A DNA stretch of 64,000 nt from Leptospira sp. (GTDB taxonomy: Bacteria > Spirochaetota > Leptospiria > Leptospirales > Leptospiraceae), in assembly GCA_034439575.1 (NCBI GenBank), contig JAWXAQ010000027.1:64001-128000 (forward strand), in the 5' to 3' direction. How positions within the stretch are numbered: position 1 is the first letter of the stretch; the number at the start of each line of letters is the position of its first letter. Positions 1 to 64,000 of this stretch are shown here, one piece after another. The position numbers and the translations under genes were made by a program. Under the pieces are notes generated by a model. The model searched no databases, had not been told where the DNA came from, and saw only the letters and a list, made by a program, of their open reading frames with translations.

Positions 1-303
1 TTTTATGATGCTAGCCACGAGGCAAATCCTATGATTGAATTGAGCTTTGGAGAACATTTTCATGTTATTAGTGAAGGTGAAAGAAAAGAAAGATTCAAAA
101 ATCAATTGAATTTTGAGAATAAACCTTTTGAAATTATACCATCTAGTATACTCACCAAACAGATCGTGGAGGATATGTTGAATGGAAACTGTATTCTTAC
201 CTCCATTCAGGGAACCATGAATACCCACATGCATTTATTTAATGTGATAAATATCATGAATTCAAAATCGTTGGACCACAGTGAAATTTTTTCAATCACT
301 TGA
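1..303 (+). CDS. C-terminal part of a gene entering from upstream; possibly a Gfo/Idh/MocA-type oxidoreductase
   Basis: Frame is open from base 1 (FYDASHEANPMIEL...) to TGA at 303. The tail 'SILTKQIVEDML.G.C.LTS.....H...' ending 'FSIT' resembles oxidoreductases of nonulosonate clusters (by recall). Confidence 0.5.
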   Translation, partial: FYDASHEANPMIELSFGEHFHVISEGERKERFKNQLNFENKPFEIIPSSILTKQIVEDMLNGNCILTSIQGTMNTHMHLFNVINIMNSKSLDHSEIFSIT

Positions 304-370
304 GTTAGAACATTTCAAACATTAATAAGATTAAAATCGTCAAATTGATATAGGATAAAAGGAACTAAAA

Positions 371-556
371 ATGGACAAAGACATACTTAAAGGAAACTTC
401 AAAGTTAAGAAAGAAGTTGATTTAGCAAAATTGAAAAATGATTCTGAATCAAATGTGAGTGAAGAATTGAAACAGAAAGTTTTAGCTACCTTAGGTGGAA
501 GCATGGTTTATGTGGAACGAAATAAATTGACTTGGGATGGAGAGGCGCCAGAGTAG
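371..556 (+). CDS. small hypothetical protein/peptide (61 aa)
   Basis: AAGGA ribosome-binding site upstream of ATG; fills the gap between flanking genes; charged composition. Confidence 0.6.
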   Translation: MDKDILKGNFKVKKEVDLAKLKNDSESNVSEELKQKVLATLGGSMVYVERNKLTWDGEAPE

Positions 557-587
557 ATTCTTTCTCTCGCATTGCCATTATAAGCCT

Positions 588-1597
588 ATGCCACAAGAAA
601 AAAATGGAAAGTTTGATGCATTAGTCGATGAAATAACCGTTATTGGCCTGGAATATCATCTTGCAAGTTTAGATGATAATGTGAAGTCCAATCTTCCCTA
701 TATCAAAAAATCAATCAAAGACCTACCTACCCCTAGCTCTGATACTGGGATCGTGATATCTGCAGGCCCAAGTTTGCAGAAGAAAGGGTCTCTGGATAAA
801 ATAGTGAAATCTGGTTACAATAAACTCACAATTGCGACAGATGGATCTTACATTGCTGCACTCAAAAAAGGATTTGTTCCAGAATATGTTCTCACCTTAG
901 ATCCTCATCCCACTAGAATTGTACGTTGGTTTGGTGATCCAGATATTATTAAAAATCTGGAAAAGGATGACTATTTTGAAAGACAAGACCTAAACATTGA
1001 TTTTAGAAATAATACTCTAAATCAAAATGCTGAAAATATCGAAATCGTAAACAAACATGCCTCAAAAACAAAGGCAATTGTTGCAACAACAGTTCACATA
1101 TCGGTAACAAAGCGATTGATCGAGGCTGGTTTTGATATCTATTGGTGGCATCCACTCGTTGATGATCCTAACAAAGCTGACAGTTTGACTCGCAATTTTT
1201 ATGAAAAAATCAAATTGCCCTGCCTAAATACAGGGGGAACAGTAGGAACTACATCTTGGTTATTTGCCGAACTCATTCTGAAATTAAAGCATATAGCTGT
1301 AGTTGGAATGGATTATGGGTATTACAAAGATCTACCTATTGAGAAAACGCAAACTTATTACGAATTAGTGATGAAAGAAGGGCTTGATGGAGTAGAAAAA
1401 TATTTTATCGACCAAAAAACCCTCTGACCGGGGAAGATTTTTATATAGACCCGACATATTATTGGTATAGAAAGAATTTTTACGAATTGCTAGAAAATTC
1501 AAAGTCTAATATAAACAATTGTACCGAGGGCGGTACTCTAAATCACAAACAAATAAAGAATATGTTTTTGGATGATTTTTTAAGTCAACATAAGTGA
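588..1597 (+). pseudogene. Maf/MptE-like (DUF115) protein, frameshifted at A6 run 1414-1419 (or sequencing error)
   Basis: Motifs ISAGPSL, ATDGS, TLDPH, GGTVG, VGMD in the 588-1427 frame. The family's C-terminal NCTEGG motif lies in the -1 frame (1418-1597, stop TGA 1595-1597). Confidence 0.75.
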
Positions 1598-1615
1598 CAT
1601 CGAGAGGAAAAGAAC

Positions 1616-3205
1616 ATGGCAAAGATTCTACTAATTAACCCTATCATTCGAGAAGAAGATAAACCAAAACATATTCCATATGGACTATCTCTAATGGCAG
1701 CAATTGCTTTGGATAAAGGGCATGAGGTTCAATTTTACGATGCTAATGCTTGGAGACTTGGTTACGACGTTGTGGAGCAAGTAGCGACGGCGGACGATTG
1801 GGATATCATTGGTATCGGTGGATTGACCACTGCTTATTCCTCGATTAAGAAAATTGTAGGTATTTGCAAGAAAGCAGCCCCTAATAGTTTTATCATAGCT
1901 GGTGGTGGGTTTATTACGAGTATGCCACTTGATATTATGGATTGGATCAAAGAAATTGATCTAGGTGTGATAGGGGAAGCATTCCTCACTTGGCCAGAAA
2001 TTCTAGAAAAAGTTGATAAAAAAGATTATGACTTTAGCGAAACCTTAGGTATTTGTTATAGAGATAATGAAGGTAATCCAGTCTTAACCGATGTTAGACC
2101 AAATATAGCTGATTTAGACATTATTCCTTATCCTGCATGGGATCTCCTCCCCATGGACATTTATTTTGAAAATTCTCAATTATTATATAGTGAATCAGCT
2201 TACCTTGCTAAAAAACGAATCGATATCAACGGAAGTTTGGGTTGTAGCTTGGTATGTAAATACTGTTGGCACCTGGGCATTATCGGAGATATGACTGTCG
2301 AGAAAAACGCAAAAGGTGTTAAGGATGTAAGATTTTCCTACGGAAGAAACATTCGATACCATAGCCCTCGTTATATTATAGATATGGTTAAAACTCTAGT
2401 AAATAAATATAACATCGATTTTGTGAGTTTTATTGATGAAAATATGATGACTATGGATGCAGCCAGTGGGCGAACCTGGTTATTCGAGTTATGTGATCTT
2501 TGGATCAAAGAAGGATTACAACCAACCAGCAGAAGAGATGGAGTTCCAGATAGCGAAAACAAAGGTGGCGTTTTCTGGGGTGGAACCAGTCACGCAACAC
2601 TCCATACGGAAGAAGTTTTAAAAGCTATGTATAAGGCTGGCTGTTCCCACTTAGTTTATGGAATTGAGTCATTTGACCCCACTATCTTAAAAAACTTAGG
2701 TAAAGGTTCCAATCAAAAAAACAATTTGGATGCCATTCCTAAATGTATGGAAACTGGAATTATACCATTGCCAAATATCATTATTGGATTTCCGGAAGAG
2801 ACTTTTGATAGTGTGAGAACTACAATAGAATGTATGAAAAAAATCGGAATGTATTCTCGACCACATTTCGCGACTCCATACCCAGGTTCCGAATGGTACT
2901 ATACTTATAAAGATGCCATCTTAGAACAATACAATGGGGATTTAGAGGCATATATAGAAGATCTTGGTGATGCCTCCAAAATTACCGCGGTAATTTCTCA
3001 TAATTTTAGCCCCATTGAGTTACTTGGACTTCAGGAAATTGTGGCCAAAAGAGATCTTAGATTATTGGAACAAACCATTACGCATTACAAAAATAGCGGA
3101 CGTGTTAATAATGCATTAGAGAACCCTTATGTTCTTCCAAATGCAACTTTCAATATTATTAAGAAAAAGGTTACAACTCCTATTGAACAAGTGACAAGTA
3201 TTTGA
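1616..3205 (+). CDS. B12-binding domain radical SAM protein (class B methyltransferase-like)
   Basis: N-terminal cobalamin-binding-like domain (ILLINP...PYGL...IGEA), CSLVCKYC motif, GIES, IIGFPEET, TPYPGSEWY; GAGG RBS. Confidence 0.9.
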   Translation: MAKILLINPIIREEDKPKHIPYGLSLMAAIALDKGHEVQFYDANAWRLGYDVVEQVATADDWDIIGIGGLTTAYSSIKKIVGICKKAAPNSFIIAGGGFITSMPLDIMDWIKEIDLGVIGEAFLTWPEILEKVDKKDYDFSETLGICYRDNEGNPVLTDVRPNIADLDIIPYPAWDLLPMDIYFENSQLLYSESAYLAKKRIDINGSLGCSLVCKYCWHLGIIGDMTVEKNAKGVKDVRFSYGRNIRYHSPRYIIDMVKTLVNKYNIDFVSFIDENMMTMDAASGRTWLFELCDLWIKEGLQPTSRRDGVPDSENKGGVFWGGTSHATLHTEEVLKAMYKAGCSHLVYGIESFDPTILKNLGKGSNQKNNLDAIPKCMETGIIPLPNIIIGFPEETFDSVRTTIECMKKIGMYSRPHFATPYPGSEWYYTYKDAILEQYNGDLEAYIEDLGDASKITAVISHNFSPIELLGLQEIVAKRDLRLLEQTITHYKNSGRVNNALENPYVLPNATFNIIKKKVTTPIEQVTSI

Positions 3206-3927
3206 AGAAAGAAAAGAAAATCCTTACGTTTATAGGAGCTAGGGGAGGCTCCAAAGGATTAAAGGATAAGAATATTCTTCTTTTCGCAGGTAAGCCACTC
3301 ATTGCTTGGTCGATAGAAAGTTCTCTGTCCTCTAAACATATAAGTAAAACTATAGTTTCGACGGACAGTGAAGTTATCGCGAAAGTTGCCCTAGAATATG
3401 GGGCAACAGTTCCATTTATGAGGCCATCGGAACTAGCCACTGATACGAGCAATATCTATGATGCAATTCGTCACTCTCTTCATGCTCTGAATGCTCAAGG
3501 AGAATCCTTTGATTACATTGTTCTTTTACAACCGACTCAACCTTTACGACCAAATGGATTCCTAGATTCAGTCATTGATTATTATTTTTCAAATCAAAAA
3601 AGTGACCTAGATTCACTTATATCAGTAAAAGAAATCGATCCCAAATATAATTTACTCATGGAATTAACAAATGAGAATTATTTAAGGTATTTAAATTTTT
3701 CCAATCCAAATGTAGTGAATCGGCAAGATCTTAAAAAACTATATTTGGTATCTGGTGTCATTTATATTGCCCCCGTGAAAAAGATTTTATCGGGCGATAG
3801 ATTTGACTTTGGTAATGTATTACATTTCGTAACCGATGATTTGGTTTCGTCAGATATAGATACAAAAGAAGATTTTGACCAAGCATTGATAAATTATAAT
3901 ATTCTTAAATCACAAGGAAGGCTGTAA
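3202..3927 (+). CDS. neuA: acylneuraminate (nonulosonate) cytidylyltransferase, NeuA/PseF/LegF family
   Basis: ARGGSKGLKDKN, VSTDS, PFMRPSELATD, LLQPTQPLR, DIDT motifs; TTG start overlapping the upstream stop. Confidence 0.88.
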   Translation: MKKEKKILTFIGARGGSKGLKDKNILLFAGKPLIAWSIESSLSSKHISKTIVSTDSEVIAKVALEYGATVPFMRPSELATDTSNIYDAIRHSLHALNAQGESFDYIVLLQPTQPLRPNGFLDSVIDYYFSNQKSDLDSLISVKEIDPKYNLLMELTNENYLRYLNFSNPNVVNRQDLKKLYLVSGVIYIAPVKKILSGDRFDFGNVLHFVTDDLVSSDIDTKEDFDQALINYNILKSQGRL

Positions 3928-3929
3928 TC

Positions 3930-4205
3930 ATGACTCACGTAGTAACTTCAAAATGTAAGGATACACGATACACTGACTGTGTCGTCGTATGTCCTGTAGA
4001 TGCGTTTCACTTATTGGAAAATATGTTAGTAATCAATCCCGAATCTTGCATTGATTGTAGTGCATGTGTTACAGAATGTCCTGTAGCCGCTATTTATCCT
4101 GATGATAAAATACCTGATGAAGAAAAATCTTTTATCGTCTTTAATGCCGAACAATCAGAAAAATATCCTGTGATTTCGGCAAAAATTCCCCCATTAGTAA
4201 ATTAG
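3930..4205 (+). CDS. fdxA: 7Fe ([3Fe-4S]+[4Fe-4S]) ferredoxin, FdxA/Azotobacter FdI type
   Basis: C..(7)..YTDCVVVCPVDAF and CIDCSACVTECPVAAI cysteine patterns. Confidence 0.9.
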   Translation: MTHVVTSKCKDTRYTDCVVVCPVDAFHLLENMLVINPESCIDCSACVTECPVAAIYPDDKIPDEEKSFIVFNAEQSEKYPVISAKIPPLVN

Positions 4206-4229
4206 CATATTTTTAAACTCCAAAAAATA

Positions 4230-5333
4230 ATGGAGATTCGACAACTTCAAAAAAAAGATCTCTCTCTGCTACTTTCTTTTTTTAAATCTGCATATGGGAA
4301 TGAAACTATCTTTTCGGATTTAGGTTACCTTGAATGGTTTTTTTCTGACAAATCTTCGGAGATATCAAATTTTAATCATACAGGATTTATAGCATTAGAT
4401 TCAGGGAGAATAATTAGCCATTACGGATTATTACATTCCGTTTTTATTAAAGATCAAAATAAAATTCCTATCAAGTGGATGGTCAGTGCTTATACTTTGA
4501 AAGAATACAGATCCCAAGGGCTAAATACAAAAATCATTCAGTCCATCCAAAACACTTATGATACAGTTGGTGTTATCAGTTATCCGAAAGAAGCGATTCC
4601 ATTTTATGAAAACTTGGGTTTTTCAACTTTGAATGGGCAAAACTTTGATCGATACATTTTAAATTTAGACAATAGAACTTTTAATATTGTAAAAGATATA
4701 AACCAGGACGTAACGCTTGCTAAAGAAAAACTACCAATAAATTCTTCTCTAACACCAAGTTTGAATCAAAACATTATCATTCTTGATTTAAATAACTATT
4801 CAAATTATAGATTTGAATTTAGTTATGCTGAAGAATTTACATGTTTTAGAGATATATATTTTTATTTAAACAGGTTTATCAATCATCCGTTTGCAAAGTA
4901 TACAGTCAAAGCACTCATAATGGATAATAAAATTCTTGGAATGGTCGTTTCTAAAATTGAAACACTTTATCCCAGAATGGAAAAAGTAAATCGTATCATC
5001 GATATGTTTGGTAATCCTGAGGCTTTAACAGAATTATTGCAGAACATTCGAAATTTTTCTATAGAGGAAGATCTTCTCTACGTTGACTTTTCATGTTTTG
5101 GATCAAAATTTAAAACAATTTTGATAGATTGTGGATTTTCAATATTAACAGGGGATGAAGTCTCATTGTTACCTCAAGTAACTTATCCAATCGAAAATCG
5201 ACCAAATTTAGAATTTATAGCTTTATATTCAAAAAAAATTTCGAAATCATATTGGAATTCTGAAAATTTATACTTAACTCGAGCTGATTCTGATAGAGAT
5301 CGTTTAAACAAGGTGAGCCAATTATCTATATGA
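4230..5333 (+). CDS. GNAT-family N-acyltransferase
   Basis: Acetyl-CoA-binding motif EYRSQGL, FYENLGF; C-terminal LTRADSDRD. Confidence 0.7.
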   Translation: MEIRQLQKKDLSLLLSFFKSAYGNETIFSDLGYLEWFFSDKSSEISNFNHTGFIALDSGRIISHYGLLHSVFIKDQNKIPIKWMVSAYTLKEYRSQGLNTKIIQSIQNTYDTVGVISYPKEAIPFYENLGFSTLNGQNFDRYILNLDNRTFNIVKDINQDVTLAKEKLPINSSLTPSLNQNIIILDLNNYSNYRFEFSYAEEFTCFRDIYFYLNRFINHPFAKYTVKALIMDNKILGMVVSKIETLYPRMEKVNRIIDMFGNPEALTELLQNIRNFSIEEDLLYVDFSCFGSKFKTILIDCGFSILTGDEVSLLPQVTYPIENRPNLEFIALYSKKISKSYWNSENLYLTRADSDRDRLNKVSQLSI

Positions 5334-6325
5334 GGCAAGTTACTATATTATCATACCATTATGTTCGAGATCTAAAAAGAACTCGTTATCCAGAAATAAA
5401 AGGATTAGATTTAATTAATTTCAAAGGGCAGATTGAATATTTATTAAAGCATTACCAGTTTATTACTATGGAAGAATTTTTGCTCGCATTGCATGGAAAT
5501 CTTACTTTGCCCAAAAACTCGGTGATGTTAACTTTTGACGATGGTTACCTTGATCATTATGAAAGTGTATTTCCAATTCTAAGACAAAAAGGTATTCAGG
5601 GATCATTTTTTATTCCAGTAGCACCTTTGTTAGAAGGAACAGTGCTAGATGTAAATAAAATTCATTTTATATTGGCAACAGCTTTACAAAAGACAAAATT
5701 TAAAGAACTTCATTCCAATATATTATCACTCTTAGACAAATATAGAGTTGAGTTTAATTTAAATACTAACGAATATTACTTAAACATAAATTTCCCTGGA
5801 AACGGCCTTGATACAAAGGAAGTAATATTTATCAAGCGATTACTCCAATCAGAGCTTCCAGAAATAGTTAGAAGTAAAATCGTTAATGAACTATTTCTGG
5901 AATATGTAGGTGTCTCTGAATCGATTTTTAGTCGTGAATTGTATATGAGTCGTGATCAAATATTAGCAATGAAGCATGATGGTATGTATTTCGGAAGTCA
6001 TGGTTATAAACATTATTGGTTAAATTCTTTGGATAGGGAACAACAGTTCAATGATATCAAAAAATCTTTGGATTTCCTTATCGATATTGGCATAAATGAA
6101 AAAGATTGGACAATTTGTTATCCTTATGGAGCTTATAATGCCGAGACGATCGAAGTATTGAAAGAGCTTAATTGTCGAGCTGCCTTTATTGATCCATCAG
6201 TAACAGACATCACCTATTTAGATCGAGTATCTTACTTTGAATTTCCTAGAATTGATACAATAGAATTTCCTTATTCATTCGATCAGAAGATTTGTAAGTG
6301 GACTGAAAAAATGATACAAGGATGA
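5330..6325 (+). CDS. polysaccharide deacetylase (NodB/CE4 family)
   Basis: YHYVRD, LTFDDGY, GSHGYKH, CYPYG motifs. Confidence 0.88.
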   Translation: MRQVTILSYHYVRDLKRTRYPEIKGLDLINFKGQIEYLLKHYQFITMEEFLLALHGNLTLPKNSVMLTFDDGYLDHYESVFPILRQKGIQGSFFIPVAPLLEGTVLDVNKIHFILATALQKTKFKELHSNILSLLDKYRVEFNLNTNEYYLNINFPGNGLDTKEVIFIKRLLQSELPEIVRSKIVNELFLEYVGVSESIFSRELYMSRDQILAMKHDGMYFGSHGYKHYWLNSLDREQQFNDIKKSLDFLIDIGINEKDWTICYPYGAYNAETIEVLKELNCRAAFIDPSVTDITYLDRVSYFEFPRIDTIEFPYSFDQKICKWTEKMIQG

Positions 6326-7779
6326 TTATTAACTTTTTAAAAAAACGGATAAACAATCCATCTATCTTAGATCTACTTCATAACTCTATTATTTATTTAG
6401 TCGGAAATGGGCTGATTGCCGCGCTCGCATTTTTTGGGTCAAGTATCCTGACTCGATTTATTCCGCCAGAGGATTATGCGATCATTAGTTTATTAGAAAG
6501 TTATAAATCGATATTCATATGTTTGGTTACATTTAATACCTATACGGCTCTTGGAAGATATTTATATGAGGATACCGATGATAAGAAAGTATTTTTTGGT
6601 ACTTTGTTTATTTTCAGTTTTTCACTAATCCTGTTATTTCAAGGTATTACGATATTCTTTCTCGATTTTTTTTCTGATCTTTATGATTTGCCAACGCGTG
6701 CTACCCTTTTGATAGCACCGATGTTACTCATATTTCTCCTCTCGTCCTTATATGAGCAATTTTTTATTCCAAAAAGAAAAAGTAAAAAGATAATCATCAG
6801 AAAAGTAATTTATCACTATCTCTCTTTCGGATTATCACTATATTTAGCACAAAGATTTTTGGATGAAAAATACCTAGGTTATTTATATGGTTTGATAGGC
6901 GCTGGTTTTATTTTCGGCCTCGTTTATTTTATAGAGCTATATAAATATATAGAATTCAAATTCAATTTCAAACATCTAAACTATATGTTATCATATTCAC
7001 TACCTTTATTGCCATATACATTAAGTGGAGTTATATTGGCACAATTTGATAAAATAATGATAAATAACATAACGGGAAAATTGGACACAGGATTATATAG
7101 TTTTGCAAGCAATGTCGGTATGATAATTCCCCTTTTGAATAGTTCATTTGCTTTGGCTTGGATGCCGAGCTATTATAAATTTATGGAAGAGAAAGATTCC
7201 AAATCGCTGGTAAATGAATTCTCAATCATTTTGCGTTTGTTATTTCTAGCGTCAGTTGGATTGCTTTTTTTCGGAAAAGAGGTTATAACTATTTTGTCTC
7301 CAACTAAATATCATGGAGCAGTCGACGCCTTGCCTTCCATAATATTTAGTTTTTTTATTTATATCATTTTTACATACTATTCATGGATTTTTAGCTTTCT
7401 GAAACGCAATTCATTTTTATCGATGATCGTTTTATGTGGAGGTATCATTAATATTTACTTAAATTCTGTATTTATACCTATTTACGGTTATATTGCCGCA
7501 GCATATACAACGATAGTATCTTATGTGATTATGTTAATGTCTTCGTATTTTTTAACTAGATATTATTTTAAATCATTTTATTTTCCGATGAATGTAAATT
7601 TATTATATATTATATTTTTTTTATTTTTAGGCTTAGCTTTTCCGTTGATAAATGAATTGTTTGAAGAGCGATTGCTAATATTTTATTCGATTAAAATACT
7701 TTTATTGTCTCTTGTTATTTTATTATGTTATTTAGAGTATAAGTTTTCTATAATAATACGTAACTATAAAGTATTATAA
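6322..7779 (+). CDS. wzx: O-antigen/oligosaccharide flippase Wzx
   Basis: About 12-14 hydrophobic segments; LTRFIPPEDY, YSLPL, DKIMI, GLYSFA, N..FIPIYGYIAAAYTT typical of the MOP/Wzx family. Confidence 0.88.
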   Translation: MIINFLKKRINNPSILDLLHNSIIYLVGNGLIAALAFFGSSILTRFIPPEDYAIISLLESYKSIFICLVTFNTYTALGRYLYEDTDDKKVFFGTLFIFSFSLILLFQGITIFFLDFFSDLYDLPTRATLLIAPMLLIFLLSSLYEQFFIPKRKSKKIIIRKVIYHYLSFGLSLYLAQRFLDEKYLGYLYGLIGAGFIFGLVYFIELYKYIEFKFNFKHLNYMLSYSLPLLPYTLSGVILAQFDKIMINNITGKLDTGLYSFASNVGMIIPLLNSSFALAWMPSYYKFMEEKDSKSLVNEFSIILRLLFLASVGLLFFGKEVITILSPTKYHGAVDALPSIIFSFFIYIIFTYYSWIFSFLKRNSFLSMIVLCGGIINIYLNSVFIPIYGYIAAAYTTIVSYVIMLMSSYFLTRYYFKSFYFPMNVNLLYIIFFLFLGLAFPLINELFEERLLIFYSIKILLLSLVILLCYLEYKFSIIIRNYKVL

Positions 7780-7837
7780 TTTTTATTCAAAGTGAATTCG
7801 TTGGTAACAAGAATTATTAAATGCAGTTGGAGTGAAT

Positions 7838-8794
7838 ATGTACAATTTTAAGAATTTTGAAGAAGTTTATAAGACGGTAAGGAATGTAACTGAGGCATTA
7901 GAATTTCCTCCTTATATTACCTTTGAATTAACTAGTTTTTGTAATTTAAAATGTGTTATGTGTTCGCATACATATATGGGTCGAAGTCAGAGTCATATGG
8001 ATTTTGAATTATTTAAAAAGGCAATAGATCAAATCGCCGTATATGGATCTGCTATACGTTTTATCGGTTTTTCTGAACCCTTTATGCATCCCAAAATTAT
8101 GGATGCAATTCGATATGTAAAATCTAAAGGATTGTTGTTGCATATAACAAATAACGGTACTGTTTTAAAAAAAGAGCAAATCGATCAACTATTGGAAATT
8201 GGCGTCGATTCAGTTATATTTTCCATGCAGGGTACAACTAAGGAAGAGTATGAAACAATTCGCCAGAACGATAAGTATGAGAAATTGATTGAGAATGCGA
8301 AAACGCTTTTCGAACGTCGTGGGAAAGATCGTAAGTCGCCTTCTATAAAGATTACAACAACGATCACAAGTCGCGATTCTGAAGAATCAGCTAAAGAATT
8401 TCTGCAGGCTCATGCTGCTTATACAGATGAAGTTCAGATTAGTGGATGGACTATTTTTTCAAGAGTATCAGGTGATTTTAATAGAAATGAAATTGCTAAT
8501 AATCTTGGTGTTTTACCATTTTCAAAAAATGAAAACGCTACATGTATGATACCATTGTATGAAATGTCTATTAATTCAAACGGTAAAGTTTCTCCTTGTT
8601 GTGATGATGCTGATGAATCTTTGGTCATCGGAGATATTAATAAACAATCGCTTTTGGAAATTTGGCATTCCGAAAAAATGAAAAATGTGAGAGACTTAAC
8701 AACTTCAGGAAAACTTGATGAATTGACAAACTGTGCAAATTGTCCTCAAAATTTTTCAGAAAGCCCTGTCTTTGCTGTTCATGATAAAAAATAG
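7838..8794 (+). CDS. radical SAM/SPASM(twitch)-domain protein
   Basis: ELTSFCNLKCVMC motif; EPFMHP; C-terminal C..PCCDD...IGDI..SLLEIW...CANC. GGAG RBS favours ATG 7838 over GTG 7832. Confidence 0.88.
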   Translation: MYNFKNFEEVYKTVRNVTEALEFPPYITFELTSFCNLKCVMCSHTYMGRSQSHMDFELFKKAIDQIAVYGSAIRFIGFSEPFMHPKIMDAIRYVKSKGLLLHITNNGTVLKKEQIDQLLEIGVDSVIFSMQGTTKEEYETIRQNDKYEKLIENAKTLFERRGKDRKSPSIKITTTITSRDSEESAKEFLQAHAAYTDEVQISGWTIFSRVSGDFNRNEIANNLGVLPFSKNENATCMIPLYEMSINSNGKVSPCCDDADESLVIGDINKQSLLEIWHSEKMKNVRDLTTSGKLDELTNCANCPQNFSESPVFAVHDKK

Positions 8795-8811
8795 TTTAGG
8801 TAAAAAATACC

Positions 8812-9411
8812 GTGAATGAATATTTTGTTCATGAATCATCCTATATAGATGAAGGTGTGGAAATTGGATCAGGAACAAAAATTTGGCATTTTTGTCATGT
8901 ATTGTCTGGTTCAAAAATCGGAAGCAATTGTTCCTTTGGTCAAAATTGTGTCATTGGGCCAAAAGCACTCATTGGGAATGGTGTAAAAGTTCAAACAAAT
9001 ATATCCATCTATGAGGGAGTAGAAATAGAGGACGATGTATTTTTAGGGCCTTCCATGGTCTTTACTAATGTGATCAATCCCAGAAGTTTTATCGTTCGTA
9101 AAAGTGAGTATAAAAAAACAATTTTGAAAAAAGGTTGTACGGCTGGTGCAAATGTGACTATCATTTGCGGTGTTACGATCGGCGAATATGCTATGTTAGG
9201 CGCTGGATCAGTAATTACAAAAAATGTTAAACCTTTTGCTCTGATGGTTGGAAATCCAGCCAGGCAGGTAGGATGGATTAGTCGTTATGGAGAAAAGATG
9301 ATTTTACCTCTTAAAGGAAGTGGAAAATTTATTTGCCCTCATTTGGCTGATGAATACCAACTTGACGGTGAATATGTTTCTCTTATTGAAAATTCAAATA
9401 AAAAACTTTAA
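8812..9411 (+). CDS. hexapeptide-repeat sugar N-acetyltransferase (WbpD/WlbB-like)
   Basis: IGSGTKIWHFCH, VFLGPSMVFTNVINPRS, VGNPARQVGW. Confidence 0.9.
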   Translation: MNEYFVHESSYIDEGVEIGSGTKIWHFCHVLSGSKIGSNCSFGQNCVIGPKALIGNGVKVQTNISIYEGVEIEDDVFLGPSMVFTNVINPRSFIVRKSEYKKTILKKGCTAGANVTIICGVTIGEYAMLGAGSVITKNVKPFALMVGNPARQVGWISRYGEKMILPLKGSGKFICPHLADEYQLDGEYVSLIENSNKKL

Positions 9412-9496
9412 TTCGTTTTCAATATGATAAGTGATTTTTTAACTCTAAAATAATATCTGTTTACTATATAAATTCAGGAATTAGCGCAAAGATAAT

Positions 9497-10129
9497 ATGA
9501 AACAAAAATCATTGGAATTCGCAAAAATATTTCTTTCTCAGATTAATAAATGTGTCAATGAAATAGATTTGGATTTGTTAGCTGATGTCGCCTTGGAGAT
9601 TTATCATGCAAAAGAAGCAGGCAAACAAATATTTTTCTTTGGAAATGGCGGTAGTCATAGTATAGCGACACATCTTGCCTGCGATTTAGGAAAAGGCACG
9701 AAAGTTAATGGAAAAATAAATCAAACATTTTATAAAGTTTTTGCTTTGGATAGTGAAGCTTGGCTAACCGCGCAAGCGAACGATGGTAAAGAACCTTTCA
9801 CTTTAGGAGATTATCCAGGAACATATAACCATGGTTATGATGGTATATTTGTTGGACAGATGGAAAATTTTATTCAAGAAGGTGATATTGCTTTTGGAAT
9901 TTCAAGTTCGGGTAACAGTCAAAACGTTTTAAATGCACTTTTATTTGCGAAAAAAAAAGGCGCTAAAACTATCGCCCTCGTAGGCTTTGATGGGGGAAAA
10001 GCAAAGACAATTGCAGAAAAAGCAATTCTTGTGAAGACAGAACCAGGCAATTACGGGATCGTAGAAGCCGTCCATGAAATAATTCATCATTATATTTATG
10101 AATTACTCAAAAGTTTTGAAAAACAATAA
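9497..10129 (+). CDS. SIS-domain phosphosugar isomerase (GmhA-like)
   Basis: FGNGGS, TAQAND, GISSSGNSQNV, GFDGG, E..H motifs. Confidence 0.85.
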   Translation: MKQKSLEFAKIFLSQINKCVNEIDLDLLADVALEIYHAKEAGKQIFFFGNGGSHSIATHLACDLGKGTKVNGKINQTFYKVFALDSEAWLTAQANDGKEPFTLGDYPGTYNHGYDGIFVGQMENFIQEGDIAFGISSSGNSQNVLNALLFAKKKGAKTIALVGFDGGKAKTIAEKAILVKTEPGNYGIVEAVHEIIHHYIYELLKSFEKQ

Positions 10130-10160
10130 ATACGAATAAATCCGGATATTTAAATCAAAT

Positions 10161-11150
10161 ATGAAATCAAAAATTATAGTCATAGGCAGTAATAGTTTTT
10201 CAGGAGCCTCATTCGTAGACTTTTGTGCAGAATCTGGTTTTGATGTAATTGCAATTAGTCGTTCCGAAGAGTATCCGAATGTTTTTTTACCTTACAAATT
10301 AAACAAAAGAAAAAATGTAACTTTCGTTAAAGCGGATTTAAATACTGATATTGATCTTATAGTTAAAACTATTAAAGATAATAAGGCCTCGCTCATCGTA
10401 AACTTTGCCGCGCAAGGGATGGTTGCTGAAAGTTGGCAAAATCCTATCCATTGGTTTAGAACAAATACTCTCTCACACATTAAATTGCATGATCAATTGA
10501 GAAATTTTGACTTTATTGAAAAATACGTACATATCTCAACTCCAGAAGTTTATGGAAATTGTGAGGGTATTGTTGATGAAACATATCCTTATAATCCGAG
10601 TACACCATATGCAACATCGAAGGCTGCTTGTGATATGAGTTTAAAAACTTTTTATAAAAACTATTCTTTTCCAGTTTGTTGGACCAGAGCAGCAAATGTT
10701 TACGGTGCTTGCCAAGCACTTTACAGAATTATTCCAAAAACAATACTCTCTGTTAAATTGGGAAAAAAATTACCTCTTCATGGTGGTGGGCATTCAATAC
10801 GTGCATTTATTCATATCCGTGATGTATGCGATGCTACACTTAAAATTTTATGCAATTCTGAACCTGGCGAAATATATCACTTATCCACGAGTCGCTTTAT
10901 TTCGATCAGGGATCTTGTGCGGATGATCACAGATTCGTTAGGTGTGGTATATGAAGATGCTGTTGAGATTGTTTCAGATCGTCCTGGAAAAGATTCAGCA
11001 TATACTTTATCTAGTGAGAAACTTCGTAAAACATTGTTATGGGAAGATAAAATATCTCTGGAGAATGGAATCAATGAGACTGTTCGATGGATATCGGATA
11101 ATCTCGATGAACTAAAATTTTTACCTGACTATTATATCCATAAAGAATAA
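10161..11150 (+). CDS. NDP-sugar 4,6-dehydratase-like extended SDR (RmlB-related)
   Basis: GSNSFSG, STPEVYG, PYATSK, NVYG, RAFIHIRD, DRPGKD..Y. Confidence 0.85.
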   Translation: MKSKIIVIGSNSFSGASFVDFCAESGFDVIAISRSEEYPNVFLPYKLNKRKNVTFVKADLNTDIDLIVKTIKDNKASLIVNFAAQGMVAESWQNPIHWFRTNTLSHIKLHDQLRNFDFIEKYVHISTPEVYGNCEGIVDETYPYNPSTPYATSKAACDMSLKTFYKNYSFPVCWTRAANVYGACQALYRIIPKTILSVKLGKKLPLHGGGHSIRAFIHIRDVCDATLKILCNSEPGEIYHLSTSRFISIRDLVRMITDSLGVVYEDAVEIVSDRPGKDSAYTLSSEKLRKTLLWEDKISLENGINETVRWISDNLDELKFLPDYYIHKE

Positions 11151-11213
11151 GAAAAATGAATATAGATTCTAATTTTAAAGAAATAAATTAATAAAAGAGA
11201 AAAAGATATTAAT

Positions 11214-12164
11214 ATGAAAAAAATATTGTTAACGGGCGCTTGTGGGTATGTTGGGACTTTATTAACCAAAGTTTTGTTAAATGAAGGACACTCAGTTATC
11301 GGAGTTGATACTATGTGGTTCGGAAATTTTCTGCCAGAACATCCAAATCTGAAATTAATCAATTCTGATATACGCGATATTGATAACATTCCGATGGATG
11401 GAGTAGATATCATAATACATTTGGCAAATATTGCGAATGATCCTACTGGTGATTTGAATTCAAAAATGACTTGGGAAGTCAATGTTTTGGCTTCTATGTT
11501 ATTAGTAGAAAAAGCAATTAAGAATAAAGTAGGCCAATTTATATTTGCAAGTTCAGGAAGCGTTTATGGTGTCAAAGAGGAGCCTGAAGTAACTGAAGAT
11601 TTGGAATTGATTCCAATAAGTGATTATAACAAAACAAAAATGATAAGCGAAAGAGTTTTACTTAGTTATCGTGATCAAATTTGTGTTCAATGTATTCGAC
11701 CGGCAACAGTTTGTGGTTACTCTCCTCGTATGCGATTGGATTTGTCCGTTAATATGTTGACTATGCAAGCGATTAAGAATAAAAAAATCACTGTATTTGG
11801 CGGAAATCAAACTCGTCCGAATATCCATATAGATGATTTGGTCAGAGTGTATTTGCATTTTATTTCTAAGGGTACAAATCTATCTGGCATATTTAACGCA
11901 GGATTTGAAAACATTTCTATATTAGAAATTGCGAATAGAGTCACAAAACATGCACCAGCGGAAATTATTGTAAGTGAGTCAAATGATCCAAGGTCTTACA
12001 GACTAAATTCAGACAAATTAATAAAGTCAGGATTCAATCCTCAAAAAACAGTAGAAAACGCTATTAAAGAAGTGATTCAAGCATTTCAAGAAGGTATACT
12101 TGTTGATGATGAAAAATTCTACAATGTTAAAATGATGGTTAAGTTAAATTTAAACGGCAAATAG
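11214..12164 (+). CDS. NAD-dependent epimerase/dehydratase
   Basis: TGACGYVG, ASSGSVYG, YNKTK, RPATVCGYSPRMRLDL. Confidence 0.88.
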   Translation: MKKILLTGACGYVGTLLTKVLLNEGHSVIGVDTMWFGNFLPEHPNLKLINSDIRDIDNIPMDGVDIIIHLANIANDPTGDLNSKMTWEVNVLASMLLVEKAIKNKVGQFIFASSGSVYGVKEEPEVTEDLELIPISDYNKTKMISERVLLSYRDQICVQCIRPATVCGYSPRMRLDLSVNMLTMQAIKNKKITVFGGNQTRPNIHIDDLVRVYLHFISKGTNLSGIFNAGFENISILEIANRVTKHAPAEIIVSESNDPRSYRLNSDKLIKSGFNPQKTVENAIKEVIQAFQEGILVDDEKFYNVKMMVKLNLNGK

Positions 12165-12165
12165 T

Positions 12166-12825
12166 ATGGGAAAAGAAATCGACCTTCTAATAAATTACCC
12201 TAAAACTAATAGAAATGTAAATGAAAGAGGTGCTGAAAAAACCGAAGAAGATCGGGCCATCGCCAGAAAATTTGATAAGGAATTTTTTGATGGTGATAGA
12301 CGAACCGGCTATGGCGGTTTTAATTATATGCCAAGATTTTGGCAGCCAGTAATCCCTACCTTTAAAGAATATTGGAATTTAACGGCGGATAGTTCCGTTT
12401 TAGATGTTGGATGCGCAAAAGGGTTTATGTTGTATGATTTATCTCTCCTTATCCCAGGTATAAAAGTAAAAGGCATTGATGTTTCAAACTATGCGATCGA
12501 AAATGCGAAAGAAGAAATTAAACAGAATCTCGAAGTAGCGGATGTTAGAAGTCTTCCTTTCGAAAATGATTCTTTTGACGTTGTCATTTCCATAAATACT
12601 GTCCATAATTTAGAAAAAGATGATCTTGCAATAGCCCTGCAAGAAATCGAACGCGTCAGCCGTGGCAAAAGTTTTATTACAGTCGATGCATTTCGCAATG
12701 ATGAAGAACAACAGAGAATGAATGCTTGGAATCTGACGGCAAAAACAATTATGAGTGTAGATGATTGGGTTAAGTTTTTTAAAGAAGTTGGCTATACTGG
12801 TGATTACTTTTGGTTTATCCCCTAA
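12166..12825 (+). CDS. class I SAM-dependent methyltransferase
   Basis: VLDVGCAKG motif I, GIDVS, LPFENDSFDVVIS. Confidence 0.88.
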   Translation: MGKEIDLLINYPKTNRNVNERGAEKTEEDRAIARKFDKEFFDGDRRTGYGGFNYMPRFWQPVIPTFKEYWNLTADSSVLDVGCAKGFMLYDLSLLIPGIKVKGIDVSNYAIENAKEEIKQNLEVADVRSLPFENDSFDVVISINTVHNLEKDDLAIALQEIERVSRGKSFITVDAFRNDEEQQRMNAWNLTAKTIMSVDDWVKFFKEVGYTGDYFWFIP

Positions 12826-12846
12826 TATTTTTGGATCCGCATAACA

Positions 12847-13812
12847 ATGATTGAAGATTTAAATATTCTCCTACTTCGCTCTATGATGAAAATTAGAATC
12901 GTAGAAGAGATGATAGCTGAAAGATATAACGAAGGTAAAATGAGATGTCCTACTCATTTAAGCATTGGACAGGAAGCTGTATCTGCCGCTGTGGGTTTAG
13001 CTCTTAGAAAGGATGATTTTGCAGTCAGCACACACCGGGCTCACGGTCATTATTTAGGGAAAGGCGGCGATCTAAATCGAATGATCGCTGAGATTTATGG
13101 TAAAGAAACAGGATGCAGCGCGGGTAAGGGTGGCTCTATGCATCTAATCGATACATCTGTCGGATTTATGGGGAGCACCGCTATCGTTGGAAACACGATA
13201 CCAGTTGGGGTCGGACTTGGTCTTTCGATTCGGCTAAACGCGACTGATCAAGTTAGTTGCGTTTTTCTCGGTGATGGTGCCATTGAAGAAGGCTCGTTTT
13301 ATGAGTCTGTTAACTTTGCTGTTCTAAAGAATTTACCCGTAATTTTTATATGCGAAAATAATTTTTATTCAGTATATACACCACTTATAAAAAGACAACC
13401 TCCTGGTCGAAAAATACATGCTATGGTGCGCGAGATGGGAATTGATATTTCCTTTGGCGATGGAAATGATATATTGGCAGTTTATAATAAACTAAAAGAA
13501 ATTATTACTTCCATGAGAACCAATCCGAGACCATTTTTTTTTGAACTAACTACGTATAGGTGGAGAGAACATTGCGGCCCAAATTTTGATAATCATATTG
13601 GATATAGATCGGAAGAAGAATTTCAGCTCTGGAAAGAAAGAGATCCGATTCGAATATTTCAAGATAAGTTAATTTCATCATCTTCATTATCAACGAAAGT
13701 TATAGACCAATTAAATCTTGAATTAACTTTAGAAGCACAAAAAGCATTTGAATTTGCAGAAAATTCTCCATACCCTCACGAGAGAGAAATTTTCACTCAC
13801 GAGTATAAGTAA
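12847..13812 (+). CDS. TPP-dependent dehydrogenase E1 alpha subunit-like
   Basis: HLSIGQEA, THRAHGH, GKGGSMH, GDGA...ENN TPP motif, YRWREH. Confidence 0.92.
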   Translation: MIEDLNILLLRSMMKIRIVEEMIAERYNEGKMRCPTHLSIGQEAVSAAVGLALRKDDFAVSTHRAHGHYLGKGGDLNRMIAEIYGKETGCSAGKGGSMHLIDTSVGFMGSTAIVGNTIPVGVGLGLSIRLNATDQVSCVFLGDGAIEEGSFYESVNFAVLKNLPVIFICENNFYSVYTPLIKRQPPGRKIHAMVREMGIDISFGDGNDILAVYNKLKEIITSMRTNPRPFFFELTTYRWREHCGPNFDNHIGYRSEEEFQLWKERDPIRIFQDKLISSSSLSTKVIDQLNLELTLEAQKAFEFAENSPYPHEREIFTHEYK

Positions 13813-13813
13813 T

Positions 13814-14872
13814 ATGAGTAGACCAATATTATATTCAGAAGCTATCAATGAAGCACTTTTTGTTGCTATGGAAAAAGACCAAAAAGTAATCAAATTTGGG
13901 TTAGGTGTTGATGATCCGAAGGGTGTATTTGGGACGACACTAGGTTTACAAGAAAGATTTGGTAGCGAACGGGTTTTTGATATGCCAACATCGGAAAATG
14001 GCATGACTGGAATAGCAATTGGTGCCTCACTGAATGGAATTCGTCCAGTGATGACACACCAGCGTTTAGATTTTTTTCTTTTGGCTTTGGATCAATTGGT
14101 GAATAATGCAGCTAAGTGGCATTTTATGTTTGGTGGTCAATCTTCTATACCTATTACCATTCGTTTGATCCTTGGACATGGATGGGGACAAGGACCTACT
14201 CATTCTCAAAATTTGCAATCTTGGTTCGCCCATATTCCTGGTCTAAAGGTTGTTATGCCAACAACGGCGGCAGACGCTAAAGGTTTGCTTTTATCTTCCA
14301 TTTTTGATGAGAACCCAGTTGTATTTCTAGAGCACCGATGGCTCCATAATACAATAGGTGAAGTGCCTGAGGGTGATTTTCGTATTCCGATTGGAAAAGC
14401 CAATTTACTTAAAACGGGATCTGATATTACAATTGTTTCAATGTCGTATATGACTATCGAAGCTCTACATGCAATTGAATACTTAGAATTAAATAATATT
14501 AGTTGTGACTTAATTGATTTAAGAACGGTTCGTCCAATTGATTGGGAATTAATATTTAATTCAGTAGGTAAAACTGGAAGACTTTTGGTTTTAGATACTG
14601 CATCAGAATTTTGTTCCGTTTCAAGTGAAATAGTAGCTACCGTAGTTTCCAAGTTATTTGGAAAATTAAAACAGGCCCCAATGCGGATCGCACAACCGGA
14701 CAAAGCATCACCTACCAGTTTTGAATTAACAAAACACTATTATCGTAGGGCTGAAGACATTTTTAAAACAGTTGGTGAAATGTTAGGTGTAGATTTAGAT
14801 ACTTCTGACATAATAAATAGTAGAAAATTTCCTCACGATGTTCCTGGGGATTGGTTCAAAGGTCCCTTCTGA
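13814..14872 (+). CDS. TPP-dependent dehydrogenase E1 beta subunit-like (transketolase C-terminal type)
   Basis: ERVFDMPTSEN, GPTHSQ, PGLKVVMP, PVVFLEHR, IDLRTVRPID; ATG 13814 lies 1 nt after the alpha stop. Confidence 0.92.
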   Translation: MSRPILYSEAINEALFVAMEKDQKVIKFGLGVDDPKGVFGTTLGLQERFGSERVFDMPTSENGMTGIAIGASLNGIRPVMTHQRLDFFLLALDQLVNNAAKWHFMFGGQSSIPITIRLILGHGWGQGPTHSQNLQSWFAHIPGLKVVMPTTAADAKGLLLSSIFDENPVVFLEHRWLHNTIGEVPEGDFRIPIGKANLLKTGSDITIVSMSYMTIEALHAIEYLELNNISCDLIDLRTVRPIDWELIFNSVGKTGRLLVLDTASEFCSVSSEIVATVVSKLFGKLKQAPMRIAQPDKASPTSFELTKHYYRRAEDIFKTVGEMLGVDLDTSDIINSRKFPHDVPGDWFKGPF

Positions 14873-14905
14873 TATGAATGTATTTTATTAATTAAAAAAA
14901 TAAGA

Positions 14906-16678
14906 ATGAAGTTATCTGATTATATAATAGATTTTCTCGCCAAAAAGAATGTGACTCATTTTTTTGGAATGTCTGGTGGTGCAGCAGTTCATTTGTTTGA
15001 TTCTGTATCAAAACATAAAGATACTCATTATGTTTGTTCTCAACATGAGCAATCAGCAGCAATTTCTGCCGATGGATATGCACGAGTTACTGGAAAATTG
15101 GGTGTAGCAATTACGACTAGTGGTCCTGGTGCAACTAATCTTTTAACGGGCGTATGTTGTTCTTATTATGATTCTATACCCACGCTAATGTTAACAGGAC
15201 AGGTTTCTAGACAAAGATTAAAGAAAGATTTAAAAGTTAGGCAACTTGGTTTCCAAGAAACAGATATCGTCGATATTTTCCGATCTGTTACTAAATACTC
15301 TGCTCAAGTTCTTGATCCTGGGTCCATTCGATATCATTTAGAAAAAGCATATTATTATGCCTTTGAAGGAAGACCAGGATCCGTATTACTTGATATTCCT
15401 GATGATTTGCAACGTGTAGAGATTAATCCTGATGAACTTCAAGGTTTTTCACCGGATAAAATAGAATATGATTTTTCAAAGATAAATGTACAAATTAAAG
15501 AATTGTTAGAATTAATAAAATTAAGCAAACGTCCAATTATTGTGTTAGGTGGTGGATTAAATACTCCTAGAATCGACTCAAAAAAACTTGAGAATATAAT
15601 AAATATTTTAAAGATTCCTGTATTATGTTCATGGGCTGGTGTTGATACGATTGAAGGAGAAAATCCATATAACATTGGAACATTTGGTGTTTATGGTCCA
15701 AGGTTTGGAAATTTTGCGATACAAAATTCTGATTTGATTATTAGTTTAGGTTGTCGATTATCTCAAAATTTAACAGGAGGAATACTATCTTCCTTCGCAA
15801 CTGAAGCAAGGATTATAATGGTTGATGCTGATAAAGCAGAATTAGATAAATTTGATAATCGTGGCATTGATATACATCATAGAATTCAATCATCCTTGGA
15901 TTTATTTATCAATTCATTACTTCCTGAGCTAAAAGACTATGCAGAGAATTTTCAAGAATGGTTAACGAAAGTTAAATTTTGGAAAGAAAAATTTCCGCTC
16001 ACACGACAAACTATAAAAACAAATAACCATGTTGATGCGTATGAATTCGTGGCAAAACTATCAAAGTATGCATCTCCAGGAGAAAAAATATTTGTAGATA
16101 CTGGTGGGAATTTAACTTGGACTTTGAATCAATGGAAAGTTAAAAAAGACCAAAGAATTATTTCTGCATGGAATAATACTCCTATGGGTTATTCTTTGCC
16201 AGCGAGCATTGGAGCAGCATTTGCAAATTCTCAAGACTCTATAACATGTATAATCGGGGATGGTGGATTAATGATTTGTCTCTCCGAGTTGGCGACTCTT
16301 TTGAAGCATAAATTGAATATTAAGGTATTCTTATTTAATAATCATTCGCACGGTATACAAAAGCAGACTCTTCAAACTTGGTTAAATGGTAATTATGTGG
16401 GAGTCGATCCAGACTCAGGATTAGCATTTCCTGATTTTAAAAAAGTAGCTACAGCATTCGATCTACAATTATTTGATATTTATAATGAAGATGACTTAGA
16501 TCAGAATCTTCAAGAAATTTATAAAATCAAAGGGCCAGTTTTCTGTAATGTGGAAATTAACCCAGATCAAAAATTATATCCTGTAGTAAAGTTTGGTGCC
16601 GCACTCGAAAACCAACTTCCACAACTAGATGAAGAAATAATTAAATCTGAAATGATTGTTAAACCTTTTAATTTATAA
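14906..16678 (+). CDS. acetolactate-synthase-like TPP-binding protein (YerE-like carboligase)
   Basis: HEQSAAISADGYAR, TSGPGATN, GFQETD, GRPG.VLLDIP.D, GDGG...NN; no ALS small subunit nearby. Confidence 0.9.
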   Translation: MKLSDYIIDFLAKKNVTHFFGMSGGAAVHLFDSVSKHKDTHYVCSQHEQSAAISADGYARVTGKLGVAITTSGPGATNLLTGVCCSYYDSIPTLMLTGQVSRQRLKKDLKVRQLGFQETDIVDIFRSVTKYSAQVLDPGSIRYHLEKAYYYAFEGRPGSVLLDIPDDLQRVEINPDELQGFSPDKIEYDFSKINVQIKELLELIKLSKRPIIVLGGGLNTPRIDSKKLENIINILKIPVLCSWAGVDTIEGENPYNIGTFGVYGPRFGNFAIQNSDLIISLGCRLSQNLTGGILSSFATEARIIMVDADKAELDKFDNRGIDIHHRIQSSLDLFINSLLPELKDYAENFQEWLTKVKFWKEKFPLTRQTIKTNNHVDAYEFVAKLSKYASPGEKIFVDTGGNLTWTLNQWKVKKDQRIISAWNNTPMGYSLPASIGAAFANSQDSITCIIGDGGLMICLSELATLLKHKLNIKVFLFNNHSHGIQKQTLQTWLNGNYVGVDPDSGLAFPDFKKVATAFDLQLFDIYNEDDLDQNLQEIYKIKGPVFCNVEINPDQKLYPVVKFGAALENQLPQLDEEIIKSEMIVKPFNL

Positions 16679-16679
16679 A

Positions 16680-17480
16680 ATGCAGGATTCAATTTTAATT
16701 ATCGGAATTAGTAGTGATATTGGAATCAATCTTGCTAAATTATACCAAGAGAAGGGATACCAAGTTTATGGCACTGCAAGAGATTCTTCTCAGATCAACA
16801 CAATAGAAAATACAAAGATATTCAATCTTGATTTTTCAAAGCCCGAAAGTATTTCGGATTGCGCTAAACTTATTTTAAATGATGGAATCACATTTTCAAA
16901 GGTGATTTTTTCTATCGGTTTACTCAGTCCGATCGGGAATTTTTTTGATTTAGACTTTGATGAGTGGCAGGCATCCTTCGCGATCAATTCATTGCATCAA
17001 TTAAAGTTTCTGCATATTTTAAGACCTTTACTATCGCAAGGCAGTTCCGTTATTTTTTTTCACGGCGGGGCACCTAACGGTGTGCTGGTTAATTATTCAG
17101 CATATAGTTTGGCAAAGGTCACTTTGGCAAAATTTGTAGAATACTTAGATGCAGAGGATTCTGGAGTGAGTTATTTTATTCTCGGTACAGGTTGGGTTAG
17201 AACGAAACTTCATAATCAATCGATAGACGCAGGATCAAAGGCGGGGATTAATTTTTCTAGAACTAAAGAATTCTTGGAAAATGATCATAAGGGAACAAGT
17301 TTTCAGGAAATTTTTGATTGCATTAATTGGTTTTCTGAAAAGGGAAAAAAGGTTGCAGGTGGTCGCAATTTTTCAATCGTTTCTGATGCCTGGGGCGATA
17401 AATCTGACAAGTCTAGTGCCTTAGTTGACGAATTGATACTCGATGCTGATATGTATAAGTTAAGACGATATAAAAATTAA
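16680..17480 (+). CDS. short-chain dehydrogenase/reductase
   Basis: GISSDIG nucleotide-binding variant, YSLAK catalytic motif; ATG 16680 follows the upstream stop. Confidence 0.8.
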   Translation: MQDSILIIGISSDIGINLAKLYQEKGYQVYGTARDSSQINTIENTKIFNLDFSKPESISDCAKLILNDGITFSKVIFSIGLLSPIGNFFDLDFDEWQASFAINSLHQLKFLHILRPLLSQGSSVIFFHGGAPNGVLVNYSAYSLAKVTLAKFVEYLDAEDSGVSYFILGTGWVRTKLHNQSIDAGSKAGINFSRTKEFLENDHKGTSFQEIFDCINWFSEKGKKVAGGRNFSIVSDAWGDKSDKSSALVDELILDADMYKLRRYKN

Positions 17481-17497
17481 TCTTTAAGAGTTTATAA

Positions 17498-18355
17498 ATG
17501 AATTCAAAATCAATTTTAGAAGGGATTATTCTTTCCCTACCAGAAATTTCAAAATCCCATAGAAGAAGTTCCGAAACATATCAGTTATATGACATTATAT
17601 TAAAGGAAGAAGTTAAGAAATTATTTTCTGACGATTCAATTCAACCAAAAAGTTTTTTACCTTTTGGTGAACTTATTTTTCCTTATTTCAAAATGGGGGC
17701 TATTGATTCATTAGATCTTTTTGGTTTAGATGAATTGATAATTTTTAGTTATTACTGGAAGAACAAAGATAAATATAAGAACGTTGCAGACATTGGGGCA
17801 AATATCGGTCTTCATTCGATTATTCTTAGTAAATGTGGATTCAATGTTAGGTCCTTTGAACCGGATCCTATACATTATGATAAAATTCAAAATAATTTAA
17901 TGTTAAACAAGTGTGCGGGTGTTGAAGTGTTTCAAAAGGCGATATCCAAAGTAGCTGGCACTGCAGAATTTGTAAGAGTCAAAGGAAATACAACTGGTAG
18001 TCATCTTGCTGGCTCTAAATCAAATACATATGGTGAATTAGATAAGTTTACCGTTGATATAGAGCCATTTCGTCCAGTAATACAATGGGCCGACTTAGTT
18101 AAGTTAGACGCAGAAGGACATGAAAAAGAAATATTGCTGTCGACGGAAGCATCAGATTGGGAAAATACCGATGTTATGGTTGAAATAGGTAGTATAGAAA
18201 ATGCTACAGCTATTTTTGAACATTGTAAAAAATTTGAAGTTAATATCTTTATTCAAAAACATAATTGGGAAAAGGCAACTACTGCCTCTGAATTACCAAT
18301 TAGTCATCGGGAAGGATCTGCCTTCCTTTCTAAAAAGAATATAATGCCTTGGTAA
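17498..18355 (+). CDS. FkbM-family methyltransferase
   Basis: DIGANIGLHS, FEPDP, KLDAEGHE. Confidence 0.88.
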   Translation: MNSKSILEGIILSLPEISKSHRRSSETYQLYDIILKEEVKKLFSDDSIQPKSFLPFGELIFPYFKMGAIDSLDLFGLDELIIFSYYWKNKDKYKNVADIGANIGLHSIILSKCGFNVRSFEPDPIHYDKIQNNLMLNKCAGVEVFQKAISKVAGTAEFVRVKGNTTGSHLAGSKSNTYGELDKFTVDIEPFRPVIQWADLVKLDAEGHEKEILLSTEASDWENTDVMVEIGSIENATAIFEHCKKFEVNIFIQKHNWEKATTASELPISHREGSAFLSKKNIMPW

Positions 18356-18356
18356 A

Positions 18357-18881
18357 TTGATTTCGATGATTGAATTTTTTGTAGGTATATACTTCTTTTT
18401 ATTATTTTTCATTCTTCATATATTTCTTTGGAGAACAAATATAATACAAAAGAAGCCATCCAATATTCTATTCATTTATATCATTTCATTTGTAATAGCC
18501 GTTGTTACATTTCATTTCTTAATTTATCCATCTTTGGATTTAAATTTTTCTGAAATTTTCATAGTATTACATGCAACTTTATTATCCTTCTCCCTTTTTT
18601 GTGCTTATTTGATGACTTACCCCGGGATCGAATCAGATAGCCCATCTTGTACGATTTTATTAAATATCGAAAAGAATAATAAACAAGGAACCAAGTTTAG
18701 TCAAATTGCAGAAGTGATTACTGATGATATAATGACTTTAGAAAGAATTAATGGATTAGTTAGAGATCAAAAACTATTGTTTGTTAACGGGAAGTATAAA
18801 TTAACTCAATCTGGAAAAAGATTTTTGAATCTATTTGTTTTGATTCGTAAAATTTATACAGATGAACCATTTAAAGGATAA
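18357..18881 (+). CDS. hypothetical membrane protein (about 3 TM plus soluble C-terminus)
   Basis: Hydrophobic N-terminal half, C-terminal ERINGL...YKLTQSGKRF; tightly coupled to neighbours. Confidence 0.65.
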   Translation: MISMIEFFVGIYFFLLFFILHIFLWRTNIIQKKPSNILFIYIISFVIAVVTFHFLIYPSLDLNFSEIFIVLHATLLSFSLFCAYLMTYPGIESDSPSCTILLNIEKNNKQGTKFSQIAEVITDDIMTLERINGLVRDQKLLFVNGKYKLTQSGKRFLNLFVLIRKIYTDEPFKG

Positions 18882-18882
18882 T

Positions 18883-19410
18883 ATGAAAACTGAAATTCTT
18901 GAACTATGTTTTCCTATTCTTGCTTTGATTTTAATGGGTTTACTACAAATAATACTGCATCGGATTTTCAGAGTAGGATCAATCATTACTAGTTTTCTCG
19001 CAAGTTTTATGATAAATTTTGTTGTTTTAGCAATAGCGCAAAGTGTATACTTTCATTATTCCGATTTAAATTGTTTAGATTCTTTCTTTAGACAATTCAC
19101 AAATCTTCTCATTTATTTTTGTATCGCGTTTTGTTTTATTAATCTCCTGAATATCGGTGAAGCTTCGCTTAGAGTTAAAATCTTATATAATATGAGTCTT
19201 ATTCCTGAAGGAATGCCAAGTTCAGAAATTTTGAAAACATACAGCGCCGATGAGATTATAAAATTGCGATTGGAAAGATTATTAGCTAACGGGCAAGTGA
19301 TTCAAAAAGATGAGTTTTTCTTTTTGGGAAAAAATAGGCAGCTATTATTAGCTAAGTTTTTTCTTTTTTGGAGAAAACTTATTTTTGGTAATAAGTATCC
19401 TAAATATTAG
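18883..19410 (+). CDS. hypothetical membrane protein (about 3 TM plus soluble C-terminus)
   Basis: AAGGA RBS before ATG 18883; same architecture as the preceding ORF (SLRVKIL...RLERLL). Confidence 0.65.
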   Translation: MKTEILELCFPILALILMGLLQIILHRIFRVGSIITSFLASFMINFVVLAIAQSVYFHYSDLNCLDSFFRQFTNLLIYFCIAFCFINLLNIGEASLRVKILYNMSLIPEGMPSSEILKTYSADEIIKLRLERLLANGQVIQKDEFFFLGKNRQLLLAKFFLFWRKLIFGNKYPKY

Positions 19411-19424
19411 AATTAATTAAAGTT

Positions 19425-20402
19425 ATGTTAATAAAATTTTTCTTTAGTCTAGTTATTGCTCTTATTCTGGGTTTCGTCACTTTAAGAGATATAGATTTCA
19501 ATAGTGTATATAATATTCAAGAACAGGTAAATTGGGTATATGTAATTTATGCGATAGGTGTTATGTTATTTATTTCTATTCTAAGAAGTATTAGATTGAA
19601 AATTATGCTAAAAAAAATTGCAGACATAACTATATTTGAGACATTTAAAATTAATTCTGTCGGATATTTTTTTATAATGATATTGCCTTTTCGAATTGGT
19701 GAATTGGCAATCCCGATCTTAATCCGAAATACATATAAAGTTCCTATGGGATCTATTTTGTCTATTGTTATGATCGAACGAGTAGTGGATCTTTTTGTTC
19801 TTTTGATAATTTTGTTTTCTGTAATATACGTTAGTTTATTACCTCCTTGGCTAATTCAGTCTGCATATTTTTTATCGATAATGTTGATTGTCTTTTCTTT
19901 TTCAGTTTTCTTTTTATTGAAAAAAACTGATTTAGTTATGAAACTTCTGAATCCAATTTTTAAATTCCTTCCGAAAGTAGTTTTAGAAAAACAAACAAAT
20001 CTTCTAAATGGTATTAAATTAGGCTTAGCTTCAATTAATACAAAAACCCAATTTTTTTATATTATTTTAATTGCAATAATTGTTTGGATGCTTTCTGCAG
20101 CTTCCATCCTTCTTTTGTTTTGGGGTATGCGAATAAATTTGGGAATTCTTGAAGCACTAACAGTTATGTTAATCAATGTCTTTGGGATTAGTATGCCCGC
20201 TGGACCTGGTCTTATTGGAAATTTTCAGTATTCATGTATCATCGCTTTATCTATATTTTCTATAGATAAAAACGTAGCCTTTAGTTTTTCGATGTTATAT
20301 TATATTTCAGTTTTAGTTTTAACTTTGTTTTTTGGAATTTTGTCTATATATTTACTAAGGGTAAAAAGTAAAGATTTGAAACAAATGATTGAATCAAAAT
20401 GA
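19425..20402 (+). CDS. lysylphosphatidylglycerol-synthase-TM / flippase-like membrane protein (UPF0104)
   Basis: LPFRIGEL, ERVVDL, P.GPGLIG motifs; multiple TM segments. Confidence 0.82.
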   Translation: MLIKFFFSLVIALILGFVTLRDIDFNSVYNIQEQVNWVYVIYAIGVMLFISILRSIRLKIMLKKIADITIFETFKINSVGYFFIMILPFRIGELAIPILIRNTYKVPMGSILSIVMIERVVDLFVLLIILFSVIYVSLLPPWLIQSAYFLSIMLIVFSFSVFFLLKKTDLVMKLLNPIFKFLPKVVLEKQTNLLNGIKLGLASINTKTQFFYIILIAIIVWMLSAASILLLFWGMRINLGILEALTVMLINVFGISMPAGPGLIGNFQYSCIIALSIFSIDKNVAFSFSMLYYISVLVLTLFFGILSIYLLRVKSKDLKQMIESK

Positions 20403-21442
20403 AAGCCGCTGTATTATTTAATATTGGAAAACCACTTGAAATATGTGAACTAACATTACCTGAATTGTTGGAGGGACAAATTCTTGTTAAACTAGCATAC
20501 AGTGGAGTTTGTCATAGTCAACTAATGGAAGTTTCTGGTGGACGAGGTGAAGACAAATATTTGCCACATCTTCTAGGTCATGAAGGATCTGGTGTTGTTG
20601 TTTCCATTGGACCTTCAGTGAAAAAATTGAGAGTAGGGGACCCTGTTATTCTTGGTTGGATTAAAGGAACAGGAATAGATGCTATTGGGGCAAAGTATAA
20701 ATATAAAGATTTGATAATAAACTCGGGTGGAGTAACAACATTTAGTGAATATTCGGTAGTATCTGAAAATAGATGTACTCTTTTACCAAAAGGTTTGCCA
20801 CTAGACATTGCTGTACTCTTTGGTTGTGCAATTCCAACTGGTTCGGGCATAATCAAAAATGCATTAAATCCAGCACCAAATAGTACCATCGCAATCTTTG
20901 GGTTAGGTGGAATCGGTTTGAGTGCTTTGATTCTTTGTAAATTATACAATCCATCAAGTCTTATTGCTATAGATATTGAAAAAAGTAAGTTGGAAATGGC
21001 AAAAAAATTAGGCGCAACAAATTTGATCAATGCTTCCGTTGAAGATCCCATAAAGGCCATCATGAATATCACTGATGGAAAGGGAGTAGATTATGCAATG
21101 GAAGCAGCTGGATTAAGCAGCACGATTGAGCAGGCTTTTGATTCTGTAAGAAGAAAAGGAGGACTACTCGTATTTGCTTCGCACCCTAAACAGGGAGATA
21201 AAATAAAAATTGATCCATTTGAATTGATCAATGGTAAAAATATTCGTGGAAGTTGGGGTGGTGAATCTAACCCAGATATTGATATTCCATATTATGCAAA
21301 TTTATACACGGAAGGTAAGTTACCTTTAGACCTTTTGATTACAAAAAAATATAAGTTAAATGAAATTAATGAAGCCCTTTTTGATTTAAAAAATCATAAA
21401 GTCCATAGACCAATACTAGAAATTGATTCATCCTTAAACTGA
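20399..21442 (+). CDS. zinc-binding alcohol dehydrogenase
   Basis: GVCHSQ, LGHEGSG, FGCAIPTG, GLGGIG; lacks the 4-Cys structural-zinc loop. Confidence 0.9.
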   Translation: MKAAVLFNIGKPLEICELTLPELLEGQILVKLAYSGVCHSQLMEVSGGRGEDKYLPHLLGHEGSGVVVSIGPSVKKLRVGDPVILGWIKGTGIDAIGAKYKYKDLIINSGGVTTFSEYSVVSENRCTLLPKGLPLDIAVLFGCAIPTGSGIIKNALNPAPNSTIAIFGLGGIGLSALILCKLYNPSSLIAIDIEKSKLEMAKKLGATNLINASVEDPIKAIMNITDGKGVDYAMEAAGLSSTIEQAFDSVRRKGGLLVFASHPKQGDKIKIDPFELINGKNIRGSWGGESNPDIDIPYYANLYTEGKLPLDLLITKKYKLNEINEALFDLKNHKVHRPILEIDSSLN

Positions 21443-21488
21443 TTCTTCTATAATAATAATAACACTTTTCCTATTTAAATAAACTATA

Positions 21489-22967
21489 ATGTCCCAACAT
21501 ACTCACGACATAAAACAAATATCAGAACTTGCTAAAGAAAGTCAAAAAGTCATTTTTGTGACAGGGATTTTTAACATTGTTCATCCAGGACATCTTCGTT
21601 TGCTAAAATTTGCCAAAGAGTGCGGAGATATATTAGTTGTCGGTGTGATAAAGACTGGAATGTCTCAGGAGATTATTGAATCACAATATAGACTGGAAGG
21701 AATCCAATCCATTGGATTTGTTGATTATGCTTTTATTTTAAATGAACCGATAGAAGACTTTATAGTTCAATTAAAACCATATGCTATCGTCAAAGGAAAA
21801 GAACACGAGTTAAACTATAATCCTGAAATTTCTATCCTCGAAAGTTATGGAGGAAAACTAATTTTTGGATCAGGAGATATTATTTTCTCCTCTTCCGATC
21901 TCCTCTCAAAAGAATTTAATGAGTTAAATTTTTCCACAATCAAGAAGCCAAAGGATTTTCCAATACGCCATAATTTCACAATGGAAAGCATAAAGGAAAT
22001 TTTGGACTCTTTCAAAAGATTGAAAGTTTGTGTCATTGGCGATACCATTGTTGATGAATATATAAATTGCAACGCTCTTGGTATGTCTCAAGAGGACCCA
22101 ACAATAGTTGTAACACCCATTAAGTCGGATATGTATGTCGGCGGAGCTGCCATCGTCGCCGCACATGCGAAGAGTTTAGGTGCCAATGTAACTTTTTTTT
22201 CCCTCGCGGGCGAAGATGCTGCCTATAAATTTGTGTCTGGAAGATTGGATGATATGGGCATTCAAGCTTACTTTTTTCTAGATGAAAGCCGTCCTACGAC
22301 ATTAAAACAAAGATACCGAGCAGAATCAAAAACACTTTTAAGGGTCAGTCATTTAAGACAACATGAGATGTCTACCGAATTGATTGATAAAATGTTTAAT
22401 CAATTTAAACAATTAGCAAACAACTTTGATTTATTAATTTTTTCTGATTTTAATTACGGATGTTTACCTCAGTCACTTGTGGAAAAGATTTCAGAGTTAT
22501 GCAAAAAAAATGGGGTTATGATGGTAGCCGATAGCCAATCATCTTCCCAAATAGGTGATGTGTCTCGTTTCAAAGGAATGCAATTTTTAACCCCGACCGA
22601 AAGAGAAGCTCGCCTCGCGACACGAGAATTTGGTATGGGTCTCGTAGTGTTAGCTGAAGAACTTCGTGTCAAAGCAAATGCTAAAAATATATTCATCACC
22701 CTGGGATCTGATGGCTTACTCATTCATGCAGAATTATCCTCTAAAAACCAGTGGTTAACAGATAGACTTCCTGCTTTCAATACAGCACCAAAAGACACAG
22801 CAGGTTCAGGTGACTCGTTTTTAACAGCGGCATCCATGTCTAGTGCCGTTGGGGGAAATATCTGGCAAAGTGCCTATATAGGTTCGCTAGCTGCTGCATG
22901 TCAAGTAGGTAGGGTTGGAAATATTCCTCTTCGTCCAGAAGAAATACTGAAAGAAATCGAGATTTGA
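21489..22967 (+). CDS. bifunctional cytidylyltransferase-like / PfkB sugar kinase (HldE-like, reversed domain order)
   Basis: N-terminal FNIVHPGH (HxGH) and VKG; C-terminal GD.IVDEY, GGAA, SDFNYG, TPTERE, DTAGSGD. Confidence 0.88.
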   Translation: MSQHTHDIKQISELAKESQKVIFVTGIFNIVHPGHLRLLKFAKECGDILVVGVIKTGMSQEIIESQYRLEGIQSIGFVDYAFILNEPIEDFIVQLKPYAIVKGKEHELNYNPEISILESYGGKLIFGSGDIIFSSSDLLSKEFNELNFSTIKKPKDFPIRHNFTMESIKEILDSFKRLKVCVIGDTIVDEYINCNALGMSQEDPTIVVTPIKSDMYVGGAAIVAAHAKSLGANVTFFSLAGEDAAYKFVSGRLDDMGIQAYFFLDESRPTTLKQRYRAESKTLLRVSHLRQHEMSTELIDKMFNQFKQLANNFDLLIFSDFNYGCLPQSLVEKISELCKKNGVMMVADSQSSSQIGDVSRFKGMQFLTPTEREARLATREFGMGLVVLAEELRVKANAKNIFITLGSDGLLIHAELSSKNQWLTDRLPAFNTAPKDTAGSGDSFLTAASMSSAVGGNIWQSAYIGSLAAACQVGRVGNIPLRPEEILKEIEI

Positions 22968-23091
22968 GTTCAGCATTCTAATAATTAGGATCAAATATTC
23001 TACAAATTTTATTACTTTACCAGCGCAATTATTAATTTACCCTAGATTTGCGTTAGAATAAGTTTAATTTGTAGGCTAAAAGCGACAGGAG

Positions 23092-25152
23092 TTGTTTTTG
23101 AAAAAAGAAAAAGTATACCTAGCTGACCTAACTCATACAGGACAAGTCGTTGCTTCAAATATAGCTCCACTCGGCATTGGATTGATAGCATCTTATGCTA
23201 AAATTCAAAAACCAGATTTAGCTGACTTTAGTCTTTATAAATATCCTGAAGATTTTAATCAAGCACTCGAAACTGAGATTCCCAAAGTCGTAGGATTTGC
23301 GAATTATTCTTGGAACTGTGAACTGGCGTATAAGTTTACCGAAAAAATAAAAGCAAAATCTCCTTCAACGGTCGTTGTGTTTGGTGGTCCAAATTATGGA
23401 TTGGAAACTGAAGAAATAGAAACTTTTTGGGAAAATTATCCACTCATAGATTTCTATGTTGTTAAAGAAGGTGAAGTTGCTTTCTTACAATTATTGGAAA
23501 AACTAATAGATAATGATTTTAACGTTGAAAAAGTTAAACGAGCTGCAGAACCACCTTTAAACTGTACTTTTAGGTTAGATGGAAAGCTTGTGAATACTGA
23601 TTTATTGCCTCGAATTAACAATTTGGATGAATTAGGCTCTCCTTATTTGTCTGGACTCATGGATAAATTTTTCGATGGCGTTCTCATTCCGATGATTCAC
23701 ACAACACGTGGTTGCCCATTTACCTGTGCATTTTGTACTGAAGGTGCGAAATACTATTCGAAAGTTACGCAGAGGATTGATTTACGTGAGGAACTCGAAT
23801 ACATTGCTGAAAGAAGAAAAACAATCCAAGATCTGACAATCACAGATGCAAATTTTGGAATGTGGTCGCAAGACATAGATAAAGCGACCATATTAGCAGA
23901 AATTCAAAAGAAATATGAATGGCCTAAACGCATTTTAGTATCCACAGGTAAAAATCAAAAAGAACGAGTTGTCGAAGTAGCAGGTATGTTAAATGGAGCG
24001 GTTCAAGTAGCGGCATCTTTACAATCTACAAATGAAGAAATTTTAAAAAATATAAAACGTTCTAATATTTCTCAAGACGCCTTGACTCAAATGGTAGAAC
24101 AAAGCGGGCAAGCAGAATCCAGCACTTATACGGAACTTATTCTTTGTTTACCTGGTGACACATTTGAGACTCATATTCAAAGTTTAAGGGATGTAGTAAA
24201 TAGCGGTATTGGTATAGTCCGAATGTACCAATTGATCTTATTACCACAGACAGAATTAAACACACCCGATACTCGTAGAAAATATGGAATGAAAACTAAA
24301 TTTCGAATCAATCCGAGATCATTCGGTATTTATCGAATGTTAGGTGAGAGTGTTCCTGCAATCGAGAGTGAAGAGATATGCATTCAAAATGATACCATGA
24401 GCTTTGAAACATATCTCGAATGTCGGGAGATGGACTTAACGATTGAAATGTTACACAACACTGGATTATTTCAAGAATTACAAGGATTGGTGAAACATTA
24501 TAATCTATCTTGGTTCGATTTCCTTTATTCATTTTATGAAGGACGTAGAAATTTTTCAGGAGAACTTACTCAGCTATTCAATAATTTTACTTCGGATACC
24601 AAAAGTAGACTTTGGGATAGCAAAGAAGATCTGATGCATCATGTTGAAGAAAATATGGAATCATATTTGAATGATCCATACGGAACAAATGAAATGGCTA
24701 CTTCAAAGGCACTTGCTTTTTTTCGAATTTCATCAGAATTGCATGATATCTTATTCAATCTTATGCGTGAAATTTTAATTAAACGTGACTTATTAAATGA
24801 AGTGAATGATCTATATTTAGAACAACTTAAGAAATTTAGTTTTTTACGTAAGAATGAATTATTGGATACTTCCTTGACTTTATCAGAAGATTTCGACTTT
24901 GATTTTGATTTGATTCGCAAAAAGAATTATCAGATTGAACCTGCAGATTATAAATTAACAGATAAAAAGACATTTAATTTCTTTCATTCCGTTGATCAAA
25001 TTCCACTTATCGATGGTTATATTACACAATATGGAAAATCTATCGATGGGCTAGGGCGAATATTAATGAGAGCACCTGTAAAATCTTTCTTTAGAGATAT
25101 CCAAACAGTAGCTACTAAATCTTCAGGTCTAACCATGGAAAGTTTTGGCTGA
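23092..25152 (+). CDS. B12-binding domain radical SAM protein
   Basis: PLGIGLIASY, GFANYSWN, GGPN, EGE, TTRGCPFTCAFC, DANFG, LPGDT; AGGAG RBS and TTG start. Confidence 0.88.
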   Translation: MFLKKEKVYLADLTHTGQVVASNIAPLGIGLIASYAKIQKPDLADFSLYKYPEDFNQALETEIPKVVGFANYSWNCELAYKFTEKIKAKSPSTVVVFGGPNYGLETEEIETFWENYPLIDFYVVKEGEVAFLQLLEKLIDNDFNVEKVKRAAEPPLNCTFRLDGKLVNTDLLPRINNLDELGSPYLSGLMDKFFDGVLIPMIHTTRGCPFTCAFCTEGAKYYSKVTQRIDLREELEYIAERRKTIQDLTITDANFGMWSQDIDKATILAEIQKKYEWPKRILVSTGKNQKERVVEVAGMLNGAVQVAASLQSTNEEILKNIKRSNISQDALTQMVEQSGQAESSTYTELILCLPGDTFETHIQSLRDVVNSGIGIVRMYQLILLPQTELNTPDTRRKYGMKTKFRINPRSFGIYRMLGESVPAIESEEICIQNDTMSFETYLECREMDLTIEMLHNTGLFQELQGLVKHYNLSWFDFLYSFYEGRRNFSGELTQLFNNFTSDTKSRLWDSKEDLMHHVEENMESYLNDPYGTNEMATSKALAFFRISSELHDILFNLMREILIKRDLLNEVNDLYLEQLKKFSFLRKNELLDTSLTLSEDFDFDFDLIRKKNYQIEPADYKLTDKKTFNFFHSVDQIPLIDGYITQYGKSIDGLGRILMRAPVKSFFRDIQTVATKSSGLTMESFG

Positions 25153-25188
25153 GTTCGATTAAATTTCATTTTCATTCAAAACTTCCAC

Positions 25189-25998
25189 ATGCATGATAAT
25201 GATAATTTAAAAGTCGCTAAAAAAAGGTTTTTGATAATTGGCTGTGCCCAAGGGCATGGTCAATTTATTGCAACCCGACTAATGCAGCAGGGTCATTCCC
25301 TTATCATGTTAGATGCAAAGGATGATATAATTAATTTAGGCGAAGAGTTTAAAAAAGAAAATCCAAACATATCAGCCCATATATTCAATGTTTTGAACTT
25401 TTCTGATTACGATAATTTCTTAAAAAAAGTGATCGGCTCCAACGGAATTGATGGAGTATTATACTTCCCTAGGTTTCGGGCAGAAGCGGATTTTATGAAA
25501 ATTACTCCCGAAGAATGGCAGTTAGATATTGATATTGGAGTGAAGGGAATATTTTTTCTATCTAGATCTTTAATACCATATTTGAACCCAAAGCTTTCTT
25601 CCATCATTTTATATTCGTCATTACTTTCCTCACTTGTCGGTAGCGAAAGTGTGAGTTACCATGTTTCAAAAGCAGGCTTAGAGCAACTTTGTCGGTACAT
25701 GGCAGTAAAATTTGCACCCATTAATATTCGTGTGAATACTATTAAAATCGGTATCTGTTTAAAAGATGGGGTATTGAATTCTGGTGTACTAAAATTACAG
25801 CCTCGTTGGGAAATATTTAAAAAGATTCAACCAAGTGGTCAGTTTAGTCATTCTGAAGATTTGTCAAACCTAACTAATTTCTTGTTAAGTGATTCTATAG
25901 CTAATATAACAGGACAGATTTTTACCTTAGATGGTGGTTTGTCTATACAAGAGCATTCATTTATGGCGACGTCTGCATTCTTAGAAAATGACAAATGA
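25189..25998 (+). CDS. short-chain dehydrogenase/reductase (divergent)
   Basis: GCAQGHG, YHVSK, IRVNTI, ITGQIFTLDGG. Confidence 0.82.
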   Translation: MHDNDNLKVAKKRFLIIGCAQGHGQFIATRLMQQGHSLIMLDAKDDIINLGEEFKKENPNISAHIFNVLNFSDYDNFLKKVIGSNGIDGVLYFPRFRAEADFMKITPEEWQLDIDIGVKGIFFLSRSLIPYLNPKLSSIILYSSLLSSLVGSESVSYHVSKAGLEQLCRYMAVKFAPINIRVNTIKIGICLKDGVLNSGVLKLQPRWEIFKKIQPSGQFSHSEDLSNLTNFLLSDSIANITGQIFTLDGGLSIQEHSFMATSAFLENDK

Positions 25999-26791
25999 GT
26001 GTCTGCACAATCGAGTTGCAATTGTTACTGGGGCTTCCAAAGGAATAGGACTTGGAATTGCCAAAGAATTTGCGGAACAAGGTGCAAATTTAGTTCTATG
26101 TGCTAGAAATAAGACAGGATTAAAAAACATTCTCAATGATTTTGGTCCAAAACAATCTAGAGTTGAAACTATAGATGTTGATTTAAGTCAGAAAAATTCT
26201 GCAAAAAGTATTGTTGATTTTACTTTAGGAAAATTCGGTAAAATAGATATAATTGTCAATAATGTTGGTGGAATTACTCAAACAGGTCAATTTGAAGATC
26301 TTAATGATTCTGATTGGATAGATTCATTAGAGTTAAATTTATTATCATCTGTGCGACTCATTAGAGAAGCTATACCATTACTTAGAAAAAGTGATTATGG
26401 TAGAGTGATAAATATATCATCATTCGTAGCGAAAGAGCCAGGCAAATTCAATCCACATTATTCTGCATCAAAAGCAGGTTTGCTTAATTTGAGTAAATAT
26501 CTGTCAAATTATTTGGCAAATGATCATATAACAGTCAATACTATATCTCCTGGAAATATTGAGACAGAAGGATGGGAAGATTATATTGAAAACAAATCTT
26601 CTTCTGAGAATATCGATATAAATATTATTCGAGATCAAGAACAAAAAAGAGTCATTGCATCTATTCCACTCGGTAGACAAGGTAAAGTTGTGGAGATTGC
26701 TAGAATGGTTTCATTCTTGGCATCAGATAATGGAAGTTATATTACTGGAGCAAATATCGTCATTGATGGCGGAAAATTAAGAAGCTTATAA
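25988..26791 (+). CDS. short-chain dehydrogenase/reductase (classical)
   Basis: TGASKGIG, VNNVG, YSASK, ITGANIVIDGG. Confidence 0.9.
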   Translation: MTNECLHNRVAIVTGASKGIGLGIAKEFAEQGANLVLCARNKTGLKNILNDFGPKQSRVETIDVDLSQKNSAKSIVDFTLGKFGKIDIIVNNVGGITQTGQFEDLNDSDWIDSLELNLLSSVRLIREAIPLLRKSDYGRVINISSFVAKEPGKFNPHYSASKAGLLNLSKYLSNYLANDHITVNTISPGNIETEGWEDYIENKSSSENIDINIIRDQEQKRVIASIPLGRQGKVVEIARMVSFLASDNGSYITGANIVIDGGKLRSL

Positions 26792-26794
26792 ATT

Positions 26795-27529
26795 ATGAAA
26801 AAAACATTAACAATTGGAATTCCCGCATATAACGAAGAAAAAAATATTCGCGATACTTTCTTAACAATCACAAAAGCTCATAAAAAATTTAAAGATTTAA
26901 ATCTTGATATAATAATTATTAATGATGGGAGCAAAGATAGGACTGCAGAAATAGCTGACGAGATCGCATCCCTTAATAAGAATGTTTTAGTTATTCATAA
27001 TGAAATTAATGAAGGATTAGGCGTAGGATTTAGAAAAGCATTAGCTAGCGCTAAAGGAGATTACTTTCTATTTGTCCCTGGTGATAACGATTTACCTGTA
27101 GAGCTTCTAGTCTCTCTTTTTGCAGAAATTGGAAAAGCGGATATTATCATTTCTTATTTTCTTAATCGCGAGGTTAGGGGAAGAATTAGGAATACAATTT
27201 CGATTATCTATAACACAGTTTACATGGTTACTTTTGGTGTATTTGTTTTTTACATAAATGGTCCCGCAATTTATCATACTGAAAAATTAAAACAATTAAA
27301 CCTTAATGCGAATCGTTTTAGTATCATAGTAGAAGCAACGATTAAAATACTTTGTTCTGGAGCGACTTTTTTAGAAGTCCCAGGTAAACTTCAGACTGGA
27401 TCAAATGGAAGTACTGCAATGTCCTTTCGCAATTTACGTGAAGTGATTAAAGCTTTTTTTCTTTTGATTTGGGAAGTCAAATATAAGAATAAAAATAAAT
27501 ATTCGAATCCACCAGTTAGAAATTCATAA
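26795..27529 (+). CDS. GT2 glycosyltransferase, DPM-synthase/polyprenol-phosphate type
   Basis: IPAYNEE, NDGSKD, N.GLG, PGDND; 244 aa single domain. Confidence 0.85.
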   Translation: MKKTLTIGIPAYNEEKNIRDTFLTITKAHKKFKDLNLDIIIINDGSKDRTAEIADEIASLNKNVLVIHNEINEGLGVGFRKALASAKGDYFLFVPGDNDLPVELLVSLFAEIGKADIIISYFLNREVRGRIRNTISIIYNTVYMVTFGVFVFYINGPAIYHTEKLKQLNLNANRFSIIVEATIKILCSGATFLEVPGKLQTGSNGSTAMSFRNLREVIKAFFLLIWEVKYKNKNKYSNPPVRNS

Positions 27530-27554
27530 AATTTATAACATAATATTTCTGATT

Positions 27555-28265
27555 ATGAAAGCCTTGTTACTTGCTGCTGGTTTCGGTACTAGATTAAGAC
27601 CTGTCACTGATAGGATTCCGAAATGCCTTGTACCGATTAATGGTAAGCCATTATTGGAAATTTGGCTCGAGCTTTTAGAAAAAGCAGATTTATCTGGAAT
27701 CATTGTTAACTTACATTATCTACCAGAAAAGGTTATTAATTTTTTAGATAATAGTAAATTTAAAAATAGAGTTACAACTGTTTACGAAAAAGAATTGTTA
27801 GGCACGGCCGGTACTTTACTTTCAAATAGACAATCTTATCCCTCAGAAGCTGTAATTCTCATTCATGCAGATAATCTTTCACAATTTGATATTATTGATT
27901 TTATTCAATCACATAACAAAAGGCCTATCGGATGTGAAATCACAATGATGACTTTCAAGACGGATTTACCTAAGTTATGCGGAATCGTTGAATCAGATGC
28001 AGAGAATAGATTGATCGGATTCTATGAGAAAGTGGAAAATCCGCCTGGCAATCTAGCAAATGGCGCAGTTTACATTGTGGAACCTTCTGTGATTCAATTT
28101 CTAATATCTTTAAATAAAGAAGTCATAGATTTTAGTACTGAAGTTATACCAAATTACCTAGGTAGAATTTTTTTATATGAAAACAACACTTACCATCGAG
28201 ACATAGGTAATTTGGAAAGTTATGCGATAGGACAAAGAGAATATCAATCGCTGCCAAAAATATGA
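27555..28265 (+). CDS. sugar-1-phosphate nucleotidyltransferase (HddC/GMPP-like)
   Basis: LAAGFGTRLRPVT..PKCL, LLGTAG, FYEK, ANGAVY, DIG. Confidence 0.9.
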   Translation: MKALLLAAGFGTRLRPVTDRIPKCLVPINGKPLLEIWLELLEKADLSGIIVNLHYLPEKVINFLDNSKFKNRVTTVYEKELLGTAGTLLSNRQSYPSEAVILIHADNLSQFDIIDFIQSHNKRPIGCEITMMTFKTDLPKLCGIVESDAENRLIGFYEKVENPPGNLANGAVYIVEPSVIQFLISLNKEVIDFSTEVIPNYLGRIFLYENNTYHRDIGNLESYAIGQREYQSLPKI

Positions 28266-30310
28266 ATACCAAATTTCGATTCAGTTATAATACAATAGCA
28301 TTTTACATAGATAAATATTATTTATCTATGTTATTATTTATTTTTATTATAATAGCATTACCTGCAATAGGACTAGCAAGTCGTAATCATTCTGAAATTT
28401 GGTCTTTTGATATGGATGAAAATATCTTGATGCCGAATATCCAGAGGGCATTGAGTTTCGAATATCCTAAATTTACAGGACCCTATGGTAGTGTTCCTTA
28501 TTTTATCTGCGTTTTTATATTTTTACCAATTGCAATACTATTTAAAGTAAACAGCCTAACTTTTTCTTTCTCACAAGCAGCTTTAATGTTTCATGTCACA
28601 CAATTGTGTGTATCTTGTCTTTCGATAATTTATTTATATAAAATTGGTCAATTACTTAAGTCAAAATTGGTTTCCATTATTTCGAGTTTAGCTGTGGTCT
28701 TATGTTCAGCGAATTGGATTTGGACTCTCAATATTCATCCAGATATTTTTCAATCTAGCTTTCTTATCGTTTCGGTATATTATTGTATGCTTTTATTATC
28801 AAAAGAAGAGAGCATAATGAAGGTTTTAATATATTCTTCTTTTTTTCTGGGGTTATCTATTGGATCAAAATTTTGGGGTGTATTCTTAATTCCTGGAATT
28901 GTCTTCGCAATTTTATTTAAATTTAAATCGCGATTTATAAAGGGACTTAAGTTCTCATTTTATTTCATAGCTTTTTCGTTTATAATTTTCGCTCTTTTTA
29001 ATCTTCAATTCATCATTCAATTCGACGATGTTGTTTTATTTTTTGCACAAATGAAGAAATTGAAGATGAATGTAGGTTTTAATCCATTCTCAAATTATGA
29101 TTATAAAATTTCCAATTTTACTTCGCCTTTGTTTTTTGGTGAAATCTTAATTATATATTTTTTAATTTCCAGCGTCTATTTTGCAAAACAGTGGTTAAGA
29201 AAAAAAGATATTATATTATTACCCATATTTTTTTCATTCTACTTCTTTATGGTTTTCTATTTCGTTTTTTATAATGATCCGATTAATACTCATAATGGTG
29301 AAAGGTATATTATTGGTTTTATTTTATTAATGTTTCCTCCCGTATTTATTTGGTTAGATCGTCTATATAAAGAAAATTCTAAATATTCATTTTTTTCACT
29401 GATCCTAATTTCATTTTTTTGTATTATACATATCATAAGAATTTTAGGAATTAAAACAGAATATCTCAATATAGTTCAAAGGTATGAAGCATCATCCTTG
29501 TTTTCACATCTAAACCGATTTTATCAAAGGGAAAATACTGTAAATTTTTCAATTAGAAAATGGATTACTTCGAATGTGAAGAAAGGTGATATGATATATG
29601 TCGAATATTATCTTAATTTAACAGATAATCATAGCGATAATGCAGATTTGCCAGATGTTAATATTTTGATGGATAGTAAAATAGATATAAAAAGAATTCA
29701 ATCTGTTCAACCTGATTTCGCGATTAGCAAAGATGATTTTCTCGATTCTGATTTGATTTTATTGAAAAATTATACAAAGGAAATATATTCACCTCATGAA
29801 AATGACATACGTTACAATAAGTTATACATACTTAAGAAAAAGTATAATTTGGTAACAAATGTTTATTTTAATTTTTACGAAAGTTTCTCAATGTGTGAAA
29901 AAATTAATTTATATGAGATTGATGCACCATGGAAAAACTCACTATCCACTTTGAACCAAAACAATTTTATTTTTTCTCTACCAGAATCCACTTTGTCATG
30001 CAATTTCCAATACAATTCAAATAATAAATTATATTTAACAGGCAATGTTGGATATTGGCCTGGTGCTAAAAATTGGAATGTATCTGATGGTGTAAGGGCA
30101 AGAATTGATATATTTATTGATTCTAATAACAAAATTGAAGTTCTAAATGCCATACTTCTTCCGCAAGATAATCCTATAGATTTTTCTTTTCCACTTTCTA
30201 AATATAGAAATAAAAAGATTAAAATCAATCTTAGTATAACGAATGATATAGGAAAAAATTTAAACGGTGATTGGATTGTTTGGGAAGATCCGAAAATAGT
30301 AACAAAATGA
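28262..30310 (+). CDS. multi-TM GT-C-like (ArnT/PMT family) glycosyltransferase with C-terminal soluble domain
   Basis: DE motif after the first TM (FDMDE), HPD, GLSIGSKF, ERY; about 11-12 TM; C-terminal beta-rich domain (SDGV...W.VWEDP). Confidence 0.7.
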   Translation: MNTKFRFSYNTIAFYIDKYYLSMLLFIFIIIALPAIGLASRNHSEIWSFDMDENILMPNIQRALSFEYPKFTGPYGSVPYFICVFIFLPIAILFKVNSLTFSFSQAALMFHVTQLCVSCLSIIYLYKIGQLLKSKLVSIISSLAVVLCSANWIWTLNIHPDIFQSSFLIVSVYYCMLLLSKEESIMKVLIYSSFFLGLSIGSKFWGVFLIPGIVFAILFKFKSRFIKGLKFSFYFIAFSFIIFALFNLQFIIQFDDVVLFFAQMKKLKMNVGFNPFSNYDYKISNFTSPLFFGEILIIYFLISSVYFAKQWLRKKDIILLPIFFSFYFFMVFYFVFYNDPINTHNGERYIIGFILLMFPPVFIWLDRLYKENSKYSFFSLILISFFCIIHIIRILGIKTEYLNIVQRYEASSLFSHLNRFYQRENTVNFSIRKWITSNVKKGDMIYVEYYLNLTDNHSDNADLPDVNILMDSKIDIKRIQSVQPDFAISKDDFLDSDLILLKNYTKEIYSPHENDIRYNKLYILKKKYNLVTNVYFNFYESFSMCEKINLYEIDAPWKNSLSTLNQNNFIFSLPESTLSCNFQYNSNNKLYLTGNVGYWPGAKNWNVSDGVRARIDIFIDSNNKIEVLNAILLPQDNPIDFSFPLSKYRNKKIKINLSITNDIGKNLNGDWIVWEDPKIVTK

Positions 30311-30363
30311 CTGTTATCAAATAGAATCAAGATTCAATTAGTTTTTTAATCAGGGAAAATTTA

Positions 30364-31146
30364 ATGAAAGTAGTAATTTTAGCAGGTGGATTCGGAACAA
30401 GAATTAGTGAAGAATCTCATTTGAAACCAAAGCCTATGATAGAGATCGGTGGAAAACCAATGTTGTGGCATATAATGAAAATATATTCCCATTATGGTTT
30501 TAATGATTTTATAATTTGTTTAGGATACAAAGGTTATGTGATCAAAGAATATTTTGCAAACTATTATTTGCATGAATCAGATGTTAGTTTTAATTTTCGA
30601 GAAGGTAATCAAATAGAGATTCACGGAAATAAAGCTGAACCATGGAGTGTTACCTTAGTTGATACAGGAATCGATACAATGACTGGTAGTCGGGTTAAAA
30701 AGATTCAAAAATATGTTGGTGATGATGCTTTTATGCTTACCTATGGAGATGGAGTTGCTGATATTAATATAAAAAACCTTCTAGATTTTCATAGAAGTCA
30801 GAAGAAAATTGCAACCGTTACAGCAATACAACCTTCTGGAAGATGGGGATCGCTTGATATTGATTCAAATCATCAGGTGCATGGATTTAAAGAAAAGGTT
30901 AAAGGTGACGGAGGTTGGATAAATGGCGGTTTTTTTATATTAGAAAATTCATTTTTTAATTATCTGAAAGAGGGAGATGATTCTATCTTTTTAGAAAGAG
31001 AACCTCTTGAAAATCTTGCAAAAAATTCTGAACTGGTCGCCTATCAGCATGATGGTTTTTGGTTAGCAATGGATACTTTGCGCGACCGTAATCAGCTTGA
31101 ACAATTATGGAAAGACGGGCAAGCCCCTTGGAAATTATGGAAATAA
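30364..31146 (+). CDS. rfbF: glucose-1-phosphate cytidylyltransferase
   Basis: LAGGFGTRISEE..KPKPMIEIGG, VDTG..TMTG.R, LTYGDG, FW.AMDTLRD, APWK. Confidence 0.96.
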   Translation: MKVVILAGGFGTRISEESHLKPKPMIEIGGKPMLWHIMKIYSHYGFNDFIICLGYKGYVIKEYFANYYLHESDVSFNFREGNQIEIHGNKAEPWSVTLVDTGIDTMTGSRVKKIQKYVGDDAFMLTYGDGVADINIKNLLDFHRSQKKIATVTAIQPSGRWGSLDIDSNHQVHGFKEKVKGDGGWINGGFFILENSFFNYLKEGDDSIFLEREPLENLAKNSELVAYQHDGFWLAMDTLRDRNQLEQLWKDGQAPWKLWK

Positions 31147-32246
31147 GCAATAATTTTTGGAAAAATAAAAATGTCTTTCTAACTGGGCATACAGGTTTCA
31201 AAGGTTCTTGGATTAGTATTTGGTTAAGTTCCTTAGGTGCAAAAGTACACGGATACTCGCTTTCACCTCCAACAAGTGAAAATTTATTCACATTAGCATC
31301 GCTTGAGAATATTATATCAACTTCAACCATCGGCGATATACGCAATTTTGAGAAACTAGAACAAGCTTTTTTAATAAGCAAAGCCGATATGGTTTTGCAT
31401 ATGGCAGCTCAGCCATTAGTGAGGGAATCATATATTTCTCCCCTCGAAACCATACAAACGAACGTAATGGGTACTGCAAATTTGTTAGAAGTTTTGCGTA
31501 AAAATGAAAATTCTGTTCGTGCATTTCTGAATATAACGACTGATAAAGTATATGAGAATCGAGAATGGCTTTGGGGATATAGAGAAAATGAAGCCTTGGG
31601 TGGGTACGACCCATATTCAAGTAGTAAAGCCTGTTCCGAATTGCTTACTTCTGCATATAGAAGTTCATTTTTTAATCCGACTTTGATATCGGAACACAAT
31701 ATGGCTATTGCTTCCGCTCGTGCAGGAAATGTCATTGGTGGTGGTGATTTCGCTGTTGATAGACTTATCCCTGATTTAATTCGATCTATTTTAAATAAAG
31801 AAAAGGTTCGTATTAGAAATCCCAATTCTGTGAGGCCTTGGCAACATGTTATCGAACCTATCGCAGGATATTTAATGTTATTACAGAAGTTATATGAAGA
31901 TGGAGCATCTTTTGTTGGTAGTTGGAATTTCGGACCAAAGACTAAGGATATGATCCCTGTAATTGAAATCGTAAATAAATTTAAAGAAATATATTGGAGA
32001 AGGTACCAATTTGCAGTGGAATATGAAATAGCCAATCAAATTGGACCTCATGAAGCAAATTTTTTGAGATTAGATATTACAAAATCCTCAACTTATTTGT
32101 CTTGGGAACCTAAATGGTCGATTAATACAGCATTTGAAAAAATAATTGATTGGATGGAAGCACATTTAGAAAAAAAGAATATTCTGAATATCTGTTTAAG
32201 ACAAATAGAAGAGTATATGCAATTGGAAACCGAGGCTAAAAATTGA
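31137..32246 (+). CDS. rfbG: CDP-glucose 4,6-dehydratase
   Basis: FWKNKNVFLTGHTGFKGSW, HMAAQPLVR.SY, GGYDPYSSSK, RAGNVIGGGD, RPWQHV.EP. Confidence 0.96.
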   Translation: MEISNNFWKNKNVFLTGHTGFKGSWISIWLSSLGAKVHGYSLSPPTSENLFTLASLENIISTSTIGDIRNFEKLEQAFLISKADMVLHMAAQPLVRESYISPLETIQTNVMGTANLLEVLRKNENSVRAFLNITTDKVYENREWLWGYRENEALGGYDPYSSSKACSELLTSAYRSSFFNPTLISEHNMAIASARAGNVIGGGDFAVDRLIPDLIRSILNKEKVRIRNPNSVRPWQHVIEPIAGYLMLLQKLYEDGASFVGSWNFGPKTKDMIPVIEIVNKFKEIYWRRYQFAVEYEIANQIGPHEANFLRLDITKSSTYLSWEPKWSINTAFEKIIDWMEAHLEKKNILNICLRQIEEYMQLETEAKN

Positions 32247-32282
32247 AAAAATTTAAAATTGCGAAATTAGGGAAATAAATTT

Positions 32283-33914
32283 ATGATAGGAGAAATTTAT
32301 AAAGTTGATATATTAAAATATCAAGATGTAGATAAAAATCCTTCCGGATTGTATTTATGTATTGGAGAAAAAGATAATGAAGGGATAATACAATTTCTGA
32401 GTCTCAGGGTCATTTCAGAACCTGTATCGAGTAACCTGATTGAAATTAATTCAGAAGATCTTATAAAATGCACATTAGATCAAAGATACTCTATTGACCT
32501 AGGAAATACTTTTTCTTTCAATCTAAACGAAAATTCTGAATCAATTGGAGCAGTTAGTAAAGAATTTATTGCCAAGGTATTTAAAGGTTTAGTATTAAAA
32601 TATACTAAAGCCTATTATGATTTTGAACATAAACCAAAACAACAAACAGTATTTTCAAAAGAAAAGAGTAAAATATCTTATGCAGGAAGAGTTTTTGACA
32701 GTGCAGAATTGATTAATTTAGTAGATTCTTCTCTGGAATTTTGGTTAACAACAGGAAAATACGCTGAACAATTTGAGAGAGGTTTTTCGAAATTTTTAAA
32801 TGTTCGTCACACTTTACTGGTCAATTCTGGATCTTCAGCTAACCTTGTGGCATTTAATTCGTTAACATCTCCTTCTTTAGGCGAAAGGCAGATAAAGAAA
32901 GGAGACGAGGTGATTTGTGTTGCCGCTGGATTTCCTACAAGCATAAATCCTATTCTCCAGTATGGTGCAGTTCCAGTGTTTGTGGATATTTCTCTACCCA
33001 CCTATAATATAGATGTCAAATATTTAGAAGAATCAATTAGTAATAAAACTAAAGCAGTTATGCTTGCCCATACTTTGGGTAATCCTTTCGATTTGCAAAC
33101 AATCAAAAATTTTTGTAAAAAATATAATTTATGGTTAGTCGAAGATAACTGTGATGCCCTCGGAAGTCTTTACAATATAAATGATGAGTGGCATTACACT
33201 GGGACAATTGGAGATATAGGTACTTCAAGTTTTTATCCTCCGCATCACATGACAATGGGTGAAGGTGGAGCCGTATACATGAATTCGAATAAATTAAAAC
33301 GTATCGCAGAATCCATTCGAGATTGGGGAAGGGACTGCTGGTGTCCTTCGGGAAAAGACAATACGTGTGGAAAAAGGTTTGAATGGGAGTTAGGCGAATT
33401 GCCACTGGGATATGATCATAAATACATTTATTCTCATCTGGGTTATAATTTAAAAGTAACGGATTTACAAGCAGCTATTGGCGTAGCACAATTAAATAAA
33501 CTGCCTAATTTTGTAAATTCTAGAATTCAAAATTGGCAATTATTGAGAGACGGATTAAATGAACTTGAGGAATTTTTTATTTTACCGGAACCAACTTTAA
33601 ATTCTAAACCTAGTTGGTTCGGATTCCTTTTAACGATTAGAGATTCTTCACCATTTTCACGGGCAGAAATAGTAAATTTTCTAGAAGAAAAACGAATTCA
33701 AACAAGAATGCTCTTTGCAGGAAATTATTTGCGCCATCCAGTTTTCAACAATTTAAGAAATTTAGTAGATTATAAAATTGTAAATAATTTGAAAGTTACA
33801 GACATGGTTATGACAAATACTTTTTGGTTAGGTGTATATCCAGGTTTGAATGCAGAGATGATTCATTACATGATTGATTCAATCAAATCGTTTGTTAAAA
33901 AAAGAGTGAAATGA
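32283..33914 (+). CDS. rfbH: CDP-4-keto-6-deoxyglucose 3-dehydratase (E1, DdhC/RfbH) with about 105-aa N-terminal extra domain
   Basis: NSGSSANL, AHTLGNPF, EDNCDALG, SFYPPHHMTMGEGG (His in place of the PLP Lys), RDCWC...NTC Fe-S cysteines, GYDHKY. Confidence 0.95.
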   Translation: MIGEIYKVDILKYQDVDKNPSGLYLCIGEKDNEGIIQFLSLRVISEPVSSNLIEINSEDLIKCTLDQRYSIDLGNTFSFNLNENSESIGAVSKEFIAKVFKGLVLKYTKAYYDFEHKPKQQTVFSKEKSKISYAGRVFDSAELINLVDSSLEFWLTTGKYAEQFERGFSKFLNVRHTLLVNSGSSANLVAFNSLTSPSLGERQIKKGDEVICVAAGFPTSINPILQYGAVPVFVDISLPTYNIDVKYLEESISNKTKAVMLAHTLGNPFDLQTIKNFCKKYNLWLVEDNCDALGSLYNINDEWHYTGTIGDIGTSSFYPPHHMTMGEGGAVYMNSNKLKRIAESIRDWGRDCWCPSGKDNTCGKRFEWELGELPLGYDHKYIYSHLGYNLKVTDLQAAIGVAQLNKLPNFVNSRIQNWQLLRDGLNELEEFFILPEPTLNSKPSWFGFLLTIRDSSPFSRAEIVNFLEEKRIQTRMLFAGNYLRHPVFNNLRNLVDYKIVNNLKVTDMVMTNTFWLGVYPGLNAEMIHYMIDSIKSFVKKRVK

Positions 33915-34774
33915 ACTTATTAATTTCAGGGATTTCTGGTTTTATTGGTAAAAGTTTATACAATTCATTAAGTCAAAACAAAGACTTTAAAATAATAATT
34001 ATTAGCCGAAAAAGTTCAGATTTAAGATTCATTAAAAATAGCGAAATTATATTTTGGGATGATCCTTTAATAGAAGAGAAAATAATTTCTTTAAAAGTGG
34101 ATGTTATTATTAATTTGATTACTAATTACGGAATTAATAATGATACAGAGGAAATAATTCATACAAATCTTCTCTTACCGCTAAAACTTTTAAAGTATGC
34201 AATAAAAGCTAAAATTTCTTACTTTTTGAATATTGGTACACCATTACATCAGTTTGTTTCAGAGTATGCTTTGTCTAAAAACCAATTTGCCGATTGGTTG
34301 AAGTATTATAGTAATCATATCAAAGTTGTGAATGTCCTACCAGAATATATATATGGTCCTGGTGATAAAAATGGAAAACTTTTTTCTAGTTTACTGAAAA
34401 GTTTTTCTGAAAATGTAGAATCTTTTTCTTTGTCACAAGGGGATCAGAAAAGAGATTTTATTTTTGTCGAAGATTTAATTTCAGCACTAAATGTTATTTT
34501 GCTGTCTTTGAGTCAATTTAAAACCAATTATATTGAGATACCTGTGGGTACTGGGATTACGGTATCAATTCGAGAATTTGCAGAAAAATTGAGGTCAATC
34601 TCTTGTGCCAAAACAATATTGAAATTTGGCGACGTAGTGAAGCGAATAAATGAAATGAGTGAACAAAAAGCTGATATTAGTATTATTTCCACATTAGGTT
34701 GGAAACCAAAATTTGATTTAGAAAATGGATTAATTGAAACATGGAAATTAAAAAAGCAGGAAGAACATGAGTGA
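33911..34774 (+). CDS. CDP-3,6-dideoxyhexose 4-reductase-like (RfbJ/RfbS abequose/paratose synthase family)
   Basis: GISGFIG, TNYG, N...PLKLL, YALSK, YGPGD, GDQKRDFIFVED; directly follows rfbFGH. Confidence 0.8.
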   Translation: MNLLISGISGFIGKSLYNSLSQNKDFKIIIISRKSSDLRFIKNSEIIFWDDPLIEEKIISLKVDVIINLITNYGINNDTEEIIHTNLLLPLKLLKYAIKAKISYFLNIGTPLHQFVSEYALSKNQFADWLKYYSNHIKVVNVLPEYIYGPGDKNGKLFSSLLKSFSENVESFSLSQGDQKRDFIFVEDLISALNVILLSLSQFKTNYIEIPVGTGITVSIREFAEKLRSISCAKTILKFGDVVKRINEMSEQKADISIISTLGWKPKFDLENGLIETWKLKKQEEHE

Positions 34775-35459
34775 CATTGAAATTTCTGTCGTAATACCAG
34801 CTTACTTTGAAGCAAATAATCTGGAACTAGTGTTACCTAGATTAACTAATACCTTAAAAGAAATGAAAATTCCTTACGAGGTTATAATTGTTGATTCGAT
34901 GATACCGCTTGATGAGACTGAAAATATTTGCAAGAAGAATAACGTTCATTATGTGAACCGAAAAAATGGTAATGAATACGGATTTGCATTTATTACAGGA
35001 ATTCAAATAGCAAAAGGCAAATCTATTGTCATAATGGATGCAGACGGATCTCATGATCCAGAAAAAATCAAAGAACTTTATCAATTTCGAAATGAATATC
35101 AAATAGTGATCGCATCTAGATATTTAGAAAAGAGTTCTACGGAAGTATCATTTTATCTTACTGGGATGAGCTTAATATTAAATTATATTTATAAATTTGT
35201 ATTAGGAATTGATGCGAATGATATTTCCAATAGTTATAGGTTATATAATGGAGAAATGCTTCGAGGTGTGACTTTAACTTCGAGAAATTTTGATATTTTG
35301 CAAGAGGTCTTGTATAAATTCATACGAAAATATAATGCAAAAATTAAAGAAATACCATTGCAATTTCATAAAAGAAAAAGTGGGAAAAGTAAAAGGAATT
35401 ATTTAGTATTTATTCCTAACTACATCAAAACATTAATTAAGCTTCGATTCTTTAATTAA
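34767..35459 (+). CDS. GT2 glycosyltransferase, DPM-synthase/polyprenol-phosphate type
   Basis: VVIPAY.E, MDADGSHDP, IASRY, D...YRLY, R.SGKSK. Confidence 0.87.
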   Translation: MSDIEISVVIPAYFEANNLELVLPRLTNTLKEMKIPYEVIIVDSMIPLDETENICKKNNVHYVNRKNGNEYGFAFITGIQIAKGKSIVIMDADGSHDPEKIKELYQFRNEYQIVIASRYLEKSSTEVSFYLTGMSLILNYIYKFVLGIDANDISNSYRLYNGEMLRGVTLTSRNFDILQEVLYKFIRKYNAKIKEIPLQFHKRKSGKSKRNYLVFIPNYIKTLIKLRFFN

Positions 35460-35462
35460 ATA

Positions 35463-37064
35463 ATGTTTCTCTACACAAATATTATTAAAAGAGTAAATTT
35501 AACTTTTAGAAAATATAAAGGGATTCCTTTTGCAATTTTTGCGATACTTGGATTTATTCTAATGTTCATTGCAAAAAAAAATCACTTTTTGTTCGAGTTA
35601 GGTGATTCATCCTTTTTAAGTGAGTTGTTGCATAATATTGCGGTAGATGGAAATCGAAATAGTTCAGTTTGGGATTCAGTTAAACAATATGCCTTTAATG
35701 ATATGGGATACTTAACGCAAGATCCATATACTTTATGTAAAGCAAACTTAGATCAAGTATTATTTAATCATGATTATTTCAAAGTTCATGCTTACTTTTA
35801 TTTATATTTGTTAGCTCCATTCGTTTTTATATTTCCTTCCGAGAATATTTTAATTTTTCTTCAAGCATTTTCTTTTTGGGGATTACTTGTAGGTGTATTT
35901 TATGTTAGTCGAAAAGAAAACGCAGGTTATTTAGTTTCTATAGTAATGTGTATCATTACTATATTTCATCCCGCTTATTCAATTGGATTCATGGGACAAA
36001 TATATACTGACAAATTCTTTCTAATTTTCGGAATTATTTTTGCTTATATTATTTATAAACAGAGAGTGAATAGTTTTATTCTTTTTCTAATGTGCGCTTT
36101 CATATGTTTGTTACATGAACGAATGGGAACTATATTGGCTATGTATGCTTTCCCATTTATGATTCTGAATCATGGTAAAAAAATTAAATTTTTATACGTT
36201 TTTATATTACTTTTGGGTTTGTGTTACAGTTTTTATACAATGGCATATTTCGTAGAAGTTGATACTGGTAAAAGTGGGTTTATTCCCAGTTCCTTTGAAA
36301 AACTTAATGATCGTTTCCAAAATGCAAATTTTCGAGAGGAATCTTTTGTTTTTTTAAGGACCAACTCTTTGTTTTTATTTTTAGCGATCTTTAATTTTCC
36401 ATCCTTCGTAGCTACCGTGTTGACGATGCTTCCCAATTTAATTGGATCCATTGGTGGTGCAGAGAAGACTGGATGGGCAACACATTATCACATGTATTAT
36501 TTACCATTTTTGGTATTTTCTGCATTTCTTGGTTTAAGTAGAATTTTAAAATTCATTAAGTTAAAATTTGATAACCAATACCTAAAAATTTTAATTCTAA
36601 CAATTCTTACATTAATTGCATATCCTGTTCAGTTTTCAAATTTTAACCAAAAAGAAGTTCAATTCAATTTCAATAATGTAAGAGATTTGTTGCCATTTAA
36701 ATTATATGAATGGTCTTTTTTTAAAAATGATTGGTACTTTCAAAGGTATTCTGATTTGCTCGTACTCCAATCAATTCCCAAAGGTTCGATCGTATCTACT
36801 CCTGAAGATTTTTTCCCTCCATTCATTAAAAATTATAAAATTAGATACTATCCTTTAGGATTAGGAGAGGCAGATTATTTAATTTTAACGAAAGATATTT
36901 CAAAAAATGGGAAATCTTATTATGTTGGGGCTAGAAGTTTTAGAGATCCTGAAGAGATAATCAATTTAAATTTATGTTTGAATGAAAAGATTGAAAGAAG
37001 TGGTTATAAAATAGCAAATGATTTTAACATGCTTACTGGAATCGTTGTTCTGAAGAAAAATTAA
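35463..37064 (+). CDS. multi-TM membrane protein, DUF2079/GT-C-like
   Basis: GDSSFLSEL, H.YFYLYLLAP, multiple TM, IGGAEKTGWATHYH; paralog of 38656-40290. Confidence 0.65.
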   Translation: MFLYTNIIKRVNLTFRKYKGIPFAIFAILGFILMFIAKKNHFLFELGDSSFLSELLHNIAVDGNRNSSVWDSVKQYAFNDMGYLTQDPYTLCKANLDQVLFNHDYFKVHAYFYLYLLAPFVFIFPSENILIFLQAFSFWGLLVGVFYVSRKENAGYLVSIVMCIITIFHPAYSIGFMGQIYTDKFFLIFGIIFAYIIYKQRVNSFILFLMCAFICLLHERMGTILAMYAFPFMILNHGKKIKFLYVFILLLGLCYSFYTMAYFVEVDTGKSGFIPSSFEKLNDRFQNANFREESFVFLRTNSLFLFLAIFNFPSFVATVLTMLPNLIGSIGGAEKTGWATHYHMYYLPFLVFSAFLGLSRILKFIKLKFDNQYLKILILTILTLIAYPVQFSNFNQKEVQFNFNNVRDLLPFKLYEWSFFKNDWYFQRYSDLLVLQSIPKGSIVSTPEDFFPPFIKNYKIRYYPLGLGEADYLILTKDISKNGKSYYVGARSFRDPEEIINLNLCLNEKIERSGYKIANDFNMLTGIVVLKKN

Positions 37065-37178
37065 AATTTCTACCACAATGCATGAAGATTTGTCTATTGG
37101 TCTTATCCAAGGCAAAGTCGTAATAAATTCTATATACTATTTGAGATACCTTTCGAAATTAACCTATATACAATCAAT

Positions 37179-38651
37179 ATGACTAACTTTTTCACCCACC
37201 CTCAAGGCCTTTGCGAATCTAAGAATATTGGTAAAGATACAAAAATTTGGGCATTTGCTCACATACTTCCCAGTGCAATTATTGGAGAAGAATGTAATAT
37301 ATGTGACCATGTGTTTATAGAAAATGATGTTTCAATTGGAAACCGTGTAACAGTAAAATGTGGTGTTCAAATATGGGATGGGATTTCGATCGAAGATGAA
37401 GTTTTTATTGGTCCCAATGTAACATTTACAAATGATATGTTTCCAAGAAGCAAAGTTTATCCAGAGACATACCTTAAAACAAAAATCAAAAAGGGCGCAT
37501 CTATAGGGGCTAATGCAACTATTTTACCTGGTGTTACAATCGGTGAAGGAGCAATGATCGCAGCGGGATCGGTTGTTACCAAAGATGTTCCTTCTTTTTC
37601 TTTAGTTCGGGGAAATCCTGCCCGAGTCACAGGCACAGTAAATGCGCATGAGGTAATTCAGAATATGAGTAATTCGGATTTTAATAAAGAAAGAAAAGAT
37701 ATAGAAGTTTCTGTAGTCGTACCCGTTTATTACAATGGTCCTTCATTACCAATTCTTTATGATAGAATTGCGAAAGCATTTGAATCTGCTAATGTTTCAA
37801 ATTGGGACATCACCTTTGTCGATGATGATTCAAAAGATGATTCTCGTGTCATACTTGCCAACTTAGTACAACAAAAAACAAATGTTCGCTTTGTTTCCTT
37901 GTCTAGGAATTTTGGAAGTTTCGATGCGATAACAGCAGGGATAGGGTTTACTAACGGGCGTTGCGTGGCGGTTATATCGGCAGATTTGCAAGACCCACCA
38001 GAATTATTTCCAGCCATGTTAAAAGATTGGCGATCTGGAATTAAAATTGTTATGGCCGCTCGTGAATCAAGGGAAGATCCATGGACTTCACGTATTTTTT
38101 CTTTTCTTTTTTATCGGACTTTTCGTTTATTCGTTTCGAAAGAAATGCCGCCAGGTGGGTTTGACTTTTTTATTTTAGATCGCCAAGTTGCTGACTTACT
38201 AGTAAATCATGCAGAAAAAAATACAATGATGCCTGCAGCCTTACTTCACTTTGGTTTTGAAAAACGTTTACATTTTTATCATAGAGCAGCCCGAATTCAC
38301 GGATCATCAAAGTGGACGTTTTGGCGTAAATTCAAATTGATGTATGATGCGATTCTATCAAATTCTTTTGTTCCATTGCGTGTGATGACAGGCATTGGCG
38401 CACTTGGAGCTTTAGGTGCAATTGGTTATTCTGGAATCATTATCATTCAAAAATTTTTAAATCCAGATATTCCACAAGGTTGGACTGCATTGATGTTAGT
38501 TATTTTGTTTTTTAATAGCCTATTGTTAATATCATTAGGAATTGTCGGAGAATATGTTTGGCGAACTTTTGATGCGGCCAGAAAACGACCCCAGTTTGTG
38601 ATTGATAATGTAATAGCATCAACAGGACTTTCTACTGATAGGAAAGTGTAA
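37179..38651 (+). CDS. fusion: WxcM/FdtC-like hexapeptide N-acyltransferase + GtrB/ArnC-like GT2 with two C-terminal TM helices
   Basis: aa 1-155: [33 protein letters not shown]. aa ~172-490: [40 protein letters not shown]. Single uninterrupted frame. Confidence 0.9.
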
Positions 38652-38655
38652 ACAA

Positions 38656-40290
38656 ATGAATGTTATGCTAAGTAAAGTGTTAAAATTCACAAAGAAGAAC
38701 GAGATTCGAATTGTCTCTTTCTTTTTTTCTATACTCTTAATTGCTTTCACATATTCACTTACATTAAATTGGATTCGATCTTTTGGTGATTCAGCTTTTT
38801 TATCTGAGTTGATTGAAAATATAGCCAATACGGGACATGCTTCTTCTAATTTATTGTCTTCATCTCATGAAATGGAAATGAAAGCTCATATATATTCTAT
38901 GAAGGCAGAGCAGATTAAACAAACTGCACTCAAAGCAACGGATTATCAAAACGAATATGTTTTAAAATATCACACTTATTTTATTCTTTATTTGATAGCT
39001 CCATTGAATTGGATTATTCCAATTAATATTTTACTCCCTTTTTTGACAGCTTTAGCATTTACGGGAATACTATTCGTTACCTATTTGTTTCTCAGAAAAA
39101 ACAATGTTTCGGTGTTAGGATCATTTTTGTTTTGTTTTTTAATTTCAGTACATCCTGCTTGGAATCATGCCATCCAAGGTGAGTTCTATGTAGACCGCTT
39201 TTTTATGTTAATTGGTCTGCTTTTGATTTTTCAAATCAATGATAGAAAACCAAATTATTTATTAATATTTTTTATAAATCTAATCTGTCTTATTTCGAAT
39301 GATAGAATTGGATTATATACTGGGGCATTTTCTCTCGGTTATTCTGTTTTATTTTTTAAACGAGATAATATTAGATACTCAGTTTTTCTTTTTTGGCTTG
39401 GGATAGTATCGATCTGTTATGCGATATTTGCAATGAAAGTCCTTTTAACAAAGGTTGGGGCAGGCGGAACATATGATTCTTGGTTATCAGTTTCAGTTTT
39501 CACAAATTTTTTAGATTATCTTAAAGAATATCCAAATGCATTCGATAATTTTCTGCTTTTTTCTTTAATAAATATTCTAATTTTGACAGTCTTTGGTTTC
39601 TTGAAATGGCAAATTGTAATCATAACCCTAGGTTCAATGATTCCAAATATTTTAGGAAATATTGGCGGTGCTGAAAAGTCTGGTTGGACAACTCATTATC
39701 ATTCAAATTATTTTCCTATTTTAATTTGGGCCTTAGCTATTTCTTATATTTCTTTTTTTGACAAACGGAAATCTTCAAAGAAATCTAAACCACTTGCCTA
39801 CTTATTTGTTTTAATTTTCATTTTATTCTATTTGTTCTTTAACCCTTTTTCCTTAAAAGAGAGGTCATTTGATTTCAAAAGAATTGAATCGAATGCTTTT
39901 CTGGTGACTTGGAATGCAATCATTTCCGGAGAAGATCATCCTTCTTACAAATTGTATGAAACTGCAGAAAAAATGCGGAATTTTATTCCTGAAGGTTCAT
40001 CCGTTTCCTCTATAAACTATGCGACTTCATTTCTTTATAAAAATAGAAAGATTTATTATTATCCATTAGCGATCGATGAAGCTGACTATGTTGTTTTAAG
40101 GTATGATAACCTGGATGTATCGCCACCTTACTATTCGGTTTGGGTAAATTATGACCCTGAAGAAAATATTAAGTTAAATAAACTACTTAATATTAGATTA
40201 AAGGAAGTAGGATATGATGTATATCATCCTAAATTATTTGATTTCAATTTTGCAATTCTTGAACGTAAAAATAATCAGAGGAATCTTTGA
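38656..40290 (+). CDS. multi-TM membrane protein, DUF2079/GT-C-like
   Basis: GDSAFLSEL, HTYFILYLIAP, IGGAEKSGWTTHYH, YYPL...EADY; paralog of 35463-37064. Confidence 0.65.
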   Translation: MNVMLSKVLKFTKKNEIRIVSFFFSILLIAFTYSLTLNWIRSFGDSAFLSELIENIANTGHASSNLLSSSHEMEMKAHIYSMKAEQIKQTALKATDYQNEYVLKYHTYFILYLIAPLNWIIPINILLPFLTALAFTGILFVTYLFLRKNNVSVLGSFLFCFLISVHPAWNHAIQGEFYVDRFFMLIGLLLIFQINDRKPNYLLIFFINLICLISNDRIGLYTGAFSLGYSVLFFKRDNIRYSVFLFWLGIVSICYAIFAMKVLLTKVGAGGTYDSWLSVSVFTNFLDYLKEYPNAFDNFLLFSLINILILTVFGFLKWQIVIITLGSMIPNILGNIGGAEKSGWTTHYHSNYFPILIWALAISYISFFDKRKSSKKSKPLAYLFVLIFILFYLFFNPFSLKERSFDFKRIESNAFLVTWNAIISGEDHPSYKLYETAEKMRNFIPEGSSVSSINYATSFLYKNRKIYYYPLAIDEADYVVLRYDNLDVSPPYYSVWVNYDPEENIKLNKLLNIRLKEVGYDVYHPKLFDFNFAILERKNNQRNL

Positions 40291-41279
40291 TGATATCACA
40301 ATATAACAAAGCTAAGGTTTTGATAACAGGTGGCTTAGGATTTATAGGAAGTAATTTAGCAATTCAATTAGTTGAATTGGGAGCGGATGTACTTCTTGTG
40401 GATTCTATGATTCCTGAATATGGCGGAAATTTATATAACATCGAGTCTATAAAAGATAAAGTGTCGATCAATTATTGCAATATTACTGATATAAATGCCA
40501 TAAATTATTTAGTAAAAGACATTGATTATATTTTTCATCTTGCAGGTCAAGGCAGCCATAGTGTAAGCATTGTTGATCCATTTCTGGATATTGAATGCAA
40601 TATGATGGCAACATTAAACTTACTCGAAGCTTGCAAAAAAAATAATAGGAATGCTAAAATAGTTTTTACGGGAACTCGTGGCCAATATCGACCTAACATT
40701 GGATTACCGGCTACTGAAGATTCTGATATGACGCCGAATACTATTTATGGAGTCACAAATTTAGCTGCCGAAAAATTGATGTTAATTTATCATAATTTGT
40801 TCGGTTTAAAAACTATACTAACAAGGATTAGTAATGTTTATGGCTATAGAGCTCAGATGAGGAATAATAAGTATGGTGTTCCAAATTGGTTTTTACGTTT
40901 AGCAATAGACAATGCTGAAATTCCTATTTATGGAAGTGGCATGATTAAGCGTGATTTTCTATTTATAGATGATCTAATTAAAGCACTTTTATTATTACCA
41001 TTAGTAGAAAAATGTTTTGGCGAAGTATTTAATATTGGTGTACCTGAACCTTCAAATTATTTGGAGTTTGCCAATTTAGCCATTAAAGCTTCTAAATCAG
41101 GTTCTTTAAAAATGACTCCATTTCCCAAAGAATCAAAAGAACAAGAAGCAGGAGATTATTATCCTGATATAACAAAGATTAATGCTTATATTGGATGGAA
41201 ACCAGAAGTTAAGTTAGAAGATGGAATTCATAATACGATATCTTATTATAAAAAACATCGCCAACATTACTGGAATTAA
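40290..41279 (+). CDS. NAD-dependent epimerase/dehydratase
   Basis: TGGLGFIGS, HLAGQ, NVYG, RDFLFIDD; GAGGA RBS. Confidence 0.88.
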   Translation: MISQYNKAKVLITGGLGFIGSNLAIQLVELGADVLLVDSMIPEYGGNLYNIESIKDKVSINYCNITDINAINYLVKDIDYIFHLAGQGSHSVSIVDPFLDIECNMMATLNLLEACKKNNRNAKIVFTGTRGQYRPNIGLPATEDSDMTPNTIYGVTNLAAEKLMLIYHNLFGLKTILTRISNVYGYRAQMRNNKYGVPNWFLRLAIDNAEIPIYGSGMIKRDFLFIDDLIKALLLLPLVEKCFGEVFNIGVPEPSNYLEFANLAIKASKSGSLKMTPFPKESKEQEAGDYYPDITKINAYIGWKPEVKLEDGIHNTISYYKKHRQHYWN

Positions 41280-41303
41280 ACTAAATTATTATTGGAGAAA
41301 TGT

Positions 41304-42389
41304 GTGATAATTTTTTATGATTTTAAAAAAGTTTATGATAGTTACAAAGCTGAAATTAATTCAGCAATAAGTAATGTTATTGATCGTGGTAATTTTATAT
41401 TAGGTGATGAGGTCTATGAATTTGAAAATTTATTCGCTAGTTATTGCGGAGCCAAATATTGTATAGGTGTTGGGAATGGATTAGATGCACTTACTTTAAT
41501 ACTTAAAGCTTATGATTTCCCTGAAGAATCGGAAATCATAGTACCTTCCAATACATTTATAGCTTCGATTCTTGCCATCACTCATGCTGGATTGAAGCCA
41601 ATACTCGTAGAGCCATCTTTAGAAAATTATAATATTGATCCGAATTACATCAAAAAATTTATTACTAAAAAAACTAAGGCTATTTTGCCTGTTCATTTGT
41701 ATGGGCGTATCGCCCCTATGGATGAGATTAAAGAGATTGGTAAAGAATATAATTTAAAAATCATTGAAGATGCCGCCCAAGCGCATGGCGCAGTATACAA
41801 TGGCATCAAAACGGGCAACCTTGGCGATGCCGCCGGATTTAGCTTTTATCCTGGTAAGAATTTAGGTTGCTTCGGTGATGGTGGAGCAATCGTTACTAGT
41901 GATGAAGAACTAATGCTTAAAGTCCGAGCATTAAGGAACTATGGTTCTTCACAAAAATATATTAATGATTTAAAAGGATTAAATAGTAGGTTAGATGAAA
42001 TTCAAGCTACAATCTTAAAAGTAAGGTTGAAATACTTAGACCAAGAAAATTCGGCAAGAAGAGTTGTTTCACAATACTACCGAACTCATATTAAAAATTC
42101 AAAAATTATATTACCTGATCTTAAGAATGAAGAAGAACATGTCTGGCATTTATTTACGGTTCGTACAGAAAATAGAGAAAATCTAAGATTACATTTAGAA
42201 AAAAATGATATCATGGCATTGATACATTATCCGATTGCTCCTCACAAACAAAAGGCCTACAAAGAGTGGGAAATGAATTCTTTTCCTATCTCTGAAAGTA
42301 TTCATAGAGAAATATTAAGTTTACCAATGAGTCCAGTTTTAACTCATTCTGAAATTGAGAAGATAGTAAATGTTGTTAATTCTTATTAA
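41304..42389 (+). CDS. DegT/DnrJ/EryC1/StrS PLP aminotransferase (FdtB/QdtB-like)
   Basis: [52 protein letters not shown] before GTG 41304. Confidence 0.92.
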
Positions 42390-42427
42390 TACTAAGATTT
42401 GTTAAATAGAGAATAAATTAACCGAAA

Positions 42428-44476
42428 ATGAAACATTTTAATAGTATATTTAGCTTTGTTCTAACTATTTTTTTACTTGTATCGATATATTATAAATTTT
42501 CAAATTATCCTACTTTTCATGTTTTCTCTTTGCTAACTCATGTCAGTATATTTCTTTTACTTTCATTTTTTTTAATTATTTCGCTTAGTGAATTTGGAAA
42601 ATATTTGCGTGTTTACATATTTAAAAACAATTATTCTACATTAGATCTTGGATTAGGTATTGGTGCTTTTGCATTTATATTACAGTTTTATAATAAAATA
42701 GATCTGAATCATACTATTCCAGTTTTTTTCTTAATGTTCTTTTTTATTTCCAGCCTATATCAATTTAAATTTAGATACATCAAATCTTTAAAATTTAATT
42801 CAAATCGATATTTTGAATTCTTAATTTTATTACTATTTTTCGTTTACTTAGCAGAATTTGGAATATACGATGGACTACTAGAATATACGACAGACTTTGA
42901 TAGTAGCTTTCACCATATCGTCTTAGCACAAACAATGGTTAGAGAAGGACATTATTTCCCTCCGTTTTGGTTGCGTGCTCCCTTTATTCCACAACTCACA
43001 CATTCAATTTATATTTTTATATTATCAATCTTTAAGAATGATATCCTTTATATTAAATTATTAAATTTTATAGCATTTTATCAAATATTTAAAATTTTCT
43101 TAAATCGAAAGCGAAATTTAGATTTCTGGTTAGGTGGATTAATACTATTGATCATAGTTTTTTCACCTGAATTCACGTATTTATATAATACAAATTTAGA
43201 TGCTTTACTTGGCCTCTTTTATCTTTGTTCGCTCGTAATGTTTTATCGATGCTTACGTAATGAATTTAGTATAACAAATGTATCTATGTTAATTGTTTTC
43301 TGCGGTTTTGCAGGTGGTCAAAAACATTTCGGGTTGATGTTTTCGGTTCCTGTGATATTATTCAGTTTCTTTGGTTCGCTTATTTATTTTTATAAACAGG
43401 AGCTAATAGGAAAAAGTATTAAAGATGCAATAGCAAGTTGTATATATAACCAGAGATTCTATGGTTATGCTATATCATTTTTAAGTTTCTTTGTGGTTTT
43501 TATCCCTTTTTATATTCATAATCTTCTTGCTAATTCTAATTTATTTTTTCCTTTTATGGGTAATAAAGTAAATGCATATGGTTGGTCAAAGCAAGAAATC
43601 GAAGACTTTACTGGTCCAACTATCAATCATTGGGGACATCAAAAATCGGTTACTGGTTTTTTTCAATTGCCATATGATTTGATAAATTTTCCAGATGATT
43701 TTCAATTCTTTCAAACCAATACTTGGCATGATTATGTAGTGCCGTTTTTATTCATTTTCCCTATATTTCTTTTATTTATCACAATAGTATTCAAAAGCAC
43801 TAAAAAACATCTTTTATTATCGATCGTTTTAATTTGCTGTTATGTGTTATGGTTTCAAAGTAGCCAAGTGATAAGGTATCTTTTTCCAATTAATATAGGA
43901 TCACTTTTTTTAATTTATATACAATTTTCAAATTTTAAAAATTTACATACAAAATTTGCATTAAATTTTTTGAAAATTGCATTTCTCACTTTTTTTATCT
44001 ATCTTTCCCTTGAAAATTTTAAAGAAGTAAATTTTATTTTACCCAGTAACTCAAATGAGCGTTTGATTTATAGGAAATTTCAATTTGGGTCAATGATAGA
44101 AGGAAATATTAAAATTACACAATCCAATAATAATTCTGGAGTATTAGAATTTGGTCCACATGCTGTAATGGCTAGATCCTTATTTCCTAATCTAACATTT
44201 TGTGGAGATTGGTTTGGTGGATGCGCTTTTGAAAAATTCACACTTAGGAATACACCCATGCAATTTAAGTCGTGGGAAGAAATCAAGAAAGCGAGTCAAT
44301 TTATGAAAATTGATTTTATCTCAATTTACTGGACACAATTTCGCGATGGTTCGGCACCTGCTACTGAATTAGAATACAATTTAGTTTTCCCAGAATCTGT
44401 GAGAAAATGCATAGAACCATTTTATAAGGTCTCTGGTGAATATGATATTTTTTCTATAAAGAATGAATGTAAATGA
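42428..44476 (+). CDS. multi-TM GT-C-like membrane protein
   Basis: About 13 TM; D...HH loop (FDSSFHH), N.D, GF..GQK, N.FFPF, Q.IRYLFP motifs. Confidence 0.6.
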   Translation: MKHFNSIFSFVLTIFLLVSIYYKFSNYPTFHVFSLLTHVSIFLLLSFFLIISLSEFGKYLRVYIFKNNYSTLDLGLGIGAFAFILQFYNKIDLNHTIPVFFLMFFFISSLYQFKFRYIKSLKFNSNRYFEFLILLLFFVYLAEFGIYDGLLEYTTDFDSSFHHIVLAQTMVREGHYFPPFWLRAPFIPQLTHSIYIFILSIFKNDILYIKLLNFIAFYQIFKIFLNRKRNLDFWLGGLILLIIVFSPEFTYLYNTNLDALLGLFYLCSLVMFYRCLRNEFSITNVSMLIVFCGFAGGQKHFGLMFSVPVILFSFFGSLIYFYKQELIGKSIKDAIASCIYNQRFYGYAISFLSFFVVFIPFYIHNLLANSNLFFPFMGNKVNAYGWSKQEIEDFTGPTINHWGHQKSVTGFFQLPYDLINFPDDFQFFQTNTWHDYVVPFLFIFPIFLLFITIVFKSTKKHLLLSIVLICCYVLWFQSSQVIRYLFPINIGSLFLIYIQFSNFKNLHTKFALNFLKIAFLTFFIYLSLENFKEVNFILPSNSNERLIYRKFQFGSMIEGNIKITQSNNNSGVLEFGPHAVMARSLFPNLTFCGDWFGGCAFEKFTLRNTPMQFKSWEEIKKASQFMKIDFISIYWTQFRDGSAPATELEYNLVFPESVRKCIEPFYKVSGEYDIFSIKNECK

Positions 44477-45294
44477 GTAAATCAATTTTGATTACTGGTA
44501 TTAATGGATTTGTCGCAAAACATATCGCTGTTAGAGCTAAACAATTAGGTTATAAAGTCATTGGAACTGTATCTAATCCCAGCAAGATAGAAAGTTCATT
44601 AATTTACGTAGATGAAATTTATGTTTTCAATTTATTAGATAAACAGTTACCATTATTTAATTCCCAGATTGATTATGTGATTCATTGTGCCATCGACATT
44701 GAAAATCCAAAACCAAGTATACAAAGAACCATTGAACTTAATGAAAAAATTTCAGAAAAAAACCGATCGAAGTGTATATTTGTAAGTTCAATATCGATGA
44801 ATGAAGCAAACAAAAGCAACTATTCAATTATTAAACAGGAATTGGAAAAATATTTTAAAGTGATCAACAATTCTTTAATCGTTCGACCTGGATTGATATT
44901 AGGTGATGGAGGACTCTTTCAAACTATGTCTAGATACGTTCAGAATGGGAATCTCATCCCACTACCAGATGGTGGTAAATATAAAATGGCAGTCATTACA
45001 ATTGATAAATTTGTGGATTATTTGTTTTATGCGATGGAAGGTAAAGTTTATGGGATTAAAAATTTATTTGATAAAAAATTAATTACCTTGGCCCAAATAG
45101 TAAGGGACATTGCAAAGAAAAGTAATAAGAGAATTTTTATAATATACATTCCAATTTCGTTTGTAGAATTTTTTGGTCCTTTGGTTATCACTATTTTAAA
45201 ACTTATAAATGTTAAAATAAGTTTTGATAGTATTATCGGATATAAATTATATAGAGATATGATACTTCCAGAATCAGATTTAGGAAATCAATGA
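44473..45294 (+). CDS. NAD-dependent epimerase/atypical SDR
   Basis: TGINGFVA, IHCA, VSS.S, YSIIK, VRPGLILGDGG. Confidence 0.8.
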   Translation: MSKSILITGINGFVAKHIAVRAKQLGYKVIGTVSNPSKIESSLIYVDEIYVFNLLDKQLPLFNSQIDYVIHCAIDIENPKPSIQRTIELNEKISEKNRSKCIFVSSISMNEANKSNYSIIKQELEKYFKVINNSLIVRPGLILGDGGLFQTMSRYVQNGNLIPLPDGGKYKMAVITIDKFVDYLFYAMEGKVYGIKNLFDKKLITLAQIVRDIAKKSNKRIFIIYIPISFVEFFGPLVITILKLINVKISFDSIIGYKLYRDMILPESDLGNQ

Positions 45295-45836
45295 AACTTA
45301 AAAGTATATTACAAAAATTTAGTTTAACCGAAATTATATATTTAGAATTAGAACAATATACTTATTTTTTAGTAAAATACATTCCTGGAACATTAGGATT
45401 TATATTGAGATTTCTTTTTATCAAATTATTTTCTAAAAAATTAACTGGGATGATTTGGATCCAACCAGGTGTAGAATTTATCCATGTAAAAAATATTACT
45501 TTTGGAAAGGGTGTAGGTATTAACACCGGTTCATATATTAATGGTGTTGGTTCAATTACATTTTCCGATCATGTTTTGGTGGGAAATAATGTTACAATTT
45601 CATCGGGTAAACATCCAACTGAATTAAATGAATTAAAAATTATTGAAATTCCTACCATTCGATTACCTATTAAAATAGGAAAAGGAGTTTGGATCGCGGC
45701 TGGTGCGGTCATTATGCCTGGAATCGAAATTGGTGCTGATTCTGTAATCGGAGCGAATTCAGTCGTTACTAAGCATATATCCCCTAACGGTATATATGTT
45801 GGTGCACCAGCAAAACTCATTAAAGAAAGAAAGTAA
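45291..45836 (+). CDS. hexapeptide-repeat acyltransferase (maltose/galactoside O-acetyltransferase-like)
   Basis: LbH repeats; SGKH, VWIAAGAVIMPG, IGANSVVTK, GAPAK. Confidence 0.88.
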   Translation: MKLKSILQKFSLTEIIYLELEQYTYFLVKYIPGTLGFILRFLFIKLFSKKLTGMIWIQPGVEFIHVKNITFGKGVGINTGSYINGVGSITFSDHVLVGNNVTISSGKHPTELNELKIIEIPTIRLPIKIGKGVWIAAGAVIMPGIEIGADSVIGANSVVTKHISPNGIYVGAPAKLIKERK

Positions 45837-45847
45837 TAATAATATAA

Positions 45848-46276
45848 ATGAAAAGTTTTACATTTGAAAAAGAAAATTTAAGCAAAGAAGCCAATTTTCT
45901 ATTGAAGGAATTATTTTCTATTGAAGATAATGAAAGTTTGGCGAATCTTTATGTGCAGGCGCATGAATTTATATTAAAAAATCCAGGAATAGAGATCAAA
46001 GATGTAGACATTCAAAAAATAATTCAGAAAAAAATTAATCCTGAAGCTGTTGAATTTGCGATGAGAATTAAATTTCGAGATAATTTACTCACAAAAAAAA
46101 TTCAAATTCTAACTTATATCATAGAATCGCGGAAGGAATATAATGGGTTGTTTAATAATTTTAATAATAGATTTTTTTTTGGTTTTGCTTTGCTGATCTT
46201 CATGACAATGCGATCCATTTTTCTTTATTTTACAGGAAGATATTTAATTTCGCGACATCATCTTATAAGAGAATAG
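45848..46276 (+). CDS. hypothetical protein
   Basis: 142-aa ORF in operon orientation with a C-terminal hydrophobic stretch. Confidence 0.6.
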   Translation: MKSFTFEKENLSKEANFLLKELFSIEDNESLANLYVQAHEFILKNPGIEIKDVDIQKIIQKKINPEAVEFAMRIKFRDNLLTKKIQILTYIIESRKEYNGLFNNFNNRFFFGFALLIFMTMRSIFLYFTGRYLISRHHLIRE

Positions 46277-46413
46277 AAATAATCTTTATATAACTTTCTT
46301 TTTGAAAGAAACTATAAACATAATATTACAACAAAATTATGTGATAATAATATTTACTAAATTACGAAAATGAATATTAAAAAAAATAAAATAATAAAGC
46401 CAAAATCCAATAT

Positions 46414-48000
46414 ATGACCTCGCAAATTTATGATGTCATCATTGTTGGTTCAGGACCAGCGGGAATGGCTTCCGCTTACCAATTGCAAGGAAGATCAGTT
46501 TTGATGCTCGATGTTGGAAATAAACCGCCGCAAGTTTCAAATTTCGATGATAACTTATTTGATCTAAAAGAAAAACGAGATTTATTCACTGAGCTTGTAG
46601 GCAATTCTTTTGAGAGTCTTCATAATATAGACCAAAAATACCTTAGTCCGAAATTGAAAGCACCTCTTATGAGGTATGTGACAAATGGTGCTGAAAAATT
46701 AGCACCAATTCAATCCAATGAATTTGAAATGGCTCAGAGTTTTGCTTACGGTGGTTTAGCTAATGCCTGGGGCGCAGGAATGCTTCGCTTCAATGATTAT
46801 GATTTGCAAGGTTTTCCAATTTCTTATACAGATTTAAAACCCTTTTATGATAAGTTATCTGATATAATAGGCATTAGTGGGGAGAATGATGATTTATCAT
46901 TATTTTTTGGCAACGATGAAAAATTTCAAGAACCACATCAAATAGGTTTTTTAGGAAGCGATCTTCTAAAAATTTATAATAAACATAAAAAGAATTTTAA
47001 TACCCAAGGAATTTTTATTGGTCGTAATCGCTTAGGACTTCTTACTAAAGAAAAAGATGGAAGAAAACCATGCCAATACGATAATCTAGAATTTTATAAA
47101 TCAAATATACCAGCTAACTATAACCCTACATACACCTTGGATAGATTAATTAATGATGCTGTTTTGATCTATAAGTCAGGTTATTTGGTAAAATTTTATA
47201 GAGAAGAAAATAATTTAGTGGAGATTCATGCATTGAATTTGAATTCCCAAAAAATTGAAATATTTAAGAGCAAAACTATCGTATTAGCCGCTGGTTGTAT
47301 TAATACAGCGAAGATAATTTTACAATCAAATGAAGATTTCGAAACTAAGTTACCAATTTACGATAATCCCATATCATATGTTCCTTTTTTAGTTCCCAAG
47401 TTTATTGGTAGACCGATAGAGAAGAAAGCCTACTCAGCACAGCTAATATTTGTTCATGAAGATCCACTAACTAAAGAAAGGATAAATGGATCGTTTTATG
47501 GTTTGAGTGGACCAATGAAATCTGATTTATTTTTCGAGTTTCCCTTATCAATAAAAGCGAATTTAGCAGCTGTTAAATATTTGGTTCCGGCTATCGCAAT
47601 TATGCAAATTTTTTATTATGATAAAGATCATCCAAGCAATTATCTTCATTTAACGCGTGATAATAAAATTTTTATTTCATATAAAGAAAAACCAATAAAA
47701 AATAATGATATTGAAAAAAAGATAATTTCTTCTCTGCGAAAATTTGGCTATTTGAGTCATAGCTCACTTTGTAAATTCCCAGCTCCGGGAAATAGCTTTC
47801 ATTATGCGGGAAGTGTTCCTATGAAAACAAATCCAAAACGATATCAAACAACCTTGAAGGGAAATCTTTGGAATTCTGATCGTATATTTATTGCGGATTC
47901 GGCAAATTTTCCAGCTTTTCCTGCAAAGAATCATTCGTATACGATTATGGCAAATGCGATGCGAATCTCCGAGCATTTGAAAGCTCAATTGAATGTTTGA
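46414..48000 (+). CDS. FAD-dependent GMC-family oxidoreductase
   Basis: IIVGSGPAG, GGLANAWG, LAAG, HYAG, D...FP..PAKN...TIMANA.R. Confidence 0.85.
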   Translation: MTSQIYDVIIVGSGPAGMASAYQLQGRSVLMLDVGNKPPQVSNFDDNLFDLKEKRDLFTELVGNSFESLHNIDQKYLSPKLKAPLMRYVTNGAEKLAPIQSNEFEMAQSFAYGGLANAWGAGMLRFNDYDLQGFPISYTDLKPFYDKLSDIIGISGENDDLSLFFGNDEKFQEPHQIGFLGSDLLKIYNKHKKNFNTQGIFIGRNRLGLLTKEKDGRKPCQYDNLEFYKSNIPANYNPTYTLDRLINDAVLIYKSGYLVKFYREENNLVEIHALNLNSQKIEIFKSKTIVLAAGCINTAKIILQSNEDFETKLPIYDNPISYVPFLVPKFIGRPIEKKAYSAQLIFVHEDPLTKERINGSFYGLSGPMKSDLFFEFPLSIKANLAAVKYLVPAIAIMQIFYYDKDHPSNYLHLTRDNKIFISYKEKPIKNNDIEKKIISSLRKFGYLSHSSLCKFPAPGNSFHYAGSVPMKTNPKRYQTTLKGNLWNSDRIFIADSANFPAFPAKNHSYTIMANAMRISEHLKAQLNV

Positions 48001-48078
48001 TAAAGAATCAAATATTCTGCTAGAAATTAAATTAAAATATAATTTCCAAAATGCTATTTAATTTATAATAATTCTATA

Positions 48079-48612
48079 ATGAAAAAATTTAAATTATTGG
48101 AAATAATATATTTAGAAATTGAGCAAACTTCATACTTTCCTTTCAAATATATACCAGGTGTGATTGGTTTTTTTCTCCGTTATTTATTTGTTAAGTTAAT
48201 GGCAAAAAAATTAAATGGCATGATTTGGATTCCACCTGGAGTCGAATTATTACATCTAAGAAATATTATATTTGGTAAAAATGTCGGAATCAATGTTGGA
48301 ACATATATTAATGGAGTTGGATCAATCATTTTCGAGGATTTTGTAATGGTTGGAAGTAATGTAACAATTAATTCTGAAAAAAAAATTGCAGATAAGATGT
48401 ATAATCAAAATAATTCAGATTCCAAATTTCCTGAACAAATCATTTTAAAAGAAGGCTGTTGGTTAGCTGCAGGTACTGTTGTTTTCCCTGGTGTTACTGT
48501 TGGTAAAGGATCAGTGTTAGGTGCCAATTCGCTTGCATCTAAAAATATTCCTGATTTTGAGATTTATGCCGGTGCACCTGCCAAAAAAATTAGAAGTCGT
48601 GAGATAAAATAA
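48079..48612 (+). CDS. hexapeptide-repeat acyltransferase, paralog of 45291-45836
   Basis: LbH repeats, CWLAAGTVVFPG, GANS, GAPAK; near-collinear with the 45291 gene. Confidence 0.85.
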   Translation: MKKFKLLEIIYLEIEQTSYFPFKYIPGVIGFFLRYLFVKLMAKKLNGMIWIPPGVELLHLRNIIFGKNVGINVGTYINGVGSIIFEDFVMVGSNVTINSEKKIADKMYNQNNSDSKFPEQIILKEGCWLAAGTVVFPGVTVGKGSVLGANSLASKNIPDFEIYAGAPAKKIRSREIK

Positions 48613-48626
48613 ACTGAGAAAAATAA

Positions 48627-49619
48627 ATGAAACAGACAGTACGTAATGTAAAAATATCAGGTACAGGATCTTATACTCCTGTGAAAATTGTCACAAATCT
48701 AGAATTGTCCAAAACAATTCCAACGACAGACGAATGGATTTTTGAAAATTTAGGAATACGTGAACGGAGAGTTGCGGCTATCAATGAATGCACGAGTGAT
48801 TTAGCTGCGAAGGCAGGATTACGTGCTATAGAAAATGCGAATCTTAAGCCAGAGGACATTGATCTTATTATCATTGCAACAGCAACTCCTGATAGACTCG
48901 CTCCTTCTACTGCCTGTATCGTACAAGATAAAATTAAAGCTTATAACGCAGTGGCATTTGATATAGCAGCCGTTTGCTCTGGTTTTTTGTATGGTATGTC
49001 AGTGGCATCTCAATTTATTGCTAGCGGTGTATACGAACGAGTATTAGTTATTGGTGCGGATACCTTTTCAAAAATTACCGATTGGAAAAGGAGAGATGCT
49101 GTTTTTTTTGGCGATGGAGCTGGAGCGGCTGTATTGACGCATGCAACAGATAGTGAAGGATTTTTGTCATTTCGATTATATTCCGACGGACGAGGGAAGT
49201 GGAATTTTACCATTCCGGGCGGTGGTTCAGAAAATCCTGCTAATGAAACAACAGTTGCTGAAGGACTACATTATTTTCAAATGAATGCAAGAGCAGTTTA
49301 TGAAACTGGTACTACAGTTTTACCAATTGCAATTTCACAAGTTTTAAAGGATTGTCAATTGGAGATTAAAGATGTGGATTACCTTGTTCCGCACCAACCA
49401 AGCATTAAACTTCTTAAAAAAACTGCTGAACTGATTGGTTTACCTGAATCCAAATTAATGACGAATATGATTCGTTATGCGAATACCTCAGGTGGAACCA
49501 TTCCGATTTTGTTGGACGAATTGAATAGAGATGGAAAGTTAAAAAAAGGAAATTTAATTTTATTTGCAGCTGTTGGAAGCGGTTGGACTTACGGAGCCTC
49601 GCTTCTACGTTGGTCTTAG
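48627..49619 (+). CDS. fabH: 3-oxoacyl-ACP synthase III
   Basis: GTGSY.P, GIRERR, AVCSGF (Cys), FGDGAGA, PHQ (His), ANTS (Asn), G.GWTYG. Confidence 0.92.
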   Translation: MKQTVRNVKISGTGSYTPVKIVTNLELSKTIPTTDEWIFENLGIRERRVAAINECTSDLAAKAGLRAIENANLKPEDIDLIIIATATPDRLAPSTACIVQDKIKAYNAVAFDIAAVCSGFLYGMSVASQFIASGVYERVLVIGADTFSKITDWKRRDAVFFGDGAGAAVLTHATDSEGFLSFRLYSDGRGKWNFTIPGGGSENPANETTVAEGLHYFQMNARAVYETGTTVLPIAISQVLKDCQLEIKDVDYLVPHQPSIKLLKKTAELIGLPESKLMTNMIRYANTSGGTIPILLDELNRDGKLKKGNLILFAAVGSGWTYGASLLRWS

Positions 49620-49629
49620 GAATTCGTTT

Positions 49630-50313
49630 ATGATTATAATCAATGGTGCTTCACGTGGAATAGGAAAATTCCTTTTTGAGTCATATTTTGGAAAAAATGA
49701 ACAGGTCATCGGAACCTATAATTCAACCAAGCCGAAAGATAATTTAGATTTTTTTGAGAACTTAGATGTTACAAATCAGAATTCAGTCTCAACATTTGTA
49801 AAAAAAATAACTCCAAAACTAAATGATATAACATTAATTAACTGTGCAGGGATTACTTACAATAGTTATGCGCATAAGGCAGAAATTGATAAATGGACTA
49901 AGGTAATAGATGTTAACTTAATTGGCGTTTTCCGATTGATTCATTCTATACTTCCAATTATGAGAGAACAAGGATTCGGAAGAATCATTAATTTTTCTTC
50001 GGTTGTTGCACAAAGAGGTACTCCTGGTGCGAGTGCTTATGCCTCTTCTAAATCTGCGCTTTGGGGTCTTGCTCGGAGTTTAGCTGTAGAAAATGCATCT
50101 AAAGGGATTACCATCAATTCACTTAACTTAGGTTATTTTGATATAGGAATGATTGAAGAAGTTCCCGAAGATTATAGGTCTACTATCATAGAAACCATTC
50201 CGAACAAACGATTTGGACATCCATCAGAAATATTAAATAGCATCGAATATCTAAGAAACAATTCTTATGTGAATGGAACATCTATCAATATAAACGCAGC
50301 CCTTTATGACTAG
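49630..50313 (+). CDS. FabG/acetoacetyl-CoA reductase-like SDR
   Basis: GASRGIG, NCAGI, GRIINFSS, YASSK, LGYFDIGM; follows fabH. Confidence 0.85.
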   Translation: MIIINGASRGIGKFLFESYFGKNEQVIGTYNSTKPKDNLDFFENLDVTNQNSVSTFVKKITPKLNDITLINCAGITYNSYAHKAEIDKWTKVIDVNLIGVFRLIHSILPIMREQGFGRIINFSSVVAQRGTPGASAYASSKSALWGLARSLAVENASKGITINSLNLGYFDIGMIEEVPEDYRSTIIETIPNKRFGHPSEILNSIEYLRNNSYVNGTSININAALYD

Positions 50314-51385
50314 TTCTTTAAAGTTTGAGAAATTTAACAAGATTGAATTAGAAAAACAAAGATTGTTATTTAGTGAATGTTTTCCTGAAACTTTAAATAC
50401 ATCCGTTAATTCAAATGAACACTACGATTGGAAATTTCACAAATTTCCAAATTCTCCAACTTCCTATGAATATATTAGCTCTGAAGGTACTAATTTAATC
50501 GGATACTACGCAGCGCTACCATATTCATATCGTGTATTTAATGAAAATAAGTTGGTGGGGATGGTTTGCGATGTCATGACAGGCGTTGCTGCAAGGGGTA
50601 AAGGAATCTTTACCAAAATTGGAAAATTTGCGACAGATGATTTAAAAGAGCAAGGCATTGATTTCACAATTGGTTATCCTATTCGGAAGGAAGTAATTCC
50701 TGGACATTTAAAAGTTGGATGGGATGTCGTCTTTGAACTTCCTATGTATATAAGCTTTTTGAAATTTTCTAGTTTTTTTAAATCCAAAAGTATTGGATGG
50801 ATTTCAATTCCTTTTGATATAGCTTGTTTGATTCTTTTTAAAATTGAAAAACTTTTCTCAAAGAATGAAAATATAAGATTTGAAATTTTAAATAAAAACG
50901 AATTCATTAAATGGAAAGATTTAGATCAATTTATTTCTAAATGGCAAGACCAACAAAAAATATCGTTAAATAAATCAAAAGAATTTTATAATTGGCGTTT
51001 GTTTGCGCCTTGCACGGAATATAACATTATAATAATGTATATTAACGAAATTCCCGCTGGTGTAAGTATTGTTCGTGAAGTTGTTCAGAACAAAATTCCT
51101 ACTTTAGCTATACTTGATTTTATGATCTTAAAAGAAAATTTGTCTTATTCTTCGAATTTAATTTTTCAAATTAAAAATTTTGCATATGAAAGAAAAAGAG
51201 AATTTATTATATGTATGATGAATAAATCTATCTATGGCCGGTATGCTTTTCTTAAATCGTTATTTATTAGAAGTCCTTTCATATTCAAATTAATTATAAA
51301 AAAATAAAATTTTTCTCCGGAAGGCATTGAATTTTACAATGAAAATAATTGGCATTTGACCTGGATAGATTCAGATGATTTGTAA
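50306..51385 (+). pseudogene. GNAT-family acyltransferase with premature in-frame TAA at 51305-51307 (ORF 50306-51307 plus 25-codon in-frame tail)
   Basis: DVMT...RGKGIF, GYP...PGHLKVGW. After the TAA the same frame reads NFSPEGIEFYNENNWHLTWIDSDDL*, ending at 51385, 12 nt before the next ATG. Confidence 0.7.
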
Positions 51386-51397
51386 ATAACTATAATC

Positions 51398-52144
51398 ATG
51401 AATTTATTTTTATTTCCACATCAAGATGATGAATATTTTATCTCTCCTGAAATTTTAATAAACCCAAATAATTCTCTTTGTATTTTTTTAACGAAAGGGG
51501 ATTATTATGGAAGTAATACAGAAATTAGAAATTCTGAATCAAAAAAAGTATTACTTTCGTTAGGGGTATCGCCAGAAAATATAATTTTTTTAATGGACTC
51601 ATTGCCAATTCCAGACAATAATTTAATAAATTATTTGGAAGAAGTTTATCAGGGAATCTTAAAACTAATTGCAAATAAAAGCATAGAGTCTATTTATACA
51701 ACCGCATATGAAGGTGGGCATCCTGATCATGATGCAGCGACTGGGATCGCTTTTGTTCTTAGTTTAACAGCAAATTGTCCAGCATATCAATTTTTTTTAT
51801 ACAATGCATTTAATGTTACAAAACCATTTTTTCAAGTGATGAAACCATTGCAGGATAATAAATTGGAAAAATTGAAAATTAAATTTAAAGACTCTGTTCG
51901 AGTTGCGTTTTTATTTCTTAATTATAAATCTCAATTCAAAACTTGGTTAGGTCTGGGGTTATTTGCGATCTATCATTTCTTTATACAAAGACATTATTAT
52001 AAACAGTCAATCTCGGCACACTTATTTTATAATCGCCCCCATACTGGTGAACTTTATTATGAAATGAGAAATTGGATGTCCTACGATTCTTTCAAAAAAG
52101 TATTTGAATCTTTTTTTCTTCTACATGGGATAAATATAAAATGA
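51398..52144 (+). CDS. PIG-L/LmbE-family deacetylase
   Basis: PHQDDE, T.G, R..ES, GGHPDH, YKSQ. Confidence 0.87.
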   Translation: MNLFLFPHQDDEYFISPEILINPNNSLCIFLTKGDYYGSNTEIRNSESKKVLLSLGVSPENIIFLMDSLPIPDNNLINYLEEVYQGILKLIANKSIESIYTTAYEGGHPDHDAATGIAFVLSLTANCPAYQFFLYNAFNVTKPFFQVMKPLQDNKLEKLKIKFKDSVRVAFLFLNYKSQFKTWLGLGLFAIYHFFIQRHYYKQSISAHLFYNRPHTGELYYEMRNWMSYDSFKKVFESFFLLHGINIK

Positions 52145-53088
52145 AAATTTCGGTCATCATTCCTTCTTATAGAGTCAAAAAACATATATTAGGTGTTATT
52201 TCTAAAATTGGTAAAGAAGTTTCTCGAATTTATGTGATTGATGATAAATGTCCAGAGAAGTCAGGCGAATACGTTCAAAATAATTGTAAAGATAAACGAG
52301 TAAAAATTATATATCATGAAATAAACCGCGGCGTTGGCGGGGCAATGATATCTGGATATCAAGCTTCACTTTTGGAAGGGTTTGATATTGCTGTGAAAAT
52401 TGATGGTGATGGCCAAATGGATCCAAAATTGTTACCTAAGTTTGTAGCACCAATTCTGAGAGGTGAGGCGGATTATACTAAGGGAAATCGTTTTTTTAAT
52501 CCAGAATATCTATCGAAAATGCCAAAAGTTCGATTGGTAGGAAATGCAGGCCTGAGTTTTATAAATAAGGCCGTAAGTGGATACTGGGATATTATGGACC
52601 CAACAAATGGATATACGGCGATCCATTCTACCGCATTGTCGATGTTACCATTTGACAAATTAGACAATAGATATTTTTTTGAGAGTGATATGCTTTTTAG
52701 GCTAAACATAACAAGAGCTGTAGTTACAGACGTTCCCATGACTGCAATTTATGGCGATGAAGAAAGTAACTTAAGTATAAAGCGCGTGTTATTCGAATTC
52801 CCCTTAAAGTATATGAATCGATTATTTAAGCGAATATTTTATAATTATTTTTTGAGGGATTTTAATTTAGGTTCATTAGAATTATTCTTTGGAATGATAC
52901 TAACAACTTTTGGAATTTTCTTTGGTATCAGTAAATGGTTCTACGGATATTTTAATCAAATTAATGCTTCATCTGGAACAGTAATGGTAGCCGCATTACC
53001 AATCATTGTTGGCTTTCAGTTAATTCTTTCAGCACTCCAGTATGATGTGATTTCTGTACCAAAAAAAGTACTCTCAAAATTAAAATAA
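52141..53088 (+). CDS. GT2 glycosyltransferase with two C-terminal TM helices (polyprenol-phosphate type)
   Basis: VIIPSY, IDDKCP, NRGVGGA, KIDGDGQMDP, KGNRF, DPTNGY, YGDE.S.L. Confidence 0.9.
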   Translation: MKISVIIPSYRVKKHILGVISKIGKEVSRIYVIDDKCPEKSGEYVQNNCKDKRVKIIYHEINRGVGGAMISGYQASLLEGFDIAVKIDGDGQMDPKLLPKFVAPILRGEADYTKGNRFFNPEYLSKMPKVRLVGNAGLSFINKAVSGYWDIMDPTNGYTAIHSTALSMLPFDKLDNRYFFESDMLFRLNITRAVVTDVPMTAIYGDEESNLSIKRVLFEFPLKYMNRLFKRIFYNYFLRDFNLGSLELFFGMILTTFGIFFGISKWFYGYFNQINASSGTVMVAALPIIVGFQLILSALQYDVISVPKKVLSKLK

Positions 53089-53096
53089 ATTTTTTA

Positions 53097-53948
53097 ATGA
53101 AATATTCTTTTCAAGATAATTCTTCGCGTATTCGAAATTTAAAGAATATTAATATTCAAAAATTTGAAAATAAGAAAAAAGAAGGATTATCTATTGTTAT
53201 ATTAAATTTAGATAAACCTGAATATTTAATTCCTTTAGTCGAAATATTAAAGAAAAGTAAAGAATCGTTTAGAAAAGAGAATATTTTTTTTGAAATACTT
53301 ATTGGCGATACTGGCTCTACAGATCAAAAAGTAATCAAAGCTTATGAAGATTCAGAAATAAAAGTCATCAAAGGATTAAAGTATCATTTTTCAAAAAACA
53401 ATAACGATATAGCGTATAAAAATAGTTCAGGAAAGTGGATACTTTTTATGAACAATGATATCATTTTTCAAGATGAAAAATTATTATTTCAATTATATTT
53501 GAAAGCTGAAGAAAATTCTAATATTGGAATATGCGGGCATGTTTTACTCTTTGAAAATTTAACTATCCAACACCGTGGTATACAATTTTTTAAACTTAAT
53601 ACATCTACAAATTTTATGCCTTACCATATCGATGGTGGCAAATCTTTAAAAGAAGTTCATTTGCCTGAGAGCCAATTTTTTGATGCGACTACTGGTGCTT
53701 TCTTAATGATTAAGAGCGATCTATTTGAAAACGTATATGGATTCAATGAGGATTTTGAAAAAGAAGCACAAGATATTGATCTTTGCTTGAAAATTAGACG
53801 ATTAGGTTTTCAAATTTTAGTTTTGAATTTGGGAAAAGTCATTCACTTTGAAAATGGAACTCGCGTTAAAGGCGAAGAAAGCAATTTTGATCGTTCTCTT
53901 TTTGTTAGACTATGGTCAAGTTTCATTGAAGGGATAATAGTTTTTTGA
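53097..53948 (+). CDS. GT2 glycosyltransferase
   Basis: GDTGSTD, FSKNNN, FMNNDI, TGAFLM, GFNE, QDIDLCL. Confidence 0.87.
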   Translation: MKYSFQDNSSRIRNLKNINIQKFENKKKEGLSIVILNLDKPEYLIPLVEILKKSKESFRKENIFFEILIGDTGSTDQKVIKAYEDSEIKVIKGLKYHFSKNNNDIAYKNSSGKWILFMNNDIIFQDEKLLFQLYLKAEENSNIGICGHVLLFENLTIQHRGIQFFKLNTSTNFMPYHIDGGKSLKEVHLPESQFFDATTGAFLMIKSDLFENVYGFNEDFEKEAQDIDLCLKIRRLGFQILVLNLGKVIHFENGTRVKGEESNFDRSLFVRLWSSFIEGIIVF

Positions 53949-55177
53949 GAATTCTTATTTTAACATATCGAATTGCAATGGGCTTTGGTGTGGATGTAGT
54001 TGTTGGTGAGACAGCACGTCGCTTCATTAAACATGGGGCAAATGTTTTGATCGGAGTTATAGATCAAGAACCGGATATTTATTCAGATTTGAATATAAGA
54101 AAACTTGATCAATCCAATCCAGTTTCAAAATCGTTTTTAATTGCGGCTGCTCCCGATATTATAATTATCCATACATTTCCTTTTTTTGAACAAGTAGACT
54201 ATTTGAAAGAATTTGCGCCTGTTATATTTTGGGAACACGGAGATCCTTCGCCAGAATTACAAATAGAACCTTCTCGTTCATTTTTATTGTCTGAAAAAAA
54301 ACATAAGAAAGAAAATGGATATCATAGTGCGAATGGCATTATAGCAATCTCCGAATTCATTGCTTCTGAAATTGGTGATTTTTCAAATATAGTCATTTAT
54401 AATGGATGTGATCATTTAAATCAAAAGCCAAAAGACAAGCTTGCTAAGCAGTTTAATAAAAAAATTTCTGTAGGAGTATTGAATCGTATAGGTCCGGGAG
54501 AGAATCGATACAAAGGTATTGAATTCTTTTTAGATTTAATCGATATATTAAAGAATCATTCGAATATTCAATTCTGTTTTGCAGGTCGCGGTAAAGAAGA
54601 GGATGCGAAAGAACTTCGAAATTCAGGAATGGAGGTAAAATTAAATTTATCAGAAATTGAAAAAATTGAATATTTACGAAATCTTGATGTATTTATTTCG
54701 TTTAGTCTTTGGGAAGGATTCAACTTACCCTTAGTCGAAGCAAGTAAACTGGGAACTATATCTTTGGCACTTGATACGGGAGCTCACCCTGAAGTAACTC
54801 CATTTACTTTTAGAAACATATATGAAATGGCAAATTTTATAATTCATTTATCCGCAAACGAATCTCTAATACAAAAATATTCAGATGTAAGTTACCATTT
54901 CGTTACTAAAAAATTCAATTGGGATTTACAATCTGAGAAAGCATTTCAATTTATAAGAAAGATTTATATTAAAGATACCAAAAAGGCTAAGATTTCATTT
55001 ACAAAGAAAATGCAGATCTATATGCATCTTATATTATATATTATTTATAGAATAAGAATCGCATGTCTTGGATCCATTCAATTTGTCAAAAGTCATGGCT
55101 TAAAAAAATTCTTTCTGCTTATTAAACGAAAGGTATATTCTTTATATCTGAGTATTTTTCGGAAGTTATTAGCATAA
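53945..55177 (+). CDS. GT4 glycosyltransferase
   Basis: G.GVD.V, VIYNG, KG, SLWEGFNLPLVEA (E-x7-E); TTG start. Confidence 0.87.
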   Translation: MRILILTYRIAMGFGVDVVVGETARRFIKHGANVLIGVIDQEPDIYSDLNIRKLDQSNPVSKSFLIAAAPDIIIIHTFPFFEQVDYLKEFAPVIFWEHGDPSPELQIEPSRSFLLSEKKHKKENGYHSANGIIAISEFIASEIGDFSNIVIYNGCDHLNQKPKDKLAKQFNKKISVGVLNRIGPGENRYKGIEFFLDLIDILKNHSNIQFCFAGRGKEEDAKELRNSGMEVKLNLSEIEKIEYLRNLDVFISFSLWEGFNLPLVEASKLGTISLALDTGAHPEVTPFTFRNIYEMANFIIHLSANESLIQKYSDVSYHFVTKKFNWDLQSEKAFQFIRKIYIKDTKKAKISFTKKMQIYMHLILYIIYRIRIACLGSIQFVKSHGLKKFFLLIKRKVYSLYLSIFRKLLA

Positions 55178-56866
55178 ATGTTGTGGCAAACAATTTGTAA
55201 TTTTTTCTCCAAGAAAAAGCATACAAAAACAATTTTATTTTTTTGTTTTCTCTTAATTATTACATTTATCTATTTTCAAAAATTAATATGGGAAGTTGAT
55301 ACGATTCCAGGATTCGGATTGGATCCATTTTTTTGTATGTTTGTTATTGATACAAACTCTAAGCACCTAAGCAATGGAAATTTTTTTGAAATTGCCAATC
55401 TTCCATTTTTTTATCCCAAAAAACAAACCTTAGGTTTTTCTGACCCATTAATTTTTCATTCTTTATTGTTTGCTCTAATTAAACCATTCGTATCTTCAAA
55501 AGCTACTGCGATTCGGTTAATGTTTGTTCTATTTTTCTTTTTAAATTGGTTAGTCTGCTCTAAATTTCTTTTTCTGTTAAAGAAGAATGTAAGTATAAGT
55601 ATATTTGTCGGTTGGTTATTTACTTTTTCATTATTTTTTCAAGTTCAATCTGCACATTATCAGAATTTGTTGGTATTTCCTATTTTTCTTTCAATATTGC
55701 CTTTGTTTTCTCCAGAAATGAAACTGAAATATAAGTTTATATATTCATTTATTGGTATCAGTATATTTCTTATTTCAAATTTATATTTTTCTATTTATTC
55801 GCTAATTGTATATTTTTCCAGTCTCATATTCCTTTATATATATAAGGGTTCAATTACATTAAAGAAAAATGTATATTCAATTTTAGGTGTCCTTATTTCT
55901 CTTATGGTTTGTTATCCTCTATTGCAATTTTATTTTGATATCCGAATTGAATATCCAGAGATTGTCGGTGTTCGAAATTTTGAAGAAAAAATCCAATTTT
56001 CGGCTAGTTGGAGGGATTATTTAAAAGTTTTATATCCGCCTTCAATTTATTTGCACTTTAAAAAGTATTTTGTTTCTTTTGATTTTGAAAAAAGTAATTT
56101 TTCTGGATTAATAGGTTTAATATTATTTTTTGCTATTACTGTATCAAATATAAAGAATATTTTTAAAAGAAAGTATGATATTTATAAGTTAAGTATATTC
56201 TTATTTGGTATTGGAGTTTTTTTAGCTTCCGGTGCTATTTATTTACCATTTTTGTATAAAATCATATTAAAAATTGTCCCTGGTATTTCTGAGATCCGTG
56301 CTTTAGGTAGGGCTGGGCTCATCATAAATTTAGGAATTATCCTTTCTGTGTATTATTTTTTAATAAAATTTCCTATAAAAAATACTAAACAAAAATTATT
56401 TTTTTCTTTAATCTGCTTATTACTTTTTTCGGAAAGATTTGCAGAAGATTTTTATATTCGTAATATTGAATATTCTACAGATTCAAATAGAGAAGCCAAA
56501 TTAATTTTTGATTCTTACATAATATTGAACAAAGTAAATAAAACGAAGCCTATTTTGGTAATATCGGAAAATTCAGAAAATAATATCAGAATTCCATTTT
56601 TCTTAAATTTAGAATCTGATGCTACGATAATAAATGGTTATTCTGGATATCAACCCAAGGAGTGGAACCATTTTGCCTTGCTCAATGAAACGAATGCAAA
56701 ATGTGATGTTTCAATGAAGAAAAATGAATTTTTATTTTCTTATGCATCATTGCTGTTAGTCGAAACAAATTCATTATTTTACAAGAAATGTAAATTAGAA
56801 ATAGAAAGAGGATTTAAACTTTCCATACGTAGCCAAAATTTTAATTTGTATGATAAGTTGATATAA
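55178..56866 (+). CDS. multi-TM GT-C-like (YfhO-related) membrane protein
   Basis: D.F, FFYP...TLGFSD, multiple TM, PG...IRALGR, INGYSGYQP. Confidence 0.65.
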   Translation: MLWQTICNFFSKKKHTKTILFFCFLLIITFIYFQKLIWEVDTIPGFGLDPFFCMFVIDTNSKHLSNGNFFEIANLPFFYPKKQTLGFSDPLIFHSLLFALIKPFVSSKATAIRLMFVLFFFLNWLVCSKFLFLLKKNVSISIFVGWLFTFSLFFQVQSAHYQNLLVFPIFLSILPLFSPEMKLKYKFIYSFIGISIFLISNLYFSIYSLIVYFSSLIFLYIYKGSITLKKNVYSILGVLISLMVCYPLLQFYFDIRIEYPEIVGVRNFEEKIQFSASWRDYLKVLYPPSIYLHFKKYFVSFDFEKSNFSGLIGLILFFAITVSNIKNIFKRKYDIYKLSIFLFGIGVFLASGAIYLPFLYKIILKIVPGISEIRALGRAGLIINLGIILSVYYFLIKFPIKNTKQKLFFSLICLLLFSERFAEDFYIRNIEYSTDSNREAKLIFDSYIILNKVNKTKPILVISENSENNIRIPFFLNLESDATIINGYSGYQPKEWNHFALLNETNAKCDVSMKKNEFLFSYASLLLVETNSLFYKKCKLEIERGFKLSIRSQNFNLYDKLI

Positions 56867-58177
56867 ATGGTAAGAAATTTTTTAAAATATCTTTTTGGTT
56901 TTTTCATAAGATTTGTCAATTTTCTTTTTGCATTTTTTAATCTACGAGTAGAATTCAATTTAATTAAAATTTCGAAAACAACTGGCAGAGAAGATTTTTT
57001 TCATCAATTAACACCAATAAAATTAAAACTAAATTCTCAGAAACCTATTGTCCATTTAGCGATTCCTTATATGGCACGAGAAGAATCGATCTTTGCTGGG
57101 ACAAGAATGATTTTGGCCTTGGGAGCTTCATTATTAAAATCAAATATACCAATAAACTTTATTATTACTGATGAAATTTGGTCTGGACGAAGTGAAAGTA
57201 TTGCCAAGGCTAATTTTTATAAATACTTTCCGGATTGTAAAACGTATTCATTTAAAGCTATTTCAGTAGCTAATGAATCTACAAGAGAATTGGCGATTGA
57301 CAAAGACGATATTTTCATTGCAACTGCTTGGTGGACGGTACATTCGCTAAAGGAAATTTTTGTAAATGAGCAGTTAAAAAATAATAAGATATTTTATCTA
57401 ATTCAGGATTTTGAACCTGGTTTTTATCCTTGGGGTGCAGAGTATGCTTTAGCGATAGAAACTTATAAAAAAGATATCATTCCTATATATTCGACGATAA
57501 GTCTGAAAAATTATTTTCAAAAAGAAATTTGTATTCGAAAAGAAAATGAAGAATGTGCAGTATATTTCCCAGAAATAAGTAAAAAAGTTTTTTATCCTAA
57601 TAAATTAGAATATTATAAATCAAAGCGAGTTAAAAAATTATTTTGTTATGTGAGACCTAGTATTCCACGCAATATGTATCAATTGCTGATTCAATCTTTG
57701 ATACAAGTAACTCACGAGGGGATTTTTCCTGAATTTGAATGGGAATTTTGGTCAGGAGGAGAGAATCATGAGCATATAGAATTGGGAAAAGGACATATTC
57801 TCAAATCCAAAGGAAAGTTGTCTTATCTCGAATACGGTGAATTTTTGAGGACTTGTGATCTTGGTATATCTTTGATGTATTCACCTCATCCGAGTTATCC
57901 TCCTTTTGAAATGGCTCAATCTGGAATCGTCACGATTACAAATTTATTTCCAGGAAAAGATTTAAGCACCACATCAAAAAATATAATAAGTTGCGAGACG
58001 AATTTATTGAGCCTTAATATGGCAATCAAGGATGCATTTTCTAAACATGAATATTATGAGAAACGAATGGAACAATCAATTTTGCCATTCCCTGATGTTT
58101 ATGAAGACTGTTTTTCTGAACCAGTAAAATTAATTAAAAAGTATCATTCGAAATCCACAATTGAAAACGAAGATTAA
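56867..58177 (+). CDS. WsaF-like GT-B rhamnosyltransferase
   Basis: FAG..., DIFIATAWWT, YLIQDFEPGFYPWG, YVRP..PRN, DLGISLMYSPHPSYPPFEMA..G. Confidence 0.85.
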   Translation: MVRNFLKYLFGFFIRFVNFLFAFFNLRVEFNLIKISKTTGREDFFHQLTPIKLKLNSQKPIVHLAIPYMAREESIFAGTRMILALGASLLKSNIPINFIITDEIWSGRSESIAKANFYKYFPDCKTYSFKAISVANESTRELAIDKDDIFIATAWWTVHSLKEIFVNEQLKNNKIFYLIQDFEPGFYPWGAEYALAIETYKKDIIPIYSTISLKNYFQKEICIRKENEECAVYFPEISKKVFYPNKLEYYKSKRVKKLFCYVRPSIPRNMYQLLIQSLIQVTHEGIFPEFEWEFWSGGENHEHIELGKGHILKSKGKLSYLEYGEFLRTCDLGISLMYSPHPSYPPFEMAQSGIVTITNLFPGKDLSTTSKNIISCETNLLSLNMAIKDAFSKHEYYEKRMEQSILPFPDVYEDCFSEPVKLIKKYHSKSTIENED

Positions 58178-59798
58178 ATTTATATTATTTTTACTCAATC
58201 GATTTTTCGGAAAAATCTATTTTCGATTAAAGGTTCTTTCTTCAAATGGAATTAATACCAACCAACTTAGGTTATTATTCATTGTTGATGATACTTTAGA
58301 TGAGAAGAAATGCTGTCCTCTTTATAAAAAAATAACAAATTGGAATCAAATCAATTCTAAGATTACGGTCAAAAGAATTTCTGAGATTTTTGAAAATACA
58401 GAAAATCCCAATTTTGAATCTTTATTTTCAAAGATTGAGAATTTTGACTTTGTATGGTTAGATATTGGTAAAGTTACTCCCATCGAAAAAGCAATAAATG
58501 CGCTTAATGATTATTATACCAAACAAATTGATCGGGAAAAAATTTTCACTTTTGATACATTAAATTTTGTTAACTCTTATCCTTTTTTTAAACCAAATTT
58601 TTCCCCTGAATTATTTGATGATATTGATTATTTAGAAGGAGCTGTTTTTTTTCCAAAAAGTATATTCTTAGATATTAATATATCAAACAAATTAAATTTT
58701 TTAGAGTTATATACATATTTAATTCTCAAATTTTATAATCAATCGAACCAATTTATTAGGATTCCAGAAATTGGATTTATTGCGTATAAAATTCCGAAAA
58801 TAGAAGAATCTCACCATAAGAGAATCCAATTTTTACTAAATCAAAAAATAAATAATGAAGATCATAATTCAATAGAAATACCAAATACAATTTTACAGAA
58901 TAATATACCACTGATTTCTATTATTATACCTTTCCGTGATAAAGTCGAACTTTTAAAAGTAGTGGTTGATTCTATAATTCAAAAATCAAAGTACCAAAAA
59001 TTCGAGTTAGTTTTGGTATCTAATCAAAGTCAAGAAAAAGAAACTTTGCAATATTTGAAATTTATCAAAAAAGAATATAATAATATAATTATATTAAAGT
59101 ATGATCAAATATTTAATTTTTCTGCTATGAATAATTTTGCGGCAGAAAGGGCAAATGGTGAACTTTTATTTTTTTTAAATAATGATACGGAAGCCATCTC
59201 AGAAGATTTTTTGGAAAAATTGTCTTTCTTTGCCCTTAAAAAACATGTCGGTGCAGTAGGGCCAAAGTTATTATTCGAAGATGGTAAAATTCAACATGCG
59301 GGTGTTATTCTAGGGTTAACCGGTCTTGCCGAACATGCATTTAAAGATATCCCTGATCATGATGGTTTTGATTCTTTTGGTTCCGCACAATGGACACGAA
59401 ATTATTTAGCAGTAACTGCTGCAGCCCTTATGATTGAGAAGAGAAAATTTAATTTAATTGGTGGATTTAATGAAAAACTCGTAGTTTGTGGAAATGATGT
59501 AGATTTAGGAATTAGATTGTATGAAGCCGGATTCCGCAATGTATATTTGCCTTCAGTAAAATTATTTCATTTTGAATCAAAGTCCCGTAAAGGGAGTAAA
59601 ATTCCGGAGGGTGATTATTTAGAATCTATTAAGTCATATGGGAAATACTTGAAAAATGGCGATCCTTACTTTCATCCTTGTTTAAATTTAACATATCCTT
59701 GGTTAAGTTTTAATTTTTCAGATAAACCTTCTCATAAAATCAATTTAGAAAAAATGAAGAAGCTTATGTCGAATATTTTTATAAATAGTGGTTTGTAG
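58161..59798 (+). CDS. GT2 glycosyltransferase (WsaE/RfbC-like, degenerate N-terminal GT2 plus intact C-terminal GT2)
   Basis: FFKPNFSPE, ISIIIPFRDK, FNFSAMNN, LNNDTE, QHAGV, AVTAA, NDVDL, HFESKSR, DPYF. Confidence 0.87.
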   Translation: MKTKIKFILFLLNRFFGKIYFRLKVLSSNGINTNQLRLLFIVDDTLDEKKCCPLYKKITNWNQINSKITVKRISEIFENTENPNFESLFSKIENFDFVWLDIGKVTPIEKAINALNDYYTKQIDREKIFTFDTLNFVNSYPFFKPNFSPELFDDIDYLEGAVFFPKSIFLDINISNKLNFLELYTYLILKFYNQSNQFIRIPEIGFIAYKIPKIEESHHKRIQFLLNQKINNEDHNSIEIPNTILQNNIPLISIIIPFRDKVELLKVVVDSIIQKSKYQKFELVLVSNQSQEKETLQYLKFIKKEYNNIIILKYDQIFNFSAMNNFAAERANGELLFFLNNDTEAISEDFLEKLSFFALKKHVGAVGPKLLFEDGKIQHAGVILGLTGLAEHAFKDIPDHDGFDSFGSAQWTRNYLAVTAAALMIEKRKFNLIGGFNEKLVVCGNDVDLGIRLYEAGFRNVYLPSVKLFHFESKSRKGSKIPEGDYLESIKSYGKYLKNGDPYFHPCLNLTYPWLSFNFSDKPSHKINLEKMKKLMSNIFINSGL

Positions 59799-59800
59799 GG

Positions 59801-60694
59801 ATGATATCTGATTACTATTCGGTAACGGTAGCTTATAATCCTGGAATCTTATTAAAAAATCAAATTGAATATTTAATAGCAAAAGAAATAAAACCAATAG
59901 TAGTCTTTAACTCTAATTATTCAGGACAACTGGAAGGTTTAGCGAATGTTATCGTTATTGAGAATATTTATAATCTAGGTTTGGCGAAAGCTATAAACAT
60001 AGGAATGCGAAAAGCGATCGAATTAGGCGCGAAAGGAGTTTTTCTTTTTGATCAGGATAGTTTACCAGAAGGTAATTTTATTAATGAAATGATAAGTTTT
60101 TTTAATTCAAAGAATGATTCTCTTCAAAATCTCGCGTGTGTAGCTCCGATGATTTATAATGTATCAAACGATACAAATTGGCCAATTCCGGTACGCAATA
60201 ATGGAAAACTAACATTTATTAATACATTGAAGGATGAAAATTCTGAAGTTGATTATGCCATTACTTCTGGTTTATTTATTTCGAAAGAATCTTGGATTGC
60301 AGTAGGTGAATATTTAGATTCTTTTTTTATTGATGGGCTTGATATTGAATGGGGTTACCGCGCGAATAGTAAAGGTTATAAGAGTATCATCAATAGGGAT
60401 ATAAAATTACACCATAATCTGGGCGATAAAGCTATTTCAATTCTACCCTTTATCAATAAAAAGATGATCATCCATTCTCCACTACGGAGGTTTTATATGT
60501 TTAGGAATTTTTTTTGGATGTGCAAGTTAGATTACATTCCGAAAGATTTTAAATGGCATTACTTTAAAAAACTAATAAAAATGTTTATAGCAATTCTGAT
60601 TTCACCTATCCAGTGGTTATCAATTTATTATATTTTGAAAGGTACATTTATCGGTATATTCTCAAAACCAAATGCCTTCGAAAAAGCCCTTTAA
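59801..60694 (+). CDS. GT2 rhamnosyltransferase-like
   Basis: YNP, NLGLAKAINIG, FDQDS, ITSG, FFIDGLDIEW, H.LG, HSPLRRFYMFRN. Confidence 0.88.
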   Translation: MISDYYSVTVAYNPGILLKNQIEYLIAKEIKPIVVFNSNYSGQLEGLANVIVIENIYNLGLAKAINIGMRKAIELGAKGVFLFDQDSLPEGNFINEMISFFNSKNDSLQNLACVAPMIYNVSNDTNWPIPVRNNGKLTFINTLKDENSEVDYAITSGLFISKESWIAVGEYLDSFFIDGLDIEWGYRANSKGYKSIINRDIKLHHNLGDKAISILPFINKKMIIHSPLRRFYMFRNFFWMCKLDYIPKDFKWHYFKKLIKMFIAILISPIQWLSIYYILKGTFIGIFSKPNAFEKAL

Positions 60695-61549
60695 AATTGC
60701 TTGAATCTTGGCCTTTTTTTCATTCTCAAAGAAAACTGTACGAAATGTATCATACATAAAATTTAATAGATCAATTAAAAACCAAGAAGGTATCACAAAA
60801 GCATATAATTTCCAAGTTTTAATTCTATTTCTTGTCATATAATATTTTCTAAGTGGAGAATGATTCGTAGGGGAGATCGACATACCAATAAATGTCTTCG
60901 TTATTCTTTCACCTAGCATATGATAGAGGGAAGCAGCCTTAATCACATCAATACGAAAACCATATTTTCTAACTCTTAAACAGTATTCTATATCAATGTA
61001 GTCTATAAAAAAATCATCTCTAAATAGTCCCACTTGATTTATAGTATGCATTGGAATCATACTTCCAGAAGAGATAACGGTATTTACGTTTTTGAGAACA
61101 TTCTCAGTGTGATAGAATCGTCTACGTTTCCAAAAAAAATCATTTTTAACCCAATACAATTGTTTTGCTTCAGAAGAATGAATGATATCGGGTGCAACAA
61201 TACCTACATCTGGATTGGCCTCGAGATAAGAAACCATTTGTTTTCGTAAATTTTTGGAAGGCAAAGAATCATCATCGAAAAATAATATATATTTTGCTTT
61301 AAGTTCTTTTGCGAGTAAGATTCCAGTATTTTGAGCCTTCGCTAAACCTACGTTAGTATTGTTTTTTTTGTAAATGATTTTAATATTATTTTTTTTTATT
61401 TCTAAGTTTAACTGAGAAGTGAATTTTGCATCACACCCATTATCAATTATTATTAAAGTGTCGCATTCTTTAGAAAAGGTTTTTAATCTCTTGAAGAACG
61501 ATTTGTCCGTTTGATACAATACACAAATTGCGACTGTCTTCAAAACCAT
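60662..61549 (-). CDS. GT2 rhamnosyltransferase-like
   Basis: IDNG, NVGLAKAQNTG, FDDDS, ISSG, FFIDYIDIEYC, NHSPLRKYYMTRN; start at 61549 (alternatively 61561). Confidence 0.88.
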   Translation of the reverse strand: MVLKTVAICVLYQTDKSFFKRLKTFSKECDTLIIIDNGCDAKFTSQLNLEIKKNNIKIIYKKNNTNVGLAKAQNTGILLAKELKAKYILFFDDDSLPSKNLRKQMVSYLEANPDVGIVAPDIIHSSEAKQLYWVKNDFFWKRRRFYHTENVLKNVNTVISSGSMIPMHTINQVGLFRDDFFIDYIDIEYCLRVRKYGFRIDVIKAASLYHMLGERITKTFIGMSISPTNHSPLRKYYMTRNRIKTWKLYAFVIPSWFLIDLLNFMYDTFRTVFFENEKKAKIQAILKGFFEGIWF

Positions 61550-62319
61550 TTCCATCCCCATTTATTAAAATACTTAATCATGCTCATGATAAAAATAAAA
61601 AATAATTTTTTGGAAGTATGAGAGCCCCTTTGGTATTCATGAATGGCTTCAGGTATCGGTGAAAATACAGTACGATATCCTAATTCTCTAATATTCCGAG
61701 AGAGATCTGCATCCTCAAAATAAAGAAAATATCTAGAATCAAAGCCTTTGCATTTTTCAAATACTCCTACTGGTATTAACATTAAACATCCTGATATAAA
61801 TTCTACATCATAAAAAGTTTCATAGTCAAAATCTATCATTTCATATTGATCTATTGCGTTCGAAATAAATGGAATTTTTTTTAATAGTTTAAATCTTCTT
61901 CCTAACAGAGCGTAGACTGTAGGATTTCTCTTATTTAATTTTTGTAATGTACCATCGGGATAATAAATTTTTCCAGTTATTAGCCCTATGGACGTATCTT
62001 GTGAAATAATTCCAATTAGTTTTTTAATCGTATCCGGATACAAATAAACATCAGGATTTACTAGAAGAAAATATTTAGAATTCTCCACAAATGAGAAGGC
62101 AGCATTATTCCCACCTCCGAATCCATCGTTCTCCGCACCCCTCTCAATATACTTCCATTTTGATCGATTTTCTAAAAGGGTTTTATATATTCCCATCTTT
62201 GAGTGATCAACAAAAACTCCCTTCCAATCAATGTTTTGTGCCTCGATACTTTCTAGGCAACGAGTGATTATATCAAGGTTTGTATTGTAGCAAACTACAC
62301 TAACAGTAACTAACGACAC
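61540..62319 (-). CDS. GT2 glycosyltransferase (WbbL-like)
   Basis: N.GFGGGNN, LVNPD, ISGCLM, GFDSRYFLYFEDADL, YFNKWGWK. Confidence 0.88.
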   Translation of the reverse strand: MSLVTVSVVCYNTNLDIITRCLESIEAQNIDWKGVFVDHSKMGIYKTLLENRSKWKYIERGAENDGFGGGNNAAFSFVENSKYFLLVNPDVYLYPDTIKKLIGIISQDTSIGLITGKIYYPDGTLQKLNKRNPTVYALLGRRFKLLKKIPFISNAIDQYEMIDFDYETFYDVEFISGCLMLIPVGVFEKCKGFDSRYFLYFEDADLSRNIRELGYRTVFSPIPEAIHEYQRGSHTSKKLFFIFIMSMIKYFNKWGWKWF

Positions 62320-62418
62320 AATACCATGTTACAAATTTGATTTTTTATTACGATAATTTTAATTACATTGACTCATATACTTTTTAAAAAGAATCTTTCA
62401 ATGTAGATCGATTTATTA
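62320..62418. promoter_or_regulatory. divergent intergenic region, likely holds promoters for both directions
   Basis: AT-rich 99-nt gap between divergent starts; TTGACT on + and TTGAAA-N16-TATATG on -, both imperfect sigma70 matches. Confidence 0.3.
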
Positions 62419-63405
62419 ATGCTAACTATTTTTGTTTCAACATTTCCATTCGGAAAAGCAAACTCTATTCCTCGTGACCTTCTTTCTGAAAGGAGTGATA
62501 TTAAAGTATTATATAATCCAGAAAATCGAAAATTAACAAAAGATGAAATCTTGAAATATGCAATTGATGCTGATGTTGTAATCGCAGGCACTGAAGATCT
62601 TTCTTTACTTATTGATAAAAGTTTAAAATTAAAAATGATAGCGCGAGTTGGAATCGGGCTAGATAGCGTTAACTTACTTGTGTGTAGAGAAAAAGGAATT
62701 AGAGTAAGTTATACACCAGATGCAGTGACAATGGCTGTTGCTGAACTTACGATAGGTTTGATGATCGGTATAACTCGGTTAGTCGGTCTTGCGGATAGAG
62801 AAATCCGTAAGGGTTTATGGAATCGTCATTATGGAAAAAGAATTGGAGAGTCTTTGATCGGACTCATTGGATTTGGCAGAGTTGGTAAAAATGTGGCTAA
62901 GTTACTTTTGCCATTTTCTCCGAAAATTCTAGTGAATGATATAAACGAAATATCTGAAGATGTAAATATTCTCAGAAATGAAGGATTAAATATTTCTGAA
63001 ACATCTAAAGATGAAATTTTTTCTTCCGCTGATATTGTAAGTTTACATCTCCCTGCATATAAATTGACTAATCATATGTTAAATCAAAATACATTATCAA
63101 AATTTAAACCAGAATCATATTTAATCAATACAGCGCGAGGGGAGCTTATCGACGAACGAGCTTTATTCGATTGTTTAAAATCAGGTGCGATAGCTGGCGC
63201 GGCTCTTGATGTCTTTAATGAAGAACCCTATATTGGATCATTAACAGAATTGGATAATGTGATTCTTACGCAACACATGGGATCATGTTCCTATGATTGC
63301 AGATTAGCTATGGAAACGCAGGCTACAGAAGATGTACTTCGATTCTTATCAAACGAACCTTTACTTCGAGAAGTCCCCGAGTTTGAATATAAATACCAAT
63401 TGTAA
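62419..63405 (+). CDS. D-isomer 2-hydroxyacid dehydrogenase (phosphoglycerate dehydrogenase-like, no ACT domain)
   Basis: ARVGIGLD, AVAE, GLIGFGRVG, SLHLP, INTARG, LDVFNEEP, QHMG. Confidence 0.9.
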   Translation: MLTIFVSTFPFGKANSIPRDLLSERSDIKVLYNPENRKLTKDEILKYAIDADVVIAGTEDLSLLIDKSLKLKMIARVGIGLDSVNLLVCREKGIRVSYTPDAVTMAVAELTIGLMIGITRLVGLADREIRKGLWNRHYGKRIGESLIGLIGFGRVGKNVAKLLLPFSPKILVNDINEISEDVNILRNEGLNISETSKDEIFSSADIVSLHLPAYKLTNHMLNQNTLSKFKPESYLINTARGELIDERALFDCLKSGAIAGAALDVFNEEPYIGSLTELDNVILTQHMGSCSYDCRLAMETQATEDVLRFLSNEPLLREVPEFEYKYQL

Positions 63406-63453
63406 TAGTTTATAAATATCATAAGTAAAAAAATATCCGAAAAGGAAAATAAA

Positions 63454-64000
63454 ATGGCGAAAGAAAAAAACGTAAAAATCAATCGAAATCTTTCAAAGCA
63501 GAAAGAAATTGTAACTTCACTCATTATACCTATTTATAACGAAGCAGGGCATTTAGCTGAATTTTTAGAAAAAATAGATTCATTGATTCTACCAACATCA
63601 AAAGAACTAGTTTTCATCGATGATTGTTCTAAAGATGAATCATTAAATATATTGAAACAATTCAAATTTAAATCAAAGCACCAAATCTTGTTTCAAGAAA
63701 AAAATCAAGGAAAGGGTGCCGCCTTACAACGCGGATTTAATGAAGCGACAGGTGAAATTATTTTGGTTCAAGATGCTGATTTTGAATATGATATGGATGA
63801 AGTTTCAACACTTATCGAACCCATTGCAAATGGAAAAGCAGATGTAGTATTTGGTTCAAGATTTAAAAAGGATGGTAGGCAAGTGCATCGAACTTTCCAC
63901 TATTTAGTGAATCGAATCTTAACAATACTTTCAAATTTTATGAGCGGTTTATACCTGACTGATATGGAGACTTGTTATAAAGTTTTCCGAGCAGAAATTA
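63454..64000 (+). CDS. GT2 glycosyltransferase (DPM1-like), truncated by the window end
   Basis: Not in the ORF track; translated by hand: MAKEK...IIPIYNEA...IDDCSKD...NQGKGAA...VQDADFEYD...GSRF...DMETCYKVFR; AAGGA RBS. Confidence 0.88.
   Translation, partial: MAKEKNVKINRNLSKQKEIVTSLIIPIYNEAGHLAEFLEKIDSLILPTSKELVFIDDCSKDESLNILKQFKFKSKHQILFQEKNQGKGAALQRGFNEATGEIILVQDADFEYDMDEVSTLIEPIANGKADVVFGSRFKKDGRQVHRTFHYLVNRILTILSNFMSGLYLTDMETCYKVFRAEI

Follow-up and report, generated by a model that had tools for sequence, protein, structure and literature searches.

A gene module at positions 9497-30310 of the analyzed DNA (the window, 64,000 nucleotides in length) was found inside a very large surface-glycan locus of a spirochaete. 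Judging from its gene families, this module probably synthesizes and exports an undescribed C-branched (acyl-branched), methylated, heptose-type higher-carbon sugar, a prediction that we hold with moderate confidence. All 16 genes named in the preliminary description of this DNA were found by Pfam and NCBIfam scans at positions 9497-28265, with the rfbFGH genes downstream; the genes of the module and rfbFGH all lie on the forward (+) strand. Five further genes were missing from that description: two small membrane ORFs and genes for a flippase-like protein, a GT2 glycosyltransferase, and a PMT_2 GT-C enzyme. Four of these are located within the same interval, and the PMT_2 gene (28262-30310) directly follows it. 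Cofactor motifs of the module enzymes are intact upon motif inspection. The gene arrangement exceeds chance: the same gene set, in shuffled order, recurs around relatives of the ALS-like gene in metagenome contigs. The cassette is common to many unrelated bacteria. Extra copies of ThDP enzymes, an affinity to YerE, and the conserved pairing of E1 with the ALS-like enzyme make a C-branched, higher-carbon sugar, as initially suggested, the best reading of the module.

Two different ThDP enzymes are encoded in the module. The first is an orphan PDH-E1-like pair, consisting of an alpha subunit (12847-13812, E1_dh domain) and a beta subunit (13814-14872, Transket_pyr and Transketolase_C domains), the true ATG of the latter being at 13814, in line with the preliminary description. 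The alpha subunit scored 287 bits against TIGR03182 (cut-off 394), contains a GDG..NN motif at residues 142-172, and shares 35% identity with the housekeeping PdhA of this genome. The beta subunit scored 296 bits against NF006667 (cut-off 321), and its identity to the housekeeping PdhB is 37%. The second enzyme is a YerE-like (ALS-like) ThDP carboligase of 590 aa (14906-16678) with three TPP domains, HEQ at residue 47, and GDG..NN at residues 451-479; it scored 395 bits against TIGR00118 (cut-off 538). No E2, E3, or ALS small subunit was found among the 59 window ORFs scanned, in agreement with the preliminary description. At the family level, the names of these enzymes are PDH E1 and acetolactate synthase, which would fit spare housekeeping copies of pyruvate dehydrogenase and acetolactate synthase lying in a glycan locus by accident. 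This explanation is hardly credible, since full sets are located elsewhere in the genome: pdhAB with an E2 gene directly downstream of pdhB (G000:C27:220314-221003), and ilvB with ilvN adjoining it. Moreover, all scores of the window enzymes are below the equivalog cut-offs, and the RFDDR motif kept in both of the genome's own ALS paralogs is lost from the window protein, which has RLSQN. The linkage to sugar genes is kept across loci. Within the genus, cassette-type E1 beta was found in just one of 40 other genomes, and an ALS-like match at E<=1e-100 in 1 of 36 genomes, that match being just 33% identical. Thus, with identities of 28-37% to the housekeeping enzymes (28.6% between the ALS-like protein and IlvB), neither ThDP enzyme is the housekeeping copy; both are additional enzymes placed in a sugar-nucleotide pathway.

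Among solved structures, the closest relative of the ALS-like protein is 8rph (325 bits), followed by 5ahk (268 bits) and AHAS (258 bits). In a tree of 69 rows with SH-aLRT support, all 24 E1-linked rows (23 loci and the window) were found within one 47-row clade (support 98), all six rfb-linked rows were outside of this clade, and the genome's own ALS paralogs formed the outgroup (support 100). Both the structure scores and the tree support the view that this enzyme is nearer to the YerE type than to AHAS; on sequence grounds, it belongs to the YerE-like radiation. In the proposed pathway, the E1 pair and the YerE-like enzyme would each act on a sugar ketone, attaching an acyl anion carried by ThDP (in the simplest case, hydroxyethyl derived from pyruvate) to give a tertiary-alcohol branch. 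Such sugar branches are known from all three ThDP families (PMC12247030).

The recurring cassette includes genes for a GmhA-like isomerase, heptose-type kinase/nucleotidyltransferases, two C4-oxidising extended SDRs, a methyltransferase, E1 alpha/beta, the ALS-like enzyme, an SDR, an FkbM protein, and a Zn-ADH. E1 alpha or E1 beta was found in 27 of the 75 metagenome loci with an ALS-like match. Among the 19 long-flank loci (flanks of 7 kb or more on each side and ALS identity of 39% or higher), both E1 subunits were found in 13. Where a long-flank locus has both E1 and the ALS-like gene (14 loci), the methyltransferase and the SDR are always present; the kinase was found in 12 of these loci, and each extended SDR, FkbM, and Zn-ADH in 10. 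The pairing of the ALS-like enzyme with an orphan E1 alpha/beta is kept across many unrelated contigs.

Either of the two units, E1 and ALS-like, can occur without the other, and relatives of the cassette also involve a split transketolase. The L099 cassette contains genes for the SIS isomerase, both extended SDRs, the methyltransferase (74% identity), and E1 alpha/beta (61%/72%), then for a fused SDR-FkbM protein, a split transketolase, and a GT2, and has no ALS-like gene. A split transketolase adjoins the ALS-like gene in L011, L040, L051, and L060. Seven other genomes of the phylum sample have cassette-type E1 beta; six of them have the E1 unit without an ALS-like gene, a match above the housekeeping level being found only in G190. 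In G019, G280, and G205, the E1 unit is paired with DegT aminotransferases instead. Conversely, four long-flank loci of the E1-linked ALS clade have no E1 within 7-10 kb. The two units form separate blocks in L017, L027, and L031, and lie on opposite strands in L032, where rfbF/rfbG replace the 10161-type SDR. The occurrence of one unit without the other and the separate blocks would fit two products, each unit using a common activated precursor to make a different sugar with one branch: an E1 unit with the isomerase, kinase/nucleotidyltransferases, 11214-type SDR, methyltransferase, and E1 alpha/beta, and an ALS unit with the 10161-type SDR, ALS-like enzyme, SDR, FkbM, and Zn-ADH. Each unit would have a C4-oxidising SDR of its own, and the units would travel together because both sugars enter the same glycan. 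We consider two products rather unlikely, however, since the genes of both units are intermingled in the window as well as in L023, L042, L043, L030, and L039, the ALS-like proteins linked to E1 group in a clade of their own, and the window module has a single GT2 and a single GT-C, L099 likewise ending in one GT2. Because of this single pair of transferases, both carboligations on one sugar are favored, although no other step of the proposed pathway is as weak. A quaternary C4 cannot undergo a second oxidation; two additions to one sugar would therefore need a second keto position.

The first gene of the module (9497-10129) encodes a divergent GmhA-like SIS sugar-phosphate isomerase (SIS_2 domain). 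It scored 88.6 bits against TIGR00441 (gmhA, cut-off 209), and its closest solved relatives are phosphoheptose isomerases (65 bits); it has an insertion of about 15 residues and HLACDL at the position of HFAEEL in GmhA. The gene at 21489-22967 encodes a reversed HldE-like fusion, identified by Pfam, with an N-terminal cytidylyltransferase-like nucleotidyltransferase (CTP_transf_like, residues 24-105; HxGH at residue 32) and a C-terminal heptose-type PfkB kinase (residues 179-480; GSGD at 439). This protein scored 186 bits against rfaE_dom_I (cut-off 345), and its kinase part is nearest to HldA 4e84 (65.7 bits). A sugar-1-phosphate nucleotidylyltransferase of the ManC/HddC type (27555-28265, NTP_transferase domain) matched mannose-1-phosphate guanylyltransferases best in PDB (93 bits), with HddC 5xhw at 65 bits; its orthologs (45-55% identity) were found in related loci and in E1-only clusters. 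The isomerase, the kinase, the ManC/HddC-like transferase, and the SDR nearest to 6vo6 may be taken as heptose signals, with scores that are all weak and all below NCBIfam cut-offs. By this assignment, the GmhA-like enzyme would isomerise a ketose phosphate, probably sedoheptulose 7-phosphate, the kinase would phosphorylate the product at C1, and the fused cytidylyltransferase-like domain and/or the ManC/HddC-like transferase would provide nucleotide activation.

One activated sugar does not need two nucleotidyltransferases, yet both the fused domain and the NTP transferase are retained. Moreover, the isomerase is divergent, and no GmhB-type heptose bisphosphate phosphatase was found in this genome with TIGR00213 or the L099 HAD protein as query. 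Together, this could mean that one of the ThDP enzymes is non-branching and serves to form or shorten a small donor or substituent. For example, E1 alpha/beta might act before the isomerase and form a deoxy-ketose phosphate in a DXS-like manner, or the kinase and the cytidylyltransferase-like domain might produce an activated phospho-alcohol head group. Such a role is improbable, as the E1 subunits score as PDH-type, near the family cut-offs, and HAD phosphatase genes are present in 8 related loci, fitting the ordinary heptose route. A phosphonate route is out because no PEP mutase was found in the genome. Comparable orphan E1 pairs are known as the C2 branching enzymes of antibiotic sugars (PMC12247030).

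For the branched heptose-type sugar, keto-sugar acceptors would come from the two extended SDRs. The first (10161-11150) is RmlB-like, with 216 bits against TIGR01181 (cut-off 365) and dTDP-glucose 4,6-dehydratase 6bi4 as the top PDB match (176 bits). T-P-E replaces T-D-E in this protein, STPEVYG aligning with STDEVYG of 6bi4, and S/T-P-E was found in 19 of 19 cassette orthologs; with the Asp of the triad absent, the protein may not be a dehydratase. The second (11214-12164), by PDB comparison a candidate NDP-heptose C4 dehydrogenase or epimerase, matched 6vo6/6vo8 best (137.8 bits), followed by UDP-GlcA 4-epimerases and UXS (78-89 bits). We take 6vo6 to be Cj1427 of Campylobacter jejuni, a GDP-heptose C4 dehydrogenase. 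The function of Cj1427 is described in PMC10680097, according to which C. jejuni forms 4-keto GDP-heptoses with a 4,6-dehydratase as well as with a C4 dehydrogenase.

Several tailoring enzymes were found in the module. The class I SAM methyltransferase (12166-12825, Methyltransf_11/25) is the most conserved cassette member, with 51-74% identity in related loci. A classical SDR (16680-17480, adh_short, start ATG at 16680), positioned like YerF beside the ALS-like gene, is a candidate branch-ketone reductase, and the following FkbM-family methyltransferase (17498-18355; TIGR01444, 77.7 bits, above cut-off) would methylate its product; in L099 the two are one fused gene (L099:14915-16615). Tailoring would be completed by the class I methyltransferase, a Zn-dependent medium-chain alcohol dehydrogenase (20399-21442, ADH_N and ADH_zinc_N), and an accessory B12-binding radical SAM enzyme with its two classical SDRs (25189-25998 and 25988-26791, adh_short_C2). 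The radical SAM enzyme (23092-25152, B12-binding and Radical_SAM domains) is a candidate C-methylase with CxxxCxxC at residue 208 and 164 bits against the KedN5 family, below the cut-off. It was found beside two SDRs again in L011, L056, and L067, and in L050 two SDRs are next to a radical SAM enzyme without a match to the window protein.

Transfer of the sugar through a lipid carrier is inferred from family names alone. The short GT2 (26795-27529, Glycos_transf_2), a candidate polyprenyl-phosphate sugar transferase, would load the sugar on polyprenyl phosphate, the flippase-like membrane protein (19425-20402; LPG_synthase_TM, 117 bits; TIGR00374, 71.7 bits, above cut-off) would turn it outward, and the GT-C-type membrane glycosyltransferase (682 aa; PMT_2, 34.4 bits, above cut-off) would place it on an envelope acceptor. 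In the metagenome loci, conservation of the cassette does not extend to these three genes; the last cassette gene of L099 encodes a GT2 46% identical to that of the window. Two small membrane proteins belong to the translated ORFs of the module. The first (18357-18881), of no family, has hydrophobic N-terminal segments and a 35%-identical counterpart after the GT2 in L099. The second (18862-19410), also of no family, had no Pfam match at E<=1 and no similarity to the first.

The rfbF, rfbG, and rfbH genes (30364-33914, each above its NCBIfam cut-off) follow the ALS-like gene on its strand at a distance of 13.7-15.6 kb, and more distant ALS-like relatives (33-43% identity) adjoin rfbF/G/H in L060, L065, L068, L071, L072, and L085. 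In the chemistry of the preliminary description, the ALS-like enzyme would work as YerE/ErwE do, taking CDP-4-keto-3,6-dideoxyglucose made by RfbFGH as its acceptor, and the product would belong to the yersiniose, erwiniose, or caryophyllose class. We regard this as very improbable. That acceptor was not borne out: rfbH was found in none of the 27 E1-linked loci, the rfb-linked proteins fall outside the clade of the window protein, and rfbFGH is a module separate from 9497-30310, as its own SDR, GT2, and DUF2079 membrane protein come after it. Membership in the long-branch erwiniose/caryophyllose class likewise found no support. In published long-branch clusters, a cluster-encoded aldolase supplies the long keto-acid donor (PMC9306805); no such aldolase (HpcH_HpaI) was found on the contig of the window or among the Pfam-scanned ORFs of 16 related metagenome loci. 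Branching of sugars by ThDP enzymes is itself already known, and the module would build an undescribed seven-carbon-based sugar with two different ThDP enzymes. In place of the aldolase of published long-branch clusters, the window cassette has genes for heptose-type activation and two C4-oxidising SDRs of its own.

Genes are referred to here by their start coordinates in the window. The window spans C27:64001-128000 of an assembly that comprises 4.1 Mb at 35.7% GC. A 16S gene was looked for in it without success; the organism is called a spirochaete on the basis of FlaA sheath genes, which gave four matches versus none in the 14 control genomes, and of the named closest relative of a single protein. 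All ORFs of at least 120 aa taken as genes between 537 and 60694 are located on the plus strand. Every gene listed for 9497-28265 in the preliminary description was confirmed with Pfam and NCBIfam, as were rfbF, rfbG, and rfbH downstream (30364-33914). The cassette analyzed here includes an isomerase (9497), a kinase/nucleotidyltransferase (21489), two extended SDRs (10161 and 11214), a methyltransferase, the E1 alpha (12847-13812) and E1 beta (13814-14872) subunits, an ALS-like enzyme (14906-16678), an SDR (16680), an FkbM methyltransferase, and a Zn-ADH. ATG 13814 is the start codon of the E1 beta gene, in agreement with the earlier assignment, and ATG 16680 is that of the SDR gene that follows the ALS-like gene. 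Five additional genes, all on the plus strand, were found: two small membrane ORFs seen on translation (18357 and 18862), a flippase-like LPG_synthase_TM protein (19425), a short GT2 of 244 aa (26795), and a PMT_2 GT-C protein (28262). Pairwise comparison revealed no paralogy between the two small membrane ORFs. E1 alpha, the ALS-like enzyme, the B12 radical SAM enzyme, and the kinase/nucleotidyltransferase (in each of its halves) retain intact cofactor and catalytic motifs. Scanning of 8500-28400 for promoters and terminators gave no excess over shuffled sequences (90 vs. 90.2 and 12 vs. 9.8, respectively).

Separate housekeeping sets exist for both thiamine diphosphate (ThDP) enzymes. A tblastn search of the whole genome detected pdhA and pdhB elsewhere on the same contig (C27:221670-223574), 35 and 37% identical to the E1 subunits of the window, with an E2 gene directly downstream (C27:220314-221003); the other E2 gene of the genome is located at C33:228815. 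No E2 or E3 was found among the 59 window ORFs, and the E1 subunits score below the NCBIfam cut-offs for pyruvate dehydrogenase (287 vs. 394 bits and 296 vs. 321 bits), so neither partner genes nor scores place them in a PDH complex. Two other ALS genes were found by tblastn, each approximately 28.5% identical to the ALS-like protein. The only ALS small subunit of the genome (ALS_ss_C, C33:254285) follows the genome's own ilvB, and none is encoded near the ALS-like gene of the window. The RFDDR motif is kept in both paralogs and replaced by RLSQN in the window protein, which also scores below the cut-off of TIGR00118 (395 vs. 538 bits); score, small subunit, and motif all speak against its being an AHAS (IlvB). 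Because the genome has its own pdhAB-E2 and ilvBN sets elsewhere, the RFDDR motif is lost, and E1 alpha, E1 beta, and the ALS-like enzyme all score under their family cut-offs, these enzymes do not group with ilvB and pdhAB, and the refutation that the preliminary description had named, clustering with these housekeeping genes, does not apply.

The ALS-like protein contains the TPP_enzyme_N, M, and C domains, with HEQ at residue 47 and GDG..NN at 451-479; it has the three-domain ALS fold, the catalytic Glu, and the ThDP motif of YerE-like enzymes. Among solved structures, 8rph (325 bits) and 5ahk (268 bits) come closest; we take them to be the YerE-like enzymes JanthE and PpYerE. Plant and yeast AHAS follow at 258 bits. 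The protein is therefore closer to 8rph and 5ahk than to AHAS and stands apart from the ilvB of its own genome. Hundreds of relatives were found at 56-67% identity, with named sources including a Leptospiraceae MAG, Verrucomicrobia/Opitutae, Rhodopseudomonas palustris (P0035 and P0054, approximately 60% identity), and Sneathiella. Scanning of genome contigs with this protein returned only two Ignatzschineria loci, 23% identical, and no match at E ≤ 1e-100 was reported for the plasmid collection.

An alignment of 23 relatives of the ALS-like protein was used as the query for a metagenome scan, which returned 80 loci. Window proteins were compared with these loci by tblastn, and matches covering less than half of the query were dropped; 75 loci with an ALS-like row were left. 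Identity thresholds for presence calls were of our own choosing. E1 alpha or E1 beta was found in 27 of these 75 loci, and both subunits in 13 of the 19 loci whose flanks reach 7 kb or more on each side and whose ALS identity is 39% or higher. Fourteen long-flank loci hold E1 together with the ALS-like gene. In these, the methyltransferase and the 16680-type SDR were found in all 14, the PfkB kinase in 12, and each extended SDR, FkbM, and the Zn-ADH in 10. The isomerase was found in 6 loci, probably an under-count at approximately 30% identity, and the NTP transferase (at least 40% identity) and the B12 radical SAM enzyme in 4 each. Thus, cassette membership is kept across loci while gene order varies.

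A tree was constructed for 69 full-length rows (66 from the loci, the window protein, and two paralogs from the same genome; ORFs shorter than 520 aa were dropped) with IQ-TREE in quick mode under LG+G4. The paralogs formed the outgroup with a support of 100. All 24 E1-linked rows belong to a single clade of 47 rows (SH-aLRT 98), its other members being 19 rows with short flanks and 4 with long flanks but no E1. All 6 rows linked to rfbH or rfbF/G lie outside this clade, and relatives at 33-43% identity adjoin rfbF/G/H. Because the rfb-linked rows fall outside the clade and rfbH was found in 0 of 27 E1-linked loci, the ALS-like enzyme is, on its sequence, a sister of the YerE type outside the group linked to 3,6-dideoxyhexoses.

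The preliminary description had two ThDP enzymes build a long-branched or higher-carbon sugar, with CDP-4-keto-3,6-dideoxyglucose as the acceptor and yersiniose, erwiniose, and caryophyllose as the product class. Two ThDP carboligases in a conserved sugar pathway remain of this proposal; the acceptor and the erwiniose/caryophyllose class are not supported. Besides the tree and the absence of rfbH from the E1-linked loci, the window itself speaks against the acceptor, since rfbFGH form their own module there. For the long-branch class, no HpcH_HpaI aldolase was found on contig C27 or among the Pfam-scanned ORFs of 16 related metagenome loci, and the idea of a long-branch donor was therefore rejected. 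Separately, a phosphonate product was considered for the B12 radical SAM enzyme and the cytidylyltransferase, as in fosfomycin, and was rejected because the genome has no PEP mutase.

Several genes of the cassette give heptose-type signals. The isomerase (9497) is nearest to GmhA, weakly (88.6 bits vs. a cut-off of 209), contains an insertion of approximately 15 residues, and has HLACDL in place of the HFAEEL of GmhA; by score and acid motif, it falls outside GmhA proper. The kinase half of 21489 is nearest to HldA. Its nucleotidyltransferase half precedes the kinase half, reversing the order of HldE, and the HldE profiles give 186 vs. 345 bits and 62.7 vs. 181 bits; the HxGH and GSGD motifs are present, but domain order and scores speak against HldE membership. 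The NTP transferase (27555) is nearest to mannose-1-phosphate guanylyltransferases and HddC. For SDR 11214, the best PDB match is 6vo6 (137.8 bits; next, 89 bits), presumably Cj1427, the GDP-heptose C4 dehydrogenase of Campylobacter jejuni. SDR 10161 is nearest to dTDP-glucose 4,6-dehydratases (216 vs. a cut-off of 365 bits); in its T-D-E triad, Pro replaces Asp in the alignment to 6bi4 and 2hun, as well as in 19 of 19 orthologs, so both score and triad place it outside RmlB. HAD phosphatase genes were found in 8 related loci. Speaking against the heptose assignment, no GmhB-type heptose bisphosphate phosphatase was found in the whole genome, although it encodes another GmhA-like protein (C22:34818) and another heptose-type kinase (C22:62961). 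A gene for a DAO-type FAD oxidoreductase directly precedes the GmhA-like isomerase in a metagenome locus (L023:3501-4706) and in the same-genus genome G019 (L092:5271-6347); it is absent beside 9497.

Distribution among genomes divides the cassette into separable units. In the genus, the cassette-type E1 beta was found in only 1 of 40 other genomes (G019), and an ALS-like match at E ≤ 1e-100 in 1 of 36, at 33% identity. In a phylum sample of 401 genomes, E1 beta was found in 8, this genome included; only one of the other seven, G190, has an ALS-like protein above the housekeeping level (47% identity, on the same contig). Genomes G019, G280, and G205 have the isomerase, the NTP transferase, the reversed HldE-like protein, the 11214-type SDR, E1 alpha/beta, and DegT aminotransferases. 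The locus of genome G356 (L099) has a HAD phosphatase, the NTP transferase, the isomerase, both SDRs (61 and 66% identity), the methyltransferase (74%), and E1 alpha/beta (61 and 72%), followed by a fused SDR-FkbM, a split transketolase, a GT2 (46% identical to that of the window), and a relative of ORF 18357; no ALS-like gene was found in this locus. A split transketolase was also found in four loci that all have the ALS-like gene (L011, L040, L051, and L060). This distribution can be read as a core of the activation genes and the E1 unit with a second carboligase unit added on top, the latter being either the ALS-like enzyme or the transketolase, together with an SDR and FkbM. The fusion in L099 (14915-16615, 566 aa) joins an SDR of the 16680 type with an FkbM methyltransferase, which suggests that reduction and methylation may act successively on the same group.

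The module ends in the GT2 and also contains the flippase-like protein and the PMT_2 GT-C enzyme. Judging by family names alone, the sugar would be lipid-carried and would reach the envelope of this spirochaete via a polyprenyl-phosphate intermediate. Similar pairs of a short GT2 and a large membrane protein are encoded at 34767/35463 and 37179/38656, and perhaps another at 42428. The stretch 30364-37064 has the appearance of a lipid-carrier module of its own for a 3,6-dideoxyhexose: behind rfbF, rfbG, and rfbH come genes for an extended SDR (33911), for a short GT2 (34767) whose nearest relatives are polyprenyl-phosphate transferases of the ArnC/AglJ type, and for a DUF2079 membrane protein (35463). 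The scanned window ORFs included no reductase of the E3 type (RfbI/AscD). The RfbH ORF has 543 aa and matches its family from residue 102, leaving approximately 100 N-terminal residues without a family (the N-terminal part is encoded at 32283-32600); this extension may be an added domain, or the start may be mis-set.

Two further candidate modules of similar build are located at 37179-44476. One has a hexapeptide acyltransferase fused to a GT2 (37179), followed by a DUF2079 protein (38656); in the other, an SDR (40287) and a DegT aminotransferase (41292) precede a 682-aa protein without a family (42428). Further radical SAM enzymes are encoded in the glycan locus at 537-3927 and 7832-8794: the B12-binding enzyme 1616 lies between an MptE-like protein and a CTP_transf_3 cytidylyltransferase, and the radical SAM/SPASM protein 7832 adjoins a hexapeptide acetyltransferase. 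Genes for a FabH-like KAS III, an SDR, and a GNAT-domain protein are grouped inside the glycan locus at 48627-51307, which hints that an acyl substituent may be made on site.

Taken on sequence, the best reading is that the two ThDP carboligases belong to one conserved pathway for a C-branched, higher-carbon sugar; both may act on one and the same sugar. A wider reading, which we consider possible but rather doubtful, is that up to three types of ThDP carboligases (orphan E1, YerE-like, and split transketolase) form a combinatorial kit, common to many phyla, acting on one activated heptose. The two oxidisable secondary alcohols of the heptose, at C4 and exocyclic C6, would then allow two or more acyl branches, yielding methylated sugars of at least 11 carbons, added here to the envelope via a lipid carrier. 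Such sugars would constitute a monosaccharide class not yet seen by glycan chemists.

ThDP-dependent branching of sugars has so far been associated with one LPS sugar family (YerE-type) and a few actinomycete antibiotics (E1-type). The cassette combines both enzyme types, sometimes with a split transketolase, with heptose-type activation genes in unrelated bacteria and thus predicts a surface sugar that nobody has described. In the literature searched, neither heptose-directed ThDP enzymes nor this cassette were found described; the catalogue of Krug et al. 2024 reportedly covers such clusters and may list ones with both enzyme types. The rarity of the module within the genus makes it the probable determinant of a surface antigen specific to this spirochaete strain. 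The approximately 12 genes are a defined set that enzymologists could reconstitute, and the enzymes are of interest as catalysts for tertiary alcohols.

YerE transfers a C2 unit from pyruvate onto CDP-4-keto-3,6-dideoxyglucose, while ErwE, MMAR_2332, and MyGE use long gamma-hydroxy keto-acid donors made by a cluster-encoded aldolase; a putative cluster of R. palustris CGA009 also has an aldolase (PMC9306805). With YerE/YerF, ErwE, MMAR_2332, MyGE, JanthE, and PpYerE, the window shares an ALS-fold ThDP enzyme without a small subunit, a sugar-nucleotide setting, and an adjoining reductase gene. In contrast to these systems, the window protein belongs to its own clade tied to E1 alpha/beta and heptose-type genes, and its cassette lacks the 3-dehydrase RfbH, with no long-donor aldolase found.

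According to the consulted sections of a review (PMC12247030), the C2 branches in the sugars of aldgamycin, kibdelomycin, paulomycin, and avilamycin are installed by orphan E1 alpha/beta pairs; transketolases are a third sugar-branching class; and YerE-like enzymes are assigned to LPS and E1-type enzymes to secondary metabolites, the two being handled as separate worlds. The E1 pair of the window resembles these alpha-KADH2-type enzymes (AlmDI/DII, KbDH-alpha/beta, AviB1/B2, and that of paulomycin) in being an orphan PDH-E1-like pair with an intact ThDP motif and without E2/E3 in a sugar-nucleotide cluster, a likeness of gene setting. Relatives of the cassette E1 adjoin aminotransferases, as do the kibdelomycin E1 genes, and the branch ketone of kibdelomycin is transaminated, according to the same sections (PMC12247030). 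Unlike the actinomycete enzymes, the window type occurs in loci for envelope glycans, both in uncultured bacteria and in those of Gram-negative type, and is tied to heptose-type activation, often with a second or third ThDP carboligase.

In C. jejuni, as the consulted part of PMC10680097 describes, the heptose nucleotide is converted to a 4-keto intermediate by a C4 dehydrogenase or a 4,6-dehydratase. Both general types are represented among the SDRs of the window, by one enzyme each. However, C. jejuni proceeds with epimerases and C4 reductases and without a ThDP enzyme, whereas in the window the dehydratase-like SDR has T-P-E and the kinase is of PfkB type, fused in reversed order. The same reversed order is described for CBU0678 of Coxiella burnetii, which has an adenylyltransferase-like domain before a heptose-type kinase, is encoded in the O-antigen region, and is needed for full-length LPS, its role there not being established in the consulted parts of the sources (PMC5843353, PMC13252051); its likeness to 21489 is one of domain order. 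E1-like genes in the Coxiella O-antigen region were also sought, and the consulted parts of PMC13552124, PMC5843353, PMC3539893, and PMC13252051 make no mention of them. Finally, the short GT2, flippase-like, and PMT_2 proteins of the module resemble polyprenyl-phosphate routes with a GtrB/ArnC-type GT2, a flippase, and an ArnT/PMT-type GT-C enzyme, but the flippase candidate is of LPG_synthase_TM type rather than GtrA or ArnE/F, and the GT2 has only 244 aa.
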